Source: an uncultured Eubacteriales bacterium
GTDB lineage: Bacteria; Bacillota; Clostridia; Christensenellales; CAG-917
DNA length: 64,000 nt
NCBI GenBank assembly: GCA_900549225.1
Contig: URNP01000004.1
Span: forward strand, 3,931 to 67,930
Reading direction: 5' to 3'
Part shown: one piece after another, positions 1-64,000 of the stretch
Numbering within the stretch: position 1 is the first letter of the stretch
Layout of the letters: the number at the start of each line of letters is the position of its first letter
Program-made: the position numbers and the translations under genes
Notes under the pieces: model-generated
What the model was told of the DNA's origin: nothing
Seen by the model: the letters and a program-made list of their open reading frames with translations, nothing else
The model's database searches: none

Positions 1-331
1 ATCCGGCAACGATAGGCATAACTTCTCTTATGATGTTGACGTTGACTTTTGCAAGGTCGATACGGGTTTGTCCCGGTTTTCTTGCGATGCCCAAGGTTAC
101 GATGACTATGTCGCTGCCTTCAGCCGCGCTGTAGTCGCCCGAAGTGAGTTTGATGTTTGGGGTGAAATAAGCCGCTTGTCTTAAATCGATGACTTCGCCT
201 TCGGCTTTGTCGCGGTTGATGTCAATGAGAACAAGTTCGCTGCTCATGCCGCTGATGGTGAGTGCGTAGGCTATGGAAGCGCCGACGTTTCCCGCTCCCA
301 GAATGGTGATTTTTTTACTGCGATTGTTCAT
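1..331 (-). CDS. NAD-dependent lactate/malate dehydrogenase family protein; only the N-terminal 110 codons are present (gene runs off the left edge)
   Basis: My own minus-strand translation from the ATG at 331 gives MNNRSKKITILGAGNVGASIAYAL..LIDINRDKAEGEVIDL..GIARKPGQTRIDL. This shows a Rossmann GxGxxG motif plus the LDH/MDH substrate loop. The Arg in 'ARKPG' (Gln in canonical L-LDH, Arg in LDH-like MDH) leans towards malate dehydrogenase. An AAGGAGAT RBS lies 4 nt upstream. Confidence 0.8.
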   Translation of the reverse strand, partial: MNNRSKKITILGAGNVGASIAYALTISGMSSELVLIDINRDKAEGEVIDLRQAAYFTPNIKLTSGDYSAAEGSDIVIVTLGIARKPGQTRIDLAKVNVNIIREVMPIVAG

Positions 332-417
332 AGTTATCTCCTTTTGAGGCACTTTGTGCCGTTATTTTCCGTGATATTTTTCGACAAAAAACTTATTGGT
401 ATTTTTTTATCGATATA

Positions 418-446
418 ATTTTATCGAATTTCTTTCACTATGTCAA
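418..446 (-). promoter_or_regulatory. sigma-A-type promoter candidate for the LDH/MDH-family gene
   Basis: Minus strand reads TTGACA (446..441), a 17-nt spacer, then TAAAAT (423..418), about 85 nt upstream of the ATG at 331. Confidence 0.45.
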
Positions 447-501
447 CCGAAATAACGCGGCAAAAACGTTTTGTGTTGGTAATATTTGTAAAAACAAGTT
501 T

Positions 502-1242
502 TTAAGGGCGAAAATCCATGCTTTCGAGGCGCTTGACCACGTTTACGACGTCTTCGTTGAAAACGAGGGTTGCGTAGCGATCGAAAGGCGTGGCCTGCTT
601 GTTCACAAGCACCAGATTCTCTCCCCTAAATCCCGTCAGCAGCCCCGCCGCGGGATACACCGCAAGGCTCGTCCCCACAACTATCACCGTCTGCGCATTT
701 TCTATCGCCGCAACGCTTTTCTCAAAAACGTCGGCGTCGATGCCCTCCTCGTACAAAACCACGTCGGGCTTCACCAATCCGCCGCATTTGTCGCATTTAG
801 GCGCGCCGGACGAATTCATAACATAATTTACGTCAAAAAATTTGCCGCAACGCATGCAATGATTTCTATGGACGCTGCCGTGAAATTCAAGCACGTTTTT
901 GCTTCCAGCCGCCTGATGCAAACCGTCTATGTTCTGCGTTACGATTGCCGACAGCTTCCCTTCCGCCTCAAGCTTGGCAAAATAGCGATGCGCCGCGTTC
1001 GGCTTCGCTTTCGGATAAATCATTTTCGATTTGTAAAATTCGTAAAACTCCTTGGGGTGCGCCACGAAAAAGCTGTGGCTTATGATCTGTTCGGGGCTGT
1101 AGCCGCCTCCCTTTTCGTTGTAAAGGCCGTCTGCCGACCGAAAATCCGGTATCCCCGACGGACAGCTTATCCCCGCTCCCGTAAAAAGAACGGTGTTTTT
1201 TGACGTGTCAATGATTTTTTTAAGTTCTTCGTATTTGTCCAT
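502..1242 (-). CDS. cobB: NAD-dependent protein deacylase (Sir2/sirtuin family)
   Basis: Contains GAGISCPSGIPDFRS, QNIDGLH and a CxxC..CxxC zinc module. I trimmed the start to Met16 of the track ORF (ATG at 1242) because GGAGG sits 6 nt upstream of it. Confidence 0.9.
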   Translation of the reverse strand: MDKYEELKKIIDTSKNTVLFTGAGISCPSGIPDFRSADGLYNEKGGGYSPEQIISHSFFVAHPKEFYEFYKSKMIYPKAKPNAAHRYFAKLEAEGKLSAIVTQNIDGLHQAAGSKNVLEFHGSVHRNHCMRCGKFFDVNYVMNSSGAPKCDKCGGLVKPDVVLYEEGIDADVFEKSVAAIENAQTVIVVGTSLAVYPAAGLLTGFRGENLVLVNKQATPFDRYATLVFNEDVVNVVKRLESMDFRP

Positions 1243-1311
1243 ATCCGCCTCCGATTTAATTATACCTTCCTTCCACGCTTTTTGCAATGTATTTATTTAA
1301 AAAGATAAAAG

Positions 1312-1341
1312 AAAAAGGGAGCGAGGGTCGCTCCCTTTTTT
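1312..1341. terminator. intrinsic terminator downstream of the protease gene
   Basis: Stem GGGAGCGA (1317-1324) pairs with TCGCTCCC (1328-1335) around a GGG loop. It is flanked by an A-run and a T-run, so it could work on either strand. Confidence 0.7.
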
Positions 1342-1352
1342 GGTGATTTCGA

Positions 1353-2750
1353 TCAGCTTATTTTTGTCATTTGGCCTGCGGTGACAGTCCAGGTTATGGT
1401 GACGGTTTCGCCGCCGCGAAGGACGGTGTATTCAACTTCGTCGCCGACGTGTTGAAGCAAAACGAGGTCGATAAGCTTGTACATTCTGTCCGTTTCGTAC
1501 TCTTTTCCGCCGATTTTCACTTTGGTTATGACGTCGCCTTCCCTAAAGCCTGCGGTTTCGGCCGCGGTGCCTTCCTCAACGCTTTTGACGGTTACGTTTT
1601 CCTTTATGACGCTTTTTTGTTTCGCCGCGTCGTAAATTGCTTTGCTGTCAAGCCCCGAAACCGTTATGCCGAGAACGGGTTTGTAGCCGTTCTTTTCGCC
1701 GGTGGTTACGTTGTAGTAAAGAAGGTTATCGACCACTTTTTTCACGAGGTCAACAGGTATTGCGTAGCCTATGCTCTCCACCGTGCTTTCGACGTTTTTG
1801 GCGTTGACGATGCCGATGACTTCGCCTTGTGCGTTAAACAGTCCACCGCCGCTGTTGCCCTTGTTGACAGGAGTGTCGATGCGCATAACGCGGTAGGTAA
1901 CGGCGGTTTTTTCGTCGGCCGCGGTCATTTCGAGATATTCACTGTCAATCGACACTATGCCCGCGGTAACCGAAGTTCCGCTGCCCTTTGCGTTGCCGAT
2001 TGCTATTGCTGCGTCGCCTGCCGACACGCTTTCGGACGAGCCCAAAACCGCTTGAGTGGCGTTGCTGCTCTTAAGAAATTCGCTGTTTTCGATTTTAAGA
2101 ACGGCGATGTCGTAGGTCATGCTGCCGCCGACGTAGGTCGCTGGAATGGCGTAATCGAGATATTCGCTGCCGTAAAGCATAACCTCAACGTTGTCGCTTA
2201 CGTGATCGGAAGTGCTTGCGCCGCTGTCGTAAACGACGTGATAGTTGGTGACGACGTAAGCGTTGCCTTTTTCCTTGTCGAGCTTATAAATTATTCCGCT
2301 GCCCGCAGACGCATACTTTTCAGAGGAAGCTCCGCTTTTCGTAAAGTTAGAAACCACCAACACGGTGCCGTACGCCGCCTTCGAAACCATCGAGGAAACC
2401 GCTTCCGGAGCTGTAACCTGCAAATTTTCGTTTATGAAATCCGCCAGCGTCCCCGTGTATCCTGCGGTTTTTGCCGCTTCGTACAAATCCTCCACCGTGA
2501 TTTTGGCGTTGGTGCCGTCTTCGCCGTCAACGCCGTTTCTGCCGTTGGTTACGGTGAAATCGTAAGTCGAACCGTCGGAAAAAGTGATGGTGTAGGTGTC
2601 GACAAGGCCTTCCGTCTTGGTTTTGGTGATGCTGACGACGGTGTTATAATAATTGTTGGCCGAGGAATCGTTGCACGCGCAAAGCGAAACGCCCAGCGCG
2701 ACGACCAGAACCACGACCAGCGCAAAAATCGTTTTTTTGCTTTTGGCCAT
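1353..2750 (-). CDS. HtrA/DegP-like trypsin-fold serine protease with C-terminal PDZ-like domain; lipoprotein signal
   Basis: N-terminal TM segment plus lipobox (VSLCAC). Catalytic Ser motif GNSGGGLF and an upstream TNYHVV His region. The C-terminal ~100 aa look PDZ-like. GGGAGG RBS. Confidence 0.85.
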   Translation of the reverse strand: MAKSKKTIFALVVVLVVALGVSLCACNDSSANNYYNTVVSITKTKTEGLVDTYTITFSDGSTYDFTVTNGRNGVDGEDGTNAKITVEDLYEAAKTAGYTGTLADFINENLQVTAPEAVSSMVSKAAYGTVLVVSNFTKSGASSEKYASAGSGIIYKLDKEKGNAYVVTNYHVVYDSGASTSDHVSDNVEVMLYGSEYLDYAIPATYVGGSMTYDIAVLKIENSEFLKSSNATQAVLGSSESVSAGDAAIAIGNAKGSGTSVTAGIVSIDSEYLEMTAADEKTAVTYRVMRIDTPVNKGNSGGGLFNAQGEVIGIVNAKNVESTVESIGYAIPVDLVKKVVDNLLYYNVTTGEKNGYKPVLGITVSGLDSKAIYDAAKQKSVIKENVTVKSVEEGTAAETAGFREGDVITKVKIGGKEYETDRMYKLIDLVLLQHVGDEVEYTVLRGGETVTITWTVTAGQMTKIS

Positions 2751-2829
2751 ACATAGCCTCCCGTATTTTTATGACAAAATTTTACGTCCCGAATGTTAAT
2801 TGTACCTTAAAATAACCGAAAATATGTTT

Positions 2830-2870
2830 TTTTTATAAAAAAACGAGGCTTTGCTTTGTGAGCAAAGCCC
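2830..2870 (-). terminator. intrinsic terminator after the GDPD gene
   Basis: GGCTTTGCT (2847-2855) pairs with AGCAAAGCC (2861-2869). On the minus strand the hairpin is followed by a long U-run. Confidence 0.65.
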
Positions 2871-2882
2871 CATAAATTCAGA

Positions 2883-3620
2883 TTATTCCAAAATGTTCGT
2901 GGTGATATAGTCCACGCCCATCTTCACGAGCCACCTTGCCACAGGCCTCCGGTCCACCGTCCAGCAGTTGACCTTGATGCCGTTTTCGTGCATTTCTCTG
3001 ACGGCTTTCGGGCGAAGCGCGCGGAAGTTGACGTCGATATCCAGCTTATGCTCGATAAGCGTTTTAAGCACGTTTTTGTTGTAGTGCAAAGTGAGGTATT
3101 GAGCAGGCTGCAGAGGATATTTTTTCCTCAGCGCCAAGAGGTTTTCGAGATAGAACGAAATGAAAATGATGTGGTCCATATAGCCGAGGCTTTCGATTTC
3201 GGCGCACATATCCCACACTTCCTGTTCCTCAAAGTGGTTTTTCATTTCCAGAACGCCAACCTTGCCGTGTTCCTTGAGGGACAAAACGTATTCCTCGAGC
3301 GTCGGAATTCGGGTTTCCTTTTCACCGCCCTCTTTGCTTTTTGCGTAAAGCTTCACCTTCCTCAAGGTGTCGAGCGGAGTTTTTTCCACGAGATATGACG
3401 TTGCCGACACCCTCGAAGTGAAACTGTCGTGAATGATAACGTATTTGTTGTCAGAGGTAACGTGCACGTCGGTTTCGATGCCGAAATAGCTGTGCTCGCC
3501 CGCAAGGTCGAAGGCCGCCACCGTGTTTTCGCGTTTGATACCGCTGAGGCCGCGGTGCGCAATCATTTTGCAGTCGCCTTTCTGTTGAAACTTTTTGGAT
3601 TTTTTGTAACGTAGAAGCAT
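2883..3620 (-). CDS. glycerophosphodiester phosphodiesterase (GDPD family)
   Basis: IAHRGLSG..ENTVAAF..ETDVHVTSD motifs typical of GlpQ/UgpQ-type GDPD. GGAGA RBS 6 nt before the ATG at 3620. Confidence 0.85.
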   Translation of the reverse strand: MLLRYKKSKKFQQKGDCKMIAHRGLSGIKRENTVAAFDLAGEHSYFGIETDVHVTSDNKYVIIHDSFTSRVSATSYLVEKTPLDTLRKVKLYAKSKEGGEKETRIPTLEEYVLSLKEHGKVGVLEMKNHFEEQEVWDMCAEIESLGYMDHIIFISFYLENLLALRKKYPLQPAQYLTLHYNKNVLKTLIEHKLDIDVNFRALRPKAVREMHENGIKVNCWTVDRRPVARWLVKMGVDYITTNILE

Positions 3621-3781
3621 AATTTATCTCCAAACCATATTTCACATCCATTATAGAACTATCTTTCGTATGTTGCAATCGTTTCAAAAGGGAATTTTCA
3701 AAATATTACAATTTTTGCAAAACCGCGATAGTGCCTAAAAATCGGTGAGTATTATAAAAAACCGCATTTTTCAGAATACTT

Positions 3782-4696
3782 TCAGCGGTTTTTTCGGATT
3801 TTTACCATAAAAAAGCCTTCGTACAGCTCCGTCGGGCAAACGGTTACCGCGCCCGGAATCGTGCTTTCAAGCGTCGGCAAATCCTTATTTCCCGAAAATT
3901 TTATCGGCACGACGCACGCGTTGAAATCCCTCAGAACCTTTGAAACGACGTTCTCGTTTTCTTCTTTCAGAACCGAACAAGTGGAATAAACCATCGTCTG
4001 CCCCGCTTTCAGCACGGTGAGCGCTTTTTTGAGAAGAGCCTCCTGCAAGCGAGTGGTTTTTTCGATGAGCTTTAAGGTGAAAGTTTCGGCGATTTTCGGA
4101 TTTCTGACGTTCAGAATTCCGCTTCCCGAACACGGCGCGTCCAAAAGAACGTTGTCGAAACGGAAAAAATCGCTTATGGTTCTTGCGTCCGTTTGCAGCA
4201 CGTTTGCCGAAACCCCTTGTTTTTTAAGGTTAAAGCGCAGCTGCTCGGCGCGGGCCATATCTCTTTCGCAAGCGGTCAGGTTGACTTTTCCACCCGTCAT
4301 GGCGTAAATTTCCGATGTTTTTCCGCCCGGCGCCGCAGTCATGTCCAGAACGTCCTGCCCCACCGAAAGATCCATTGCGATCGGCGGAAGCTGGGACGAT
4401 AAACTCTGAAGGTAAATCTTGCCGCTTACGTAAATTTCAAGCGGTCTTACGTCCGATTCCGACGCGCCGTCCAAAATCATGGCGGAGTCGCTCCACGAAA
4501 CGCCTTTCGCGCTTATCCCCGCGGCGGAAAGCGCCTCCGAAACCTCCTCGGCGGAAGACTTGACGGTGTTCACCCTCAAGGTTACGGGGCGTTTTTTTTC
4601 GTAGCCGCAGACGATTTTCTCCACTTCTGCGGGCGAATACTCCGCCCTCAGTTTTTCCCTTAAAAACGTCGGCAACGGATAGGTTACGCCGTCCAT
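3782..4696 (-). CDS. SAM-dependent RNA cytosine-C5 methyltransferase, RsmB/RsmF (NOL1/NOP2/Sun) family
   Basis: SAM-binding DMTAAPGGKT and catalytic LLDAPCSGSG motifs. The start at 4696 is 1 nt from the thrS stop at 4698, suggesting translational coupling. Confidence 0.85.
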   Translation of the reverse strand: MDGVTYPLPTFLREKLRAEYSPAEVEKIVCGYEKKRPVTLRVNTVKSSAEEVSEALSAAGISAKGVSWSDSAMILDGASESDVRPLEIYVSGKIYLQSLSSQLPPIAMDLSVGQDVLDMTAAPGGKTSEIYAMTGGKVNLTACERDMARAEQLRFNLKKQGVSANVLQTDARTISDFFRFDNVLLDAPCSGSGILNVRNPKIAETFTLKLIEKTTRLQEALLKKALTVLKAGQTMVYSTCSVLKEENENVVSKVLRDFNACVVPIKFSGNKDLPTLESTIPGAVTVCPTELYEGFFMVKIRKNR

Positions 4697-4697
4697 C

Positions 4698-6464
4698 TTA
4701 CGCTCTTTCTCTTGTTTCCGTAACGACTTTTGCGATGAAATCGTCCAAAGTCATAACTTCGGTTGCGGTGGTGTCGCGGTAACGGAGGGAAACGGTTTTG
4801 TCTTCCGCTTCTTTTTCGCCGATAATCACCATGTACGGCACTCTGTCAACAAGCTGCGCCTGACGGATTTTGTAGCCGATTTTTTCGTTTCTGTTGTCAA
4901 ATTCCACTCTGACTTTGGCGGCTTTGAGCGCTTCGTAAACCTCTTGTCCCCAAGCCTCGCTCTTTTCGCTGACCAAAAGAACCTTGACCTGCGTCGGAGC
5001 AAGCCACACCGGGAATTTGCCCGCAAAGTGCTCGGTCAAAATACCTATAAAGCGTTCGATGGAACCGAAGCAAACTCTGTGAATCATGATAGGACGTTGC
5101 TTTTCGCCGTTTTCGTCAACGTATTCCAAACCGAAATTGAGCGGCATCTGGAAGTCGAGTTGAATCGTGCCGCATTGCCACGTTCTGCCGAGAGTATCTT
5201 CGAGGTGGAAGTCGATTTTCGGACCGTAGAATGCGCCGTCGCCTTCGTTGACGATATACGGAAGTCCGATTTTTTCAAGAGCGGTTTTGAGTCCGTTTGT
5301 TGCGGCTTCCCAATCCTCATCGCTTCCCATGCTGTCCTCTGGACGTGTGGAAAGTTCAACGAAATACTTAAATCCGAATTTGCTATAAACTTCGTTTATA
5401 AGATGCACCACGCCGATGATTTCGTCAGTGATTTGTTCTCTTCTCATAAAGATATGAGCGTCGTCTTGCGTGAAGCATCTGACTCTGAACAGACCGTGGA
5501 GCGCACCTTTGAGTTCGTGGCGGTGCACGAGTCCGAGTTCACCCACGCGAAGCGGCAAATCGCGGTAACTGTGCGGTTCGCTCTTGTACACCATAACGCC
5601 GCCCGGGCAGTTCATCGGCTTGACGCAATAAGTTTCGTCGTCGATAATCGTTGAGTACATATTGTCTTTGTAGTGATCCCAGTGACCGCTGGTTTCCCAC
5701 AAATGACGGTTCATAATCATAGGAGTGGACACTTCGACGTAATGGTCGCGAGTGTGGATTTCACGCCAATAATCGATGAGCGAATTTTTGATTGCCATTC
5801 CGTTTGGCAAGAAGAACGGGAATCCCGGCGCTTCGTCGCAGAGCATAAACAGTTTCATTTCCTTGCCTATGCGGCGATGATCGCGCTTTTCCGCCTCCTC
5901 GAGAAGTTTGAGATAGTCGTCGAGTTCCTGTTGAGTGGCAAAAGCCGTACCTTTGACTCTCGTGAGCATCTTGTTGTTTTTGTCGTTCTTCCAGTATGCG
6001 CCCGATTGTCCCATAATCTTGAACGCTTTGAGCGCCTTGGTGTACGTGAGGTGAGGGCCTACGCACATATCGATATACTCGCCTTGCTGATAGAACGTGA
6101 TGACCGCGTCGTCGGGAAGGTCGCCGATATGCTCGACTTTGTATTTCTCTCCCCTCTGTTGCATAAGCGCAATGGCCTCCTCGCGAGGAAGAGAGAACGC
6201 CTTTATCGGAAGATTCTCTTTGACGATTTTCTTCATTTCCGCTTCGATGCGCGCAAGGTCGTCGTCGGTGAGTTTGGTTTCGCCGAGGTCAACGTCGTAA
6301 TAAAAACCTTTCTCGTTGGCAGGACCGTAAGCAAAGTCTGCTTCGGGGAAAAGACGTTTGATTGCCTGCGCCATAATGTGCGCGGCGGTGTGACGGATAA
6401 CGTGCAATTCTTCTGCTTTGTCCGTGATTTCTCCGACCGTGCCGTTGTTGTAGATAACTTTCAT
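4698..6464 (-). CDS. thrS: threonine--tRNA ligase (short N-terminus)
   Basis: HTAAHIMAQAIKRLFP (editing domain), class II core motifs and a C-terminal anticodon-binding domain. Preceded by a Thr T-box leader. Confidence 0.95.
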   Translation of the reverse strand: MKVIYNNGTVGEITDKAEELHVIRHTAAHIMAQAIKRLFPEADFAYGPANEKGFYYDVDLGETKLTDDDLARIEAEMKKIVKENLPIKAFSLPREEAIALMQQRGEKYKVEHIGDLPDDAVITFYQQGEYIDMCVGPHLTYTKALKAFKIMGQSGAYWKNDKNNKMLTRVKGTAFATQQELDDYLKLLEEAEKRDHRRIGKEMKLFMLCDEAPGFPFFLPNGMAIKNSLIDYWREIHTRDHYVEVSTPMIMNRHLWETSGHWDHYKDNMYSTIIDDETYCVKPMNCPGGVMVYKSEPHSYRDLPLRVGELGLVHRHELKGALHGLFRVRCFTQDDAHIFMRREQITDEIIGVVHLINEVYSKFGFKYFVELSTRPEDSMGSDEDWEAATNGLKTALEKIGLPYIVNEGDGAFYGPKIDFHLEDTLGRTWQCGTIQLDFQMPLNFGLEYVDENGEKQRPIMIHRVCFGSIERFIGILTEHFAGKFPVWLAPTQVKVLLVSEKSEAWGQEVYEALKAAKVRVEFDNRNEKIGYKIRQAQLVDRVPYMVIIGEKEAEDKTVSLRYRDTTATEVMTLDDFIAKVVTETRERA

Positions 6465-6479
6465 AAAACGCTCCTTTTA

Positions 6480-6761
6480 TGACGATTTATTTCTCATTTT
6501 CGTGGATTTCAAACAAAAAAACCCTCGAAAAAAACGTACTCCTACGCTTTTCCCAAGGGCGCATAAATGCTCGGTTCCACCTTGATTTTTACTTGCTTTT
6601 CCTTTTACGCAAGGTGTGCGGCGACGCTTACTGTCGTTTCGGCGCGCGACTCCGGAATGGTCTTCGCTCAACCTCCGCAAAGAAACTCCCAGCAAACGTT
6701 TCTCTCTCTCGGTGCGGAAATGAAGAGTTACTCTTTCCTTCACAGTCTTTATAAATTTTTC
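6480..6761 (-). promoter_or_regulatory. T-box riboswitch leader (Thr specifier ACC) with intrinsic terminator
   Basis: Minus strand shows an AGAGAGAGA stem-I element and a specifier-loop candidate GAAG-ACC-A (ACC at 6661..6659). The T-box sequence AATCAAGGTGGAACCGAGC is the reverse complement of ~6570-6590. A terminator hairpin (6522-6559) is followed by UUUUUUUGUUU. Confidence 0.8.
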
Positions 6762-6767
6762 GACTTG

Positions 6768-6796
6768 ATTATATCACCCAAGCATTTGGCTGTCAA
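6768..6796 (-). promoter_or_regulatory. consensus sigma-A promoter of the thrS operon
   Basis: Minus strand reads TTGACA (6796..6791), a 17-nt spacer ending in TG, then TATAAT (6773..6768). Confidence 0.6.
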
Positions 6797-6952
6797 TTTA
6801 TTTTACAACTTAACTCTCAAACGCACACGTTCTGCCGGTTTGTTGCGGTTGCTCCGCCGATTTGTCTTCTCTCGCCACACGTCAAACGCAACGGTTCGGT
6901 TGATTCGATTTCTTTTTTACTCTGAAAATACTATGAAAAAATATTTTTCTAT

Positions 6953-6982
6953 ATAAAAACGACGATGCAAGCGCATCGTCGC
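6953..6982 (-). terminator. intrinsic terminator after the HAD hydrolase gene
   Basis: CGACGATGC (6960-6968) pairs with GCATCGTCG (6973-6981). A U-run follows on the minus strand. Confidence 0.7.
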
Positions 6983-7018
6983 ATACTTTTGGGTTGTTGT
7001 ACCCTTCTTTGTGTTGTT

Positions 7019-7864
7019 TCACTCTACTATCTCTTTCTTTTGCTCGTTGCTAAGGTGTATGAGTTTGTTGTCAACGCCGAGTTTGTTGAGCAAGTTTCGC
7101 ACCGCATTGTCAAGCGGCTTGCCTTCGCGATAGTCCGCCTTGAAAATCCAGTCCACCCTCTCGTGCTTGAGAAGAGGTTGCACTTTTTCTTTCTGTCCTT
7201 CCTGATAGAGCGCAATGGAGTGACCGCCCGACAGTTTGACGAGTTTCATACACGGCACGTCGGTGAGTCCGTCGCCGAGGTAAATCATATTGTTGAAATA
7301 CACTCTTCTCTCGTTTTCGGGGGTGGAAGCGTTGACGTCTACGTTGTTGCTTATGTCGAGAACGCCCTTGTTTATGCGGTATACGAACTGGGTTTTGTTG
7401 GTGTAATTGACCGCCATTTTCGCCCACATTGCGTTGCCGTCCTTGCCGTACAAAAACTCGCTTGCAAACACTTTTTTGAAGTGTTTTGCGATGCTCGTGC
7501 CGTCGATAATCTCTTTAAGTCCCGACGAGAGAACGTAGTGTTCGACCTTTACGCCGGCCTCTTCGCCGTAGCGGTTGATACGCTCGAACCAATCTTCCAC
7601 TCCGGGCAGATACTCCACGAACTTTCCGCACTCTACGAGGTCGCGACGTTTGAGCGGTTTGCCGTTTTCTTCAGCTTTGACCATCATGGCGTACATATAC
7701 GCAAGCACGCTGTCCATCTGCTCTTCGGAAGCGAGTTTTTGCGTACCGTCCCAAAAATCGTCGGGATTCATACCGAGGCTGGGAATAAACGTATACTCCT
7801 GCATATCGCGTGTGATGAGCGTTTTGTCGAAGTCGTACATTATCGCTACAATTGGTTTTTTCAT
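7019..7864 (-). CDS. HAD-superfamily hydrolase (subfamily IB-like)
   Basis: DxDxT nucleophile motif (MYDFDKTL) at the N-terminus and a GDGLTD motif near the C-terminus. Confidence 0.8.
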   Translation of the reverse strand: MKKPIVAIMYDFDKTLITRDMQEYTFIPSLGMNPDDFWDGTQKLASEEQMDSVLAYMYAMMVKAEENGKPLKRRDLVECGKFVEYLPGVEDWFERINRYGEEAGVKVEHYVLSSGLKEIIDGTSIAKHFKKVFASEFLYGKDGNAMWAKMAVNYTNKTQFVYRINKGVLDISNNVDVNASTPENERRVYFNNMIYLGDGLTDVPCMKLVKLSGGHSIALYQEGQKEKVQPLLKHERVDWIFKADYREGKPLDNAVRNLLNKLGVDNKLIHLSNEQKKEIVE

Positions 7865-7987
7865 ATAGACGTCACCTATCGTTTTTTATTGCAAAACGTA
7901 TTATAACACGTTCCCATGCGCATTTCAAGCATGTTTATTCGGGTGCGGGTGTCCCGCCCTCAGTTATTAACTATTAATTGATAATCA

Positions 7988-9493
7988 TTAATTATTGGCG
8001 TACGTTGTGTTCTTCTGTATAACGTCGTGTGCGCCGCCTTCTTTTATGCTGATTGCGGACACGAGCGTCATCTTTGCGTCTTTGTGCAGTGCCGCTATGG
8101 TCGTTGCGCCGCAGTTGCACATTGTTGATTTTACTTTGTAAAGGCTCTTACGCACGTTGTCTTTGAGGCTTCCTGCGTAGGGAACGTAACTGTCCACACC
8201 CTCTTCGAAGCCGAGTCCGCTCTTGCCGCCAAGGTCGTAGCGCTGCCAGTTTCTTGCACGGTTGCTGCCTTCGCCCCAGTACTCTTTGACGTAGTTGCCG
8301 TTGATGACGAGTTTGTTGGTGGGGCTTTCGTCAAAGCGTGCAAAATATCTGCCGAGCATAAGGAAGTCTGCGCCCATTGCGAGTGCGAGAGCCATATGAT
8401 AATCTTGCACGATGCCGCCGTCCGAGCAGATGGGGATATATACGCCCGTCTTTTTGAAATACTCGTCGCGAGCCTCCGCAACCTCGATAAGTGCGGTTGC
8501 CTGTCCTCTGCCGATGCCTTTTTGCTCGCGAGTGATGCATATCGAGCCGCCGCCGATACCCACTTTTATGAAATCTGCGCCGCAGTCGGCAAGGAAGTTG
8601 AATCCGTCCTTGTCAACGACGTTGCCTGCGCCGACTTTGACTTTGTCTCCGTAGTTTTTGCGGATATAATCGAGGGTTTTCTTTTGCCAAATCGTATAGC
8701 CCTCCGACGAGTCTATGCACAAAACGTCCGCACCCGCCTCGATGAGCGCCGGCACTCTTTGCTCGTAATCGAGCGTGTTTATGCCTGCGCCGACCATATA
8801 TCTCTTGCTCGAATCGAGAAGTTCGTCGGGATTCTTTTTGTGTTGGTCGTAGTCCTTGCGGAAAACCATATAAAGCAATCTGCCCTCGTCGTCGATAATG
8901 GGAATGGAGTTGAGTTTGTGATCCCAAATGATGTCGTTCGCCTCGATAAGAGTGGTGTTTTGCGGCGCGGTTATCAGTTTTTCAAGCGGAGTCATAAACT
9001 CTTTGACCTTAAGGTCAACTGCCATACGACTCACTCTATAATCGCGGCTTGTGACCATGCCGAGCAACTTGCCGTTTGACGTTCCGTCGTCGGTGATCGG
9101 AATGGTGTTATGCCCCTTTTGTGCCACGAGCGCAAGCACGTCGGCAAGAGTGTTTTCGGGCGTAAGATTGCTGTCGGATACGACGAATCCTGCCTTGTAA
9201 TTTTTCACTTTTCTCACCATCTCCGCTTCGCTCTCGATGGATTGCGATCCGAAGATAAAAGAAATCCCGCCTTCTCGTGCCAGTGCGATTGCAAGCGTAT
9301 CGTTGCTCACCGATTGCATTATGGCAGAGGTCATCGGGATGTTGAGAGAAAGCGACGGTTCTTCACCCTTTTTGAATTTTACGAGCGGAGTTTTGAGGCT
9401 CACGTTTGCAGGAATGCAATTCTCGTCCGTGTAACCGGGGATAAGCAAATACTCGTTGAAAGTTCTCGAGGGTTGATTGAAATAAGTTGCCAT
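7988..9493 (-). CDS. guaB: IMP dehydrogenase (with CBS pair)
   Basis: TIM-barrel motifs including the [13 protein letters not shown] active-site loop, plus an inserted CBS pair. I trimmed the start to the ATG at 9493 (MATYFNQP), which has GGAGG 4 nt upstream. Confidence 0.85.
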
Positions 9494-9717
9494 ACGACCT
9501 CCTGTCACTCCGCTACGCCGCAAACTTCTTCACGCCGTGCTTGGAATTATAAAATTTTTTCCATTATATCCGTAAAAACCGCACAAAGCAAGTTATTATG
9601 CCGCTTTGCCCCGTCGTTTCATAAAAAAACGACCTATATTCGCACTTTAACGGAAAAATCGTTGCAAAATTGCGAATATAGGCCATAAATTTGCTTTATT
9701 TTAACCCGATGCGAGCG

Positions 9718-10977
9718 TCAATAAAACTCTTTGCTCGTGTTGCTCTTCCACTCCGAATAGCCCTGCGGATTGGGAGATTGCGTTTTGACAAACTCGCAAT
9801 ATCTCTTGCGAAGTTCCGCTTCGAGCGCAAAATCTTTTTCGTCAAACTTGCGCCACGGATGCTGATTCAAGCCGAAAACGTACCATAAATCCGCACTGTG
9901 CCACGCTCCCTTGTCGTCGCCGGGCAACGGGTGATAAAAATGCGACACCCACACCTTGCCGTTGCCTGCCCTCATAGCCTTCTTGGCTATGCGCTCGAGA
10001 TAAGGCGCAAGCAAATCGTTTTTGGTGACGCCCAAAATGCACGGGATTTGCTCGTCTTTATACGCGTTTTTATAGAGGTCCTTACGCACGATTTCACCGT
10101 CGAAAACGGGCATCGTGGAAAGCATTGACATTGCAAGATTTCGTTTGTTTTGTCTGTACCAGGCAAGATACAAGTCCTGCGCTCCGCAAGTTTTGGGGTC
10201 TAATCCCCTCTTTTGCAAATCCTTGCGGACGCGAGCGAAAAAACGTTTTGCTCTCTTTTGAGATTTCGGCGCGAAAATTCCGCGCACGCTGCCGCCGCCC
10301 GAAAGCATAATCGCGCCTTTGACCGTCTCTTTGACATTGGGCAACAGCACGAGATTCTGAAGAGATATCGCGCCTGCGCTCTGACCCATAAGCGTGATGC
10401 TGGACGGATCGCCGCCAAAGACGGAAATATTTGCCTTTATCCACTCGATTGCGCAAATCATATCGTAAAATGCAAGGTTCTGCGCGCCCTCGTCGGCGTT
10501 ATAGCCGAAAACGTTGAGTCTGTAATTTGCCGTGACGCAGATTACGCCCTCCTTTGCGATTTCCGTGCCGTCGAAAGGACGCTCGTCGCTAGAACATATC
10601 ACGAACGCTCCGCCGTGAATATACAACAAGACGGGCAGATTTTGCGCATTTTTTGGCGCGTATACGTTGAGATTCAGACAGTCTTCGGAATGACGAAAAG
10701 TCATACCTTTTCTGAACTCGTCGTAATAGAAAATATCCTGTTTTGACTTGGATTTGCTCTCGTCGAAAAACTGCCTGAATTGCGGGCAACCGTCCCCTCT
10801 TCTCGTGGCGTCGACCTCTTTTGCAAGCGGCTCTAAAACGGGCTTTTTGAATCGTTCGCCTCTTGCGAATCTGATACCCAAAAAGGAAGCCGTTTCGCCT
10901 CTGTCAATACCTTTGATAACATGATTTTGATCGTTTATAACGTAGTCCATTGATTGATGTTCTTTATTGCTTAACAC
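9718..10977 (-). CDS. type-B carboxylesterase (PnbA-like)
   Basis: FLGIRFA, EDCLNLNVY and the nucleophile elbow GQSAGA. The start is uncertain (GTG at 10977 or ATG at 10950); neither has a clear RBS. Confidence 0.8.
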   Translation of the reverse strand: MLSNKEHQSMDYVINDQNHVIKGIDRGETASFLGIRFARGERFKKPVLEPLAKEVDATRRGDGCPQFRQFFDESKSKSKQDIFYYDEFRKGMTFRHSEDCLNLNVYAPKNAQNLPVLLYIHGGAFVICSSDERPFDGTEIAKEGVICVTANYRLNVFGYNADEGAQNLAFYDMICAIEWIKANISVFGGDPSSITLMGQSAGAISLQNLVLLPNVKETVKGAIMLSGGGSVRGIFAPKSQKRAKRFFARVRKDLQKRGLDPKTCGAQDLYLAWYRQNKRNLAMSMLSTMPVFDGEIVRKDLYKNAYKDEQIPCILGVTKNDLLAPYLERIAKKAMRAGNGKVWVSHFYHPLPGDDKGAWHSADLWYVFGLNQHPWRKFDEKDFALEAELRKRYCEFVKTQSPNPQGYSEWKSNTSKEFY

Positions 10978-11306
10978 TCGCGTATTTCAGCAATAGTTAT
11001 ATTGCACCTACGGTGCAGTTATATTTGCGCCAAGCGCAAGTGATATTTTTGGCTTGCGCCAAAAGCGATATTGCGAAATTGCGGTGTGAGTTTTTATCCT
11101 TGCTCGAACTGATAGCGTGTGTCGGTTGCGCGGTTAGAAAGCGGGAAAACCGCAATATTGAGATGAAGAACAAGCGAAACACTCTGGTGAGCACAATATT
11201 TGGATGAAGAACAAGGAAGGCACTCTTTTTCAGGCAGGAGCGTACTTTTGCGTACGTGACTGTTTGCAAAAGAGTGCCTGACGCAGTTATTCGCCAAATA
11301 GTGCGC

Positions 11307-12416
11307 TCACCACTTGTTTTCACAATATTCGCAGAATGCATACATATCCCTCACCTCAACCTTCGTTCCGTCGTCGAGGATCGCTGTGCCGTTCCAAATG
11401 CCGTGGACTTGGTGGCAATGCATGCGGAGAAGATTGAGGACGTTGAGATCGCCGTGATGATCGTAGAAAGGAGTCATGGTGAAATCGAATCTGCCGTCTT
11501 GAGATACGAAGTGCCACGGCTCGGTGAATTTGTCGGGTTTTGGGAAAACTTCAACGTCGACAGGTCCGAATTTGTGCGCTTTGCCGTCCCAGAAAATCGC
11601 GGTTTCGGTGGCGTTGGATTCGTCGCCGATGCCCCAAGTGATTTCAAAACCGAACATATGGTCTTTGCCGTCAGGTCCTTGTACGACCTTCGAGCCGTTG
11701 CCCCAATACCATACCATTTTGTAGGGGGTGTTGACTCTGCCCCAGTCGAGGAATGCGAAAGTGTCCTTTTTGTCGAACTTCCACACTTGCTCGCCCCAAC
11801 GGAACGTGCCCTCGCAAGGCATGCAGTTTTGCTTGGTGGTCATAAAGTATCTCGTGGGTTTGCCCGCAAACGGAAGAACGGTGGTGATGTTTTCAAGCCC
11901 GTCCATAATGTCCATGGTGAAATTTGCCTCGACTTCCTTGCCTTTGAATTTGCCCTTGAAATACAACGCCCTGACGTTGGTTTCGGTGACCGCTTTAAAA
12001 CGAGTGCCCGCAACGGTGTGGTCTACGACGTTCGGCTCGTCGCCCTTGGGAGGAAGCATATATTTTTTGCCGCCGAGGAAAAGCGCAGTCGATTCCAAAA
12101 TCGTGCCCGAGTGGATTTTGCTTTTTTTGTGCGCGTGATGAAGGTCGGTTATGGACGCTTGCGCGTATCCGCCGATGGAAATGTTGGCAAAACTGATTTG
12201 CACCATAAATTCGCCGTTGGAAATCTGATAGAAATCCCACTCTTTTTTGCGGTTGGCAGGTTTTGCTTTTTCACGCTCGTATTCAAATACGTTGTGCCTT
12301 GCCCAGCCCGGAGCAAGCAATTTGCCGTCATCGCCCAAAAGTTTGGTGGGCGCGGTGTATTCGGTCTGTTTGCTGTTGAGTTGACCTTCTATCCAACTCG
12401 GATAAGTTCTCTTCAT
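11307..12416 (-). CDS. conserved hypothetical protein (possibly DUF2804 family)
   Basis: Long ORF with a good GGAGGG RBS 5 nt before the ATG at 12416 (Met11 of the track ORF). The family assignment is from memory of W/G-rich motifs only and is weak. Confidence 0.6.
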   Translation of the reverse strand: MKRTYPSWIEGQLNSKQTEYTAPTKLLGDDGKLLAPGWARHNVFEYEREKAKPANRKKEWDFYQISNGEFMVQISFANISIGGYAQASITDLHHAHKKSKIHSGTILESTALFLGGKKYMLPPKGDEPNVVDHTVAGTRFKAVTETNVRALYFKGKFKGKEVEANFTMDIMDGLENITTVLPFAGKPTRYFMTTKQNCMPCEGTFRWGEQVWKFDKKDTFAFLDWGRVNTPYKMVWYWGNGSKVVQGPDGKDHMFGFEITWGIGDESNATETAIFWDGKAHKFGPVDVEVFPKPDKFTEPWHFVSQDGRFDFTMTPFYDHHGDLNVLNLLRMHCHQVHGIWNGTAILDDGTKVEVRDMYAFCEYCENKW

Positions 12417-12598
12417 AATTTCCCTCCGCTTTACGCCTTGCGGCATAAATGATTATACGAAAAGTATAAAACAAAAATGCCCCCATTTCAAGAGCGATTT
12501 TTGACAATAGTACGATAAATGCAATCCCTTTGCAATATTTGAAACAAAGCCTATGAATAAATGTGGATTTGTGTTATGATTTTCAAAAGGAGTAAGCA

Positions 12599-13264
12599 AT
12601 GGAAATAAAACCTATCGCACGCATATACACGCCTTTCAAAGAAAAATTCGGCATACCCCGCCAAAGCGGACGAGTCGCAACCACGGGCAAAATCGTTTTT
12701 GAAAAGGAGTTCCGCCACCCCGACGCTTTTCGAGGCATAGAGGGATTTTCGCATCTGTGGCTGATTTTCGATTTTTCGCTTGCACACAGAGAAGAGTTTT
12801 GCCCCACCGTACGACCGCCTCGCCTCGGAGGAAACGAAAAAGTGGGCGTCTTTGCATCTCGCTCGCCCTATCGTCCCAACTCGCTCGGGCTGAGTTGCGT
12901 GCGGCTCGTAGGCATTGAGCATAGCGACGAATACGGCGATTATCTCGTCGTCGAGGGCGCAGACTTGCTTGACGGCACGCCAATATACGACGTGAAGCCT
13001 TACGTTCCCACGGACTGCGTGAAAGACGCCGTATGCTCGTATGCGGACAAGCACTTTTTCGATAAACTCGACGTCGTGTGGCAGTGCGAAACGGCATTGC
13101 TGACAGAAGATACGAGAGCGGAAATAACAGCTTGCATTGCGGAAGATCCTCGTCCGTCTTATCAGAACTACGAGCGCGAATACGGCATGTCGTTTGAAAA
13201 ATACAACGTCAAATTCATCGTGTCAAACGGCGTTGCAACGATTATCGAATGTAAAGAACGATAA
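12599..13264 (+). CDS. trmO: tRNA (t6A37-N6)-methyltransferase TrmO (TsaA/YaeB family)
   Basis: IARIYTPFKEKFGIPRQSG..FSHLWLIF..SRSPYRPNSLG..DGTPIYDVKPY are hallmarks of the family. Confidence 0.85.
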   Translation: MEIKPIARIYTPFKEKFGIPRQSGRVATTGKIVFEKEFRHPDAFRGIEGFSHLWLIFDFSLAHREEFCPTVRPPRLGGNEKVGVFASRSPYRPNSLGLSCVRLVGIEHSDEYGDYLVVEGADLLDGTPIYDVKPYVPTDCVKDAVCSYADKHFFDKLDVVWQCETALLTEDTRAEITACIAEDPRPSYQNYEREYGMSFEKYNVKFIVSNGVATIIECKER

Positions 13265-13299
13265 TCTATATAATCGCAAAAATCACCGTTTACGCATCA

Positions 13300-13333
13300 A
13301 AAAACACGCAATAAAATGCGTGTTTCGTTTTTT
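13300..13333. terminator. bidirectional intrinsic terminator between convergent trmO and the EamA transporter gene
   Basis: AAACACGCA (13302-13310) pairs with TGCGTGTTT (13317-13325), flanked by an A-run and a T-run. Confidence 0.7.
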
Positions 13334-13364
13334 ATCGGGTTATTGCCATACGGCTTTGAGATCG

Positions 13365-14297
13365 TCAATCGATGAAATATTTGCTGTAATTGGGCTTGAG
13401 CATTCTGTGCGGCACGCTGATTTGCGCAAGGAACACCGAGAGCAAAACTATGATGCATCCGACGAACTCCTTTACAGAGTAACTCTCGTGCAAAAACGCT
13501 ACGCCGCCTATAAACGCGATGACGGATTCGAGCGACATTATGAGCGTTGCAAGTTCGGGCGGAGCGTACTTCTGCCCTATCGCTTGGAATGTGAATCCGA
13601 CGCCTGCGGACATTATGCCCACGTACAAAACGGGAATAATGTTGTCCGCTATCGCGCTTGCCGGCGGAAAGCCCTCGATTGCCATTGCGGGCAAACTCAA
13701 AAGGCTTGCCACGACAAACTGCACGAAGGTTATTTTGAGAGGGTCGGTTTCGTCAACGAACACGTCTATGAACATTATCTGGAGCGAGAACATCACGGCA
13801 CAAAGAAGCAAGATTGCGTCGGCGTAGGTCAAGCCCGTGTTTTCGTTGATGCACATAACGTAAAATCCGAGCACCGCAAACACGATTGCAAATTTGCCGT
13901 TGGTGGGGATCCTGCGTCTCAAAAGCACGTTGAACAACGGCACGAAGACAATATAAAGCGCAGTGATAAATCCCGTCTTGCCTACGGTGGTGTGCGCTAT
14001 GCCGTACTGTTGAAGATTGTTTGCGCAAAACAGACTTATGCCGCACAACAAACCGCCGATAAAAGTCGCTTTGTTCCAGCCCGTGCGCTTGACGCCCTTC
14101 TTTTTGCCGACGAGTTCGAGTATCACGATAAATATGCCGATAACGCCGACGGCAAGGGAAAATCTCAATCCGTTGAACGTGAAAGTCGGCACGTCGGACG
14201 ACGCTTGTTGCTGAGCAACGAATGCAAAGCCCCAAACGAGCGCACACAGCGTGCAGAACGTTATTCCCGTTAAGTTGTGAGATTTTTGTTTGACCAT
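13365..14297 (-). CDS. DMT-superfamily (EamA-type) transporter
   Basis: About 10 predicted TM helices arranged as two EamA-like halves. Confidence 0.8.
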   Translation of the reverse strand: MVKQKSHNLTGITFCTLCALVWGFAFVAQQQASSDVPTFTFNGLRFSLAVGVIGIFIVILELVGKKKGVKRTGWNKATFIGGLLCGISLFCANNLQQYGIAHTTVGKTGFITALYIVFVPLFNVLLRRRIPTNGKFAIVFAVLGFYVMCINENTGLTYADAILLLCAVMFSLQIMFIDVFVDETDPLKITFVQFVVASLLSLPAMAIEGFPPASAIADNIIPVLYVGIMSAGVGFTFQAIGQKYAPPELATLIMSLESVIAFIGGVAFLHESYSVKEFVGCIIVLLSVFLAQISVPHRMLKPNYSKYFID

Positions 14298-14302
14298 ATC
14301 TT

Positions 14303-15145
14303 TTATTCTATGATTTTTTCAAGCGATTTTGACAGTTTTTTGTAGTCGTCGAGCGACAACGCTTCCCCTCTTACCATTGGTGAAAACCCTGCGTCCCCAA
14401 TGATTTGCGCCGCCGTCTGTTTGTCTATCTTGAACGCTACGGAGAGATTGTTGGCTAGAGTCTTTCTTCTCATCGCAAAGGACGAGCGCACGAGTTTGTG
14501 CAAAAGAGCGACGTTTTCTCCGTCGAGTTTGTTGCGGTCTACGTCTATGCGCACGACCGCGCTGTCCACGTTGGGAGAGGGATAGAACATGGTTCTTGAC
14601 ACGTTTCTCGTGATTTGCGCCTCGCCTGCCATCTCGATTGCAAGCGTAATTGCCGAGTAGTCGGGCGTGTTCGGTTTGGCAACGAAACGGAGCGCGACTT
14701 CCTTTTGCACCATAATCGTGATCGATTCGACCTCGAGAGTGCTTTCGATAAAGCGCATTGCAAGCGGAGTGGTGATATAATAAGGCAGGTTTGCAACCAC
14801 CTTGAATTTTTTGCCGACTATGGCTTCGAGTTGCTCGTCGCTCATTTTGAGCACGTCACGGAACACAACCTCTGCGTTTTCAACGCCTTGCAAAGACAAG
14901 GCAAGCACCGCTTCGAGATTTCTGTCGACCTCAAACGAGTATACCTTTTTTGCGACTTTGGCAATGGCGCGCGTGAGCGTGCCTGCGCCCGTTCCTATCT
15001 CGACGACAACGTCGCTCGGTGTGATTCCGCTGTCTGCAACGATTGCGTCAAGCAAATTTGCGTCGGTGATGAAGTTTTGCCCGAGCGCCTTGTTGAAGCG
15101 AAAATCCACTCCTCTTATTATGTCTTTTATGCTTTTGTTTTCCAT
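14303..15145 (-). CDS. rsmA: 16S rRNA (adenine1518/adenine1519-N6)-dimethyltransferase
   Basis: FNKALGQNFI and EIGTGAGTLT motifs. Conserved position next to tatD/metG. Confidence 0.93.
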   Translation of the reverse strand: MENKSIKDIIRGVDFRFNKALGQNFITDANLLDAIVADSGITPSDVVVEIGTGAGTLTRAIAKVAKKVYSFEVDRNLEAVLALSLQGVENAEVVFRDVLKMSDEQLEAIVGKKFKVVANLPYYITTPLAMRFIESTLEVESITIMVQKEVALRFVAKPNTPDYSAITLAIEMAGEAQITRNVSRTMFYPSPNVDSAVVRIDVDRNKLDGENVALLHKLVRSSFAMRRKTLANNLSVAFKIDKQTAAQIIGDAGFSPMVRGEALSLDDYKKLSKSLEKIIE

Positions 15146-15293
15146 TTATTTCCTTATATGCGCGTGCATAAGCCGCAACGAGTCGCACACACTACTTACG
15201 TACCAAAGATAAATCGCCAAATCACACAAGACGAAAAATCGAAGTACAAAAGATAAAAACAGGAGTCACGGAAAATGCGACTGCTGTTTTTTC

Positions 15294-15917
15294 TTAATAC
15301 TCGGTGTCTTCCCTTATGGTTTCGCGCACCTTGAAATGAGCGCCGACGCTCTTTGCGAGTTCTCCGCACGCTCTCACTTCGTCCTCCCCGATGAAATCCA
15401 CGACCGACATGGTGGTGTCGATGCCTGCGTTTACGCAGTCTTTTGTGAATTTGAGCATAGCGTCGAACGCCGCCTCGCCGTACTTGCTTCTGCATATCTC
15501 CTGATACACTTCGGGCGTTGAAGCGTTGAGCGACACCGATACGCTGTCGATATACGGCGCAATGAGTTTTGCCACGTCGTCGCGCTTGTTGATGAGGTTG
15601 CCAAGTCCGTTAGTGTTGATGCGGATTTTGCAACCCTTCTTTTTTAGATACGGCGCAATCTGCGAAATCATCGACAAATTGCACATGGGCTCGCCGAATC
15701 CGCAGAAAACGATCTCTTTGTACTTTGACAAGTCGTACATGGAGATATCGTCGACGAGTTCTTCAAAAGTCGGCTCTTTGAGCAACCAAAGGTCGCTTCC
15801 GCTCACGCCGTCTTTTATGTTGCGGATGCAAAATTCGCAATTGTTCGGGCAACGGTTGGTTATGTTGAGATACAAACTGTCGCCGAATTCGTAAACGTAA
15901 TTGTTGGTCATATACAC
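15294..15917 (-). CDS. TatD-associated radical SAM protein
   Basis: CPNNCEFC (CxxxCxxC) cluster motif near the N-terminus, ~200 aa long, immediately downstream of tatD. Confidence 0.8.
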   Translation of the reverse strand: MYMTNNYVYEFGDSLYLNITNRCPNNCEFCIRNIKDGVSGSDLWLLKEPTFEELVDDISMYDLSKYKEIVFCGFGEPMCNLSMISQIAPYLKKKGCKIRINTNGLGNLINKRDDVAKLIAPYIDSVSVSLNASTPEVYQEICRSKYGEAAFDAMLKFTKDCVNAGIDTTMSVVDFIGEDEVRACGELAKSVGAHFKVRETIREDTEY

Positions 15918-15973
15918 TCTCGAAAAATGTAATTCTATATTTGTGTTTTTTGCAAAATCGATGTTTTATACGA

Positions 15974-16747
15974 TTATTTCATGCGTGTAAACAGTCGTTT
16001 TGCGTTTTGCGTGGTGATTTCTTCTATTTCCTCGACGCTCATACCGAGCACCTGCGCCGCCTTTTGCGCAACGAGCGAAACGTACTTCGGCTCGTTGGTT
16101 TTGCCTCTGAACGGGACGGGCGTCATATAAGGGCAATCGGTTTCCAAAAGCAATCTGCCCTTTGGGACGACGGCAAGAGATTCGAGATTGTGCTTTGCGT
16201 TTTTGAAGGTTATCGCGCCGCCGAAAGCGTAGTACGCATCGAGTTTGTCAAAGATTTTCACGTACTCGCTCGAGCCCGAATAGCAGTGCAAAAGCAAGCC
16301 GTTTTTGATATAGCCTTTCATATCGAAAAGAATTTTTCTCGTGTCCTCGTAGGCGTCGCGTACGTGCAACGCAATCGGCAACTCCGCTTGGTTTGCGAGT
16401 TCGATTTGCTTTGCGAAAGCGGATTTTTGCACTTCCCTTTCGCTCAAATCGTAATAGTAATCAAGACCGATTTCGCCGATTGCAACGACTTTTTTATGTT
16501 TTGCAAGTTCCAAAATGCGTTGGCACGCTTCGTCGTCGAGCGTATCCGCATCGTGCGGATGAACGCCGACTGCGGCGTAAATTTCTTCAAATTTTTCCGC
16601 AATCGAAACGGCACACTCGGACGACGGCATATCGTAGCCTACGCAAATCGCACTTTCAAGACCGTCGTCTTTGAAAGAGGCGACTATTCTGTCTGCGTTG
16701 CAAAGCAGTTTTTCGTCGTTAAGATGGCAATGGGTGTCTATCAACAT
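15974..16747 (-). CDS. tatD: TatD-family metal-dependent hydrolase/DNase
   Basis: LIDTHCHL N-terminal metal-binding motif, ~257 aa, downstream of metG as in the Bacillus yabD locus. Confidence 0.9.
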   Translation of the reverse strand: MLIDTHCHLNDEKLLCNADRIVASFKDDGLESAICVGYDMPSSECAVSIAEKFEEIYAAVGVHPHDADTLDDEACQRILELAKHKKVVAIGEIGLDYYYDLSEREVQKSAFAKQIELANQAELPIALHVRDAYEDTRKILFDMKGYIKNGLLLHCYSGSSEYVKIFDKLDAYYAFGGAITFKNAKHNLESLAVVPKGRLLLETDCPYMTPVPFRGKTNEPKYVSLVAQKAAQVLGMSVEEIEEITTQNAKRLFTRMK

Positions 16748-16753
16748 ATTGGC

Positions 16754-18769
16754 TTATCTTACGACGCTGCCGCTCTCCACTGGCTTTTCGGGAGATACGA
16801 GCACAACTTCTTCACTTCCGTCTTCCTTCTTGAAGCAAGCGCAAAGAAGCATACCCTGACTCTCTATTCCGCGGAGTTTCGCGGGTTTGAGATTGTAGAC
16901 GACAACGACGTTTTTGCCAATCATTTCTTCGGGCGTGTAATACTTTGCGATGCCGCTGACGATTGTGCGCGTTTCACTGCCTATCTGCACGGAGAATTTG
17001 AGGAGTTTGTCCGCTTTTTCAACCTTTTCGGCGGTCAGAATCTTGCCGACGCGAAGTTGAATCTTCGCAAAGTCGTCAATGGTGATTTCGCTTATATCGA
17101 CGATATTCTCCGCCGCTTTCTCCTCTTTCTTTTCTTGCTTGCTTTCTTGCTTTGGTTGCGGTTTTGCCTCTTCTTCGGGTTTGTCGGCTTTGACGATGCC
17201 CTTTGCAAGCAAATCCTTCTTCACTTTTTCAACGTCGATTCTCGCAAAGAGATGCTCGGGGGCTTCGGCAACTTTCGTGCCGTTTGCAAGAAGTCCGAAT
17301 TTGTCAAGATCGTCAAAACTTCTCAACTCTGCTCCGCACTGCGAAACGACTTTTTGAGAGGTCGAAGGCATGAACGGCGAGAGCAAACTTGCGCAAATCA
17401 CGATGGTTTCGGTGAGGTTGTAAAGCACGGTTGCAAGTCTGTCTTTTTGGCTTTCGTCCTTTGCAAGCACCCACGGCATCGTTTCGTCGATATACTTATT
17501 GGCTCTGCGAAGCACCGTGAATATGTCCGAAAGCGCATCCGCGGAACGATAGGCGTCTATGTCGGCAAAGACTTTGTCTCTTGCCGCTTTGGCGATCGAT
17601 TTGAGTTCGTCGTCAACGGGCCGGCTTACGCCTTTGTCGCTCACTACTCCGCCGAAATATTTGTTGCTCATCGCGATGGTGCGCTGAACGAGGTTGCCGT
17701 AGACGTTGACGAGTTCACTGTTGATGGTGTCCATAACGAGATCCCAACTGATCACGCCGTCGTTGTCGAAAGGCATTTGCGAAAGAAGGAAATATCTCAC
17801 GCTGTCAACGCCGAAATAGTCTACAAGATCGTCGGCATAGATGACGTTGCCCTTGGATTTGGACATCTTTCCGCCGTCTTGCAACAGCCACGGATGACCG
17901 AAAATCTGCTTGGGAAGAGGAATCCCGAGCGCCATAAGGAAAATCGGCCAGTATATCGAGTGGAAACGCACGATATCTTTGCCGATAATGTGCACGTCCG
18001 CAGGCCATTCCTTTTTGAACAGGTCGGTTGAATTGCCGTCGGCGTCAAAGCCTATGCCGGTGATATAGTTGGTGAGTGCGTCAAGCCATACGTATACGAC
18101 GTGGCGTTTGTCGAACGTCACGGGAATACCCCACGTGAACGACGTTCTGGATACACACAAATCTTGAAGTCCCGGTTTCAAGAAGTTGTTGACCATCTCG
18201 TTTTTGCGAGAGGTCGGCACGATGAAATCGGGGTGCTCGTCGTAATATTTCATAAGACGATCGGCATACTTGCTCATATTGAAGAAATACGCCTCTTCTT
18301 CCGCCATCTTGACTTCGCCGCCGCAGTCGGGGCATTTGCCGTCAACGAGTTGGCTCTCCGTCCAGAAAGATTCGCACGGGGTGCAGTACCAACCCTTGTA
18401 CGAGCCTTTGTATATATCGCCCTGTTCGTAGAATTTTTTGAAAATCTTTTGGACTTGCTCCTCGTGCTCCTTGTCGGTGGTGCGGATAAATTTGTCGTAG
18501 GTGGTGTCCATCAAATCCCATATGCGCTTGATATCCGCCGCTTTTTGGTCGACGAATTGCTTGGGTGTGATCCCTGCGCTTTGCGCTTTGAGTTCTATCT
18601 TCTCGCCGTGTTCGTCAGTGCCGGTCTGGAAGAAAACGTCGTAGCCTTCCATACGCTTGGCTCTGGCGACGAGGTCGGAAAAAACGATTTCGTAAGTGTT
18701 GCCGATATGCGGCTTGCCCGACGCATACGCAATTGCGGTTGTCATGTAAAATTTCTTTTTGTCTTGCAT
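16754..18769 (-). CDS. metG: methionine--tRNA ligase with C-terminal tRNA-binding (EMAP/Trbp111-like) domain
   Basis: HIGN (HIGH) and KMSKS signatures, a CxxC..CxxC knuckle, a Lys/Glu linker and a C-terminal OB-fold tail. Confidence 0.95.
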   Translation of the reverse strand: MQDKKKFYMTTAIAYASGKPHIGNTYEIVFSDLVARAKRMEGYDVFFQTGTDEHGEKIELKAQSAGITPKQFVDQKAADIKRIWDLMDTTYDKFIRTTDKEHEEQVQKIFKKFYEQGDIYKGSYKGWYCTPCESFWTESQLVDGKCPDCGGEVKMAEEEAYFFNMSKYADRLMKYYDEHPDFIVPTSRKNEMVNNFLKPGLQDLCVSRTSFTWGIPVTFDKRHVVYVWLDALTNYITGIGFDADGNSTDLFKKEWPADVHIIGKDIVRFHSIYWPIFLMALGIPLPKQIFGHPWLLQDGGKMSKSKGNVIYADDLVDYFGVDSVRYFLLSQMPFDNDGVISWDLVMDTINSELVNVYGNLVQRTIAMSNKYFGGVVSDKGVSRPVDDELKSIAKAARDKVFADIDAYRSADALSDIFTVLRRANKYIDETMPWVLAKDESQKDRLATVLYNLTETIVICASLLSPFMPSTSQKVVSQCGAELRSFDDLDKFGLLANGTKVAEAPEHLFARIDVEKVKKDLLAKGIVKADKPEEEAKPQPKQESKQEKKEEKAAENIVDISEITIDDFAKIQLRVGKILTAEKVEKADKLLKFSVQIGSETRTIVSGIAKYYTPEEMIGKNVVVVYNLKPAKLRGIESQGMLLCACFKKEDGSEEVVLVSPEKPVESGSVVR

Positions 18770-18892
18770 TTTTCACCTCTTCGGCAGACTAATGGTGTCC
18801 GCCTTTTGGACTAGTTTATACATTATACAACTTTTATTTATAAAAGTAAATAAGAAGTGCATATGCGCGCGAGGTGAAAAATACAATATCGT

Positions 18893-19552
18893 ATGAACGT
18901 TGCTTTTTTGCTGATAACCGCCGCATCCCTCGTGCTGATGACAGTGCGCGCGCCCGAATCCGCATTCCCCACGATGATAGAAGGAGTGCGAGAAGCAATC
19001 GAATTGTCCTTCAAACTCTGCGCCATATACGCAGTGTGGCTGTCCGCTCTGAAAATGGTCGAGGCAACCGCCCTCGACAAAAAACTGTCCAAACTTTTGC
19101 GCCCTATCGTGCGCAAGATTTTCAAAAACGAAAGCGACGACGCCTACGACAAAATATGCGTGAATCTCGCCGCAAATATGTTCGGTATGGGCGGAGTCGC
19201 AACCCCTGCGGGCATAAAGGCTATGAGCGCGATGGAGGACGGATCGGCAAAAGCAACGGACAATATGATTATGCTTCTGGTGATAAACGCAACGTCTATT
19301 CAACTTATCCCTGCAACCGTGATTGCGCTGCGAGCAAGCGCAAATTCGCAAAGTCCGTCGGATATAATCGTGCCGACTCTCATATCAAGCGGCATCGCAA
19401 CTCTTTGCGGTACGATTATGTGCAAGGTGTTGTCTTTGAAAAAGAGCAATTCGGACAAAGACAACGGAACGGGCGTTTTATTTAGCGCAAACAGAAAGAT
19501 AAAACCCTCGTTTTGCGATTTGAAAACAAAATTCAAAAGAGGTGCGAAATGA
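18893..19552 (+). CDS. spmA: spore maturation protein A (nucleoside-recognition 'Gate' domain membrane protein)
   Basis: Polytopic membrane protein with an SpmA-like sequence. Its stop overlaps the spmB start (ATGA). Confidence 0.8.
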   Translation: MNVAFLLITAASLVLMTVRAPESAFPTMIEGVREAIELSFKLCAIYAVWLSALKMVEATALDKKLSKLLRPIVRKIFKNESDDAYDKICVNLAANMFGMGGVATPAGIKAMSAMEDGSAKATDNMIMLLVINATSIQLIPATVIALRASANSQSPSDIIVPTLISSGIATLCGTIMCKVLSLKKSNSDKDNGTGVLFSANRKIKPSFCDLKTKFKRGAK

Positions 19553-20061
19553 GCGTGAGCACGTATATTCTGCCCGTGATGCTCGTTGCGCTTATCGTCG
19601 TATGCGTCGCCAAAAAGGTAAAAGTATACGATTGTTTTCTGCTCGGAGCAAAGGACGGATTGAATCTCGTCGTGGATATTTTTCCGTACGTAGCGACGAT
19701 TTTCATTTGCATCGAAACGTTCAAGGCAAGCGGTCTTGCGGACATAGTTTCTGGTTGGCTTGCAAAGCCGTTGGCGTATTTGGGAATCCCGAGCGAAGTT
19801 GCCCAACTCATTCTGCTCGTGCCTCTGTCGGGCAACGGAACGATTGCAATTTTACAAGACGTCATCGCAAAGTACGGCGCGGATTCGTATATAGCGAGAT
19901 GCGCCTCAGTCATCGCAGGAGGAAGCGAAACAATATTCTATATTTCGGCGGTTTACCTCTCTGCGTGCAAGGCAAAAAAACTTCGCTACGCAATCCCCGT
20001 GTCGCTTTTTTGCACTCTGCTCGGCGCGTTGATTGCCTGCGCGCTGTGCAGATTTATGTGA
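19549..20061 (+). CDS. spmB: spore maturation protein B
   Basis: Start trimmed to MSVSTYILPV (ATG at 19549), which overlaps the spmA stop. Membrane protein of SpmB size. Confidence 0.8.
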   Translation: MSVSTYILPVMLVALIVVCVAKKVKVYDCFLLGAKDGLNLVVDIFPYVATIFICIETFKASGLADIVSGWLAKPLAYLGIPSEVAQLILLVPLSGNGTIAILQDVIAKYGADSYIARCASVIAGGSETIFYISAVYLSACKAKKLRYAIPVSLFCTLLGALIACALCRFM

Positions 20062-20182
20062 TGAAAGAGCCTTCGCTCAAAGCGAATAAAGCGATTCAAC
20101 TTGCAAACGTTCGAGGGCGTTTATGCAAAAGTCTTCTCGTTTCGCAGGACAAGAAAAGCGATTTATGCAAACGGTTTATACA

Positions 20183-20220
20183 AAAAGAAAGACGCCTTTT
20201 TCAAAGCGTCTTTCTTTTAT
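20183..20220. terminator. bidirectional intrinsic terminator between spmB and the DUF1858 gene
   Basis: AAGAAAGACGC (20185-20195) pairs with GCGTCTTTCTT (20206-20216), with A/T runs on both sides. Confidence 0.7.
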
Positions 20221-20232
20221 AATGCATAAGTT

Positions 20233-20430
20233 TTATGCAATGACTGCGTTGAGTTTGTCGACGAGTTCGTCAACGTTGATGCCGTGTACCGCCGCGGCTT
20301 CTTCAAGAGTTTCGCCGTGTGCAAGCATGCAATGCAAGCAATGCATACCGCTCTGTTGCAACACTTCTGCAAGTTTATCGGGATCGCCCTGAGCGAGTAC
20401 GTCGATGATGAGCATGTCTTTTGTTACCAT
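20233..20430 (-). CDS. DUF1858 (hybrid-cluster-protein-associated redox disulfide) domain protein
   Basis: A 65-aa protein with the HCLHC (CxxC) motif and the typical ..TLEEAAAVHGI..L.. ending. Confidence 0.75.
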   Translation of the reverse strand: MVTKDMLIIDVLAQGDPDKLAEVLQQSGMHCLHCMLAHGETLEEAAAVHGINVDELVDKLNAVIA

Positions 20431-20468
20431 TGTTGTTACCTCCGTAAAGATATGTTAATTTTTATGTT

Positions 20469-21539
20469 TTATTCAAATTGTCCCGACAGAACCGCCCACG
20501 CTATAAACGCAATTACGCCGAGTGCAAGCAACACCGCAAACGCGACTTTGAGCGGAGACACGGGTGATTTGCCCGTGGATCTGCCCGTCCTGCCGTTGAT
20601 GAGAAAACGGTAGCCCTTTTTGCGATAGGCGTATGCGCAAACCCACAAAGGCAAGAGCATGTAGTGGAATTTCGTGTCGAAATAGGTGGTGTTTACGTTG
20701 AGATAATCCACAACGTCCGCACCGTAGCCCTCGACAATACGTTTGCGAATCGTGTCGTCCATCTGACCTTTTGCCACGTCGAATCCGTCTTTGAGAGACG
20801 TGTCGTACTTCTCTGCCGAAAAGCCTGCAAGATAGTCCTTGTTGTACGCCTCGAGATTGTCCGTGTCGTAAGGAAGAATCTTGTTGAGTTCCTTTTGCGT
20901 GAGTTGAGTGCTTGCCTCAACCGCAACGTCATCGAAGGAATTGCTCGTCTGTCCTTTGACGTCGTACCACTCGATATACGTTTCCATATGGCGATCTTTG
21001 CCGCTGCCGACCATTCTCGTGCGCCTTTCGCCGAGCCTGCCGTCATAATCGGAGTGCGAATCGGTCGTGAACGCGTAAGAGGGTATGTAAACTCCTTTGA
21101 AGTTGTCCACTTTGAACCCTTTTTTGAGTTTAATAGGTGCAAAAAGTTTCTTTTTTATCCACTTTTTGCCTGCCTCTGCGGCTTGATTTTGCGAGAGCGC
21201 AAACGGTAGGATTCCGTCGGGTTTGAGTCCTTGCATATCCTCGACTTCAACGACGTTCGTGCCGCCGCAATAGGGGCATTTCACAGCCGTGTCAAAAGGC
21301 GCGAGTTTGACTTCCGCTCCGCAGTTGGGGCATTTGTAGGTCGAATCGTCAAATTTGACCTCCCCTTCTTTGAGACAAGAAAGATAATCTTGCTTGAAAC
21401 TCAACTTTCTGTCGATTGTGCGCGTTGCATCACAATAGGAACAGTGCAGCGACCCTTTTTCGGGATCGTACACCATATCCGCACCGCAATTGTGGCACTT
21501 CACGACAGCCGATACGTTGTAATCGAACACGTCTGTCAT
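20469..21539 (-). CDS. multi-zinc-ribbon protein with C-terminal TM anchor (YdjG-like)
   Basis: Three CxxC..CxxC ribbons (CHNCGA..CSYCDA; CPNCGA..CPYCGG), a long soluble domain and a C-terminal hydrophobic helix. Lies 19 nt downstream of the SPFH gene. Confidence 0.6.
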   Translation of the reverse strand: MTDVFDYNVSAVVKCHNCGADMVYDPEKGSLHCSYCDATRTIDRKLSFKQDYLSCLKEGEVKFDDSTYKCPNCGAEVKLAPFDTAVKCPYCGGTNVVEVEDMQGLKPDGILPFALSQNQAAEAGKKWIKKKLFAPIKLKKGFKVDNFKGVYIPSYAFTTDSHSDYDGRLGERRTRMVGSGKDRHMETYIEWYDVKGQTSNSFDDVAVEASTQLTQKELNKILPYDTDNLEAYNKDYLAGFSAEKYDTSLKDGFDVAKGQMDDTIRKRIVEGYGADVVDYLNVNTTYFDTKFHYMLLPLWVCAYAYRKKGYRFLINGRTGRSTGKSPVSPLKVAFAVLLALGVIAFIAWAVLSGQFE

Positions 21540-21558
21540 ATTATCTACGCCGATATAA

Positions 21559-22674
21559 TCAGTCTATCTTTGCTCCGCATTCGGGGCAGAACTTCATACC
21601 CGATTTGACTTTTGCGCCGCATTTGGGGCAAGCCGCACTCATGGGTTGTCCGCACTCGGGGCAGAATTTTGCGTTTTGAGGGACTTCTGCTCCGCATTTT
21701 GCGCATTTGACGGTGTTTTCCGCACCGACTTTTGCTCCGCATTCGGGACAGAATTTCGCGCCTGCTTTGATGCTTGCGCCGCACTTTGCGCATTTGACTT
21801 TTGCACTTTGCGCTTCGTCGAGATTCTGTGCAAACTGATTCCCCACTCTTGCGCCCATGCCGAGACCGATGCCTGCCGCTCCGAACATTCCGCCCATACC
21901 GGGATTCTTTGCCGCGTCACGCATTGCCTGAACGGACTCGTATTGAGCGTACTCGCCCATCTTGCCGTCAAACACGCCGAGCGTGGTGCGTTGATCCATC
22001 GCCTTTTCAACCGCTTCGGGCAGTTTGAAATTGCGCACGATGACGGAATCGATATCGAGACCGAGTTCGTTGAACTTGGGCTTTGCTTGTTGGCAAACGG
22101 TGTCGCCGATTTCAAGATAGTTTGCCGCAAGTTCGAGCGCGGGAATTTCACATTCGCCGAGCATATCGGTGAGTTGCGCCAAAACGAGCGATTTGAGATG
22201 CTCTTCGATGTCCTCCGTTTTGAAAGAATGAATCGTGCCGAAGCATTCTTTCATAAACACTTCGGGATTCATAACGTGGAAGGAATACTCGCCGTGACCT
22301 GCGATGCGGATCATTCCGAAATTCTTGTCACGCATCATAACGGGATTGGGCGTGCCCCACTTCATCTGCGTGAACCTTCTTAAATTGACGTAATAAACGT
22401 CGATTTGTTTGGGGTTTTCAAATGCGTATTTCCAGTTTGCAATCGCGGTGAGAACGGGCGTTGAACCTTCGTCGAGTTTCCAACTGCCTTCCGTGAAAAC
22501 GTCGCAAACGCTTCCGCGATATACGAAAATTGCGGCTTGAGAGGGGCGAACGATAAGTTCCGAACCCTTCATAATCGCATATCTGTCATCGTACTGAAAT
22601 TTGTGTACTAAAGTATTTTGGGAATTGTCTTCCCAACTGATCACCTTGAGGAGTTGTCTTTTGATAAGTCCCAT
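21559..22674 (-). CDS. SPFH/band-7-like protein (COG4260, YdjI-like) with three C-terminal double zinc ribbons
   Basis: The N-terminal ~290 aa resemble the YdjI/'virion core protein-like' SPFH family. The tail carries 3x (KCAKCGA..KFCPECGAK), visible as DNA-level repeats at 21559-21800. Confidence 0.8.
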   Translation of the reverse strand: MGLIKRQLLKVISWEDNSQNTLVHKFQYDDRYAIMKGSELIVRPSQAAIFVYRGSVCDVFTEGSWKLDEGSTPVLTAIANWKYAFENPKQIDVYYVNLRRFTQMKWGTPNPVMMRDKNFGMIRIAGHGEYSFHVMNPEVFMKECFGTIHSFKTEDIEEHLKSLVLAQLTDMLGECEIPALELAANYLEIGDTVCQQAKPKFNELGLDIDSVIVRNFKLPEAVEKAMDQRTTLGVFDGKMGEYAQYESVQAMRDAAKNPGMGGMFGAAGIGLGMGARVGNQFAQNLDEAQSAKVKCAKCGASIKAGAKFCPECGAKVGAENTVKCAKCGAEVPQNAKFCPECGQPMSAACPKCGAKVKSGMKFCPECGAKID

Positions 22675-22702
22675 AAATGCCTCCGATTCGTTTTATTATA
22701 TT

Positions 22703-22730
22703 ATTATATCACAAGCGTTGATTTTTTCAA
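22703..22730 (-). promoter_or_regulatory. promoter candidate for the SPFH/zinc-ribbon operon
   Basis: Minus strand reads TTGAAA (22730..22725), a 16-nt spacer ending in TGa, then TATAAT (22708..22703). Confidence 0.45.
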
Positions 22731-22891
22731 TGAAAATTTGCAATCTGCCTCGCGTGCGCCGAAAACGCGACCTATTCTTGCACAAAATACGCATATTTCA
22801 ACGGAAATGCAACCGCTTTTGTCACAAAAGCCATACGATATTCCGTGCTTAAGCAATAAAAGCAATGCGTTGCGCAATGCCGAAGACAACG

Positions 22892-22921
22892 AAAAAGCCT
22901 CGCCGTCGGGCGAGGCTTTTT
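22892..22921. terminator. intrinsic terminator 28 nt downstream of the giant gene
   Basis: GCCTCGCC (22897-22904) pairs with GGCGAGGC (22909-22916) around a GTCG loop, flanked by AAAAA and TTTTT. Confidence 0.8.
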
Positions 22922-22948
22922 GCGCTGTGTTTGATGAGTAAATTACAC

Positions 22949-25900
22949 TCAAATTTCAATCATTCCCGTCACTGCTTGGTATTGCGGGATGGTTTTGCCC
23001 TTTGCAACTATAACGTCGCTACCGTTCTTCCAATCGGCATCTGCCGTCGTTGTGGTAAGCACCGTGCCGTTGTTGTCAACAACCGTGCCGATTGCCGCGT
23101 AGAGTTTGTAAACGATCTTGCGGTCGGACGACGTCGGGAGCGTGAGAGTTCCGCTCGTTGACGAGAACATAACGTCATAACTTGCTTCAAGAGTCGGATT
23201 GGTCTTACTTGCAGTGTAAACATACGCTTTGCCGAACCAGACAACGTTGACCTTCACACTACCGACGGAGTAAGTCGTCTGGAGCGTCGTTCCGTTACGG
23301 AGCGAACTTGCTTCGGGCGCAGTCGGCTTAACATTGTCGTTGATTTGTGTGATTCCGACGGTGATACGCTCTTGGTCTGCAAGTTGGACAATTGCGTTTC
23401 TGCCGCTTGCAGTGGTGGTGATACCGCTTGCCGATACGGTGTATTGCTCGTCCGCAGGCATTGAAACGATTGCATAGTAGAATTCAAGCGTTTCGTTTGC
23501 AGCCGCTTCGTATCCGCTTATCACATATTCTCCGTCTGCATTGCGCTCGTATTTGGGCGTTGAAACGCTAAACGTTGCAATGTAGGTGAACGGCATCGTC
23601 AATCTCTTCGGATTGTTCGGATCGAGACTGAATGCGGTTTTCGCTGTGCTGTTTTCAACCGTCGTGGAGTATCCGTTCGATACCTTCGTAAGAATCGTGT
23701 TGCCGCTCGAATCTTTGCCTGTGGTTGCCTCTTCGAGATTGTTGGCAATCATTTTCTTGACGAGGAACGGAATCTTGTACTCTTGCACGTTGCCGTCGAC
23801 GCCGATGAGTTTTGCAGTGACGTAAATCACGCCGCCCGTGTACTTGGGTCTGAACTCGTCGAAACTCCAGACAAGCAAGTGGCTTGCATTTCTCGTCGTG
23901 TATACAACGTCTGCGGTTTCAGCCTTGCCGTCTACAATCTTGCCGGTACGCTCTTTGAACGTGAGCGAATCGGGCATGGTCGGCTTGATATACTCGTAGG
24001 GATTGATATAGGTCTTGTCGGTTGCAAGAGCGTAACCCGTGAGTTTTTGAAGTTCACTGTCGCTGACAATGCTTTCTACGCTTCTGTCAAGAACTTTGAC
24101 GGTGAATCTGATGCGTTGCGTGCCGATTTCGTTGACTGCAGACTTGTCGTTTGCCTTGTAGTTGTACTCGCCGCCGTAGTTGACTATCGCATAGGCATAG
24201 TACTCGCCGCCTGCATAGGTCACGTTGACACCGCTGAAGTCCCAAACCACAGGCACGTCGACAGACTTGCCGTTTGCGAGCGCGACGTTGAGTCTGGTCG
24301 GGAAGTTGACGTAATCTCTGTTGAGTTCGGCCACAGTAAGTTCGACGTATTCACCGTTTACGAGTTTGTACGTTCCGTCGAGATTGTTCTTGACGTAACC
24401 GCTCGTCGCAACGGAGGATTTCTCGTAGCGATCGCCGCTATAGCCCGTCTTTCTTGCAAAGACATTGCCGCTAGCATACGGATCGATCTCGAAGACTCCG
24501 TTCTTGTAAAGCGCATACGTATCGCCTTTAACGAGTTGTGCTTCGCCTGTCAATCTGCTGTTTGCGATATGCACCGTTACGTCAACGGTCGTACCCGTGG
24601 CGTTGCCTTGCGCTCTGCTTGCTAGCGTTGCTTCGACCGCTACGTTGCCGCCTCTGTAGGTGTATTCCGCTTTCTCTGCATTCCACGTGACGTCGAACGT
24701 TTGCGTGGTGACGTACGTGAACAAGTAGAGATCTTGTCCGTCCGCAGTCTTGAACGTCTTTGGGTCGATCGTATTCACGTCGCCGGCGAACTTGACGTAG
24801 TTCTTGGTATCTGCGTTGTAAACGTAGAACTTTACGTGTGCGTAATCGGATTCGGTGGCAAATCCGCCGTACACCGAATAGATGCCGGGATATACTCCGT
24901 CCGTATCGGTGAAGCCGTGGCGTTTGAGATACGTGCTCGTGTAGTCGTATCCGCTGCCGTTGGCGATTTTGCCTTCGTTCCACCATGCATATGCGCTGAC
25001 GAATTGTGCTCCGACGTAATAGGTTGCTTCGGATGCATACTTAGCCGTATTGAAGACGGAAGTGTCACTATCACGATCCACGTAAACGTCTTTGTTGTTC
25101 TTGTAAGTGCCGACGGACATTTCTTTGTATGCAAGGTCGCTGTTGGTGAGCGTAACCTTGGATACGCAGATTCTGATGGTCATTTCGAATGCGTCCATAA
25201 CCTCTCGCCTGTCTTCACCCTCGCCTCTTTCATTCCAGACGTGAACGGTCATCGTTCTTTCGAGCGTTGCGCTGAGGTCTTTGAGGTCGCTTGCCTCGGG
25301 CGCGTTCTCGTACGTGATGTAATAGTTGCCGACGTCACCGTTTGCGAACTTGAGCGTCATCGTATCGGGCAATCTGTCTGCGCCGACGTATGCGAAGTGG
25401 TTGTAATAGACGTATTGCTCGGGCATACCCGTCGTCTTGTTGTAGACGATATCGATGTATCTGCCGTCGCCACTCTCGCCAACGAGCGTATCCGTTATCG
25501 TCGAATACTTGCTCGAATCGGAGTAGAGATACTTAAGGCCCGTGTCGTCGAGTTTGAGTTCAGCATCGACGATGGTGCGCTCAAGCACGGTGACGGGAAC
25601 GTTGACGCGTTGTTTTGCAAGCATATAACGAGTTGTGCCTTCAGGCAACTCGAAGTTTGCATCGGTCTTTCTCTTGAACTCGAGATAATCTTCGAGCGCA
25701 ACATACTCTTCACCGTTGCCGATATCCGCAAGAACATGCGTGCCGTTTGCATGCGAGACGGGTACGACTGCGGTTGCCATATATGCGGTGTTGCTCGTGC
25801 CGTTCTTGATGAGTTTGTCAACGTCGGACCAGTCGAAGTGTGCGTCGAATACGTCGCCGCCCACGGTTGTGATTGACATAACTTTTGCAAGATAAGAAGC

Positions 25901-28900
25901 GTCTTTGTGCAAGAACGTGTCGACGACGATCGAACGGTTCTCGTAATCGGACATGTACATTATGCTTCTGTTGAGAACGGTCACTTTGATTTCGCCAGTT
26001 TCGACGTTTTCATTCTTGCCTGCGTTGTATCTATATCTCACGCCGACGGTGTACTTCTTGCCGAAGTATTGCGAGATATTTGCATAGAAGTCTTCGCCGC
26101 CAAAGTCGTATTCAACGGTGACGAGTTGATCTTGCACGGTCTTGTCGGCACTTGCGCTCTTGACTTTGACGCGTTGAGTGCTTCCTGACGGGAAGAGTGT
26201 GCTGTTGACTCCGTACGGATCAAGCGTGTAATCCTTGCCGCCTACAAGTCCTTCTATGCCTGCGCTTGCGACTTTGACTTTGATCGTAACGTCGCTTGTG
26301 AGTGCGTCGGAGGAGATCGTAAGCGTCATATTGCCGTCAAATCCCGCTGCCGTATAATCGTCGCTCCATGCGAGAGTAACGGGTATCTTCTTGTCGGTCA
26401 CGTTGAGCGTGGTCGACTTGATCAAGCCGCCGTAGAAGTGATCTGCATCGATATCGACGCTGAAGCCGTTCTTGCTGTCGCCGGTGATGCTGTCAAGCGT
26501 GAATTCGTTGTTGATCGTAAACGTGAAGTCCTTCACAACGGTTTCACCGTTTGCCGATTGTCCCGTGACGTACGCTTTGCGTGTGAACGATCCGTTCTTG
26601 ATTTCTTCCGCAGTCGGCATGCTCGTGTCGAGCCAGTGGAGCGGCACGTTGTAATGCGTGGTTTCACCGATCTCGACGGTTGCTGTGGTTGCAAATGTGA
26701 ATTTGTCGAATGCGTCGTATGCCTTGAGCGTTCCGTCCGCATTGCACATTCCGTCGGGTTTCACATCAACGGCTGCGTTGAATCCCGTGACGTAAATTCT
26801 TGCAGTGAATGCGTCTGCGCTCGGATAACGTATTGAGAGCCCGTCGAAGAAGAAATACTTGCGTTCAACGTAATCTCTGCCGTTCAACTCGTCCTTGTTC
26901 GGTGCGGAATAGTCAATCCACTTGACTTCGACTTCGGTTTCGCCCTTGCCTTCGCCCGTGGTGACTTTTGCCGTGCTCGGCAACTTCCACTCGTCAAAGA
27001 CGTTATAGGAGAGTTGAATCGTTTCTTCTCCCACACCTGCAATCTTGCCACCGGTAACGTTGAGTTTGCTCTCGCCGTCGTTGAAGGTGCCGCTTGTAAA
27101 CGTATAGTCGGGCATGTTGATTCTGAACGAAACTTTTTGTCCGCCGATGGTCAAATATGCCGTCTTTTCGACGCCTTCGATGCCCACAGAGGACACTATG
27201 CCGTCAAACGATTGTACGTATGCGATATACGGCTCGCCCTTGTCGAGCGTTACGAGCACAGGCGTGCCGCCGAGTGCGTCGCCCCATTTGCTCGTCTTGA
27301 AGTAATCACTCGGATTCTTTGCGAAATTGATCGGATCGATGCCGTATGCGACTTCGTCGATTGCGTGCGTTTGTTGATATACCGTGCCTTCGTAATTACT
27401 TACATTAGCAAGTGCTTCTTTGAGGATGTCGAGTTTCGCTTGGTCATCCGCATTCGCTCTCACGTACGCCGCAACGTCGCCTATAGCCTCGTTGTAGAAG
27501 AAGTTGACCGACTTGACGGTTTGCTTCTCGACGCTGAGTTTGAGCGTTATCGTTTGTGCGGTGTAGATTGCATTGCCGTCCTCGTCCACTTTGCCGCTGT
27601 TGACAAGCGCGAGTTTCGTACCGTCTTTCGTGCCATCAAGCGTCGTGTAGGCTTCGACTTGTGCGTAAATCGTGCCGCCGTCAAAGATATTCTGCTCTGC
27701 TTTGAGTTTCGTGCAAGCCGCGTTGGTGTAGTACTTCACCGTGCTCCAGTCGGGGAACATAGTATGCGTCGCCGTGCCGAAGGATACCGAGAACGATTGA
27801 TATCTCTCATTCTCGTACCAGGTCGGGTTGAGCGTGTCTTCGTGTTCTACGTTGAGCGCAAGCGTCGTGGGCTTGAGTGCGTTTACTTCAATCGGGACGT
27901 AAATTTCTTGCGTGCCGCTGTAATCCGTGCCGATTGTGAGTTTTGCATAGAGCGGATACGTTCTTTGATTGGTGTATCCCTCGTATGTGATCTCGTCGGA
28001 CGTGAGGTTGTGTACGCCGTTGTCGTATGCGTCGTAGTAGGTTTCGCCCGCTTTGATGAACGGCGCTTCCACTCTGAGTCCGTTGCCGACGGTCAAAGTC
28101 TTTTCAACCTTGTTGCCGCTTGCGTCTTTGACGTTGAGCACAAAGTTGTTGCCAAGAGATGCCACGGTGATCTTGTCGTACGAATACTGGTCGAAGGTGA
28201 TTGCCTTTGACATAGAATCGTAAACGAACGGATTGACGACGATTCTCACGTTGACTTCTTGCGCAAGGCCACCCGTGTAAGTCGTTTTCTGTCCCACAAA
28301 TCCCGAGGTCTCGTCGCCGATGGTCTTCTTGGTGACCGTGGTGGAGATGCTGAATCTGTTTCCGCCGACTTTTGCTTTGACGGTCACGTCAACGCCCTTG
28401 TAATAGTCGTATCCGACGATATCGCCGTTGTCGTTTTTGCGAGCAATTGCATCAAGTGCCTTTTCAAGTTCTGTCAAATCCCACTCGACGTCGTAGCCGT
28501 TCATGTTCTTGCCCGCGACGTTCTTGCTGTTGATAAACTTGAATTGCTTGATATACTCGGCAAGTTTCCACGTGTTTGCATTGATTAACATTGCGTCAAG
28601 GTTGAGAACGGTGGAGTAATTGCCGTTGTTATCACGCGCATTGGTGAATTTCTCTGCAGAAGCCGTATCCGCCTCGCCGGTTGCGTCCGCCTTCATCATT
28701 TGCGTGAGATGTGAGATCTTGTAGTTCTTTGCGCTGAGTTCAATCGAGCCTTTGACAGCCTTGCCCAAGCCCCATTGATAGGTGAATCCGACCTTGACGG
28801 AGTTGCTTGCGGAATCCGTGTTCCAAGAAGTCGAACCTTGCCAATCGTAAGTGAATTCATCCGTGTTCCACTCAATCGTGCCTGCGGGGAATTGCTTGCC

Positions 28901-31900
28901 GGTGGGCAAATTGCTACGGCTGAGAACGTAATACTCAACCTCTTCACCGCTTGCGTTCTTGACTTTGATCGTCTTGTAAACGGTGTTGCCATTTGCGTCT
29001 TGTTCGGTCACAAGGCCTGCTACGTAAGCGGGCATCAAAACGTACTTATTGCCGTCCTTGTTGACGTTTGCCGCTGCGCCCTTGTCAATCTCTTCTTGCG
29101 TGGGTTGCACGAGGATTTGATATCCGTTTTCGGACGGTGCGCCGCTTATCGGATTGATAACCGCGTACGCCATATTTCCGAGGCTATCTTGCAGATATGT
29201 TCCAAACGTTGCCTTGCCTGTCGAGAATGAAATTTGAACAAGATCAGGCAACTCTGCCATAAACTTGCTGCTTTGAGTATCGATATCGATATTCAAATTC
29301 TTGGTGCCGTAAGTTCCGTCTCCGTTTCTATACAAGCCTTTGACGGATTGCACTTCCTTGTCGTTGGTGACGTAAACCGGAATTGCATAGAGCACCGTAT
29401 TGAGTGCGTAGCCGTAGACATAGCCCGCAAGACGTCTGCCGTCTTCGTCCGCCGTTTCGGAATTTGCCGCAGTCAAATCGACCGACGCGCCGTCCCAAAC
29501 GATATATGTACCGGTTGCATCTTGATATTGGCTTCCGGAGTTGTAAGACGTCATCTGTTTTCCGTCAATGATTATCGGGAATGTCACGGTTGCCTTTTGC
29601 GGGAAGAGCGTTTCATCGAGGAAGAAGCTATCTCTGAGCTCAAAGTCTTTTCTTGCACCGCCGGATATAGCGTAGCCTTTTCTTGTTGCAGGATCTTCAA
29701 TGACAATTTCCGTCGGAGGTTCAACGCCGATATTGCCTGCGGATTCGGATTCGTCAAAATACAGCAATCCCGTCTTATAATCGGCGTGATTTATGCTATA
29801 CGGCGTAATGCGAAGCATAAAGAAGTCCCATGCATCCTTGACGTTGCTAGTCTGCTTGGTCGGACGTGTTGCGAAGTTAAAGTCGCCGGTTCCGCTTCCG
29901 ACTTTTTCGTTGTACAACATTTCGGTGCCAATGCCGTTCTTCTTGCCGTTGACCATAATTTCGATAGCCTGAATGCCGGGAGCAACGGTTTCACCGCTAT
30001 TGCAACCATAATCAGATGCTGTCGGATTGATGTCAATGTAGATATTGATTGACGGATTGATCGTACCGCTTGCAAACGGAAGGGGAAGAATGCCGCCGAT
30101 AAGTTTGGTTAAATTCTCCAAAGTATCACCGGCAAGTCTTTGGATAGCACCCCAAATACCATCCATATTGATTGCCGGACCGACAATACATTCCATTGCC
30201 CATTTGAGCAATGCAAACGGTATACTTCTCATATAAGGTTCTACGTAGTCAACCTTTTCTTGTGTGGTTGCGTTCTTTGCCAGTAACGTGTCTAATCCGT
30301 CGAAGAAATCAGTGATCGGCTTTGTAGTAGTGCCATAAGGTTTATCCGATGGAGAAATGTCTGTCGCAGAACCGATATCTTTAACATTGACGAAATACAC
30401 ATTGCTTCCGCTGGATTTGCTATCGGCATTATTGTCTCCGTTGCGCATGAGATTCATAAGGATGCAGCTCACCATAATGATGAGTTCGTTATATGCATCT
30501 TTGTTGAGCTCAACCTTGAGAGAAATCTTTCCTGCACCGTTGGACGCTTTTTTTGCACCTGCAAAGTACGGCCAATATCCGTTGTTGTTGAAGAGATTTA
30601 CGTCAACGCTCTTGATGAGATTTTCAAGATTTGCCGGATATGAATACGATTCCTTCTTCACTGGATCGTTCCAACCACTGCTTGCTTGCGTTGAAGTATC
30701 AGCAGCAGTCTTTGCAGACGGATATTCATATGTTGCATCGTCGCCGTCAGTACCGCTTACGAGTTTAAGCGGGAATGCATCTGCCAGCAGTGTTCCAAGA
30801 TCAAGGCATTTCAAATATGCGCCGATTGCTGGGATGCCCGAAACCAAATCGACAGTATTACCGCCAACTTTTATGTCAGACAAGAATACGTTGTTGCCAC
30901 CGAAAATAACGTTCAATCCTACCGTATCTTTTACTGAAGCACGATTTAACCCAAGTCCAAGCAAAAGTTTGTAGCTCTTGGCAGAAGGATTGCTTGCGTC
31001 TTCAACCAAGTTCGTCGCAGTATAATCTTTCTTACCAGACAAAGTTATAGTTGAATGTTCATAACCCGAATAAATCCTTGGAACACCTACAAAACCTAAC
31101 GATACCCAGCCGGTATAAGCGCTCCAAACGGTATTTTGAATTTCGAGATTAAGACCAGGCTTGAGGTTGTCGATGACGTTTTGAACAAGGGACATCAAGC
31201 CGGACGTCTTGGAGAACGTCAAGCCTGCATAACCAGTCTTCACCGATTCAATGAGTTTTTCGCTGTCAACCTTGCTTTGGCCAAAGCCGAGAGCGAAGTT
31301 CTTGATCGCAACGTTTGCGCCCGTGCCTACGCTGTCGAGTTGTGCGTTGAGGTTGATGGATTCCAAACCGCCTGCGCCGAGGTTGACGTCAAGTTTGACG
31401 GACTTGATGGGCGGAAGCGTTATATCGCCGAGATCGAGGCCGAGCATATCGATAAGCGTTGAGATGAACGCATTGTCGAAAGACATACCGAGACGGCCGT
31501 TTTCGATGTCGATTTGCAAATAGAGAGCCGAACCGCTTGCCGCGGCTTTTGCCTCTGCACTTGCGTCTGCATCGGACGTGGACGCGTCTACGCTTGCGAC
31601 TGCGTCTGAAGCGGTGCTTGCGCCGTAACTAGGAGTTGCGCCGAGCAAACCTGCGATGCCTTGGAACTTGATCTTGCCAAGACCCAAACCGCTTGCATCG
31701 ATATAAAGTGCGTCGGAATAGATCTCATCCTTCGTATAGGAGTCGTAACTACCCGTGGTGAGTTCCCAACCCGAACCACTCGTCTTCTTCATAAGTCTTG
31801 AAGAGCCGAGGTAGTATACGCTGAGGATCGTGGAGTTGATCGGGTCGCCTGCCTTGATATCGACTGCGATGTCGCTGAACAGGATACCGCCGATGCCGTA

Positions 31901-34900
31901 TGCAAGGATAGGTGCGATATTGATATTTGCCGCAATATCGATGGTGAGGTTGATAGCCTCGCTTGCCATGGTGATATTGACGTCTGCAAGAGTGTACTTG
32001 TAGTAAGTCGTTGAGGAATCATAAGACGTGCCCGTGAACACTTCGTATGCGCCTTCCGAATTCTTGACGTACACTTTGCCGTCATGCACTTTGCCATCAC
32101 TATCTTTGAGCGTATTTGCGTCAACGAACGTCAATTCGGAGAACTTGCCGAATATGGCTTGTCCGCCGAGGAGATTTGCGAGCAGATCTTGCACCCAACC
32201 TGCCAACGATTCTCTGTAGCCGTCTTGTCCGGGCTTGAGATTCTTTGACGTCATCGTGAGATCGAGCGTCAAAGTAAGTCCGATTGTGGGCAGATTGAGG
32301 TCGGAAATATTGAACGTTCCCGTGCCGTTGACGAGTGCTTCGAGGTCAAGCGAGAGAATCTTGATATAACTTGACGGATTCACTTCAAAGCGACTCAAAA
32401 TAGATTGAGAAATGTCTTTCGTGATGCTTGCCGCCGGGATATCGAGGCAGAAATACAAGCCGTCGCTCAATCTGATATTAAGGCTGAACTCGGTCTTGCC
32501 ACCCGTTGCGTCCATTCTGAAGAGAATGTCGCCGATATCGGGAAGCAGATCCTTGGTGGAATCGAGACCGCGGATCGCCATAATCTTTCTGTAGATCGCG
32601 TTGATGAGATCCGAGTTGAGTTGGAGCAAGAGTTTTTGCGGCGTGACGTTGATCATGAAGTACGCATAGTCCTTCATCGTGTCTTTGATCGTGTCGATGT
32701 CGCCGCTGTTTGCGGTTTGCGCCTGCATGGATTCTGCTCCGTTCGATTCGTTCAAGAACTTGCCGAGAACACCCTCGAGCAATCCGTCGAGGTTGATATC
32801 TGTCACTGCGACTTTTGCAGTGTTGCCGAGGATTCCGCTGAGGTCAACGTAAATCGCGTTATCGACGAGGTAGATGCCCAAAAGCGTTCTGTCGGCAGTC
32901 GCACCTTTGCTGTGCTTGTTGAGTTCGATGCCGAGATCTACCTTGAATTTTTCAACGTCGATATTTGCAACGAGATCAAGTGTGAGATAAGCACCTGTAT
33001 TGTTGCCGAGTTCGTTGACAATGTTGAGTTTGAGCGTAGAGCCGCTGACCGCGCTGTTGGGATTGATGAGTCCCATCACAAGGTCGAGGATTTCGCTCAA
33101 ATCGATTTCGTTTGCAGAGCCTTCCTTCGGAGCGCTACCGTACAACGAAATGTCAATTGACAATTCGAGATGCGCTTTTGCGTTCTTCAGACCGACGTAC
33201 TTGTCGTACGATACTTGTTTTTCATAACGCGTACCTTTGTCGTCGGCAGTTGCAAGACGATAATTTTCACCGTCTTTGACGTATGCGCCGTTTTCGGACT
33301 CAACGTAGGTTATGTCTGCAAATTTCTCGTCTTTGTCTACGGAGAAGTCTTTGTTGACTCTTGCATAGATCTTGCCAAGAGAAATTGCGATTGCGAAATC
33401 GCCTTGTTTGAGGTATGCGCCCTTCGTTCCCGTTGCGGTGTGTTTGACAAACTCACCGTTTTCGTAATCGTAGGTGTCGCCGCTCCATGCGGGATATGCG
33501 TAAGCAACGAGAGCGTAATCGTCCGTGGAGACGAGAACGTACGTATTGTCATCGTCAGCACCCGTGCCTTGCGTGTATTCGCCGTTTGCATCTTTAACAA
33601 ACGTCTTACCGCTCCAATTGCTGCCATTGAAGTACTTGCCGCTTGCGCCGTACATTGCGTTGAAGTTTGCAACGGTTTCGTAATAGAGCATGCCGACCTT
33701 GAATCCGAGGTTGATATCGATACTAGGCGAGTTGCCGTAGAAGTTGATCGTGATACCGCTCGTATCCTTTGTGTCGGTGGTGCGGAGTTTGGGCAGGAAT
33801 TCTCCGATGCCTTGGAGAATCTCGCTATCGCTGCCTGCAAGCATACCGATGAGGTCTGCAATGAGGGTTTCGTTGAGACCGACGGTGATAAAGTCGTTTG
33901 CGATGAGCAATCTGCCGAGCACGACGTTGAGGATGCTCCAAACGTTTGCGGGAATCAGGCCCGTATTGGCTTCTTCGTCGTCCGCCGCCGTAAACGCTTG
34001 TGCGGACGCGCTCGTTGCGCTCGTGCCGAGAATGCTTGACAAATCAAGACCTTTCACTACTCCGTAAGAGAAGAAGTCGCCCCAGCCGACGATATCGCCG
34101 ATTTGACTTGCGTCAATGTTGAGATAGAGTTTGCCGTCTTTGATTTCGACCCACAACAACGCCTTGGGCTTTTGCTCGCCGTGGAAGTTGGTTTCGTAGG
34201 TCAATTCAAGGTAAATCTTTGCGCCTTCGAGAACTTGGAGAATTCCTACGCTCGTGTCGCCCGAAATCATCTTGACGAGATTTGCGGTTTGGAGATAAGC
34301 CTTGAGGTCGAGATTGAGACCGATGAGGCTTTGGAATTCCGCGTTGTTTTTCAAAGACGTTGCGATGAAGTAGAGATATTCGCAAATGGTCTTGTCGTCG
34401 ATGAACTTTGTGAATTGATACGTCCAGTTGATGACGTCGTCGAGAGTCGTTCTGATGTCGAAATTCAATCCGAGTTCAACAGTGTTGAGCTCTGCAAGGA
34501 CGCTTGCCACGTCAAACGCACCGCCGCCGAGCAAATCGCCGAGGTTGAGCGCAAGTGCTTTGGTGTAGTTGGTGAAGTCGGTGACTTGCTTGTACACTTT
34601 GACGTTTGCGTGTGCTGCCTTAAATGCGTCCGCTTCGTCCATATCGGTGTAACCGTTGCCGTTGGGGTCGATGCGATAATACTTTTGTCCGTTATAAACG
34701 ACTTCCTTGCCTGCGCCCTTTTCGTTTGCGTTTTCACTCGGATAATCGCTTGCAAGGACGTATTGCAAGTTGCCGTCGCCCGTGAAGCCTTGGAGTTCGT
34801 CCTTGTTGACTCTGACGAAGTTGCCGTTGTTGTCAACCGTGTAGAGCGTGCCCGTGAACGATCTGAATTGATTGTTGCTTACGAGTTCTCTGTACTCTCT

Positions 34901-37900
34901 GTACTTTTCACCGAGGTGGTTGTTGCCCGCAATGTCGTTAAGGCGTTCGTAAACGAGCATATAGATGCCGTCAACGTCGGTGTACAAATCGCCTTTATAT
35001 GCGGTTTGTCTTGACGTGAGAACTTCGCTCATAACGGGCGCTGCCTTCATATATCTGTCTTCAGGACCTGCAACCGTGCCGTCTTTGCTTGCATAAATAG
35101 CATATTCGCCGCCAACTTTGGCAGTTGCGGTATACCCGTCATCGGATTTCACAAGCGTATAGCCGCTTGCTTTCTTGTAGAGTTTGCCTTCGTAAGTATC
35201 TTTCTCGCTGTCGGCAAGTTCCTCATACTTATTATCTTTTTTCTTGTAGATTGTGCCTTCGTAAGTATCCTTCTCCGAATCGGAAAGCTCCTCATACGTT
35301 ACACCCTTATAATAATATTCGTTGCCTACCTTGTCTTTGAAGAGTTTGACGTAGTCTTTTGCGTTGTAGTTCTTGCCGTAGTAGTTGCTGTAATCGGTGT
35401 TGCCGTTGTCGCGATAGAAGTTTGCATAGTAGAAGATAGCGTTCGAGCCTTGTTGCATGTTGAGGATATCTTCTTTTCTGCCGAACTCGATGGACGAGGA
35501 CTCACCCGCCACGCCGTTCAGACCTTGAATGTTGAGTCCGAGATTGAGCACGGGGATATCGCCTCTCTCGTTGAAGAGGATTGCGCCGATCGTAATGTCG
35601 TACGGATTGAGATTTTGTTTAAGGTAAACCTTGAGGTTGGGCAACATACTCGTGATGCTCGCGCTGTCTGCAATAAGTTCGTTGAGCAGAACTTTTGCAA
35701 AGCCCGACGTGACGTTGAGCGCGATTGCATTGGTGAATATGTTGATGAACAAGCTTGCCGCATCGGGATCCTGCTTGTCGGGATTCTTGTCAGTGACCGA
35801 GTCGGACGCAACTGCCGCGTCGGCTGCGTTGTTTGAACCGATATTGGCAACGAGTCCCGTGAGCACGTCCTCAAGAGAGTACTCGCTCATATCCACGAAG
35901 AGTTTTGCGTCTTTGCCGAGCAACGCTTCTGCGTCAACGTACAGACCCGCTTTGCCCGTGTCTTGATCGTTGTCGTAGTAGATGCCGAGAATGTGCGGCT
36001 TTGTGCCGTCAAGGAGTTTGCCATCGTATTTGTTGGCGTCTCTGTCTTCGCTCGTGACATAGTTGCCGTCGGCCATCAAATCGTTCTGCTCGCCCCAAAC
36101 GTCGATTGCAACGTCGAGATCGCGGATATCGATGCCGAAGGACGGGAGAATGTAGAGTTTGAAGCCGAGGTTCAAGCGGAGCGAGAAGTAGATGTTGAAG
36201 GTCATATCCTCTGCGATCTGGAACTTGCCCTTCATTGCGCCGAGGATGCTACCCAAAACGTCGCCGAGCGCTTCGTTCACGCCGCTGTACTTCTCGTCGA
36301 GTTCACCGTTGACCAAAACGAACAAGCCGTTGTTTTCGTTGAGTTTTGCCAAATCGTCCTTTTCGGTGACTTTGACGTAGTCGCCTTGGAACTTCTTGTA
36401 GGCAATGCCTTTGTTCTTGATAAACTCAAACGTGGGCTCAACTTTTCTTATGCTCTTGTACACTTCTGCGTAATCCTTATACGGGAGGTAAATCTTTCCT
36501 GCTTGGAGGAACAGACTGCCTCTCAACGCGAGAGAAATGTAGTAGAGATTGTCGGAATCAACGTACTCTTTGTATGCGTAATCTGCATATTCGGTTTTTG
36601 AGAAATCGGGTTTTTCAACCGAACTGTTTTGTTGAACCTTGATGAAGTAATCGGAGTCTTCGACTTTGTCGTCTGCGGAAAGAAGGACTTTCTTTTCGGT
36701 GTTGTACACTTCTTTCTTGTAGATGAACACTCTTTGAATACGGACGTACGCACTCGTTGCGTCAACGTAGTATTCCTTTGCGCTGTCTTTTTCCATCTCG
36801 CCGATGAAGTCGGGCATAGAAGTCCAATCTGCCGCGGCTTTTTGATACTTGCCGTCGCCGTCCTTGACGAACAAAGTGTCGGGATTGATTTCGATATACT
36901 TGTCTTTGTATTCGTAGAAGCGCGGGCCGTCTTTGTACTTGGTCGTGCTGAACTCGTCGTTCTCGTAATAATCGAACTTCCAGTTGCCAATGCCGTCCGT
37001 CACTTTGTCAACGCTGGTGTAAATCACCTCTTCGGTGTTGATATAACGTGCGCCGTCTGCGATATTTTCAAAACTAAGTTTGTTTTTCGCTTCTTCGCCC
37101 GTGACGTATTGGAACTTCGTAACGTTGATTTTAGGTGCGTTGATTGCAACCGACAACTTGTGATTCCACAAATAGAGGTTGACCGAGAGGAATTCGTTGC
37201 GCGCTTGAAGCGGTTGGACGACACTGTATCGGAAGTTGACCGCTACGGGCTCTTCTGCCTTTTCGGACGCATAGTAGTAGAGTTTCGGAACTCTGACCAA
37301 ATAGTCGTTTTGAAGGTCCGCAACCTTTTCGCACTTGTTAAGTTGCGTTTGTGTCGCGTCTGCATAGAGAACATAAACTCCTTCTGCAAGTTTGATGTAA
37401 ACGTTGACTTTCTTTACGTCATAGTAACTTGCTCTGCCATTTTGGACTTGTTCGTCGTATGCTTTGCGCTCGGTTTCTGCCATTTCTGACTTCTGCACGA
37501 ATGCGCCGTCTGCCGCCTTGTAGTAGATACCCTTGTTTTGTGCGCCTTCACCCGTGTACCCGGTGACGTCGTACAAATATTTGGACTTGGTGAGAGTCTT
37601 TTCAAGATTCTTGACAAGTTCTTTCTTTGCCGATTCGGTGGTCGCCTTGCCGTATTCTCTCTTGAATTCGTCCACGATATCTTGTGCGCTCGTGTACGAA
37701 TATCTGGTGTTGTCGGTGTAAAGCGTGACATTGGGTTGATTGACGAACTTACTGTCGTCGAATTGGATCGCGTTCTCGCCCATTACGAGTGAGAGAATGC
37801 TGTTGATATAGTCTGCTTTTGCAAGAACTTTGATATATCTCGACGTGATTTGCAAGCCGTATGCAAACGTTCTGATATATCCGAGTATCTTGTCGTCTTT

Positions 37901-40900
37901 GACAAGCGGGAATGAAATCTTTTCTTTCTCGCCGTCATCGGGGGTATCGTCGCCCGTCGTATCGTCTGCCGTCGCCATTGCGTCGGTTGAATTGGGTTTG
38001 AACAAGCCGCTCACGAGTTTGCGGATTTCGTTTGCGTCGACACGCAGAGACGGAATGTTGAAATAACTCAAGTCAACGAACAAACCGCCGTTTTCGCGTT
38101 TATATCTGCCCTTTTCGTTCTTGTAGCAGTAACTTGAATCGTAGGAATATCTCGTGCCCGAGTATTCGCTCGATCTGATATAGTTGTACTTGCCGCTTTC
38201 GAGAGAGTAACTGCCGTTCTTCGTTTCGAAGTAATGGTCGTATCTCTCGCTCGGGTCAACGTAGTTCTCGTTGTTTTCGTCAAGTTCGCCCTTCGATTCA
38301 TCAAGAAGCGTGAACGTGCCGCCCACCATGTAAATGCCGAGCATATCATGGTAATCGGAATCGTTTCCGCCCTTGGTTTGCAATCTGACGCTGAGGTTGA
38401 CGTAACTTGCAATATCCGCAATGAGATTGACCAATTGTGTCTTGTCGATGTTTTCGATGACTTTCTTGAGCAAATCGATGACGGTGAACAAATCCATATC
38501 GCCGTCAAACTGATCGTCATCGCCTGCATACTTGACGAGTTCGGTACGCATGAAGTTGAGAAGCGCCGCAACTTGAATGTCTGCATCGACCACGAGTTGC
38601 AACGAACGGTCGATATCGCCGCCCTTGTCCGATTGCGCCTTGATGACGAGGAGTTGATCGTCTGTAAGGCTCGGGAAGAAGGCTTGAAGCACTGCGCTCA
38701 AATCGATCTCGTTGTCTTTGCCACTCTTGAATTGCGCCGTAATGTCAATGGTTTCGCTGAGGGTGAATCTGTCAACGTCGTCCATATTGGTGTATTCTGC
38801 AAGTTCGTCGCCGCTGAGGACGTATGTGCGAGAATTGGTGAACGCAACGTCGAGATTCTTGATTGCAAGACTGAGTTTGAGCGTGGTGTCGTACTTGCCG
38901 CCGTCGCTGACGTACGATTTGTTTGCAACTGCGCCTGCAACGTGCTTGTAAACGGCTTCGCCTTCGAGCATCGAAAGTTTCGTCGTATCGTATACTTCAC
39001 TGCCATCGCCTTTGCCGTTGTCAACGACTTTCAACAAGTAGAGTCGATTGGTGCTCTCATCGCAGTTGACGATATATTTGTCATAACGATTGTCAGCAGC
39101 CTTAATTTCACTGCTGTCGTCGGGCTTGATTGCACGCACGAAGTTGCTGCCTGCGCTCTCTTTTACGTAATTGCCCGTTCCCGTTTCAGATTTTCTGAAA
39201 ACGTAGTACTTGCTCGTTCCGTTCTTAACCTTTTCGGCAAGGGTTGCTTCGGTGCTTTCGGTGTAGTCGGAATCTTTGTTGTATCTGTCGCCGTCAAGAC
39301 CGAGCGCAACGTCAACGGAGAGGTTGATGCTGTCGGACGTGTCGAGTTCGACTTGCAAGCCGCCGTTGATTTCTTGATAGAACAAGTCTTTGATGTCGAA
39401 TCCGAGCAATTCTTCGGGGATATACTCGAGAATGGTGTCAAAGAGTTTGTCGCCGAGTTTCAACGTGAGCAAGTCTTTGTTGATGAGCATCGAAAAAGCA
39501 AGTTCTTTGTCGCTGAGGCTGATGTCGCTTCCGTTTGCGTCTGCGGCAACGGACGCCTCGTCGGTGGACGCGTCTTTTGCTCTGTTGCCTGCAACGAAGA
39601 GTTCTTCGTCGTCAAAGTCAATGATGTAATCTTTGAGGATTTCGGCAATATTCAAACCGCCGATTGCGACCTTTTGAATATTGAACGCTTCCTCGAGATT
39701 GAGGTAAATGGTGTTGTTGACGTAGTACGCGCCGAGCCACAAACTCTCGTAACCCGTTTCGGTGACGTTGATGAGTTCGATCTTGAGTTCGGACTTGGTG
39801 AGGTCGTAAATGTCGACCATAAGCGATACGTCAAGTCTGAAGTGCGCGGAAGAATATCCCTTCGTCGTCGAAGGCATTTCGACAACGACGCCCGTGAGGT
39901 CGCCCACGATCTTGCTCAAAATCTTGCCGAAATCGAGCGTGCCTTCGGTGATACCCAGTTCGAGTTCCACGGAGAAGCCCACCGTGATGATGGTGTCGTA
40001 GAACATGTTGGTCGGGATATCGTCATAGGCTTCTTTGTCTGCTTCGGTGAGTTCGTCGGTGTACTCGATATCCTTGCCGTCGACAATTCTCGAATGCGCT
40101 TTTCCGTCGCGGATATATGCGGGGAGCAAGTTGTTGCCCGCGCCTACGCCGAGTTCGATGCCGCCGAGTTTGAGTCCCATATTGACGCAACCGATTGCAA
40201 CGTCAAGTCCGAGATAGAAGTCGCTTATCGAAGAGTAAAGATTGACCGTGCGATACCAATCGCCGTTCACGTCCTTAACGTAACCGAACAAACGAGATCT
40301 CAACTCTTCGATATCTCTTTCTTCGCCGTTATAGCGGACGTAGGTGTCGCCTGCGATATAGGTATCCGTGACGCTTTCCGTGCCGTTTGCGTCCTTTCTG
40401 TACATTCTGTAACTGCGCAAACTGATAGGACCGTCGATTCCTGCGACTTTTGCGTAGTAGTTGGCGTTGGAGTGGATATATTTTCCTTCAACGACTTTGG
40501 TTATAACCGTGTAAGTGCCGTTGAGATAGACGCCGAACGTCTTGCCTTCGGGAAGTTTGCCGTCCGCGTATCTCGTCTTGAGCGCGCCCTCAGTCGGTTT
40601 TACCGTTCCGCTTTCTCCGTCAACGGTGACCTCGCAAACGTCTGTGGTTGCCGCCTGGTAATATTTGCCGCCTGCGACGTAATATGCGTCGGTTTTAACG
40701 ACTTGACTGAGGTCTTCTGTGCCGTAATATTTGTATCTGTGTTGTTTGTACTCGTCGTCAGTCGTAAACTTTTTGTACAAGTCTTGGTCATCGAGATTAT
40801 CGGAGTTTTGGAGGTCTGCAAGGCTCTTGTAAACGGGTTGACCGATATCCACGCCGAGAGAAACGTTGAACACGTCAAACACTTCCTCGAGAGAACCGAG

Positions 40901-43900
40901 GTCGGGCATGAACGTTGCAAGCACGAATGCAATCAACGCTTTGGTGATTTGGATTTGGAATTGAGCGTCGCTGTACGCAAGCAAAACTACTGCGTCGCGA
41001 GTTGCGCTGCGGAGATCTTGCTCGTCGCTTGCAGTTTGAGCACCGTTATTCTCTTTGTCGCCGCCTTTCGAGCCGAACTTGTCAATAACTTTCTTTGCAA
41101 AGTCAACGAAGTTTTCAATCTTGGAGTAGTTCTCTGCCGTACCGACCACACCGGTGAGGTCGAGATAGAACGTACCGCCGCTCAGATACATACCGCCGAG
41201 CACCTTGTCGTTGCCGTCCTTCGTTCCTTTTGCCGTGTCGTATTTTGCAAAGTAGCCTTCACTGTCGACTTCGACGAATTGAATTGCGAGTTCGACCTTG
41301 CTCAAATCGCTGTTGCCGATAAAGTCGCCAAACGAGCCGCCCGAAGCAAGTCCTTGCAAATCGAGAGCCGCAAGATCTATGTTTGCGGATATTCTCAAAC
41401 CGATGCCTGCGTTGAATGCGGACAAGGTTTGCAAGTTGATGATCATATCGCGGAACGCATTGGGAAGCAAGCCGCCTGCGTTGACGACTTCCGCACTTGC
41501 GGAATTGAAGTAAATCAAACCGCTTACGCTCAACGAAATGTTTTGATCCTGATAGGTTTCCTGACCGCACTTCTTGTAGAGTTTCGCCTCTTTTGCAAGT
41601 GCGTTGCGAGTGGTGACGTTGCCGTCCGCATCCGTTTCGGTGACGGTCATCGCTTCGAGCACTCTCTTGTAGAAGACGGTGCTTTGCGGAGCGTTTGCGT
41701 CGTTGCGGTTGACGTAGATATCATTTTGAGCGTCGTAAACGTACACTGCGTCGTCATCTTCGGATTGAACGTAATTGACGTAGTATGCGTATTGTTTGCC
41801 GTCCTCTGCACTCGTCTGAACGGTTGCGTAGGAGCGTGCGTACATAGTGACGCCGGTGAGGTCTTCTTTGCTGTAGCGTTTCGTGCCTTCTTCGAGCACT
41901 TCGCCTTCGCCGATGAGTCTGTACTCGCCCGTCGCTTCGTCAAAGACGAATGCGCCGTTTGCGTCAACGTTGAAGTTGGGCTTGCGATACATACCCGTCT
42001 TGAGCAGGTATTCGCCGCCTTCGCTTTCGTTGAACGCGTAGTAAATGCCGTTGTCGACGAGTTCGGTTTCTCTCTGATAATTCTCGCCTCTGAATCCTCC
42101 GATGAGAGCAAGAATGTTGGCTATATAGTCGTCCAAAGAGATGAATTCGAGTCTTTCGTCGTTGTCGAGAAGGGTCTGATAATCGTTGACGCTTTCAAGA
42201 CCGACTTTTGCATCTACGCCGAGTTTTAAGTCAAACGTGAACGGTCTTGTGTTGCCGTCTTCGTCTTTGATCGGGTCTTTCTTGTTGGCAAGAGCAAGTT
42301 TGAGTTGCAACGCAAGCGCATTGTCGAGATAGCCCTTGAACAATTCGGCGGTTTGCGGATAGAGGAAGATTCCGCTTTGCGCTTCGTCAATGACGGCATT
42401 CTCGGAGTTCACTTCTTGCTTGAACAGCATCGATAACAAGTCGTTGATGAAGTTTGCGCGCAAGAATACGCCGAGAGATTCTATCTTGTTGATATTGCTG
42501 TCTGCTTTCCACGGCGCTGCGCTGAGCACGAGCTTGGAAACGATCGTATTCAACAGTTGCGCAACGTCAAGACCCTTGTCTTGCGTGTCGCCCGTTGTTG
42601 TATCGTCCGCAGTAGACGCGTCAGAACTGCTAGCGAGGTCGACACCGAGTCTGCCGAGCAATTCGAAGAGTCCGACTTGTACACGCGGACCGCCGATGCC
42701 GGCCAGATCAACGTATACGTCACCGTTGAGCAAATAAATGTTGAGATAAGCGTTGCTCTGTTCGTGCTCGTAATCGAAGTCTATGCCGATGCTTGCTTCG
42801 AGGCCTTTGAGAATTGTGTTGACGTCAAGATTTCCGAAATCGATCTTGGTAATGTCCTCCATGCCCATCGCTTGCAAGTTGAGTCTTGCTTTGACGTCGA
42901 GTTTGAAGCCGTCGTCCATCTTGTCGGAGAGCATAAGGTTGAGTCCCAAACGCTTGAGCAAATCGCCGACGCTGAACTTGTCCTTGATGATTTCCGCTTT
43001 GAATTCTTCGTTGTCGGTGTTGATGCGGATTTGCGGAAGCATCGTATTGAGAATGCTCTGCAAGCCGTCCATTCCGAGAACGAGATTGAGCAATTCGTCG
43101 AATGCGAAACCGTCACGGATATAACTTCCGTTGTCGTCTTGCACGAATCTGCCGTCGTAGTTGAGAGAATATCTGTCTTGCGGAGAGAAGGATTCGAGAG
43201 CCTTCTTGTCCGTGACGAGAACGTACGTCGCGCTTGCATAGTAGTCTACGATAAGACTGAGGTCAAGAGCGATAATATGCGCTTCTTGAAGTCCTTTATA
43301 GTAACTTCTGTATGCGCCGTCGTCCGCTTTGACGTATTTTCCCGTGGCGTCAAGTCTGTATCTGTCGCCCTTGTAGGTGTCTTTTTCGGTTTCTGTAAGT
43401 TCGACGAACTTGTCGATACCTTTGCGAGCCTTGTTCTTTATCGTGCCGTATGCGCCGTCTTCGTTTTTGCCGGTTGCGACGTCGATATTGCCGATATTCA
43501 CGCCGAGTGCGATGAGTTTGCTGTCAACGTTGATATCGAGAGAAATTGACGGATCGAGTTGCAAATCAACGCCGACTTGAATGTCAAGGTCGAGTTTTTC
43601 GAGATTTTCGTCAACCTTTAGATCACTTTCGCCTTTTGAAGTGAGTGCGGCAATGAGGCCTACGAGCACGTTTTGCATAACGAGTGCACTGAGTTTGCCG
43701 TCCGCAATGTTGAGAACGACTTGCATTTGCTCCTCTGCCGAGAGCGTGCTCTCATCGGATGCCGTAGAAGCCTCCGAATTGTTGATTTGCGACTTGATAT
43801 CGCCGAGAAGTTTGACGATTGCGTCGCAAACGACTTCGCTGATATTGGTTTTCTCGAGATAGAAGGGTTCGCGTCCGAGGTCGCCTAAGTCGAAATAGAC

Positions 43901-46900
43901 ATTTTGGCCTTCGATGTAAACCGCTATTATATTTTTAATTACAGTATCATTGTCATTTAATGAAATCTCAAGAACAATATTGGTGTCGTTGGGCTCGTTG
44001 AGCGCAAGGTTTGCGCCGAGGCTGATACGGACGTCGTATTCGATATCGTCGTACATATCAAGTCCGAGTTCGATTCCGAGATCTTTAATGAACAAATCGA
44101 GATAGTTTTCAATGCGGATTTGCTCTTTTTGGCCTTTGATCTTGAGATCGAGTCCGAGATCGAGGTTGAGCGACAACGTGTCGAGGTTTTCGACCGTCGT
44201 GTAAATAGTCGAGTCGAAATCTTCGGGAAGAACTCCGCCCTCTTTGCCGAGAGCAAGGTTGATTTCGCTTATTTCAAGACCGATATAAACGGGAGAAATC
44301 TCTGCGTTGAGTCGGATATTGTAATCGTTCTTCCACGCCAAAGCAAGATAACTTCTGTCCGAATTGAGTTTGATGAATTTCTCGGGGTCGACTTGCTTGC
44401 CTGCAAGCATTTGAACGAGCGTGACGATTAAACCTTCCGCAAAGTTGATTTGCAAACCATCGGAGCCTACGCCGATATAACCGATGATGCCGCCGAGCAC
44501 AGAACCGAGGATGCCCATAATGTCGATTCCGCCACTCTCTTCGTCTGCCATCGTGGTTGCTCCTGCTTCGGAAGAGTTGCCGCCGCCGATCAAACCGCCG
44601 AGCAATGCGCCGAGGTCAATGTTTGAAAGCGCGACGTGGAAGTCGTTGCTCAAATCGAGATAAACCGTGCTTACCGCATTGCCTTGAGCGTTTTCGCCCG
44701 TGCTTTGCAAGCGGAGAGCAAGGATAACGTGTTCGATCTTGTCCTGATTGGTCATTGCGTCGATATCGACAATGCTTCTGTTGTAAATTTCGATTGCGAT
44801 ATCGCTGTGGGACGCTATATACGCAATATCGAGCAAACTTGCCTTGGTGAAGACTCTGTCGTTTGCAAATTGATTTGCGTTTTCGTCCGTGATATTGACT
44901 TTGACGTATGCGTCGTCAACGAGAACGTAGCCCTCTCCTCTGTATGCGAGGTCGGTGACTTCGTTCAAAGCGATTCCGCCGGTGACGTATTGTTTGAGAT
45001 AAACGTCGCCCGCATACTTCTTGTCGCTCGTCAAATCACGCTCTTCGTCGGTAAGGAGAGTGTATTTCGTGCCGTCGAGTTTGTAAACTTCGACGAATCT
45101 TGCAAGATTTGCAAGTTCGGAGTTTGCATACTTCTTGAACACCGCGTTTTGCGTGAGATCGACGGGAACGTCGGGATTGAGGTTCGCGTTGAGTGCGATA
45201 CGGAATCCGATTTCCGCACCCGCCTCGACGGGAACGCTGTAGGTGAGAAGAAGTTGTCTGATGAAGGAATTGAGTTGAGGATTGCTCTCGTCAAGGAAGG
45301 ACGCTATCCATTCGCCGACCGTCCAGGACGTGTTGCCTTGGTGTGCGCCGACACTGAACGTGCCCTTGATCTCTGCATAAATACTGGGGATCGTGATATC
45401 GCCGTAGTCGTTGAAGAGCGGAATGCTTTCATACACGTCTTCGTCTTCACTTGTGATGTATTGAGCCATCGTCTGCGCCGCTTCGCCGTCACGCACGATC
45501 TTGATAGGCTCAATTGCACTGCCGCCGATGGTAAGTTCGAGCGGATTGAGCGTTGCTCCGTCTGCACTCTTGACCGTCGTGCCGATATAGATTTCCGCAC
45601 CTGCGAGCTTTTGACCTTCGTCGGTATTGATATCAACGCCGACTCTTACGGGTTTGTTGTCGAATTTGTCTTTGACGTTTGCCCAAGCAATTTGCGCCCA
45701 AGCCGTGATATCGCTTGCGTCGATGCCGATGATCTGATACACGATATCCGTCAAGCCTTTTGCAATCTGCAACTTGACGTTGTCGGAAGAAAGCGTTGCG
45801 ATGATGTCAAGCGCAAGCGCTCTTCTAGCATCGGTATCGTCCACGCCCGTTGCCGACGCAATCAACGCCTCTGCCGTTGCCGTGCCGTTGACGGAAACGG
45901 TGGTGTCTTTGACGAGCAACGAGAGAATGACCTCGTAGAGATCGATTTCGGTTTGAATCTTGCCGAGTCCGAAGTTGCTTGCGTCAAGATAGAGTACGCC
46001 GGAGGTATAGTAAATTCCGAGCAAGACTTTGCGGTCTTGTCCGAATTTCTTGCCCGTGAGTTCGACGAGCAACTCGCTGTGATTGTTTTTGGTGTTGATT
46101 TGCGTCTCTTTGAAGAGCAAATACTTCAAAATCGGAGAAAGATCGAGTTGTCCCGCAACACGCAACTCGTAATTGATGTCCATTTCGGAGTCGAATGCGA
46201 GAGTCGCTTTGGTTATATTCTCTTCTTTAAAGTTTCCGTTTGAATCTTTATAATAGAGCACGCCCGTATACGTTGAAGGAACGGGTGTCTTTTCGATTTC
46301 GATATATTCACCGTTTTCGTTAAGCCAATATTTGCCTTCTCCGAACACGAGTTCTCTCGAACCTTGGTCTGCGGTGAATTCGATGCCGAGCGTAAGATCG
46401 AGTCCTACGAACGGATATTCCAAAATCTCGGTGAAACTATCCTTTTGAAGTTTGTCGTTTTCAAGATAATCGGTCGTTTTGTCGTTCAAACCTGCGGACA
46501 AACCGTTGAGCGACAAATCAAGGCTGACGTTGTTGCCCAAAGAAAGGAAGATGCCGAGTTGGAAATCTGGCAAATAGAGACCGTCGTTGAGCGCAATGCG
46601 AATTCCGCCGTCAAAATCGGTGCTTGCAAAACCGATCTTAACGTTGTTTTGCACTTCGCGATAGTCGTTGTAGAAGTCGTTGTGATAGTACTCTTTTCCG
46701 CCGAACGCTTTGTACGGGGTGAGAGTTGCGGTCTTTACGTATTTGCCGGTTGCGATATTGAACCAATATTCGCCGTTGGCAGCCGCATTGTACTCGCCGC
46801 TGCTGCTGTCGTAAGAATAATACTTACCGCTCTTTTCGTAATTCTCAGATGCGGCTTGCGTGCTCTTTGCAACGTATTGATTGGTTGCGATATCGAACCA

Positions 46901-49900
46901 ATACTCGCCGTTGTCGGCCGCTTCAACCAAATAATACTTGCCGCTCAACGCATAGTTGGCGGGTGCGGCTTGCGTGTTCTTTGCGACGTATTGTTTCGTT
47001 GCAACATCATACCAATGCGTGCCGTTTTCTTCGGTGGCTTCGGTATAAGTGTTGTCTGACTCATTAAACGTGTAGAATTTGCCGCTCAATGCATAGTTGG
47101 CAGGTGCACTTTGTGCGCTCTTTGCTATATACTTGCCCGTTGCGACGTCAAACCAGTGCGTACCGTTTGCCGCAGTGGAGAACGTGTAGAATTTGCCTGA
47201 TTTCAGATAGAATTCATCGGTATTTCTGCTCGTATCGGCAAAGGAAACGTACTCGCCGTTCAAGTCGAGCCAATAGGTTTGGTCATAACTGAGACCGAGG
47301 ATGTTGAGAACTTTGTCGAAAAGTCCCGCTGCAAGCACGACCTCGAAAGCGTGGTTGCCGAGCTTGAAGCCGTCGATTATGCCTGCCACGAAGCCGAGAA
47401 TCGAATTGACGTTAAGGCCGTCCTTGGGAGTCGTTTCGTCTGCAACTGCCGCTTCTTGAGCGTCGTTTTGAGAACCGTCGCCGTCAAGTCCGAGCATACC
47501 GATCAGTTCTTTGACGTCGATTTTGATTTCTTTGACGTTGATGCAGAGCAAATCTGCCTTCAAATATGCCCAACCGTCTTGCAAGTAGATTGCCAAAAGC
47601 GGATTGTTGCCTTCGACGTCCGATCTTCTTGTGATTGCAATCTTCGCAGAAGATTTGAGGAGTATGTCGAGAATCGCGCTCGTGTCAAGACCGCCCGTAA
47701 GGTCGAGGTCTGCGTTGACGTCGAGTTTAAGTCCGCCCTCGATATTGTCAAGTTCGAGCAATACGTTGACGAGAACGCCCTTGAACAAGTTGCCGAGTTC
47801 CTGATCGGGAAGATCGATGGAAATTTCAGCAAGTTTGCCTTTGAGCGTGTCGATATCGATCGAAAGTCCCGTCGAGAGATTGACGTGGAGCAAATCCGTG
47901 TTGAGTGCGCCGTTCTTGAGAATGGGCAGATATGCGCCGGGATTGTCCGCAAGGTCTTGTTCAAGGTCGGTGAAATTCTTTTCAAATTGACCTTGATTGG
48001 TGATTTTACCGAAGGTAACGTCGATGCTGAGTCCAAGTCCGATCAACGGATCGAGCGTGAAGTCGGTGTGCGTTTCGTTGTATTCGCGGATACCGAGCGT
48101 TGCGTCCAACTTGATTGATTTCTCTTGTTGTGCGCCCTTGTTCGTATAGGTGAGACTTGCTTCGGAAATGGGGATATCTGCGCCGATATTATTGCCTGTG
48201 AACACCATTCCGAATATCGTTTCGAGCAAATCTCTAGTGAGATCGAATTGGATACCGTTGATATTGAATATGTTTTCGTCCATATCAACATTGATATGGT
48301 CGAGTATCGTGCTTACGAGTGCCAACACGTCAACGCTTCCGTCGCCGTCGGCAGATTCAAACGCACCGTGTTGAACGATAAGTTCGCCGTTGTCGACGAG
48401 CGCTTGTTGGATAGCTTGCGCTTTCATGCCGTCGGCAAAGTAATCGCGCGCCGCTTGAGAAGTCGCGTCGCCCTTGAGTCCGTCGATAGCGCCCTTGATC
48501 TTGTCGAAAAGTTGACCGATGAGATCGTCGAGCAATTGATTGACGTTGATATCGTCAATCTTGAACTTCGTTCCGTTAGAGCCGAGCAAACCGCTTGCGT
48601 CGATATAAATGCCGTTCAGACTGCCCTTGTAAAGCGCACTGAGGCGTTCTCTGTTGTCTCTGCCGAGAACTCTGACCGCAAGTTTGGTATCTTCGGGGTT
48701 TCTTGTGTTGATTTCACCTTGGAGAGTGATTGTGAGTTGAACCGTTCCGCTTGCAAAGTCGATTTCTTTTGCAAACAACGGCTGAAGCGCCGCAAGCAAT
48801 TCGGCGTCGAGATTTTGTTTGAGGAGATTTGAAATGAGAGTGCCGAAAGAATCCACCACGTTGTCGATGGACACTTTCTTTTGTGCAAAGTCGAGTGAGA
48901 GAGTTATTGCGCCGTCAAGCGTAAGGAAAGAGTATTGTTGCGCAGTTTCAATTGCTTCGAGCAAAGTCTTGCCGTCGGATCCGGTACGATTTGCAAGAAT
49001 ATCCTTGACGTCGAGATCGGGAGTGCCTGCGAATTCGGCTTTCGCATAGCCCAAATCGATACCGAATTCGGATTGGAACGTGCCGTACTTTTCTTGGATG
49101 TCGGGAATTCCGCTCGAATTGAGGTTTACGTCAATGCTGAAATTGGTTTCTTTGAGCGATCCGTTGTAAATGTCTGCTTCCAGATAAAGCGCAACGCCCG
49201 CCAAAGCACCGATTTTGCCCAGATCGAGTCCGAGCACGTCTTTGACGAGTCCGATAATGTTTTCGGGGATAAGACCTTGAACGAACGGAATGAGCGTCAC
49301 GATAAGTCCGAGATCGCAAGGTATACGCAAAACCTGACGGCCGTTGCCGTAGTCCACGAGCGTGCTCTTGCTTGATCCGAACAGTATGTTGACGAGCAAT
49401 TCTTCAACCGTCAAATGGGCTATGTCGATTTTGATCAGACTGTTGACGAGTCCGCCGATATCGTAACCCATAATGGTGTCGTAAAGGATTGAGGAAAGAT
49501 CGAGTTGTTCGAGAGCGTCGGAAAATCTAGCCACGAAAGTGCTCATGTTGATGGTGTCCGTGTATACGACGTGGACGCCGTCGCCTTTCTTGATTCCGCG
49601 CATATCGGCAACGAGTTTGCCGTTATAGTAGTATGCACCGAAGAGCATCGTGCCTTTTCCGTCTTTCGCCATATCCGTGATGGTCTGACGATCGAGAGTA
49701 CGACCTGCGATTTGGTCTTTTCCCAACTTCCAGAACTCAACGAGGATTTGACTGTTGTCGTCGTTCACTCTGTCAATCTTGCCTGCAAAGCGAGCAACGA
49801 TAAGCGATTCGTAGGAATCCTTGGCAAATCCGAGCACGAAAGCCGTGTCGACGTTTATGTACTGCTTGTCCTTTTCGGCACCCGCTTCCAAAAGCGCTGC

Positions 49901-50095
49901 GTCTTTGAACAACTTCCATGCATCTTGCGGACCTATGTACTCCGAGTTGCTCGGTTCGTCGTCATCTGGCGTCGGCGTAGGAATAACCGGGTTGTCGACG
50001 TTTCCGCCACCTGCATGGTCGCACGCTACCATGCCGAAAATCATCGTGATAATCAGCACGAGCAACAATACGAGCGATAACTTTCTCATTCTCAT
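22949..50095 (-). CDS. giant (~9,048-aa, ~1 MDa) lipobox-anchored modular surface protein of unknown family
   Basis: There is no stop codon in 9,079 codons. The ATG at 50095 (Met32 of the track ORF) is preceded by GGAGGAG and a consensus promoter. Signal peptide MRMRKLSLVLLLVLIITMIFGMVAC is followed by a Pro/Thr/Asp spacer. The body has ~14 diverged modules and the C-terminus an Ig-like array. No LPXTG or other known anchor is present at the C-terminus. Confidence 0.97.
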   Translation of the reverse strand: MRMRKLSLVLLLVLIITMIFGMVACDHAGGGNVDNPVIPTPTPDDDEPSNSEYIGPQDAWKLFKDAALLEAGAEKDKQYINVDTAFVLGFAKDSYESLIVARFAGKIDRVNDDNSQILVEFWKLGKDQIAGRTLDRQTITDMAKDGKGTMLFGAYYYNGKLVADMRGIKKGDGVHVVYTDTINMSTFVARFSDALEQLDLSSILYDTIMGYDIGGLVNSLIKIDIAHLTVEELLVNILFGSSKSTLVDYGNGRQVLRIPCDLGLIVTLIPFVQGLIPENIIGLVKDVLGLDLGKIGALAGVALYLEADIYNGSLKETNFSIDVNLNSSGIPDIQEKYGTFQSEFGIDLGYAKAEFAGTPDLDVKDILANRTGSDGKTLLEAIETAQQYSFLTLDGAITLSLDFAQKKVSIDNVVDSFGTLISNLLKQNLDAELLAALQPLFAKEIDFASGTVQLTITLQGEINTRNPEDTKLAVRVLGRDNRERLSALYKGSLNGIYIDASGLLGSNGTKFKIDDINVNQLLDDLIGQLFDKIKGAIDGLKGDATSQAARDYFADGMKAQAIQQALVDNGELIVQHGAFESADGDGSVDVLALVSTILDHINVDMDENIFNINGIQFDLTRDLLETIFGMVFTGNNIGADIPISEASLTYTNKGAQQEKSIKLDATLGIREYNETHTDFTLDPLIGLGLSIDVTFGKITNQGQFEKNFTDLEQDLADNPGAYLPILKNGALNTDLLHVNLSTGLSIDIDTLKGKLAEISIDLPDQELGNLFKGVLVNVLLELDNIEGGLKLDVNADLDLTGGLDTSAILDILLKSSAKIAITRRSDVEGNNPLLAIYLQDGWAYLKADLLCINVKEIKIDVKELIGMLGLDGDGSQNDAQEAAVADETTPKDGLNVNSILGFVAGIIDGFKLGNHAFEVVLAAGLFDKVLNILGLSYDQTYWLDLNGEYVSFADTSRNTDEFYLKSGKFYTFSTAANGTHWFDVATGKYIAKSAQSAPANYALSGKFYTFNESDNTYTEATEENGTHWYDVATKQYVAKNTQAAPANYALSGKYYLVEAADNGEYWFDIATNQYVAKSTQAASENYEKSGKYYSYDSSSGEYNAAANGEYWFNIATGKYVKTATLTPYKAFGGKEYYHNDFYNDYREVQNNVKIGFASTDFDGGIRIALNDGLYLPDFQLGIFLSLGNNVSLDLSLNGLSAGLNDKTTDYLENDKLQKDSFTEILEYPFVGLDLTLGIEFTADQGSRELVFGEGKYWLNENGEYIEIEKTPVPSTYTGVLYYKDSNGNFKEENITKATLAFDSEMDINYELRVAGQLDLSPILKYLLFKETQINTKNNHSELLVELTGKKFGQDRKVLLGIYYTSGVLYLDASNFGLGKIQTEIDLYEVILSLLVKDTTVSVNGTATAEALIASATGVDDTDARRALALDIIATLSSDNVKLQIAKGLTDIVYQIIGIDASDITAWAQIAWANVKDKFDNKPVRVGVDINTDEGQKLAGAEIYIGTTVKSADGATLNPLELTIGGSAIEPIKIVRDGEAAQTMAQYITSEDEDVYESIPLFNDYGDITIPSIYAEIKGTFSVGAHQGNTSWTVGEWIASFLDESNPQLNSFIRQLLLTYSVPVEAGAEIGFRIALNANLNPDVPVDLTQNAVFKKYANSELANLARFVEVYKLDGTKYTLLTDEERDLTSDKKYAGDVYLKQYVTGGIALNEVTDLAYRGEGYVLVDDAYVKVNITDENANQFANDRVFTKASLLDIAYIASHSDIAIEIYNRSIVDIDAMTNQDKIEHVILALRLQSTGENAQGNAVSTVYLDLSNDFHVALSNIDLGALLGGLIGGGNSSEAGATTMADEESGGIDIMGILGSVLGGIIGYIGVGSDGLQINFAEGLIVTLVQMLAGKQVDPEKFIKLNSDRSYLALAWKNDYNIRLNAEISPVYIGLEISEINLALGKEGGVLPEDFDSTIYTTVENLDTLSLNLDLGLDLKIKGQKEQIRIENYLDLFIKDLGIELGLDMYDDIEYDVRISLGANLALNEPNDTNIVLEISLNDNDTVIKNIIAVYIEGQNVYFDLGDLGREPFYLEKTNISEVVCDAIVKLLGDIKSQINNSEASTASDESTLSAEEQMQVVLNIADGKLSALVMQNVLVGLIAALTSKGESDLKVDENLEKLDLDIQVGVDLQLDPSISLDINVDSKLIALGVNIGNIDVATGKNEDGAYGTIKNKARKGIDKFVELTETEKDTYKGDRYRLDATGKYVKADDGAYRSYYKGLQEAHIIALDLSLIVDYYASATYVLVTDKKALESFSPQDRYSLNYDGRFVQDDNGSYIRDGFAFDELLNLVLGMDGLQSILNTMLPQIRINTDNEEFKAEIIKDKFSVGDLLKRLGLNLMLSDKMDDGFKLDVKARLNLQAMGMEDITKIDFGNLDVNTILKGLEASIGIDFDYEHEQSNAYLNIYLLNGDVYVDLAGIGGPRVQVGLFELLGRLGVDLASSSDASTADDTTTGDTQDKGLDVAQLLNTIVSKLVLSAAPWKADSNINKIESLGVFLRANFINDLLSMLFKQEVNSENAVIDEAQSGIFLYPQTAELFKGYLDNALALQLKLALANKKDPIKDEDGNTRPFTFDLKLGVDAKVGLESVNDYQTLLDNDERLEFISLDDYIANILALIGGFRGENYQRETELVDNGIYYAFNESEGGEYLLKTGMYRKPNFNVDANGAFVFDEATGEYRLIGEGEVLEEGTKRYSKEDLTGVTMYARSYATVQTSAEDGKQYAYYVNYVQSEDDDAVYVYDAQNDIYVNRNDANAPQSTVFYKRVLEAMTVTETDADGNVTTRNALAKEAKLYKKCGQETYQDQNISLSVSGLIYFNSASAEVVNAGGLLPNAFRDMIINLQTLSAFNAGIGLRISANIDLAALDLQGLASGGSFGDFIGNSDLSKVELAIQFVEVDSEGYFAKYDTAKGTKDGNDKVLGGMYLSGGTFYLDLTGVVGTAENYSKIENFVDFAKKVIDKFGSKGGDKENNGAQTASDEQDLRSATRDAVVLLAYSDAQFQIQITKALIAFVLATFMPDLGSLEEVFDVFNVSLGVDIGQPVYKSLADLQNSDNLDDQDLYKKFTTDDEYKQHRYKYYGTEDLSQVVKTDAYYVAGGKYYQAATTDVCEVTVDGESGTVKPTEGALKTRYADGKLPEGKTFGVYLNGTYTVITKVVEGKYIHSNANYYAKVAGIDGPISLRSYRMYRKDANGTESVTDTYIAGDTYVRYNGEERDIEELRSRLFGYVKDVNGDWYRTVNLYSSISDFYLGLDVAIGCVNMGLKLGGIELGVGAGNNLLPAYIRDGKAHSRIVDGKDIEYTDELTEADKEAYDDIPTNMFYDTIITVGFSVELELGITEGTLDFGKILSKIVGDLTGVVVEMPSTTKGYSSAHFRLDVSLMVDIYDLTKSELKIELINVTETGYESLWLGAYYVNNTIYLNLEEAFNIQKVAIGGLNIAEILKDYIIDFDDEELFVAGNRAKDASTDEASVAADANGSDISLSDKELAFSMLINKDLLTLKLGDKLFDTILEYIPEELLGFDIKDLFYQEINGGLQVELDTSDSINLSVDVALGLDGDRYNKDSDYTESTEATLAEKVKNGTSKYYVFRKSETGTGNYVKESAGSNFVRAIKPDDSSEIKAADNRYDKYIVNCDESTNRLYLLKVVDNGKGDGSEVYDTTKLSMLEGEAVYKHVAGAVANKSYVSDGGKYDTTLKLSLAIKNLDVAFTNSRTYVLSGDELAEYTNMDDVDRFTLSETIDITAQFKSGKDNEIDLSAVLQAFFPSLTDDQLLVIKAQSDKGGDIDRSLQLVVDADIQVAALLNFMRTELVKYAGDDDQFDGDMDLFTVIDLLKKVIENIDKTQLVNLIADIASYVNLSVRLQTKGGNDSDYHDMLGIYMVGGTFTLLDESKGELDENNENYVDPSERYDHYFETKNGSYSLESGKYNYIRSSEYSGTRYSYDSSYCYKNEKGRYKRENGGLFVDLSYFNIPSLRVDANEIRKLVSGLFKPNSTDAMATADDTTGDDTPDDGEKEKISFPLVKDDKILGYIRTFAYGLQITSRYIKVLAKADYINSILSLVMGENAIQFDDSKFVNQPNVTLYTDNTRYSYTSAQDIVDEFKREYGKATTESAKKELVKNLEKTLTKSKYLYDVTGYTGEGAQNKGIYYKAADGAFVQKSEMAETERKAYDEQVQNGRASYYDVKKVNVYIKLAEGVYVLYADATQTQLNKCEKVADLQNDYLVRVPKLYYYASEKAEEPVAVNFRYSVVQPLQARNEFLSVNLYLWNHKLSVAINAPKINVTKFQYVTGEEAKNKLSFENIADGARYINTEEVIYTSVDKVTDGIGNWKFDYYENDEFSTTKYKDGPRFYEYKDKYIEINPDTLFVKDGDGKYQKAAADWTSMPDFIGEMEKDSAKEYYVDATSAYVRIQRVFIYKKEVYNTEKKVLLSADDKVEDSDYFIKVQQNSSVEKPDFSKTEYADYAYKEYVDSDNLYYISLALRGSLFLQAGKIYLPYKDYAEVYKSIRKVEPTFEFIKNKGIAYKKFQGDYVKVTEKDDLAKLNENNGLFVLVNGELDEKYSGVNEALGDVLGSILGAMKGKFQIAEDMTFNIYFSLRLNLGFKLYILPSFGIDIRDLDVAIDVWGEQNDLMADGNYVTSEDRDANKYDGKLLDGTKPHILGIYYDNDQDTGKAGLYVDAEALLGKDAKLFVDMSEYSLEDVLTGLVANIGSNNAADAAVASDSVTDKNPDKQDPDAASLFINIFTNAIALNVTSGFAKVLLNELIADSASITSMLPNLKVYLKQNLNPYDITIGAILFNERGDIPVLNLGLNIQGLNGVAGESSSIEFGRKEDILNMQQGSNAIFYYANFYRDNGNTDYSNYYGKNYNAKDYVKLFKDKVGNEYYYKGVTYEELSDSEKDTYEGTIYKKKDNKYEELADSEKDTYEGKLYKKASGYTLVKSDDGYTATAKVGGEYAIYASKDGTVAGPEDRYMKAAPVMSEVLTSRQTAYKGDLYTDVDGIYMLVYERLNDIAGNNHLGEKYREYRELVSNNQFRSFTGTLYTVDNNGNFVRVNKDELQGFTGDGNLQYVLASDYPSENANEKGAGKEVVYNGQKYYRIDPNGNGYTDMDEADAFKAAHANVKVYKQVTDFTNYTKALALNLGDLLGGGAFDVASVLAELNTVELGLNFDIRTTLDDVINWTYQFTKFIDDKTICEYLYFIATSLKNNAEFQSLIGLNLDLKAYLQTANLVKMISGDTSVGILQVLEGAKIYLELTYETNFHGEQKPKALLWVEIKDGKLYLNIDASQIGDIVGWGDFFSYGVVKGLDLSSILGTSATSASAQAFTAADDEEANTGLIPANVWSILNVVLGRLLIANDFITVGLNETLIADLIGMLAGSDSEILQGIGEFLPKLRTTDTKDTSGITINFYGNSPSIDINLGFKVGMLYYETVANFNAMYGASGKYFNGSNWSGKTFVKDANGEYTQGTGADDDNTYVLVSTDDYALVAYAYPAWSGDTYDYENGEFVKHTATGTKGAYLKQGDFAIAISLGKIYARVNKDFSVDKDEKFADITYVESENGAYVKDGENYRLATADDKGTRYEKQVSYDKYVGLKNAKAHLELSIDISLYGSAPKEGSANEIDLSEILDLVMGLINPNSAVSGSTLKLNIVNELGNNTGAYLTLDLVANIDVEKFKVDLGIELNKHSKGATADRTLLGIYLVDNAIYVDLSGILGNTAKVAVTDINLDGLLEGVLGKFLNESNGAESMQAQTANSGDIDTIKDTMKDYAYFMINVTPQKLLLQLNSDLINAIYRKIMAIRGLDSTKDLLPDIGDILFRMDATGGKTEFSLNIRLSDGLYFCLDIPAASITKDISQSILSRFEVNPSSYIKILSLDLEALVNGTGTFNISDLNLPTIGLTLTLDLTMTSKNLKPGQDGYRESLAGWVQDLLANLLGGQAIFGKFSELTFVDANTLKDSDGKVHDGKVYVKNSEGAYEVFTGTSYDSSTTYYKYTLADVNITMASEAINLTIDIAANINIAPILAYGIGGILFSDIAVDIKAGDPINSTILSVYYLGSSRLMKKTSGSGWELTTGSYDSYTKDEIYSDALYIDASGLGLGKIKFQGIAGLLGATPSYGASTASDAVASVDASTSDADASAEAKAAASGSALYLQIDIENGRLGMSFDNAFISTLIDMLGLDLGDITLPPIKSVKLDVNLGAGGLESINLNAQLDSVGTGANVAIKNFALGFGQSKVDSEKLIESVKTGYAGLTFSKTSGLMSLVQNVIDNLKPGLNLEIQNTVWSAYTGWVSLGFVGVPRIYSGYEHSTITLSGKKDYTATNLVEDASNPSAKSYKLLLGLGLNRASVKDTVGLNVIFGGNNVFLSDIKVGGNTVDLVSGIPAIGAYLKCLDLGTLLADAFPLKLVSGTDGDDATYEYPSAKTAADTSTQASSGWNDPVKKESYSYPANLENLIKSVDVNLFNNNGYWPYFAGAKKASNGAGKISLKVELNKDAYNELIIMVSCILMNLMRNGDNNADSKSSGSNVYFVNVKDIGSATDISPSDKPYGTTTKPITDFFDGLDTLLAKNATTQEKVDYVEPYMRSIPFALLKWAMECIVGPAINMDGIWGAIQRLAGDTLENLTKLIGGILPLPFASGTINPSINIYIDINPTASDYGCNSGETVAPGIQAIEIMVNGKKNGIGTEMLYNEKVGSGTGDFNFATRPTKQTSNVKDAWDFFMLRITPYSINHADYKTGLLYFDESESAGNIGVEPPTEIVIEDPATRKGYAISGGARKDFELRDSFFLDETLFPQKATVTFPIIIDGKQMTSYNSGSQYQDATGTYIVWDGASVDLTAANSETADEDGRRLAGYVYGYALNTVLYAIPVYVTNDKEVQSVKGLYRNGDGTYGTKNLNIDIDTQSSKFMAELPDLVQISFSTGKATFGTYLQDSLGNMAYAVINPISGAPSENGYQILVQPTQEEIDKGAAANVNKDGNKYVLMPAYVAGLVTEQDANGNTVYKTIKVKNASGEEVEYYVLSRSNLPTGKQFPAGTIEWNTDEFTYDWQGSTSWNTDSASNSVKVGFTYQWGLGKAVKGSIELSAKNYKISHLTQMMKADATGEADTASAEKFTNARDNNGNYSTVLNLDAMLINANTWKLAEYIKQFKFINSKNVAGKNMNGYDVEWDLTELEKALDAIARKNDNGDIVGYDYYKGVDVTVKAKVGGNRFSISTTVTKKTIGDETSGFVGQKTTYTGGLAQEVNVRIVVNPFVYDSMSKAITFDQYSYDKITVASLGNNFVLNVKDASGNKVEKTLTVGNGLRVEAPFIKAGETYYDAYDNGVHNLTSDEITYEGYTNQRTYPLYAKLTIGTDYSGTQEIYVPIEVNALKPTTLALNVEHEDTLNPTWYENERYQSFSVSFGTATHTMFPDWSTVKYYTNAACTKLKAEQNIFDGGTIYAQVEAYTTLDGTKDGTKLALVNSGKVDEDGNAIYTAQTITLKLSVEKQTVKSVNFFYNEAIGDVAAYVRANADDQAKLDILKEALANVSNYEGTVYQQTHAIDEVAYGIDPINFAKNPSDYFKTSKWGDALGGTPVLVTLDKGEPYIAYVQSFDGIVSSVGIEGVEKTAYLTIGGQKVSFRINMPDYTFTSGTFNDGESKLNVTGGKIAGVGEETIQLSYNVFDEWKLPSTAKVTTGEGKGETEVEVKWIDYSAPNKDELNGRDYVERKYFFFDGLSIRYPSADAFTARIYVTGFNAAVDVKPDGMCNADGTLKAYDAFDKFTFATTATVEIGETTHYNVPLHWLDTSMPTAEEIKNGSFTRKAYVTGQSANGETVVKDFTFTINNEFTLDSITGDSKNGFSVDIDADHFYGGLIKSTTLNVTDKKIPVTLAWSDDYTAAGFDGNMTLTISSDALTSDVTIKVKVASAGIEGLVGGKDYTLDPYGVNSTLFPSGSTQRVKVKSASADKTVQDQLVTVEYDFGGEDFYANISQYFGKKYTVGVRYRYNAGKNENVETGEIKVTVLNRSIMYMSDYENRSIVVDTFLHKDASYLAKVMSITTVGGDVFDAHFDWSDVDKLIKNGTSNTAYMATAVVPVSHANGTHVLADIGNGEEYVALEDYLEFKRKTDANFELPEGTTRYMLAKQRVNVPVTVLERTIVDAELKLDDTGLKYLYSDSSKYSTITDTLVGESGDGRYIDIVYNKTTGMPEQYVYYNHFAYVGADRLPDTMTLKFANGDVGNYYITYENAPEASDLKDLSATLERTMTVHVWNERGEGEDRREVMDAFEMTIRICVSKVTLTNSDLAYKEMSVGTYKNNKDVYVDRDSDTSVFNTAKYASEATYYVGAQFVSAYAWWNEGKIANGSGYDYTSTYLKRHGFTDTDGVYPGIYSVYGGFATESDYAHVKFYVYNADTKNYVKFAGDVNTIDPKTFKTADGQDLYLFTYVTTQTFDVTWNAEKAEYTYRGGNVAVEATLASRAQGNATGTTVDVTVHIANSRLTGEAQLVKGDTYALYKNGVFEIDPYASGNVFARKTGYSGDRYEKSSVATSGYVKNNLDGTYKLVNGEYVELTVAELNRDYVNFPTRLNVALANGKSVDVPVVWDFSGVNVTYAGGEYYAYAIVNYGGEYNYKANDKSAVNEIGTQRIRFTVKVLDRSVESIVSDSELQKLTGYALATDKTYINPYEYIKPTMPDSLTFKERTGKIVDGKAETADVVYTTRNASHLLVWSFDEFRPKYTGGVIYVTAKLIGVDGNVQEYKIPFLVKKMIANNLEEATTGKDSSGNTILTKVSNGYSTTVENSTAKTAFSLDPNNPKRLTMPFTYIATFSVSTPKYERNADGEYVISGYEAAANETLEFYYAIVSMPADEQYTVSASGITTTASGRNAIVQLADQERITVGITQINDNVKPTAPEASSLRNGTTLQTTYSVGSVKVNVVWFGKAYVYTASKTNPTLEASYDVMFSSTSGTLTLPTSSDRKIVYKLYAAIGTVVDNNGTVLTTTTADADWKNGSDVIVAKGKTIPQYQAVTGMIEI
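46703..47200 (-). repeat. four tandem 38-47-aa Tyr/Trp-rich repeats inside the giant gene (aa 997-1162)
   Basis: SGKFYTF..NGTHWFDVATGKYIAKSAQSAPANYAL repeats four times with variation. The repeat is also visible at the DNA level. Confidence 0.85.
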
Positions 50096-50159
50096 AATCT
50101 CCTCCGAAACATACGCCTCTACGCGTGTAGCGCATATGTGTAGATTATTATACAGTCCA

Positions 50160-50188
50160 ATTATACGTTTTTTTTCGCTGTTTGTCAA
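50160..50188 (-). promoter_or_regulatory. consensus sigma-A promoter of the giant gene
   Basis: Minus strand reads TTGACA (50188..50183), a 17-nt spacer, then TATAAT (50165..50160). The 5' UTR is ~58 nt. The RBS GGAGGAG lies at 50105..50099. Confidence 0.75.
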
Positions 50189-50564
50189 TACTTATCTCAT
50201 TAGAATAACGATTACAATACCTTGTGGTGTGAGCGATTCACTCCCACAACCTATTGCGTAAAACGACGAATTTCGTGCCGATTTTCACTCACAAACACCG
50301 AAAAATCGCCGTTTTTCCTTTATTTCCCGCAATTTTGCGATTTTGCTTGCTAAAATTGCGATTTTTCGCATTCTAACCGCATATTTATCATCGATTCGTT
50401 GATTTTTGACTTTTGTTTTTACACGGATAGATTACGCGAAAGTTTTTTTGAAACGCAATAATTTTTCCGTTTCCGTTTCTTTGTGCTTTTTCGACCTTTT
50501 TCGCATAAATCACGGTATCTAACCGCGTATTTTTTATCTTCGCCGAGCACAAAGTCCGCGTCGA

Positions 50565-50593
50565 TTGACAGTGTGCAAGAATAGTGCTATATT
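50565..50593 (+). promoter_or_regulatory. promoter of the DUF1624 gene, positioned for a leaderless transcript
   Basis: TTGACA (50565-50570), a 17-nt spacer, then TATATT (50588-50593). The ATG at 50600 is only 7 nt after the -10 box and has no Shine-Dalgarno sequence. Confidence 0.65.
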
Positions 50594-50599
50594 CATTTT

Positions 50600-51655
50600 A
50601 TGCAAACGACCGTACAAAAAAATCCCCTTATCGCAGAGGACGCTCAAATCACTCTCGCGCCGAGGCATAAACGCAACAGAATCTGGGAAATCGACTTCCT
50701 CAGAGGCGTTTGCGTATTGCTGATGATTCTCGACCATTTGGCGATTTTGCTCGGTTCGTATTTCGGTCCGCAATGGTACGGTTACGGGTTCGGTCGCAGG
50801 GGCGTCGGCGACGCTTTCACTACGTTTTGTTACAACTGGGTAAACGGGAGCGCAAGCGATGTTCGCGACGTAATTCACCCCATCGTTCTGTTCGTGTTTT
50901 TCTCCATTTCCGGCATATCTTGCACCTTTTCACGCAACAACGCAAAACGCGGATTCCAACTGTTGATTGTTGCGTTGATTTACACGCTCGGCTCGTATAT
51001 CGCGCAAGAATATATGGGAATAAGCGGCGTTTTCGTGGCGTTCGGAGTGTTGGATTTTCTTGCGGTATCGATGCTTATCTACGCTCTCGTTTCTTTCTTG
51101 ACGAGGGACAATCGATGGGCAATGGTCGGCGCAAGCGTAGTGCTTATAACGGTGACTTTGTGTCTGTATTTTTGCTACACGCCGCCTGCAACGACTCCGA
51201 AAATATTCGCAATTGTGTTTCCCCCTCACGATTTCTGGGGCAATCCGTCGCTATTCTACTCTCACGCGGAGTTCTCTCCCGGAGATTTGTTTACACTCAT
51301 CCCCTACACCGCTTTTTATTTTGCTGGCGTACTTATCGGCGAGTTATTCTATTACGAAAGGCTGTCTCTCGTCCGCTTCGAACTCACGAAAGCGCTCTAC
51401 AAAAAGGCTTGCGACGCCCTCTATGCAAACGTAGAATCGGAGAAAGAATCGTTGCGTAACTTCTGCACGAATACGCTCACGTTTTTGCTCGGAGCAGGAA
51501 AAGTTGCGACTACAGTCGCAAAAGCAATAGAAAAAGCGGTTTGCTTCTTTGGCAAACACGCCTTGATAGTATACGTCGTTCACGTGGTCTTGCTTGCCGC
51601 GCTGTTGAGCCTGATAAGCGGCTTGTTTATCACACCCGGCAATTTTGGTATTTAA
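50600..51655 (+). CDS. DUF1624 / HGSNAT-like acyltransferase-family polytopic membrane protein
   Basis: The N-terminal RIWEIDFLRGVCVLLMILDH motif is characteristic of the family. About 9 TM helices. Confidence 0.75.
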   Translation: MQTTVQKNPLIAEDAQITLAPRHKRNRIWEIDFLRGVCVLLMILDHLAILLGSYFGPQWYGYGFGRRGVGDAFTTFCYNWVNGSASDVRDVIHPIVLFVFFSISGISCTFSRNNAKRGFQLLIVALIYTLGSYIAQEYMGISGVFVAFGVLDFLAVSMLIYALVSFLTRDNRWAMVGASVVLITVTLCLYFCYTPPATTPKIFAIVFPPHDFWGNPSLFYSHAEFSPGDLFTLIPYTAFYFAGVLIGELFYYERLSLVRFELTKALYKKACDALYANVESEKESLRNFCTNTLTFLLGAGKVATTVAKAIEKAVCFFGKHALIVYVVHVVLLAALLSLISGLFITPGNFGI

Positions 51656-51747
51656 TTATATTGCACCTACGGCGCAGTTGACGATGATATTCGTTTAATT
51701 GGGCACATAAAATAAATGCCCCTTCCTCACGTGTTTTTCCCCAAAAA

Positions 51748-52092
51748 AATAAGCGCGCCAAATCGATGCATAACGAGAAAGCACCCCTTGACCGACAACC
51801 CTAATTTACTATGCGTAAATGAGTTGGCAGGCATTGAATACTGCCAAATCATAGACTAAATAAGCGCACCAAAGCACTGCATAATAAGAAAGGCACGGCT
51901 TGAGCCGAAACCCAACGCACAAGGCGTACGTGATTTCGGAGCAAGTCGTGTTTTATATAGTAAAAATAAGTGCGCCAAATCGATGCATAACGAGAAAGCG
52001 CCCCTTGAATGACAACCCTAATTTACTAAAGCGTAAATGAGTTGGCAGACAAGGGGCACTGACAATGTTAGGCGCGATTTGGTGCGCTTATT
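51748..52092 (+). repeat. composite of one full, one truncated and one degenerate copy of a ~120-nt structured intergenic repeat
   Basis: The string AATAAG(C/T)GCGCCAAATCGATGCATAACGAGAAAGC.CCCCTTGA...CAACCCTAATTTACTA..GCGTAAATGAGTTGGCAG occurs at 51748 and 51965. A degenerate left half lies at 51858. The full copy (51965-52092) has 18-nt terminal inverted arms and nested stems. Confidence 0.8.
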
Positions 52093-52663
52093 TGGCATAT
52101 CCCGAAAAACGGAATTGCGGCACACCATACCCCCCTCTCATCGACTCGTTGGCATCTGCGACTTGGCGCATGATGCGGCGAGAAAGACGATCGGGAGACT
52201 TGAGATTCTTGACGAGATAGGGTTGTTGAGCGTCGGAAACGATGAGAAGGCTGCCGACACCGACGAGACGTTGGAAAAAGTTTTGCTTGGTTTCAACCAT
52301 TTTTATCTCGCAAAGAGGGATTACGACTGAACGAACGTTGAAAATCCCTTCTCTGAAAACCACTTTGTCGGGCGTAAGGACGAGTTCTTTTGAGTTGAAA
52401 CGCACGGTTTCGATGACGAGGCTGGCGAGAACGATTACGCCCACGCCGAGAAGCACCCAACGCATCACGTCGTCGGTGAGATATTGCGCAGGCTCGGTTT
52501 TTGTGAACAAGCCTTCGATTTTGTCTTTGAACACCCAAATCACAGCGGTGAGTCCGCCAAGAATTACGGCAAGAAGGACGGTGCGCAGATAAATGCAAGC
52601 GGAAAACTTGCCTTTTGCCACCACTCTTTCGATTTTTGAATACTTCTTTTCAAGCGTCTTCAT
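52088..52663 (-). CDS. bacterial PH-domain (bPH_2, YdbS/YdbT-like) membrane protein
   Basis: Two N-terminal TM helices, then ..DKVVFREGIFNVRSVVIPLCEIKMVETKQNFFQRLVGVGSLLI.., which is typical of bPH_2. Confidence 0.75.
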   Translation of the reverse strand: MKTLEKKYSKIERVVAKGKFSACIYLRTVLLAVILGGLTAVIWVFKDKIEGLFTKTEPAQYLTDDVMRWVLLGVGVIVLASLVIETVRFNSKELVLTPDKVVFREGIFNVRSVVIPLCEIKMVETKQNFFQRLVGVGSLLIVSDAQQPYLVKNLKSPDRLSRRIMRQVADANESMRGGYGVPQFRFSGYAK

Positions 52664-52674
52664 AATTCACCTTC

Positions 52675-54645
52675 TTATTTGAGGCATTTGGGGAATTTTG
52701 CAATTCTCGTGAGCGTACAACCGAAAGGAACGTACGTTCTTTCAAGGCTTTCCTCGGAGAAACTGCATTTCTTGGGAATCTGCTCGAAGCCGTTGACGTC
52801 ATACTCCCAGTTGAGAACGTTTTTGGAACGGATTTTGAGTTCAAACGGAGCCTGTCTGAACGGTACGTTTGAAATCTCGTTGACGACCACTCGCTCTTCC
52901 TCAAACAGTTTTCTGCTCGCTTTTTTGGACAAAACGGGCGTAATATTCCACTTTTTCGTGCATTTGACGAGGAGCGTGCGTCTGTCGCTTGCGTCTTGCC
53001 TTATTTCGTTTGGCAATTTGAGCGCCATAAGCAAGTTGCCTTTGAACAGGCTGCGAGTGCCGTCCTCGTTGGTTTCGACGGTGAGAGGAATGTTCATTTT
53101 GAGCATAAACGTGCTTCCCGCTTTGAGTATGCACTTGACGGAAATCTCTCTCGTGCCGCTTGCCACTATCTGACCGCCCGATATGAGTTGCATATAAGTG
53201 TTTTTGGGCACACGGAAATTGATTTTCACTTCCGGCTCGCCGTCCGCCTTTTCGACCTTGAATACGACGGCGTTTCTGAAAGGATATCCGGTCCGCTCGG
53301 AAATCGTGAGATTGCTGCCGCCTACGGACACGTCCATAACGCACGGCGTGTAGGTGAGAAAATTGAGTTCCTCGTCCTTGACCATACAAGCGGTTTGCAT
53401 ATAAAGAGGATATGCGCTCAAAAGCGCGATTGCGCCTCTTGACACTTTTCTCGAATAGAAGGCGTTGTCCGCGTCGGCATAAGGCAGTTTTCTTGACTGC
53501 GACGCTTCGGTCTGATTGACGTAAACGGTGTCCTGAACAGCCGAGCAATCGTCAAAGCACGCCCCCGATACGAGATTGAAAACTATACGTTCAAGTTTGT
53601 CGACGAGCGAATAATCTCTCGTTTCCTTGACGACTTCGACAAGGGATTCTATCATCTCCACGCTCGCCTCGACGTCAACCGCACTTACGCCTTTTGCGCC
53701 TGCGATTCTCGGTGCGCAAGCAAACATACCAAGCGGCGTTCCGTGATATCTGTCAAGCGCGTCAACAAGTTTGAGCGACAGATTTTTGAGGTTGTCGTCG
53801 CCTATGAATCTTCCGTATACGGCAGGGTATTTCACTGCTTTTGCAAGGTTGACTCCGCTCGTTTCCACCGCTCGTCTATGCTTCTTTTTCTGCCATTGTT
53901 TGTCAACGTAGACGGGCGTAAACGTCTTGCGCTTCTTTTCGTCGGTTTGCACGGATTCAAACGTTAAAACCTGTTTTTGTATATATTTAAGCGTCGATTG
54001 TGAGATATAGCGCTGATACGGCTTTTTGTACGGAAAGCGCGCGGCAAGCCTGAACCAGTCGTTTGAACTGTCGCGCAATTTCTCTCCGAGGTCTTGCAAC
54101 CATTCAAGGTCGGTCTCTCTGTACACCGCCTCGATTGCGCCGATTTCTTCAAGCAGTCTTGCCCTCGAATCGTACCAACTCGAACTTACGGAATAGGTGT
54201 TGAACTGGCTCTTGAAAAACTTTTTCAAGAACGGCAAAACGCGCTCGTTGTCTGTGGCTTCGTAATAGGTGAGCAAGGTCTTGACCGCTTCGATTTTCGG
54301 CGTGAGCGACAGAGTGTCTTTCGGTCCGAAATCTCCGCCTTCGTTTGCGCTCGAAAAAATGGGCGTCATATAACTTGACACCTTTTCTTTGAGCGTTTTG
54401 TCGTCGAGCGCGCACGAGAGCAATATCAACCCTCTTACGTACCGTGGCAAACTCTCCGCGCCGTTCCACTCGCCGTTTTTCACAAGTCCCGAAAGCGAGC
54501 CGATACGCTTTTGAAGATTGCTCACCAAAAGCATCTCGTCAAGCAACCAGCCTTGAGGTTTTATTGCGCCGAGCGGCAGTTTTTTGAGGTTTTTGTCAAC
54601 GGATTTTGCCAAAATTTCACCTTTTCGTATGGCTTTGCCATACAC
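52675..54645 (-). CDS. large cytoplasmic hypothetical protein, possibly six-hairpin glycosidase-like (DUF1680/GH127-like); function uncertain
   Basis: A 656-aa ORF without a signal peptide. The N-terminal ..LPLGAIKPQGWLLDEM.. motif is reminiscent of beta-L-arabinofuranosidase-like families. I cannot verify the catalytic residues. Confidence 0.55.
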   Translation of the reverse strand: MYGKAIRKGEILAKSVDKNLKKLPLGAIKPQGWLLDEMLLVSNLQKRIGSLSGLVKNGEWNGAESLPRYVRGLILLSCALDDKTLKEKVSSYMTPIFSSANEGGDFGPKDTLSLTPKIEAVKTLLTYYEATDNERVLPFLKKFFKSQFNTYSVSSSWYDSRARLLEEIGAIEAVYRETDLEWLQDLGEKLRDSSNDWFRLAARFPYKKPYQRYISQSTLKYIQKQVLTFESVQTDEKKRKTFTPVYVDKQWQKKKHRRAVETSGVNLAKAVKYPAVYGRFIGDDNLKNLSLKLVDALDRYHGTPLGMFACAPRIAGAKGVSAVDVEASVEMIESLVEVVKETRDYSLVDKLERIVFNLVSGACFDDCSAVQDTVYVNQTEASQSRKLPYADADNAFYSRKVSRGAIALLSAYPLYMQTACMVKDEELNFLTYTPCVMDVSVGGSNLTISERTGYPFRNAVVFKVEKADGEPEVKINFRVPKNTYMQLISGGQIVASGTREISVKCILKAGSTFMLKMNIPLTVETNEDGTRSLFKGNLLMALKLPNEIRQDASDRRTLLVKCTKKWNITPVLSKKASRKLFEEERVVVNEISNVPFRQAPFELKIRSKNVLNWEYDVNGFEQIPKKCSFSEESLERTYVPFGCTLTRIAKFPKCLK

Positions 54646-54676
54646 CTTGCTTATTATTATAAGTTAGCACATAAAA

Positions 54677-54705
54677 TTGACAAATGCAAGTGAAAGAATT
54701 ATCAT
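54677..54705 (+). promoter_or_regulatory. promoter candidate for apgM
   Basis: TTGACA (54677-54682), a 17-nt spacer, then TATCAT (54700-54705). AAGGAGAAA RBS precedes the ATG at 54726. Confidence 0.5.
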
Positions 54706-54725
54706 ATCCGCAAGGAGAAACAAAA

Positions 54726-55970
54726 ATGAAATACGTTCTCGTGCTTTGCGACGGTATGGCGGATTATCCCGTGGACTCGCTCGGCGGAAAAACGCCACTC
54801 GAAGCCGCTCATACCCCAAATATGGATTCTCTTGCGCAGACCGCTCAAATAGGACTTGTGAAAACCATTCCCGACGGCATGACCCCGGGAAGCGACGTGG
54901 CAAACCTCGGCACACTGGGGTTTGACGCGCGCTCTTGCTATACGGGAAGAAGCCCCTTGGAAGCCCTTTCTATCGGCATAGATATGAAAACGGACGACCT
55001 TGCCGTGCGCACCAACCTCGTTACGCTCTCGGACGACGAACCGTTCGAGGACAAAATTATGATCGATTACAGCGCAGGCGAGATAAGCGACGACGAGGCG
55101 CGCGAACTTATGGCGTGCGTGAAAGACAATCTGTCGTCGGACGGATTCAAGTTCTACACGGGCGCAAGTTATCGCAACTGCCTTATCGCATCCCACCAAA
55201 AAGCCGAGGACGATTTGACTCCTCCCCACGACATAAGCGAACGGCGAATCGGCGAGTACCTTCCCAAAGGTCCGCTCGGCAAAGACTTGACGTCGTTTAT
55301 CTACAACTCGTATCAACTCCTCAAAGACCACCCCGTCAATCTGCGCCGCATAGCGAGAGGAGAAAACCCCGCAAACGCTATATGGTTTTGGGGAGAAGGC
55401 ACGAAGCCGTCTATTCCTAACTTTGAAGACATATACGACAAAAAAGCCGTGATGATAAGCGCGGTGGATTTGCTAAAAGGCATAGCCGTCGGTTGCGGAA
55501 TGACCTCGATTGACGTCGAAGGCGCAACGGGCACGCTCGACACCAACTTCGAGGGCAAAGCGCAAGCCGCAATAGACGCGCTCGACGACGGAGCAGATTT
55601 CTGCTTCGTACATATCGAGGCAACGGACGAGTGCGGTCATCAAGGCGACGCGGAAGGCAAAATAAAAGCAATCGAATTTATTGACGAGAAAATCATATCT
55701 CCAATCGTGTCGCACTTTGCGAAAAACGGCGAGGATTTGACGATGCTGGTTATGCCCGATCATTACACCCCCGTGAGTTTGCGCAAACACTGCTCAGACC
55801 CCGTGCCGTATATGCTTTTCTCGACGAAAATCGCAAAAGCATACGATTCGATTTGCACGGGCAAAGAAGAGTTGTTTATGCGCACGTTCAGTGAAAAATC
55901 CGCAAAAGAAAGCGGCGTGTATTACGAAAAACCGTGGCAACTTATAGACAAGTTTTTCGGCATAGAATAA
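54726..55970 (+). CDS. apgM: cofactor-independent phosphoglycerate mutase, archaeal type
   Basis: MKYVLVLCDGMADYP..LGGKTPLEAAHTPNMD.. and ..HIEATDECGHQGD.. motifs of the ApgM/COG3635 family. Start trimmed to the RBS-supported ATG at 54726. Confidence 0.9.
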   Translation: MKYVLVLCDGMADYPVDSLGGKTPLEAAHTPNMDSLAQTAQIGLVKTIPDGMTPGSDVANLGTLGFDARSCYTGRSPLEALSIGIDMKTDDLAVRTNLVTLSDDEPFEDKIMIDYSAGEISDDEARELMACVKDNLSSDGFKFYTGASYRNCLIASHQKAEDDLTPPHDISERRIGEYLPKGPLGKDLTSFIYNSYQLLKDHPVNLRRIARGENPANAIWFWGEGTKPSIPNFEDIYDKKAVMISAVDLLKGIAVGCGMTSIDVEGATGTLDTNFEGKAQAAIDALDDGADFCFVHIEATDECGHQGDAEGKIKAIEFIDEKIISPIVSHFAKNGEDLTMLVMPDHYTPVSLRKHCSDPVPYMLFSTKIAKAYDSICTGKEELFMRTFSEKSAKESGVYYEKPWQLIDKFFGIE

Positions 55971-56053
55971 GCACGACTCAAAGCGGGATATGAACGGTTT
56001 TGCAGTGCTATTCGCATAAAAAACTCAACTTTATAAAATCAAAACGAAAATGC

Positions 56054-56086
56054 AAAACCGACGTTTAACACGTCGGTTTTGTGTTT
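56054..56086. terminator. intrinsic terminator between convergent apgM and a membrane-protein gene
   Basis: AAAACCGACG (56054-56063) pairs with CGTCGGTTTT (56071-56080). T-rich tracts follow on both strands. Confidence 0.75.
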
Positions 56087-56174
56087 ATAAAGCATCGTTT
56101 TTGTAATTATTTGAAAATTGCTTGGTTATCGTTTTTGCGTTTATAACGCAGTTTCAAGCATATATGCGAAGCGA

Positions 56175-56816
56175 TTATTGTTTGTAACTATGCTCGGTCA
56201 CGGAATCGGCAACGGACTTCTTTTTCTTCTTTCCGTCAACGAATTTGTGCATCTCGACTTTATACTTTTTGCCCACCGCTTTGCGTACTTGTTTCATTGC
56301 GAATTTTGTGATTTTGAACACGAGTTGCACAAGTGCGACGAAGAACGTTGCGGCAAACACGATCCACTTAACCAGGCTCGTTTCGCCCGTTGCGATACCC
56401 GCCATTGACACTGCGGAAATGGCAAGGAAAAACACGTTGACAAACGCCTTGAATATGCCGAGAATCTTCTTGTAATTCTTCACGTTGGTTTGCAGTTTCT
56501 TCTTGTCCTTGAACGTGAGCACGACAAGCGCCACGAACGTAATAACAAGCACAACGAGCATCGGTATCAATGCGTAAGCGTAAGCGGAATCAACCCACTT
56601 TTTTGCGACGAACGTGCAGGTTGACACGATTGCGTAAACGGTTGAGACGATCGTCCAAACGACGCTCAACCTCTGCACGACGGACATACCTTTGTCCTTC
56701 TCTTCCTGCTCGACGACGGCTTGCGCCGCTTGAACTTCCTCTTGCGAATACTTTTGGTCAACAGGCTTCACTTCTTGCGTTTTTGGCGAAAAAATCGCCT
56801 TTTTGTCTTTTGCCAT
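56175..56816 (-). CDS. hypothetical 4-TM membrane protein with Lys-rich termini
   Basis: A 213-aa ORF with four hydrophobic helices. I recognise no family. Confidence 0.65.
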   Translation of the reverse strand: MAKDKKAIFSPKTQEVKPVDQKYSQEEVQAAQAVVEQEEKDKGMSVVQRLSVVWTIVSTVYAIVSTCTFVAKKWVDSAYAYALIPMLVVLVITFVALVVLTFKDKKKLQTNVKNYKKILGIFKAFVNVFFLAISAVSMAGIATGETSLVKWIVFAATFFVALVQLVFKITKFAMKQVRKAVGKKYKVEMHKFVDGKKKKKSVADSVTEHSYKQ

Positions 56817-56862
56817 AAAATCCTCTTTTCCGTTTGATAATTTTGATTATACACCAATTGCG

Positions 56863-59800
56863 TCAACTTGCAATAGTGCCGTTGTCCATTCTTCCAATAC
56901 GTGAATTGGCTTGCTTGAAGCAATACGTAGTATCTTTTATTGTACCACTTGACCAAGTGCTGTTGGTGTGGGCACAATCATTCTTCATCGTAGCATTTTC
57001 GAGGTGCCCGATAATCGTACCCATTCTGGTTTTTATATTGCGCACATTTCCACTGTTGCCTACGTTCAATGTACTATCTCTGAAATCGCAGTCAGACACT
57101 CTGCCGCCGGGGCAATATCCGACAACACCGCCTACAGAGCGTGCATTACCTTCCACGTAATGCGTAACGGTTGATTTTGAAGTATACGTACTTGTGATTT
57201 TGCCTGTATTATATCCGACACAACCGCCCATATCCCCGTTTCCGAAAACAGTACCTATAAAAACGGACAAACCGATATCTTTGTAATTTGCACCGACCAA
57301 ACCGCCAAGGAATGATTCATTGCGATTGCATACAACACTACCTTTTGCACCTACGTTAAGAAGGCTACCACGATTAATTCCCGCGACGCCTCCGACATAT
57401 ACCGCCGTATCGCCATGTTTAGGATCGCTTGTTATATCTACACTCACATAAAATCCCGTAACTTTCGCAGTGCTCTCCACAACGCCAAAGAATCCGAAAT
57501 TTCTACTTCCCGTGATACTTGCAGGTATCGCAATCTTTATACCCGATACTGTTTTTAGACTACCCTTTAGTGTTCCTTTGAACGAAGGAATCGGCACCCA
57601 ATTATCACCTAACGTTGAAACGTCTATATCGTTTTTTATCGTAATCGTATCAGAATTGTGATTGCGGATATTGTATAATTGCAAGGCATTATAAACATTT
57701 GTATCGGAGCATTTTATCGTTTTTTGTATACCCGAAATAGAACGAGTGGCAACGCTGTTCTGATACTTGTTCTTGAACGAAACGCTTACGACTTTTACAA
57801 CGGTATCGCCTACTGCGCGACGGCTGTATAAATCTCTTAAGAAACTGATCGCGCCGTTGGTGGTTGTTCCGTTGTAAGAAAAGGCACCATTTGTGTTCCT
57901 TCCTGTTACAGAATAGTTTATTGCGGTAACAAAAGATGATTTTGAGAATGAAAAATCAATTTTATTGACCAAATCAACGTTTGCAATGCCAATCTCACTC
58001 TCATTGTATTCAGTGTTTACACTCAACACAATATTGCCGATACCTTCTGCGCTGATTGTCAAATGCGAATCCAAATCTCTGTCAGATGACAATGTCAACG
58101 TTCTGTTCACAGTGTCAAAGCTCACCGTGTTCAACGTGCGATTGCTGAGCGAATCCGAAGTAAGGATCAATCCCCTATAACAATACTTACCATTCACATA
58201 AAGATTGACTTGATATGTGTTGCCTCTTTGCAACAAATAGGTGCCTGACGAGGACGGCGAAATCAAAGAGCCATTGTTTGAAATGCGCCACGAGAAAATA
58301 TCTGCGGTATTTTTTGCGACGGTCGGAATCAATGTGTTGCTTTGCTGTGTATACACACCAATATAATACTTCTTTCCGGGAGTCAAATTCCTCAAACAAA
58401 GATATCCGTCCGACTGATAAACAAAAGCACCCGGCTCAACATTTTCATTGAAAACAAAATAACTTACGTTTTGCGCATTTTCAAACGTAATAATATATTC
58501 GTCATTTGCAGAACTTGAGGAAGGCACAGTAAACGTATGATACTCAACATTTACACCTGCAACGAACGAATCATTTGTGCCGAGATTCCACGTGTTGTTT
58601 ACTTTTGTTGCAGTAATGTTTGCCGTGACCGCTCCGCTCGTTCCTTTTATTGCAATATAATACGCTTTCCCTTGTTTACACAACGCCGATATCGTTTGAC
58701 TTGCCACAAACGACGAATTCAATGTTCTCGCTCTCTCCAATGTTCCGCTATATTGATTGGTCAGCACATTTTGGACTGTTGCGTTGTTTGCAGAAAAATT
58801 GTAAATACCGGTTTCTTTAGGCACGAATTTGACAATGTTGACAGTATTGTTTTTCACCGTTACGGCTTCGGTATTCCCCGTCATTTCTTTGACGTCGAAC
58901 TTAAACTTGCCGATTTTCGATGTTATTGCCGTATTCTTCAGCAAAATCGCATATTGTTGATTCGCAGTGAGCGACAAAGAATATTTACCGTTGCTTTTTG
59001 TGATCTTGCTTCCATTTAGATACAAGTCAATGCCGTCTTCCAACGATTCAACGATATACGTTCCTGTATATTGCGGCGAATAAGAGAATTTGTGACTGCC
59101 AAGTGGGAGCATATAGTAATCCGTTTCGCCGATAGACGTAATCGTATGCGCTTGAGGATTGCCCAAATCATAATATGACGAGGGAGAAGCCACAGCACCC
59201 ACTTTTGTTCTTCCCGTTGTTTCATAAATATCGGCACCTACCGAAAACTCAAATTGAGAAAACACATCTCTACCATCGGTGTGAGAATAACTGAATTGTG
59301 CCCTTGCGTGATCACCTTTTCTGAAATAAGCGACATCATCGCTTTCAGAAGGCTTCAAAATGAGGTGTGCTGCGCGAATCAATGAATTGTATTTATTGAT
59401 TTGAGATTGTCTTGTGTTTGGCAAATATTGCGCACTATAACCATAACCTTCATTTGATGAGTCATAAGCAATGGGACAATGAATTGAAATCATAGCATCG
59501 TTTATTGACATCACGTCCATCAAAATAGTAAAAAGTGACGGCGGTTCAAATGTCCATAAGTCCTTTGATTTTAAAAAGTCTATACCTGATTGTAGCATTG
59601 CAGACGGCAATTCTTTGACCCCGTCTTTATATCCAAGAATCCCATATCTTGTGCAATCATAATAATAATTATTTCCAATAAAGAAATACCCATAATCATT
59701 GTTTGCATTGTAAGTCGGATCACCGATATTAAAATCATTCTGATTGCGGATCTGTCCTGCAAAAGATATGTTGCCAAGCATATAATCATTAGACTCAGCA

Positions 59801-60522
59801 TATCTCAATCGTTGTTGAGTGGTAAGCGCATCTGTGAATGACTCAACTCTTGCCAACGGCACAACCGCAGATGAAATGCCGTTGAGCGCAAGATTGCATA
59901 TAATATTGCTTGCGCTAGCAGTTGAAACCGGTTCCAATGTTATTGACGTGGACTGTGTAATATAAGCAAAAGGCAGGCTAATCCCGACCTCAATGTTGAT
60001 ATCTGCAAGATAATCGGATACGTTGCCCGATACGTTCAAAAATATAACTGTGCTTTTTAAAACTCTGTCGGTCATCCTCTCTGTTATAACAACAAAACCA
60101 TATGCTTTACCTACAAATATTGTTTTATTCTCGTATGTAAACAATACTCGTGGGACCAACTTGACAATATTATCATCGCCTGTTATCTGTGCATTGACTA
60201 TAGAGTTTGCCCCTGAAAAGCGCGAATTATTTGAAAACAGCGCACCTTGCACAAGGTTTACATTTTGTCCCCTGTTAATAACGGCGTAATGATAACCATC
60301 AGCAAGTGTATTAAAGTCACCAATATAATCATCTAAACTGACACCGTTTGGAGCTTTGTTGTTTGTATAGTTGCGACATATTTCATCAATAGAATCTTCT
60401 CCACTATCAGCATACGCAGTTTTAGATCCCAACTCAAAGGAAAGAATCGATGCTAGTAACATAAATGACAGTACAATAATCAATCCCAACTTCAAGTAAC
60501 CATTAACATTCGTTTTTTTCAT
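56863..60522 (-). CDS. secreted 1,219-aa surface protein with C-terminal GLUG-motif repeats
   Basis: Signal peptide (..LASILSFELGSKTAYADSG). Four GLUG-like motifs (VGGVAGINRGSL, LGGLVGANYKDI, MGGCVGYNTGKI, VGGVVGYCPGGRV) at aa 1040-1145 (nt 57088-57405). The gene sits in a low-GC segment. Confidence 0.85.
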   Translation of the reverse strand: MKKTNVNGYLKLGLIIVLSFMLLASILSFELGSKTAYADSGEDSIDEICRNYTNNKAPNGVSLDDYIGDFNTLADGYHYAVINRGQNVNLVQGALFSNNSRFSGANSIVNAQITGDDNIVKLVPRVLFTYENKTIFVGKAYGFVVITERMTDRVLKSTVIFLNVSGNVSDYLADINIEVGISLPFAYITQSTSITLEPVSTASASNIICNLALNGISSAVVPLARVESFTDALTTQQRLRYAESNDYMLGNISFAGQIRNQNDFNIGDPTYNANNDYGYFFIGNNYYYDCTRYGILGYKDGVKELPSAMLQSGIDFLKSKDLWTFEPPSLFTILMDVMSINDAMISIHCPIAYDSSNEGYGYSAQYLPNTRQSQINKYNSLIRAAHLILKPSESDDVAYFRKGDHARAQFSYSHTDGRDVFSQFEFSVGADIYETTGRTKVGAVASPSSYYDLGNPQAHTITSIGETDYYMLPLGSHKFSYSPQYTGTYIVESLEDGIDLYLNGSKITKSNGKYSLSLTANQQYAILLKNTAITSKIGKFKFDVKEMTGNTEAVTVKNNTVNIVKFVPKETGIYNFSANNATVQNVLTNQYSGTLERARTLNSSFVASQTISALCKQGKAYYIAIKGTSGAVTANITATKVNNTWNLGTNDSFVAGVNVEYHTFTVPSSSSANDEYIITFENAQNVSYFVFNENVEPGAFVYQSDGYLCLRNLTPGKKYYIGVYTQQSNTLIPTVAKNTADIFSWRISNNGSLISPSSSGTYLLQRGNTYQVNLYVNGKYCYRGLILTSDSLSNRTLNTVSFDTVNRTLTLSSDRDLDSHLTISAEGIGNIVLSVNTEYNESEIGIANVDLVNKIDFSFSKSSFVTAINYSVTGRNTNGAFSYNGTTTNGAISFLRDLYSRRAVGDTVVKVVSVSFKNKYQNSVATRSISGIQKTIKCSDTNVYNALQLYNIRNHNSDTITIKNDIDVSTLGDNWVPIPSFKGTLKGSLKTVSGIKIAIPASITGSRNFGFFGVVESTAKVTGFYVSVDITSDPKHGDTAVYVGGVAGINRGSLLNVGAKGSVVCNRNESFLGGLVGANYKDIGLSVFIGTVFGNGDMGGCVGYNTGKITSTYTSKSTVTHYVEGNARSVGGVVGYCPGGRVSDCDFRDSTLNVGNSGNVRNIKTRMGTIIGHLENATMKNDCAHTNSTWSSGTIKDTTYCFKQANSRIGRMDNGTIAS

Positions 60523-60535
60523 AATATCGCCACCC

Positions 60536-61120
60536 TTATTTTCTAAAACATTTAGCTACGCTTAAACTATAATCGGTGCCATCTTCTAACACAATGTTTG
60601 ATTTCAAATACACGTTAAAAACGCACACGTTTTTTTCGTCCGCTAAATCCTTATATGCACCGCAAGAAACATCCTTGCCGCCTTGACAAAGCAAAAGCAT
60701 TTTAGGATGATCATCATATATTGTCTTGTTGTACTTTATAGTGGTAGCGGAGTCGTTTAACATTATTGCTTTCTTTCCTACCGTAACAGATGTTCCGATT
60801 TTCATCATCAATCGCTTTACCTCCGCAAGCAACTCAGAATTATACTCTCCTTCAGCATTTTCATTTGTCGCCGGATCCTTGTATATAAACTTGCTTTCAT
60901 CAACTGATACAATTTGCCAATAGTTGATTATACATTTTTCTACATCTTCTTCAATATGGTTGATCCATACATCGTACGTATCATCTGCAAATTGATTATA
61001 AGTGCCATAAAAGTTTTTGATTTTGTACTCTTCAGGCACTTGATTGCATGCTGAAAGCGCAATCGCAGAGATTGTAAGCACGATTGTCAGCAAAATTGTT
61101 GAAATTTTCTTTTTGGTCAT
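60536..61120 (-). CDS. small lipoprotein, unknown function
   Basis: Canonical lipobox (AIALSAC), a GGAGG RBS, and only 13 nt upstream of the GLUG gene, so probably one operon. Confidence 0.8.
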   Translation of the reverse strand: MTKKKISTILLTIVLTISAIALSACNQVPEEYKIKNFYGTYNQFADDTYDVWINHIEEDVEKCIINYWQIVSVDESKFIYKDPATNENAEGEYNSELLAEVKRLMMKIGTSVTVGKKAIMLNDSATTIKYNKTIYDDHPKMLLLCQGGKDVSCGAYKDLADEKNVCVFNVYLKSNIVLEDGTDYSLSVAKCFRK

Positions 61121-61157
61121 TGAATCCTCCTTAAAATTTAATTTGTAAGATACATAT

Positions 61158-61196
61158 ACGCGTCGTCTGCAACGAGATTATGTGCGGACGACGCGT
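61158..61196 (-). terminator. hairpin downstream of the esterase gene (weak terminator candidate)
   Basis: ACGCGTCGTC (61158-61167) pairs with GACGACGCGT (61187-61196). No strong U-run follows. Confidence 0.4.
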
Positions 61197-61226
61197 ATTT
61201 TCTCAAAAAGGTTTCGTTTTCGGGTT

Positions 61227-62141
61227 TTACACTTCTTTGTTGACCACTCTCTTCAAGAAGTCGTCGCAGAGGCGGATATTTTCGATTGCCGCGCCCTTGT
61301 TCCAATTGAGCGGATAGCAGTGGTTGTCCAAGAATTTGGTGCTGTGGTGTTCTTCGACGTGAATGCCGAGATCCTGAAGTTTTTTGACGAGTTTTTGACC
61401 TTGGCCTTTGCAGAACATATCCTTTTCGGCGTAAGTGATGAAACTTACGGGGAATTGTTCGTTGACAAAACCGAAAGGCGCAAGCGTGTCGGAATACTCG
61501 TACTTGTCGAGGTCTTTGACGTGAACGCCGCTGAAATCGAAGAGGATTTTGTCGGTGAGGTTGAACGGCATTTTTTGTCCGAGTGCTTCGCCGATATCGT
61601 AGATGCCGCAATCGAGCATAGCGGTGCGGAATTTAAGATCGGTGGATACGCCGAATTTTGCTTGCAAATCCTTGTTGGTGGCAACACAAGAGAGCATTGC
61701 GGAATAATATCCGCCCGCGGAGTCGCCCGATACGCACATATTGTCGAGGTCGAGGTTATATTTTTCCGCGTTTGCGCCAACCCAATTGAGTGCGTCGACA
61801 AGATGCACGATTCCCTTCGGGAAAAGATATTTCGGACCAAGGCCGTAATTGACGTTCACAACGAAAAAGCCTTTGTTTGCCGCCCATTTTGCAAGGCCTC
61901 TGCGATAATGCTTGTCGCCTGCCACGAAGCCGCCGCCGTGAATGTAGAAGAACACGGGATACTTTTCGTTTCCGTCTTTTTTGACGAAATAAGTGTCGAG
62001 TTTTTCGGCGTCGTCCTTGCCGTACGCAATATCCGTTTCGATCTCGAACTTTACGTCTTTGAAGCGGAGCATTTTCTTGTTGTTTTGCGAGCCGTCGAAC
62101 AGTTTGTCGATTGCTACAAACAAAAATTGTGCAAATGTCAT
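61227..62141 (-). CDS. alpha/beta-hydrolase fold-3 esterase/lipase (hormone-sensitive-lipase family)
   Basis: HGGGF oxyanion motif and the GDSAGG nucleophile elbow. Confidence 0.85.
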   Translation of the reverse strand: MTFAQFLFVAIDKLFDGSQNNKKMLRFKDVKFEIETDIAYGKDDAEKLDTYFVKKDGNEKYPVFFYIHGGGFVAGDKHYRRGLAKWAANKGFFVVNVNYGLGPKYLFPKGIVHLVDALNWVGANAEKYNLDLDNMCVSGDSAGGYYSAMLSCVATNKDLQAKFGVSTDLKFRTAMLDCGIYDIGEALGQKMPFNLTDKILFDFSGVHVKDLDKYEYSDTLAPFGFVNEQFPVSFITYAEKDMFCKGQGQKLVKKLQDLGIHVEEHHSTKFLDNHCYPLNWNKGAAIENIRLCDDFLKRVVNKEV

Positions 62142-62388
62142 ATTGAACCCCTTTATACAAGATATTTTTTATAACAATATTTTAGCACATATCCTACAAA
62201 TGTGCAATATCCAAATTCGACGATTTTCGCACGGGACAAGCACGAAAAATTCGGCATTGACATACACTGCAAATTGTGTTATAAACTATATGAAAACTTA
62301 TGTGGACTTTTCCGGGCGCAAGCCAACTTTTCGCCACACAACGCTATGCGCTGTGTTTTTTTATGGCAAAAACCACCTGTGGAGAAAC

Positions 62389-63120
62389 ATGAAAAAGTTG
62401 AAACTTTCAAGCGAGGCGGTATATCTTGCGGCAATCGTGCTGCTTGCTTTGTCCGTCGCTATGCTCACGACATCGGGATACGGGCTTTCAATGCTCGTTG
62501 CTCCCGCGTATATTCTAAGTCTTATTCTCGGCATCGAGTTCGGCTTTGCGGAATATATCGTGCAAGGCATACTCATCGTTTTGTTTTGCATTATCGTAAG
62601 ACGATTCAAAGTGGGATACCTCTTTTCGTTTATATCCTGCCTTTTGTACGGCGCAATTCTTATCGCCTGGCAAAAAATCCCCGCTTTCGACACTTCGATA
62701 AATCCGCCCGAAAGTTATGAAACATGGCAAAGAGTGTTGCTGTTTATCTTCGGAGATTTGCTCACGTTCTTCTCCGTGGCACTGTCTTTCAAGGCATATT
62801 TGCATCCGCAAGTTTACGACTTTTTCGTCAAAGGCATAAGCGAAAGATATCGCATCAAGCAGGCCGTCGTAAAAACGGCATTCGACTTCTGTTGTCTTGC
62901 GATAGGCTCGGCAATGACGTTGATTGCGTTCAAAGAGTTTCGCGGAATATACTGGGGTACGCTTGCAACGGCAATTTGCGGAGGCACGATTATAGGCTTT
63001 TTCAGCAAAATACTAGACAAAATAATAATCGCAAAACCGCTCTTCCCCAAACTCGAAAAGTATTTCGAGATAAGCGACGACGTTTTGTCGGTGAAAACCG
63101 ACGAATACGTGCGAGAATAA
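62389..63120 (+). CDS. polytopic membrane protein (YczE/YitT-like, DUF6198-type); assignment tentative
   Basis: Start trimmed to MKKLKLSSEAVYL (ATG at 62389, GGAGA RBS). About 6-7 TM helices. Confidence 0.65.
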   Translation: MKKLKLSSEAVYLAAIVLLALSVAMLTTSGYGLSMLVAPAYILSLILGIEFGFAEYIVQGILIVLFCIIVRRFKVGYLFSFISCLLYGAILIAWQKIPAFDTSINPPESYETWQRVLLFIFGDLLTFFSVALSFKAYLHPQVYDFFVKGISERYRIKQAVVKTAFDFCCLAIGSAMTLIAFKEFRGIYWGTLATAICGGTIIGFFSKILDKIIIAKPLFPKLEKYFEISDDVLSVKTDEYVRE

Positions 63121-63196
63121 AGATAAGCGCAAGGCTCAATCAATTTCAAACCTCATTATCTAAACATTTTGCCGCTTTAACGGCATGATTGTTAAA

Positions 63197-63226
63197 GAAA
63201 AAGTCGCTCCTTCGAGCGACTTTTTA
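63197..63226. terminator. intrinsic terminator after the membrane-protein gene
   Basis: GTCGCTC (63203-63209) pairs with GAGCGAC (63214-63220), flanked by AAAAA and TTTTT. Confidence 0.8.
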
Positions 63227-63261
63227 TCGTTTTCGGCAAAGCCATAAGTTGCTTGCTCCTC

Positions 63262-63378
63262 TGATTCGCCAAACGGATGCATAACGAGAAAGCACCCCTT
63301 GAATGGCAACCCTAATTTACTATGCGTAAATGAGTTGACAGACAAGAGGTGCTGCCAAAGTTAGGCGCCGTTTGACGA
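63262..63378 (+). repeat. distant copy of the ~120-nt structured intergenic repeat
   Basis: ..CGCCAAACGGATGCATAACGAGAAAGCACCCCTTGAATGGCAACCCTAATTTACTATGCGTAAATGAGTTGACAGACAAGAGGTGCTGCCAAAGTTAGGCGCCGTTTG.. is ~88% identical to 51975-52082, and the differences in the stems are compensatory. Confidence 0.75.
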
Positions 63379-63379
63379 C

Positions 63380-64000
63380 TCAGAGTTTGATTGAGTTAAA
63401 TTCATTGATATTCTTCATCACCAAATCAAAATAACGATTTGCGATATCGATATCCTTTTGGTTGCCTCTGATTGCTGTCGAGAGTGTGATCCTGTTGAGC
63501 AGCGTAGTGACGGACATAAGGAAGAACGGCTTGTACTTCACTGCGCCCGAAATGAATCCGTCCACGAGTTTCAATCCGTTCGGAGTGAGTTTTTCGGCGT
63601 TGAGAAGCCCCATATTGCTGACTGCGATAAGCGGGTTGTCGTATCCCGCTTTGATTGCAAACTCTGCAATATCGTGCGGGAAAATCGTGTACGCGAGTTT
63701 CAGAAGCGGCAAGGAATAAAGCCCCATAAATTTGTCGCGTTTGTAGCCCTTGGTGGAGCGTATGACGTTGACGACTGTGTCTTGTATTGTTTCGCCTTTG
63801 CCGAGCGTGCGCACTGCCATCCACGCGGTGTGGTTGGTGAGTCCGCCTTGCAAGCCGCCGTCTACGATATGTTTTCTGAGGTCGATTGCGCAAGACACGG
63901 TGAGGCTGTCGTCGTCTTTGAGATCGCAAAGTTCGTAAAGCGAGCGGAATACCGTTGCCATAATCGCGTCGTTGACGGTGATGCCCATCTTTTTGGACAT
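63380..64000 (-). CDS. C-terminal part of an acyltransferase-like protein (condensation/WS-DGAT-like superfamily?); gene continues beyond the right edge
   Basis: The ORF is open to the window edge. My only support is general resemblance of the C-terminal half to CoA-dependent acyltransferases, which is a weak functional call. Confidence 0.5.
   Translation of the reverse strand: MSKKMGITVNDAIMATVFRSLYELCDLKDDDSLTVSCAIDLRKHIVDGGLQGGLTNHTAWMAVRTLGKGETIQDTVVNVIRSTKGYKRDKFMGLYSLPLLKLAYTIFPHDIAEFAIKAGYDNPLIAVSNMGLLNAEKLTPNGLKLVDGFISGAVKYKPFFLMSVTTLLNRITLSTAIRGNQKDIDIANRYFDLVMKNINEFNSIKL

What the first reader, a model, noticed from the sequence alone, without database searches (positions are those of the whole stretch)
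22949..50095. Single uninterrupted 27.1-kb gene encoding a ~9,050-aa (~1 MDa) lipid-anchored surface protein with no recognisable family
Seen in sequence: 9,079 sense codons occur without a stop, which cannot happen by chance. A perfect TTGACA-17-TATAAT promoter, a GGAGGAG RBS and an ATG at 50095 lie upstream. The signal peptide ends in a lipobox (IFGMVAC) followed by a Pro/Thr/Asp spacer, and a strong terminator sits 28 nt after the stop. The protein is acidic and rich in D/N/G/T/Y/L, with only about 19 Cys by my count. It ends ..QYQAVTGMIEI with no LPXTG, SLH, LysM or C-terminal TM anchor. Reading the first ~6,800 aa I found no P-loop, NRPS/PKS motifs, RTX GGxGxD nonapeptides, canonical YD/RHS repeats, or cadherin/FG-GAP signatures. 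Established context: this is in the size class of the largest Gram-positive surface proteins (S. aureus Ebh is ~1.1 MDa), but it shows none of Ebh's FIVAR/GA-type helical repeats. Inference: it is an N-terminally lipid-anchored, wall-spanning fibre, adhesin or envelope scaffold built from a previously undescribed module. The flanking genes are housekeeping, so it is chromosomal rather than phage- or plasmid-borne.
Basis: partly seen in the sequence, partly recalled or inferred. Interest (0 to 1): 0.92.

Follow-up and report, generated by a model that had tools for sequence, protein, structure and literature searches.

The report
Conserved one-megadalton lipoprotein of gut Clostridia
The 27-kb gene is real: it encodes a ~990-kDa membrane-lipid-anchored surface protein, found in at least 46 uncultured gut Clostridia species and built largely from a ~190-residue module that matches no described family or solved structure; its function is still unknown.

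Summary
Window 22949-50095 (-) is one stop-free gene of 9,048 codons. It has a 12/12 consensus promoter, a GGAGGAG ribosome-binding site, a lipoprotein signal peptide (Cys25) and a 13-bp terminator hairpin.

It is not an assembly artefact. Collinear orthologues occur in 46 species-representative genomes of uncultured Christensenellales-like gut Clostridia. At least 38 of them are open over every base retrieved (>=5,000 aa). dN/dS is ~0.2 along the whole length. Full-length relatives of 7,300-7,900 aa also start with a lipobox.

Pfam, NCBIfam, PDB sequence and profile searches, and Foldseek (PDB, BFVD) recognise nothing except one borderline Big_4 Ig-like domain near the C-terminus.

Residues 430-6260 contain at least 12 divergent copies of a ~190-aa alpha/beta module. 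Its signature is LLGIYxxxGxxYVDLSGLLG plus a loop motif [ED]-A-x-[TV]-A-[AS]-D. An exhaustive profile search of 1.84 billion protein representatives found it in only 147 clusters; the long, complete-looking ones I inspected are giant Clostridia lipoproteins.

My best reading, which is inferred and not shown, is a membrane-tethered extracellular fibre or coat with a distal region that probably holds several Ig-like domains. This is a new variant of the giant-surface-protein kind.

The parts
50160..50188 (-). Sigma-70-type promoter, TTGACA-17 nt-TATAAT
   Evidence: 12 of 12 consensus matches; sequence read.
50099..50105 (-). Ribosome-binding site GGAGGAG, 3 nt upstream of the ATG
   Evidence: Sequence read.
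22949..50095 (-). Coding sequence of the giant lipoprotein: 9,048 codons plus TGA
   Evidence: Orthologues are collinear. dN/dS is about 0.2.
50021..50095 (-). Lipoprotein signal peptide, aa 1-25, with lipobox G-M-V-A-C and the lipidated Cys at position 25
   Evidence: Nearly all full-length relatives start with ...L-V-A-C or ...L-x-A-C (consensus).
48356..48811 (-). Module copy 1 (aa 429-580)
   Evidence: Iterated profile search within the protein, 95 bits.
47174..47755 (-). Module copy 2 (aa 781-974)
   Evidence: 132 bits.
46646..47278 (-). Four to five tandem repeats of about 45 aa (SGKFYTF...NGTHWFDVATGKYVAK), aa ~940-1150. The block is specific to this lineage.
   Evidence: Self-BLAST and phmmer, 40% identity. 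Relatives skip giant aa ~935-1155.
45632..46195 (-). Module copy 3 (aa 1301-1488)
   Evidence: 157 bits.
44294..44881 (-). Module copy 4 (aa 1739-1934)
   Evidence: 113 bits.
43469..44056 (-). Module copy 5 (aa 2014-2209)
   Evidence: 113 bits.
42350..42931 (-). Module copy 6 (aa 2389-2582)
   Evidence: 115 bits.
40847..41428 (-). Module copy 7 (aa 2890-3083)
   Evidence: 133 bits.
39305..39865 (-). Module copy 8 (aa 3411-3597)
   Evidence: 135 bits.
37700..38623 (-). Possible degenerate module copy (aa 3825-4132). A further candidate lies near aa 4442 (YYVDA).
   Evidence: Weak hit of 7 bits. Loop-motif match AMATADD at aa 4039 and Y-x-D motif at aa 4442.
35534..36205 (-). Module copy 9 (aa 4631-4854)
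   Evidence: 126 bits.
33710..34342 (-). Module copy 10 (aa 5252-5462)
   Evidence: 122 bits.
32435..33010 (-). Module copy 11 (aa 5696-5887). This is the copy that was modelled.
   Evidence: 165 bits. AF2 model: pLDDT 73.6. No structural match.
31325..31972 (-). Module copy 12 (aa 6042-6257)
   Evidence: 127 bits. Covered by the first AF2 model.
29996..30499 (-). Family-conserved core (aa ~6533-6700): a predicted helical bundle followed by the invariant ILP-x-PFA...P...IY-x-D stretch
   Evidence: AF2 secondary structure. Invariant columns in 14- and 24-sequence alignments.
22952..29995 (-). C-terminal ~2,350 aa. The modelled part (to aa ~7100) is predicted beta-rich, and there are weak internal repeats. 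Probably holds several divergent Ig-like domains.
   Evidence: Model 1 strands after aa ~6700. Internal profile hits among aa 7200-8870. Big_4 hits in orthologues.
24179..24346 (-). Big_4 (PF07532) Ig-like domain, aa 8584-8639
   Evidence: 23.2 bits against a gathering score of 22.1 when the 948-aa piece is scanned, and present in 13 of 24 orthologues. Only 19.7 bits when the 4,548-aa piece is scanned.
22892..22921 (-). Intrinsic terminator: 13-bp stem with 7 G-C pairs, then a T-run
20469..22674 (-). Conserved downstream neighbours: an SPFH/Band_7_1 protein with Zn ribbons (21559-22674) and a Zn-ribbon protein (20469-21539). No functional link to the giant gene is shown.
   Evidence: Pfam. Both lie directly downstream of the giant gene in 31 fetched loci.

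Best explanation
Shown:
- This is a genuine, single-copy chromosomal gene of an uncultured, Christensenellales-like gut Clostridium.
- Its product is exported with a lipoprotein signal peptide that carries a lipobox Cys at position 25.
- The mature 990-kDa, acidic (pI 4.5) chain has three parts. First come about 6,300 aa holding at least 12 (probably 14-15) divergent copies of a family-specific ~190-aa alpha/beta module, separated by beta-rich inserts and Tyr/Gly/Lys hairpin-like repeats. Next is a short helical core that is conserved across the family. Last are about 2,350 aa that are beta-rich where modelled and include at least one Big_4 Ig-like domain.

Inferred:
- The protein is probably diacylglycerol-modified on Cys25 and so tethered to the outer face of the cytoplasmic membrane.
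- The module array probably forms a long fibre or coat element that crosses the wall and projects from the cell.
- The distal C-terminal region probably acts as the ligand-binding or contact end, for glycan, host or partner-cell surfaces.
- It is collinear, non-expanding and under uniform purifying selection across the clade. That pattern fits a core envelope or attachment structure of the lineage better than an antigenically variable adhesin.
For: Gene is real:
- It has the ORF, promoter, RBS and terminator.
- Orthologues occur in 46 species representatives. In 38 of them the frame is open over every retrieved base, at least 5,000 aa.
- Orthologues are collinear, with 35-68% identity to the window protein per 100-aa block from aa 2600 to 9048.
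- dN/dS is 0.20-0.22, and 0.16-0.29 in each 800-codon block.
- Full-length 7,300-7,900-aa relatives align end to end. One cluster was recovered nine times at an identical 7,879 aa on contigs up to 221 kb.

Lipid anchor:
- The lipobox is present here and in nearly all complete relatives, including the distant 2,000-3,700-aa ones.
- No other TM segment and no LPXTG exist.

Module:
- Across 370 copies, Y64 is 93% conserved, D66 is 78% and A108 is 80%.
- AF2 model: pLDDT 73.6, with a beta-meander plus helices.

C-terminal region:
- Big_4 reaches threshold in the window protein and is found in 13 of 24 orthologues and in 4 of 16 distant relatives.

Context: surveys place surface attachment and recognition proteins as the second largest class of bacterial huge proteins (PMC11573180).
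Against: - No experiment or expression data exist.
- Extension, wall crossing and binding are inferences from topology and domain type alone.
- I could not inspect the three-dimensional arrangement of the modules. The 1,200-aa model has pLDDT 58.
- Only one Ig-like domain reaches a curated threshold, and only in one scan context.
- Most adhesins vary fast, whereas this protein is conserved and non-repetitive. That points more towards a scaffold than an adhesin.
- The envelope type of these uncultured organisms is unknown.
Confidence: 0.55

Rival explanations
1. Hydrophobic-cargo conduit. The modules stack into a continuous curved beta-sheet groove, like AsmA/TamB or eukaryotic bridge-like lipid-transfer proteins, and ferry lipids or lipoproteins from the membrane outward.
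For: The modules are amphipathic beta-strands followed by a disordered loop. The best, though insignificant, Foldseek hits are lipid or lipoprotein carriers and helix-wrapping sheets: LolA with probability 0.82 and TMt 0.33, LprG, hot-dog dehydratases and an S. aureus DUF576 lipoprotein.
Against: No AsmA, TamB or DUF490 Pfam or NCBIfam hit appears even at E 0.1. No TamB, VPS13, ATG2 or Lpt structure is among the listed Foldseek matches, and all TM-scores are <=0.35. The protein is very acidic, has no second membrane anchor and ends in an Ig-like region. Nothing indicates an outer membrane in this Clostridia lineage.
Confidence: 0.08
2. Precursor polyprotein or cross-linked array. The loop motif [ED]-A-x-[TV]-A-[AS]-D, conserved in every module, is a processing, modification or cross-linking site. 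The mature form would then be many ~450-aa units or a covalently stabilised chain.
For: The motif lies in a predicted disordered loop, yet it is among the best-conserved positions across 370 module copies that are otherwise about 20% identical.
Against: No protease, sortase or transglutaminase partner is evident in the conserved neighbourhood. The motif matches no processing site known to me. Loop conservation could equally reflect packing against a neighbouring module that AF2 did not capture.
Confidence: 0.08
3. Contact-dependent toxin or effector-delivery protein, with the long stalk presenting a C-terminal toxic domain.
For: It is giant, exported and filament-like, as polymorphic toxin systems are.
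Against: The C-terminal 900 aa are collinear and conserved across species (25-67% identity to the window protein), whereas such toxin ends are polymorphic. No toxin, Rhs, pre-toxin or immunity-gene signature is present. The downstream genes are conserved SPFH and Zn-ribbon proteins.
Confidence: 0.03
4. Artefact: a chimeric assembly, or a pseudogene read through by chance.
For: A few relatives are broken. The long-read MAG CP091723.1 shows three frame changes, and L004 and L005 show one each, at different positions.
Against: An open run of 9,048 codons cannot arise by chance. Independent assemblies of about 40 species keep the frame open. dN/dS is ~0.2 throughout. GC content matches the flanks, 49.4% against 48.1%. 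A near-identical (99.6%) N-terminal fragment occurs in an independent Logan assembly. The scattered breaks look like indel errors or lineage-specific decay.
Confidence: 0.02

Closest known systems
Giant Gram-positive surface proteins such as S. aureus Ebh (~1.1 MDa) and related megadalton adhesins
   Same: It falls in the same size class. It is exported, acidic and modular, is presumed to project from the envelope, and carries Ig-like domains.
   Different: Ebh is built from FIVAR/GA helical repeats and is not a lipoprotein. This protein is N-terminally lipid-anchored, has no FIVAR, GA or LPXTG feature, and is built from a module found only in its own family. It is collinear among species and shows no repeat expansion.
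Bacterial Ig-like domain group 4 (Big_4, PF07532) surface proteins
   Same: One C-terminal domain (aa 8584-8639) reaches the Pfam gathering score. The same family hits 13 of 24 orthologues and 4 of 16 distant relatives.
   Different: Big_4 accounts for about 56 of 9,048 residues. The other 99% of the protein has no Pfam match.
AsmA/TamB-like and repeating-beta-groove lipid-transfer proteins
   Same: These are very long proteins made of repeated beta-strand units, each followed by a loop, and anchored at one membrane.
   Different: No sequence match and no structural match. This protein also has a different end architecture and is highly acidic.
Giant genes of Omnitrophota and gut Clostridia described by West-Roberts et al. 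(bioRxiv 10.1101/2023.11.21.568195)
   Same: Both are giant predicted proteins from metagenomes, including mammalian-gut Clostridia, with a proposed surface or attachment role.
   Different: The Clostridia proteins described there are 10,000-30,000+ aa arrays of known repeats: RCC1, Listeria-Bacteroides repeat, YG repeats and dockerin. The Omnitrophota ones carry many TM segments and SecA-like domains. This family has none of these features and is not mentioned there.
LolA/LprG-type and S. aureus DUF576 (Csa1B) lipoprotein folds
   Same: These were the top Foldseek hits. They are antiparallel sheets packed on helices, and several are themselves lipoproteins.
   Different: E-values are >=0.01 and TM-scores 0.17-0.35, so this counts as no match.

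Membership tests
Bacterial lipoproteins (Lgt/Lsp substrates) | N-terminal signal peptide with positively charged n-region and hydrophobic h-region, ending in a lipobox [LVI][ASTVI][GAS]-C | tested here: met
   MRMRK-LSLVLLLVLIITMIFG-MVA-C25. The same architecture occurs in nearly all complete relatives.
Bacterial lipoproteins (Lgt/Lsp substrates) | Actual diacylglyceryl modification and signal peptidase II cleavage | not testable with these tools
   This needs biochemistry, for example globomycin sensitivity or mass spectrometry.
Big_4 (PF07532) Ig-like domain | Score at or above Pfam's gathering threshold (22.1 bits) | tested here: inconclusive
   23.2 bits when a 948-aa piece is scanned, but 19.7 bits when a 4,548-aa piece is scanned. 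Thirteen of 24 orthologues match at E<=0.01.
AsmA/TamB-like (AsmA, AsmA_2, DUF490/TamB) lipid-transfer proteins | Match to the family profile HMMs | tested here: not met
   No Pfam or NCBIfam hit at E<=0.1 over the whole protein.
AsmA/TamB-like (AsmA, AsmA_2, DUF490/TamB) lipid-transfer proteins | Beta-taco or groove fold resembling solved TamB, VPS13 or ATG2 fragments | tested here: not met
   Foldseek of both models against the PDB lists none of these. The best TM-scores are <=0.35, to unrelated folds. Caveat: model confidence is only moderate.
Sortase-anchored (LPXTG) Gram-positive adhesins | C-terminal LPXTG motif followed by a hydrophobic segment and a charged tail | tested here: not met
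   No LPXTG is present. The C-terminus is ...GMIEI with no hydrophobic tail.
Ebh-type FIVAR/GA giant proteins | FIVAR or GA module repeats | tested here: not met
   No Pfam hit.
S-layer or wall-binding proteins (SLH, LysM, CW_binding_1) | At least one such wall-binding domain | tested here: not met
   No Pfam hit at E<=0.1. The ~45-aa Tyr/Gly/Trp repeats at aa 940-1150 only loosely recall choline/glucan-binding repeats and do not score.
RTX, Rhs/YD, cadherin and FG-GAP repeat proteins; NRPS/PKS | Match to the family profiles | tested here: not met
   No Pfam or NCBIfam hit.
The new family itself (giant Clostridia lipoproteins carrying the ~190-aa module) | Lipobox N-terminus, multiple copies of the module (signature ...LLGIY-x3-G-x2-Y-[LIV]-D-[LA]-SGL... 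and the loop [ED]-A-x-[TV]-A-[AS]-D), and a C-terminal region with Ig-like (Big_4) hits | tested here: met

The most novel reading that the evidence does not exclude
The ~190-aa unit is a new protein fold. Twelve to fifteen copies of it build a megadalton, sequence-unique, lipid-tethered envelope organelle that defines a whole clade of uncultured gut Clostridia. At least one member of that clade has a genome of only 1.65 Mb. The organelle might be a cell-to-cell or cell-to-host tether or a spacing 'ruler'. In this reading the invariant [ED]-A-x-[TV]-A-[AS]-D loops are sites of a so far undescribed modification, cross-link or inter-module lock.
Probability: 0.2. Interest if true: 0.85.

Novelty: new variant of a known kind. 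Interest (0 to 1): 0.62.

Why it matters
Giant bacterial proteins are mostly NRPS/PKS enzymes or arrays of known adhesin repeats (PMC11573180). This one is different. About 99% of a 1-MDa chain has no family or structural match, yet it is kept collinear and under purifying selection in dozens of mammalian-gut species. It takes up about 1.6% of a 1.65-Mb genome.

That points to an important envelope or attachment structure in a common but uncultured gut lineage. It also gives Pfam, InterPro and structural biologists a defined new module to characterise. Finally, it is a useful marker for this clade, and it is a gene that short-read assemblies and gene callers tend to fragment.

Tried and rejected
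- Pfam and NCBIfam scans on two halves of the protein gave nothing except Big_4 and one spurious InvF hit.
- PDB sequence searches with both halves, with the module profile and with three orthologue profiles covering aa 6250-9048 all returned zero hits.
- Foldseek of a 1,200-aa model (pLDDT 58) against the PDB gave only TbpB, LolA, LprG and hot-dog hits at TM <=0.35. I rejected these as matches.
- Foldseek of the module model (pLDDT 73.6) against PDB and BFVD gave a best E of 0.007-0.012 and TM of about 0.2. I rejected these too.
- Homologue searches with the whole protein and with 5,000 aa failed on length or time limits.
- The profile query in the word-indexed database returned only fragments.
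- The first genome scan with a 14-sequence alignment had no conserved stretch to search with. It worked with 7 sequences.
- An attempt to define a single Ig-like repeat profile mixed two unrelated things, Tyr/Lys hairpin repeats and Ig-like domains, so I abandoned it.
- The module profile does not hit the neighbouring 1,219-aa and 656-aa orphan ORFs.
- Literature searches found no description of this family.
- I considered the 1,331-aa antisense ORF and rejected it as a gene.
Full report
**1. The observation**

The ORF list shows a single stop-free stretch at 22949..50188 on the minus strand, 9,079 codons counted from the first possible start. The ATG at 50095 is preceded by GGAGGAG at a 3-nt spacing. 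A perfect TTGACA-17-TATAAT promoter lies at 50188-50160, with 12/12 matches.

Translation from that ATG gives 9,048 residues and a TGA stop. A 13-bp G+C-rich hairpin with a T-run begins 28 nt after the stop.

The N-terminus MRMRKLSLVLLLVLIITMIFGMVAC|DHAGGG is a textbook lipoprotein signal peptide. The C-terminus is ...QYQAVTGMIEI. The mature chain is 990 kDa with pI 4.5. It has no further hydrophobic segment of transmembrane strength and no LPXTG.

**2. Is the gene real?**

A search with the C-terminal 2,848 aa found 13 relatives of 2,271-4,749 aa at 27-64% identity. They come from Clostridia or Christensenellales MAGs and are unnamed except for one called 'Ig-like domain-containing protein'.

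A scan of one genome per GTDB species found 46 loci, all in uncultured gut Clostridia. The sources include human UMGS and Hadza MAGs, mouse MGBC and rabbit. One locus is 94% identical over its best segment, and another lies on a 1.65-Mb record titled 'chromosome'.

In 38 of these loci the frame is open over every base retrieved. That is typically the full 10-kb upstream flank plus the match plus the 3' end, about 6,450 aa. A local alignment of these 38 with the window protein is collinear from aa 2600 to 9048. Occupancy is 0.8-0.99, and identity per 100-aa block is 35-68% with no decayed region.

dN/dS is 0.20 against the 90%-identical orthologue, 0.16-0.29 in every 800-codon block, and 0.21-0.22 against two 72%-identical ones.

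Full-length relatives of 7,300-7,900 aa align with the window protein from the lipobox to the C-terminus at 24-32% identity. One such cluster was recovered nine times at exactly 7,879 aa on contigs up to 221 kb.

A few relatives are broken by one to three frame changes at different positions, including the long-read MAG. These look like indel errors or local decay and do not bear on the window.

The neighbours are housekeeping genes. The two genes just downstream, an SPFH/Band_7_1 protein with Zn ribbons and a Zn-ribbon protein, follow the giant gene in 31 fetched loci. So the gene is chromosomal, old and maintained.

**3. What is it made of?**

Pfam and NCBIfam recognise nothing in the first 4,600 aa. 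In the rest they find only a sub-threshold Big_4 hit. Scanned as a 948-aa piece, that Big_4 domain (aa 8584-8639) reaches 23.2 bits against a threshold of 22.1, and 13 of 24 orthologues have it.

PDB sequence searches with the protein, and profile searches with orthologue alignments of aa 6250-9048, return nothing.

Self-comparison showed only weak repeats. Profiles built from the 39-species alignment revealed a recurring unit. Three rounds of iteration within the protein defined at least 12 copies of a ~190-aa module, each scoring 95-165 bits. They lie at aa 429-580, 781-974, 1301-1488, 1739-1934, 2014-2209, 2389-2582, 2890-3083, 3411-3597, 4631-4854, 5252-5462, 5696-5887 and 6042-6257. Two or three degenerate candidates also exist.

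The copies are 15-25% identical to one another. Across 370 copies from the window protein and 52 relatives (38 orthologues and 14 full-length representatives), the best-conserved positions are:
- two Tyr and an Asp in ...LLGIY-x3-G-x2-Y-[LIV]-D-[LA]-SGL..., where Y64 is 93% conserved and D66 is 78%;
- an Ala (80%) inside a loop motif [ED]-A-x-[TV]-A-[AS]-D.

An AlphaFold2 model of one copy, built from a 32-sequence alignment of paralogues and orthologues, has pLDDT 73.6. In order, it shows a six-strand meander, a helix, a low-confidence loop that carries the motif, a helix, a hairpin, a helix, three strands and a final helix. Foldseek finds no match in the PDB (best E 0.012, TM <=0.21) or in BFVD.

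A 1,200-aa model of aa 5900-7099 has pLDDT 58 and pTM 0.54. It shows the same strand/helix alternation, a helical bundle around aa 6533-6670 and beta-rich domains after aa 6700. Its PDB hits (TbpB, LolA, LprG, hot-dog folds) have TM <=0.35 and are not matches.

Between the modules lie beta-rich inserts and short Tyr/Gly/Lys hairpin-like repeats. One block of four to five ~45-aa repeats (aa 940-1150) is absent from relatives.

**4. How widespread is the module?**

I ran an exhaustive HMMER search with the 12-copy profile against 1.84 billion cluster representatives. It found only 147 proteins at E<=1e-3, of which 26 are at <=1e-30. Many of these are 5,000-7,900 aa long with 12-16 matched stretches. 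A more distant set is 2,000-3,700 aa with 3-8 stretches.

Nearly all entries with a complete N-terminus carry a lipobox. Sixteen distant members have no Pfam domain other than Big_4 (4 of 16) and Flg_new (1 of 16). Where sources give a name, it is 'hypothetical' or a generic domain label, and the organisms are Clostridia or Bacillota MAGs.

So the module defines a small, unannotated family of giant lipoproteins that, wherever a source names the organism, come from Clostridia or Bacillota MAGs. The window protein is the longest member I saw.

**5. How it most likely works**

Shown:
- export signal with lipobox;
- the three-part architecture of module array, conserved helical core and a C-terminal region with a Big_4 Ig-like domain;
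- consensus promoter, RBS and terminator hairpin flanking the gene;
- clade-wide conservation.

Inferred: Cys25 is lipidated and tethers the chain to the outer face of the membrane. The module array forms an extended fibre or coat element. The C-terminal region is the distal contact end.

The lack of repeat expansion and the uniform purifying selection argue for a core structural or attachment element of the lineage, not a variable adhesin. I put about 0.55 on this reading.

Rivals:
- a lipid or lipoprotein conduit of the AsmA/TamB kind, which is only weakly suggested and failed both membership tests;
- a polyprotein or cross-linked chain that uses the conserved loop motif;
- a toxin-delivery stalk, for which the conserved C-terminus and the absence of an immunity gene are evidence against;
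- an artefact, which is excluded for practical purposes.

**6. Comparison and novelty**

The protein is in the size class of Ebh but shares none of Ebh's repeats or anchoring. It is not among the giant Clostridia or Omnitrophota proteins described by West-Roberts et al., which are arrays of known repeats or are multi-TM. Surveys of huge proteins list surface proteins as a major bacterial class. I found no paper on this family.

I therefore call it a new variant of a known kind: a giant bacterial surface protein, but lipid-anchored, non-repetitive at the sequence level and built from an undescribed module.

The main uncertainty is function. Model quality limits the claim that the fold is new. 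I could not run an HHpred-grade profile-profile search, and no AlphaFold DB library was on hand.

Noticed in passing
window 38234-42229 (+): A 1,331-aa ATG-started ORF lies antisense inside the giant gene, along with many other long antisense ORFs. It is in exact codon register with the sense frame. Only 57 of the 9,048 sense codons are TTA, CTA or TCA, which are the codons that read as stops on the mirror strand, and the longest gap between them (aa 2623-3987) covers this ORF. It is a codon-usage artefact, not a gene.
   Followed up: yes
every module copy, e.g. window 32435-33010 (-), loop around aa 5785-5800: The loop motif [ED]-A-x-[TV]-A-[AS]-D is predicted to be disordered. Even so, it is among the most conserved positions across 370 module copies that are otherwise about 20% identical. 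Its role (modification, cleavage, cross-link or inter-module contact) is unexplained.
   Followed up: partly
window 20469-22674 (-): An SPFH/Band_7_1 protein with C-terminal double Zn ribbons and a separate Zn-ribbon protein sit directly downstream of the giant gene in 31 fetched loci. The SPFH protein is 90-97% identical in the closest relatives listed. I could not tell whether this reflects a functional link or only stable synteny.
   Followed up: partly
window 46646-47278 (-), aa ~940-1150: There are four to five tandem ~45-aa repeats (SGKFYTF...NGTHWFDVATGKYVAK, ~40% identical). Even the 64%-identical relative P0002 lacks them, so this is a recent lineage-specific insertion. It loosely recalls Tyr/Trp/Gly wall- or glucan-binding repeats but scores with no Pfam family.
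   Followed up: partly
window 56863-60522 (-) and 52675-54645 (-): Two further sizeable ORFs have no Pfam match. One is a 1,219-aa protein with an N-terminal signal-peptide-like segment (MKKTNVNGYLKLGLIIVLSFMLLASILS...). The other is a 656-aa protein. Neither contains the giant protein's module.
   Followed up: partly
window 60536-61120 (-): A small 194-aa ORF with a lipoprotein-type N-terminus (MTKKKISTILLTIVLTISAIALSAC|NQ). I did not investigate it further.
   Followed up: no
window 50600-51655 (+): An Acyl_transf_3/HGSNAT-type membrane acyltransferase is transcribed divergently from the giant gene's promoter region. The same gene lies upstream of the 64%-identical relative in L002. It could in principle modify an envelope polymer or the giant protein itself.
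   Followed up: no
L014 (CP091723.1), L004, L005: The orthologue in the 1.65-Mb long-read MAG has three frame changes over 19 kb. Two other MAGs have a single frameshift each, at different positions, so their gene calls split the protein into 5,555 + 3,148 aa and 4,548+ + 3,958 aa. These are probably indel errors, but pseudogenisation in some lineages is not excluded.
   Followed up: partly
window 22952-23010 (-), last ~20 aa: A motif G-[QK]-T-I-P-x-x-Q about 10-15 residues from the C-terminus is conserved across orthologues (for example GKTIPQYQ here and GQTIPVAQ or GQTIPEYQ elsewhere). It matches no sorting signal known to me.
   Followed up: no

Follow-up and report, generated by a model that had tools for sequence, protein, structure and literature searches.

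The window, by which we mean the whole 64,000-nucleotide stretch analysed, comes from an uncultured human-gut Clostridia bacterium that is Christensenellales-like, and its region of interest is the repeat array of a single, intact and strongly signalled gene of about 27 kb. Judged from its sequence, the product is a lipoprotein with a Sec/lipobox signal peptide, behind which 15 diverged copies of a previously undescribed domain of ~250 residues extend over ~6,400 aa. Our preferred explanation, with a probability of roughly 55%, is that this giant lipoprotein is a segmented, lipid-anchored surface stalk with a distal binding region.

The gene forms a monocistronic transcription unit. Its open reading frame was listed at 9,079 aa with a TTG as start, but this TTG belongs to the -35 box of the promoter; the likely start is the ATG at 50095, giving a protein of ~9,048 aa and ~1 MDa. 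The same gene was annotated by NCBI at 9,079 aa in GCA_902476315.1, the locus was assembled independently in several human-gut datasets, and a lipobox was present in 29/35 family members (Met-initiated and longer than 3,000 aa). The gene, its signals and its divergent neighbor are as follows.

50160..50188, minus strand: giant-gene promoter, sigma-70 type (TTGACA, 17 nt, TATAAT; 12/12 matches)
50021..50106, minus strand: GGAGG ribosome-binding site, ATG 50095 and lipoprotein signal peptide MRMRKLSLVLLLVLIITMIFGMVAC; the lipobox Cys is ORF aa 56
22949..50188, minus strand: giant ORF, 9,079 codons as listed, ~9,048 aa from ATG 50095
22892..22921, minus strand: strong intrinsic terminator, 13-bp stem with 7 GC pairs and a T-run; the stop codon lies 28 nt before it
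50600..51655, plus strand: membrane acyltransferase (HGSNAT_cat / Acyl_transf_3), divergently transcribed from the giant gene

Three other genomes likewise have the acyltransferase upstream of this gene, an association only, and the surroundings consist of chromosomal housekeeping genes (metG-tatD-ksgA, thrS and guaB).

An earlier note on this DNA had counted 14 modules by a recurring signature. All of its 14 pairs of amino acid and nucleotide positions agreed exactly with the DNA, the peptides it quoted were found, and 14 copies were recovered by HMM; a degenerate 15th unit had been overlooked, however, so that the array has 15 units. The bit scores of the module cores listed below were obtained with an HMM trained solely on family members that share less than 45% identity with the giant protein.

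30662..49891, minus strand: 15 homologous alpha+beta units in tandem (the array), aa ~100-6509; ~250 aa each, insertions not counted; an acidic, predicted-disordered linker ends each
49517..49792, minus strand: module core 1, aa 133-224; 28.4 bits, i-E 9e-11; partial, without the linker/restart part
48188..48742, minus strand: module core 2, aa 483-667; 65.9 bits
47288..47734, minus strand: module core 3, aa 819-967; 55.6 bits
45704..46186, minus strand: module core 4, aa 1335-1495; 84.6 bits
44399..44833, minus strand: module core 5, aa 1786-1930; 47.2 bits
43640..44044, minus strand: module core 6, aa 2049-2183; found by HMM; end of the shortest complete unit (aa 1900-2150)
42425..42910, minus strand: module core 7, aa 2427-2588; 60.8 bits
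40880..41407, minus strand: module core 8, aa 2928-3103; 80.6 bits
39398..39841, minus strand: module core 9, aa 3450-3597; 71.2 bits
37775..38437, minus strand: module core 10, aa 3918-4138; 23.3 bits; ~70-aa Tyr-rich insertion within the signature hairpin
35648..36184, minus strand: module core 11, aa 4669-4847; 62.8 bits
33818..34324, minus strand: module core 12, aa 5289-5457; 49.8 bits
32582..32986, minus strand: module core 13, aa 5735-5869; 75.4 bits
31418..31954, minus strand: module core 14, aa 6079-6257; found by HMM
30683..31528, minus strand: degenerate 15th unit, aa 6221-6502; unit-HMM E 4e-12; terminal linker aa 6488-6509

The degenerate unit carries a signature-like stretch, AIGAYLKCLDLGTLL, at ~aa 6454, and module 14 is the best conserved module between species (YYLGSSRL ... 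GLGLGKIKFQG).

The natural repeat is an alpha+beta unit of ~250 aa running from linker to linker. Both proposed landmarks, the restart motif and the signature, are real, but the former marks the N-terminus of the unit and the latter is a hairpin near its C-terminus. Each unit opens with the restart hairpin and helix (conserved, HMM positions 117-152) and leads to the LLGIYY-x-G-xLYVDLSGLG hairpin, one more strand, a helix and a closing acidic segment of 15-30 aa that is predicted to be disordered. The long modules consist of the common unit with large insertions, in agreement with the earlier explanation of module size; these insertions are lineage-conserved, and many are Tyr/Gly-rich. Acidic linkers had been reported after 13 of the 14 copies, and this count was borne out: a strict composition filter retained 11, with weaker ones behind copies 2 and 4. 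An insertion within the hairpin puts the linker of copies 10 and 14 over 60 aa behind the signature.

Self-BLAST, the HMMs and the near-absence of DNA identity between modules all indicated that the modules are homologous and ancient rather than an assembly artefact. Self-BLAST with 300-aa chunks, module against module, was significant (aa 2349-2546 versus 746-931, E 9e-10; aa 6036-6174 versus 1284-1412, E 4.5e-6), the inter-module identity being ~20%. An HMM made from the window alone (seed of 10 copies) detected three further, non-seed copies, and one made from the whole family detected 14/14, the first at aa 133-226. The HMM from relatives less than 45% identical to the giant protein found exactly 14 copies, with 23-85 bits (i-E 3.5e-9 to 4.5e-28), compared with a top score of 4.3 bits among 50 block-shuffled (locally shuffled) versions of the protein. 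The modules had been said to share no DNA-level identity, which holds apart from two small local duplications (46737-47168, 64% identity, and 35171-35297); TRF on the DNA found nothing relevant.

Structure prediction for four units, from two different alignments, gave an equal order of secondary-structure elements (55-70% three-state agreement), with a predicted content of ~9-10 antiparallel strands, some of 13-17 residues, and ~5 helices; hydrophobic and polar residues alternate along the strands. The view of the protein as beads of beta-rich domains was borne out in its common unit and disordered linkers, the latter with pLDDT <50 in two independent AlphaFold runs, but the units are alpha+beta and not simply beta-rich. 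The first model had a pLDDT of 61.5 and showed a strand meander; the second (AF2, two units) reached a pLDDT of 76.5 and a pTM of 0.57, with 196 residues at pLDDT >=90; a pTM of this size is compatible with a flexible string as well as with a semi-rigid rod of units.

The last ~2,570 aa form a separate, non-module region.

22952..30661, minus strand: C-terminal non-module region, aa 6510-9079; beta-rich, V-x-W-[DS] motif ~12 times
24179..24346, minus strand: Big_4 bacterial Ig-like domain, aa 8615-8670; 23.3 bits, cut-off 22.1

One or two Big_4 matches were obtained in this region, of which the listed one alone passes the Pfam threshold, and marginally (21.7 bits if scanned as a short piece). 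The region is collinear with the C-termini of closer family members and conserved there.

The family comprises 156 cluster representatives, many of them 5.6-7.9 kaa long and showing 12-16 stretches, and was found in 56 species genomes, all of them uncultured gut Clostridia / Christensenellales-like MAGs; where source names were seen, all read "hypothetical protein". Fourteen modules were counted in 14/19 full-length members (range 13-15; lengths 5.6-7.9 kaa), and module orthology is collinear, each position being conserved in strict, position-specific order.

No relative of the unit fold was found in Pfam, among PDB sequences or by Foldseek, and the stalk reading is therefore one that we infer from the architecture alone. 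Folding independently outside the cell, the 15 predicted units would form a long segmented stalk with flexible acidic joints, of the order of 100 nm or more by a rough estimate from domain counts. Such a stalk would hold the Ig-like C-terminal region out across the wall and past it, and there this region may bind a putative ligand of host, dietary or partner-cell origin; that there is one conserved ligand is unlikely, because the region varies greatly across the family (926-3,712 aa).

Among the closest known systems, Gram-positive bacteria have giant fibrillar surface adhesins (such as Ebh of S. aureus, "periscope" proteins of the SasG/Aap type and Big-domain adhesins), which are likewise secreted and of megadalton scale, combine an anchor, a repetitive stalk and a distal binding region, and share Ig-like (Big_4) domains, low Cys content and acidic composition. 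In contrast to these, the giant protein is anchored by an N-terminal lipobox, not by LPXTG or a C-terminal TM segment, and the repeating unit of its proposed stalk belongs to none of the Ig, FIVAR-GA and E-G5 types but is an alpha+beta domain of ~250 aa. Its repeats are ancient and position-specific (~20% identity) with a number fixed at ~14, whereas those of periscope proteins are near-identical and variable in number. Giant proteins from Omnitrophota and from gut Clostridia were surveyed by West-Roberts et al. (bioRxiv 10.1101/2023.11.21.568195), and these share with the present family an origin in metagenome-derived giant genes of uncultured bacteria, some of them mammalian gut Clostridia. 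The Clostridia giants of that survey carry known repeats (RCC1, Listeria-Bacteroides repeat, YG repeats, dockerin and LRR), all of which the present family lacks; the word "lipoprotein" is absent from its text, and its Clostridia passages describe no comparable family.

An artefact (mis-assembly, a fusion of genes or an ORF that does not code) finds support in some related Logan contigs, on which the gene is broken into several ORFs, but it is extremely improbable, given that an NCBI MAG and further human-gut assemblies contain the same gene, and given the collinear orthologues of 5.6-7.9 kaa in many species, the clean start and stop signals, and the lack of DNA repeats able to mislead an assembler. 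The frame was also open across 4.2 kb in 53/55 full-length species loci (56 retrieved, one of 607 bp left out). Very improbable, too, is a polyprotein precursor cut at the acidic linkers into ~15 separate proteins. The linkers recur regularly with a weak common bias (S-S-E-A-x-T-A-A-D), but their columns hold only 0.1-0.5 bits, no protease gene lies nearby except an HtrA-like gene ~20 kb away, and cleavage would leave the lipid anchor on the first unit only. A continuous beta-groove or beta-solenoid, which the earlier note had offered as an alternative, is disfavoured and very improbable. Bridge-like lipid-transfer proteins (TamB/YhdP; eukaryotic VPS13/ATG2) are also very long and N-terminally membrane-anchored, with repeated amphipathic beta elements and loops, and the strand meander of the first model fits them. 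Against this, neither Pfam (AsmA, TamB, DUF490, DUF3971 or similar) nor two Foldseek searches (AsmA/TamB/RBG) gave any such match, ~5 helices occur in every unit, disordered acidic segments part the units, and the host envelope is presumably monoderm, as assumed from taxonomy.

It is improbable, if less so, that the units are LolA/LprG-like half-barrels, with helices over a hydrophobic cavity, and that the array serves to bind or store lipids or lipoglycans or to relay them from the membrane outward. The LolA/LolB/LprG/LppX superfamily and S. aureus Csa/Lpl (DUF576) are lipoproteins, as is the giant protein, and share with its predicted units an antiparallel beta-sheet that is curved and bears helices on one side; the strand alternation is consistent with this, and Foldseek matched the first model to Csa1B/SAOUHSC_02783 (probability 0.98-0.99) and M. 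tuberculosis LprG (~0.85), and placed LolB among the top matches of the second (0.33). The first-model matches had TM <=0.33 and rmsd 15-18 A at a model pLDDT of 61, however, and those to Csa1B and LprG were absent with the better, pLDDT-76 model (best match E 0.03, TM <=0.26). No sequence match was obtained to any PDB chain or Pfam lipid-binding family, the known proteins are single ~200-aa domains and not a 15-unit array, and the amphipathic helices are probably a mere cover for the hydrophobic sheet face. A more serious competitor, though still unlikely, is an envelope scaffold or molecular ruler lying within or along the envelope (wall zone or S-layer-like layer) rather than projecting as an adhesin. 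An invariant set of 14-15 units, each specific to its position, would then fix a length or arrange partners, and the acidic linkers might serve to bind cations or polymers of the wall. The steady module count despite widely differing lengths, the orthologous conservation at each position, the housekeeping surroundings and the ~1.6% of a small, ~1.65-Mb genome spent on the gene all favour it; against it, SLH, CWB and LysM wall-binding domains were looked for and none detected, Ig-like arrays such as the C-terminal one typify exposed binding regions, and no partner is in evidence.

The conserved count of non-interchangeable units could equally fit a scaffold or ruler; in the preferred reading of a lipid-anchored surface stalk, it suggests that selection acts on length or on contacts specific to each position and not on repeat-number variation.

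The giant protein comprises 15 ancient alpha+beta units, with acidic linkers predicted to be disordered between them, and a variable region carrying Big_4 matches after the last unit; a gut clade of small genomes has conserved the protein, and its module count has stayed fixed there. Its gene was listed as follows, and amino acid positions are those of this open reading frame (ORF) unless stated otherwise:

22949..50188, minus strand: giant ORF, 9,079 codons as listed

The TTG at 50188, which is the mechanical ORF start and also the start of the NCBI 9,079-aa call, is the -35 hexamer of a sigma-70 promoter (TTGACA-17-TATAAT, 12/12 match, at 50188-50160), and a GGAGG is present 6 nt upstream of the ATG at 50095. 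The real start is almost certainly this ATG behind the GGAGG and not the TTG, giving a protein of ~9,048 aa and roughly 1 MDa. A terminator with a 13-bp stem was detected downstream of the stop codon.

The marks sought for a lipoprotein signal were positive charge in the n-region, hydrophobicity in the h-region and a lipobox of the form [LVI..][ASTVI][GAS]-C. The N-terminus, MRMRKLSLVLLLVLIITMIFGMVAC followed by D, is a predicted lipoprotein signal peptide, read as MRMRKLSLVLLLVLIITMIFG-MVA-C, in which the three elements were recognized; the -3 residue is Met, which is atypical yet tolerated at this lipobox position. Among the 35 family members that exceed 3,000 aa and have an N-terminal Met, 29 carry a lipobox, and neither lgt nor lspA was located within the 64-kb window. 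As judged from its sequence, the giant protein is a lipobox-anchored molecule of ~1 MDa, with lipidation being predicted.

The earlier note had described 14 modules marked by a recurring LGIYY..LYVDLSG signature; every amino acid/nucleotide pair of the 14 signature positions mapped exactly, and the quoted peptides were present. Self-BLAST of 300-aa chunks revealed significant similarity among the proposed modules, with matches for aa 2349-2546 against 746-931 (E = 9e-10), aa 6036-6174 against 1284-1412 (E = 4.5e-6) and aa 5777-5839 against 525-589 (E = 6.7e-6), and an HMM seeded with ten copies detected three further, non-seed copies. The decisive test was an HMM trained only on family members <45% identical to the window protein, which recovered exactly the same 14 copies (23-85 bits), while the top score among 50 block-shuffled versions of the protein, used as negative control, was 4.3 bits. 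The claimed lack of DNA-level identity between modules also held, apart from two small local duplications: a tandem ~86-aa repeat within the module 3 insertion (46737-47168, aa ~971-1133; protein E = 2.6e-15, DNA identity 64%) and a 58-bp pair with 84% identity (35171-35297), which are the sole recent internal duplications in the giant gene.

The conserved core of ~150 aa straddles the acidic linker, and is ordered as two strands, the LLGIYY-x-G-xLYVDLSGLG hairpin, a strand, a helix, the linker, and then the "restart" hairpin and helix; the acidic linkers and the restart motif of the first reading are real features in the alignment. The strongest columns of the family HMM were Y47, Y54, D56, G61, L3, D18 and I149. 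A jackhmmer search with the shortest segment between two linkers (aa 1900-2150, 251 aa) recovered 848 instances in the family, 548 of them covering >80% of the query, and the unit matches tiled the window protein nearly without gaps from aa ~100 to 6502. The true unit therefore runs from restart to linker. Long modules, of up to ~780 aa, consist of the unit plus insertions, many of them Tyr/Gly-rich, which are kept among orthologues and not among paralogues. A degenerate 15th unit was recognized at aa 6221-6502 (E = 4e-12); it contains AIGAYLKCLDLGTLL, which resembles the signature, and has a linker of its own (aa 6488-6509).

Two AF2 predictions were performed. The model of three modules (aa 5284-6300; 23-row orthologue alignment; pLDDT 61.5, pTM 0.41) contained beta structure rich in hairpins as well as helices, with the linkers disordered, and its Foldseek matches were TbpB (TM ~0.1) together with Csa1B/SAOUHSC_02783 and LprG (probability 0.85-0.99, TM ≤0.33). 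The second design, which took two short units in succession (aa 296-925) and an alignment of 37 unit pairs, both orthologous and paralogous and checked for register, yielded a pLDDT of 76.5, a pTM of 0.57 and 196 residues at pLDDT ≥90, with ~9-10 antiparallel strands per unit, several of 13-17 residues, and ~5 helices. For this model, Foldseek against the PDB gave nothing significant (best E 0.03, probability ≤0.33, TM ≤0.26), the matches being a mixture of hot-dog dehydratases, CD1/MHC platforms, PsbO, porins and LolB, and the BFVD viral fold search gave nothing. In place of a unit superposition, DSSP strings for four units, drawn from both independent predictions, were projected onto the unit HMM, revealing the same element order with 55-70% three-state agreement. 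The proposal of a string of beta-rich domains joined by flexible linkers was supported in its repeated units, whereas their purely beta-rich nature was not, the units being alpha+beta; the acidic linker and the inter-unit segment have pLDDT <50 in the aa 296-925 model.

Beyond the units, family HMM searches detected no modules in aa 6510-9079, a beta-rich region in which a V-x-W-[DS] motif occurs about 12 times. One Big_4 domain (PF07532, aa 8615-8670) passes marginally, with 23.3 bits against a cut-off of 22.1 (21.7 bits when scanned as a short piece), and a second one is weak, at 10 bits. A PDB sequence search with this region retrieved no relative; the region is collinear with the C-termini of closer relatives, and ranges in the family from 926 to 3,712 aa.

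To define the family, a 13-core profile was run by exhaustive HMMER scan against 1.84 billion representatives, yielding 156 proteins at E ≤1e-3 and 26 at E ≤1e-30, many of them of 5.6-7.9 kaa with 12-16 matched stretches; the 156 cluster representatives hold ~730 module cores and ~850 whole-unit matches. Word-indexed searches were weak, returning three proteins with a 1,301-aa piece, two with the 13-core profile and seven with a 55-row orthologue profile, so that among the search types tried the family was visible to the exhaustive HMMER scan only. Pfam/NCBIfam matched neither the module region nor remote family members, and most neighbour genes were likewise without a match; a PDB sequence search with the module profile was also negative. 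Source names, where given, were "hypothetical protein [Clostridia bacterium]", and searches of the available literature for giant proteins or lipoproteins in Christensenellales, Borkfalkia and CAG-74 turned up no account of the family.

The first module started at aa ~87-109 in the 19 full-length lipoproteins, with one exception, and the first core of the window protein lies at ORF aa 133, that is, aa 102 from the ATG. Fourteen modules were counted in 14 of these 19 proteins, 15 in three and 13 in two, a steady number even though the module region spans ~3.6-5.8 kaa, and the orthologues were collinear module by module. The window protein follows the family pattern of a lipobox, a first module at aa ~90-110, ~14 collinear modules and a variable C-terminus. 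A scan of 185,579 species genomes for the last-module motif GLGKIKFQ identified 56 loci in uncultured gut Clostridia, "Christensenella sp." or Christensenellales MAGs from humans (including Hadza), mouse, rabbit and buffalo, one of them on a complete 1.647-Mb chromosome. A few loci carried other names (uncultured Bacteroides/Bacteroidaceae and Butyrivibrio crossotus), presumably mislabelled bins.

The neighbours of the giant gene include the housekeeping genes metG-tatD-ksgA, thrS and guaB, as well as an HtrA-like protease. T-box leaders precede aminoacyl-tRNA synthetase genes in many Firmicutes; no Rfam family reached its gathering score in the whole 64-kb window, despite two such genes, metG (16754-18769) and thrS (4698-6464). 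Directly downstream of the giant gene (20469-22674, minus strand) are an SPFH/Band-7 protein whose C-terminus bears double zinc ribbons and a further zinc-ribbon protein of 356 aa. Upstream of it lies the following gene:

50600-51655, plus strand: membrane acyltransferase (HGSNAT_cat / Acyl_transf_3, OatA-like)

An acyltransferase occupies this place in four genomes, namely the window and the related loci L001 (3424-4398), L002 (a contig of Logan ERR4565262; 81-1013) and L059 (39-938); this is an association, and the enzyme may act on the giant protein or on the wall that this protein crosses. Three proteins encoded in the window at 52088-54645 and 56175-56816 (both minus strand), namely a bPH_2 membrane protein of 191 aa, a protein of 656 aa without annotation and a membrane protein of 213 aa, are syntenic with the giant gene in L001 (81-3369), from a genome in which the giant protein shares only 40% identity with that of the window; a phosphoglycerate mutase gene (54684-55970, plus strand) is inserted between them in the window. 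In L002 the orthologous giant gene is broken into consecutive ORFs of 588, 490, 1183, 2047 and 1249+ aa, reflecting either assembly frameshift errors or a decaying copy. A 1,219-aa secreted protein (56863-60522, minus strand) has a signal peptide, an Asn/Ser/Tyr-rich composition and repeated GLUG-like GG-x-VG-x-N motifs at its C-terminus, and matched nothing in Pfam/NCBIfam. The stretch around it, at ~56000-62000, has 40-42% GC, against ~49% in the rest of the window, and may be an acquired island.

We infer that the giant protein would serve as a segmented stalk on the cell surface that holds out a distal binding region, a reading to which we assign a probability of roughly 55%. Its main rival, a role as scaffold or ruler, fits the invariant module count about equally well, and is a possible but less favoured explanation. 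A chain of LolA-like half-barrels handling lipids seems unlikely and rests on fold matches that were not reproducible: with a TM >0.5 being sought, LolA/LprG folds reached a probability of 0.85-0.99 but a TM ≤0.33 on the pLDDT-61 model, of such folds the pLDDT-76 model retrieved LolB only (probability 0.33, TM 0.24), and the PDB sequence search gave no match. LolA/LprG/Csa1B as a close fold, having arisen from the low-confidence model and being absent with the better one, was accordingly demoted to a minor rival. Quite improbable, in our view, is that the fixed array of 14-15 units, instead of being just a passive stalk, forms a membrane-anchored relay of defined length, in which each half-barrel module would hold a hydrophobic ligand and pass lipids or lipoglycans outward from the cytoplasmic membrane; if true, it would represent a monoderm, modular counterpart of bridge-like lipid transport, with a fold absent from the PDB.

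The continuous groove or solenoid, raised by the earlier note as an alternative, is highly improbable. Short-period (~18-30 aa) coils of parallel strands without intervening helices were looked for as the mark of a solenoid, and the DSSP of both models showed antiparallel hairpins, with strands of 6-17 residues and ~5 helices per ~250-aa unit, unlike a beta-solenoid. AsmA-like proteins were sought as AsmA/TamB/DUF490/DUF3971/Chorein-type HMM matches or as structural matches to a continuous beta-taco or groove; Pfam gave no AsmA/TamB-type match in aa 1-6000, and no such fold was among the top Foldseek PDB matches of either model. A polyprotein is very unlikely: a conserved processing motif was sought in the linkers of the family HMM, whose linker columns carry only 0.1-0.5 bits (≤0.6 bits at each of positions 91-100), and only a weak compositional bias, S-S-E-A-x-T-A-A-D, was seen across the family. 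This bias, too weak for a motif and exemplified by aa 2517-2541, 4064-4092 and 6198-6222, might mark glycosylation or processing sites. That the gene is an artefact is hardly credible: among the 55 full-length loci, 53 had a reading frame that stayed open throughout the 4.2 kb (a 56th locus spans just 607 bp), the window matched the human-gut MAG GCA_902476315.1 (contig CABSCX010000005.1), where the giant gene is also called as 9,079 aa, and portions of the locus were assembled independently from other human-gut metagenomes.

Giant repetitive surface proteins are already a known kind, from which this one differs in its anchor, a predicted N-terminal lipid, in a large unit fold for which Pfam, PDB and BFVD hold no relative by sequence or structure, in repeats that are ancient, position-specific and fixed in number, and in its confinement to one clade. 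Periscope proteins are marked by tandem repeats that are highly identical in DNA and differ in number between strains and species; in contrast to these and to length-variable repeat adhesins, the giant gene has no inter-module DNA identity, and 14 modules were present in 14 of 19 full-length relatives.

The units define a large domain family that is absent from Pfam and lacks structural relatives, whether solved or predicted. That the copy number stays at ~14 despite an identity of only ~20% among module copies is unusual for surface proteins, and this fixed count, combined with the divergence, suggests that either length or roles tied to position are under selection. Bacteria of the Christensenellales type belong to the heritable, health-associated part of the human gut microbiota and are almost wholly uncultured; for this clade the family supplies a marker, as well as a candidate antigen or adhesin on the cell surface. 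About 1.6% of a genome of ~1.65 Mb is given over to the giant gene, which at least 56 species, with human, mouse, rabbit or ruminant hosts, have kept intact; a gene of such cost, so widely retained, probably encodes a protein central to the interaction of these cells with their environment.
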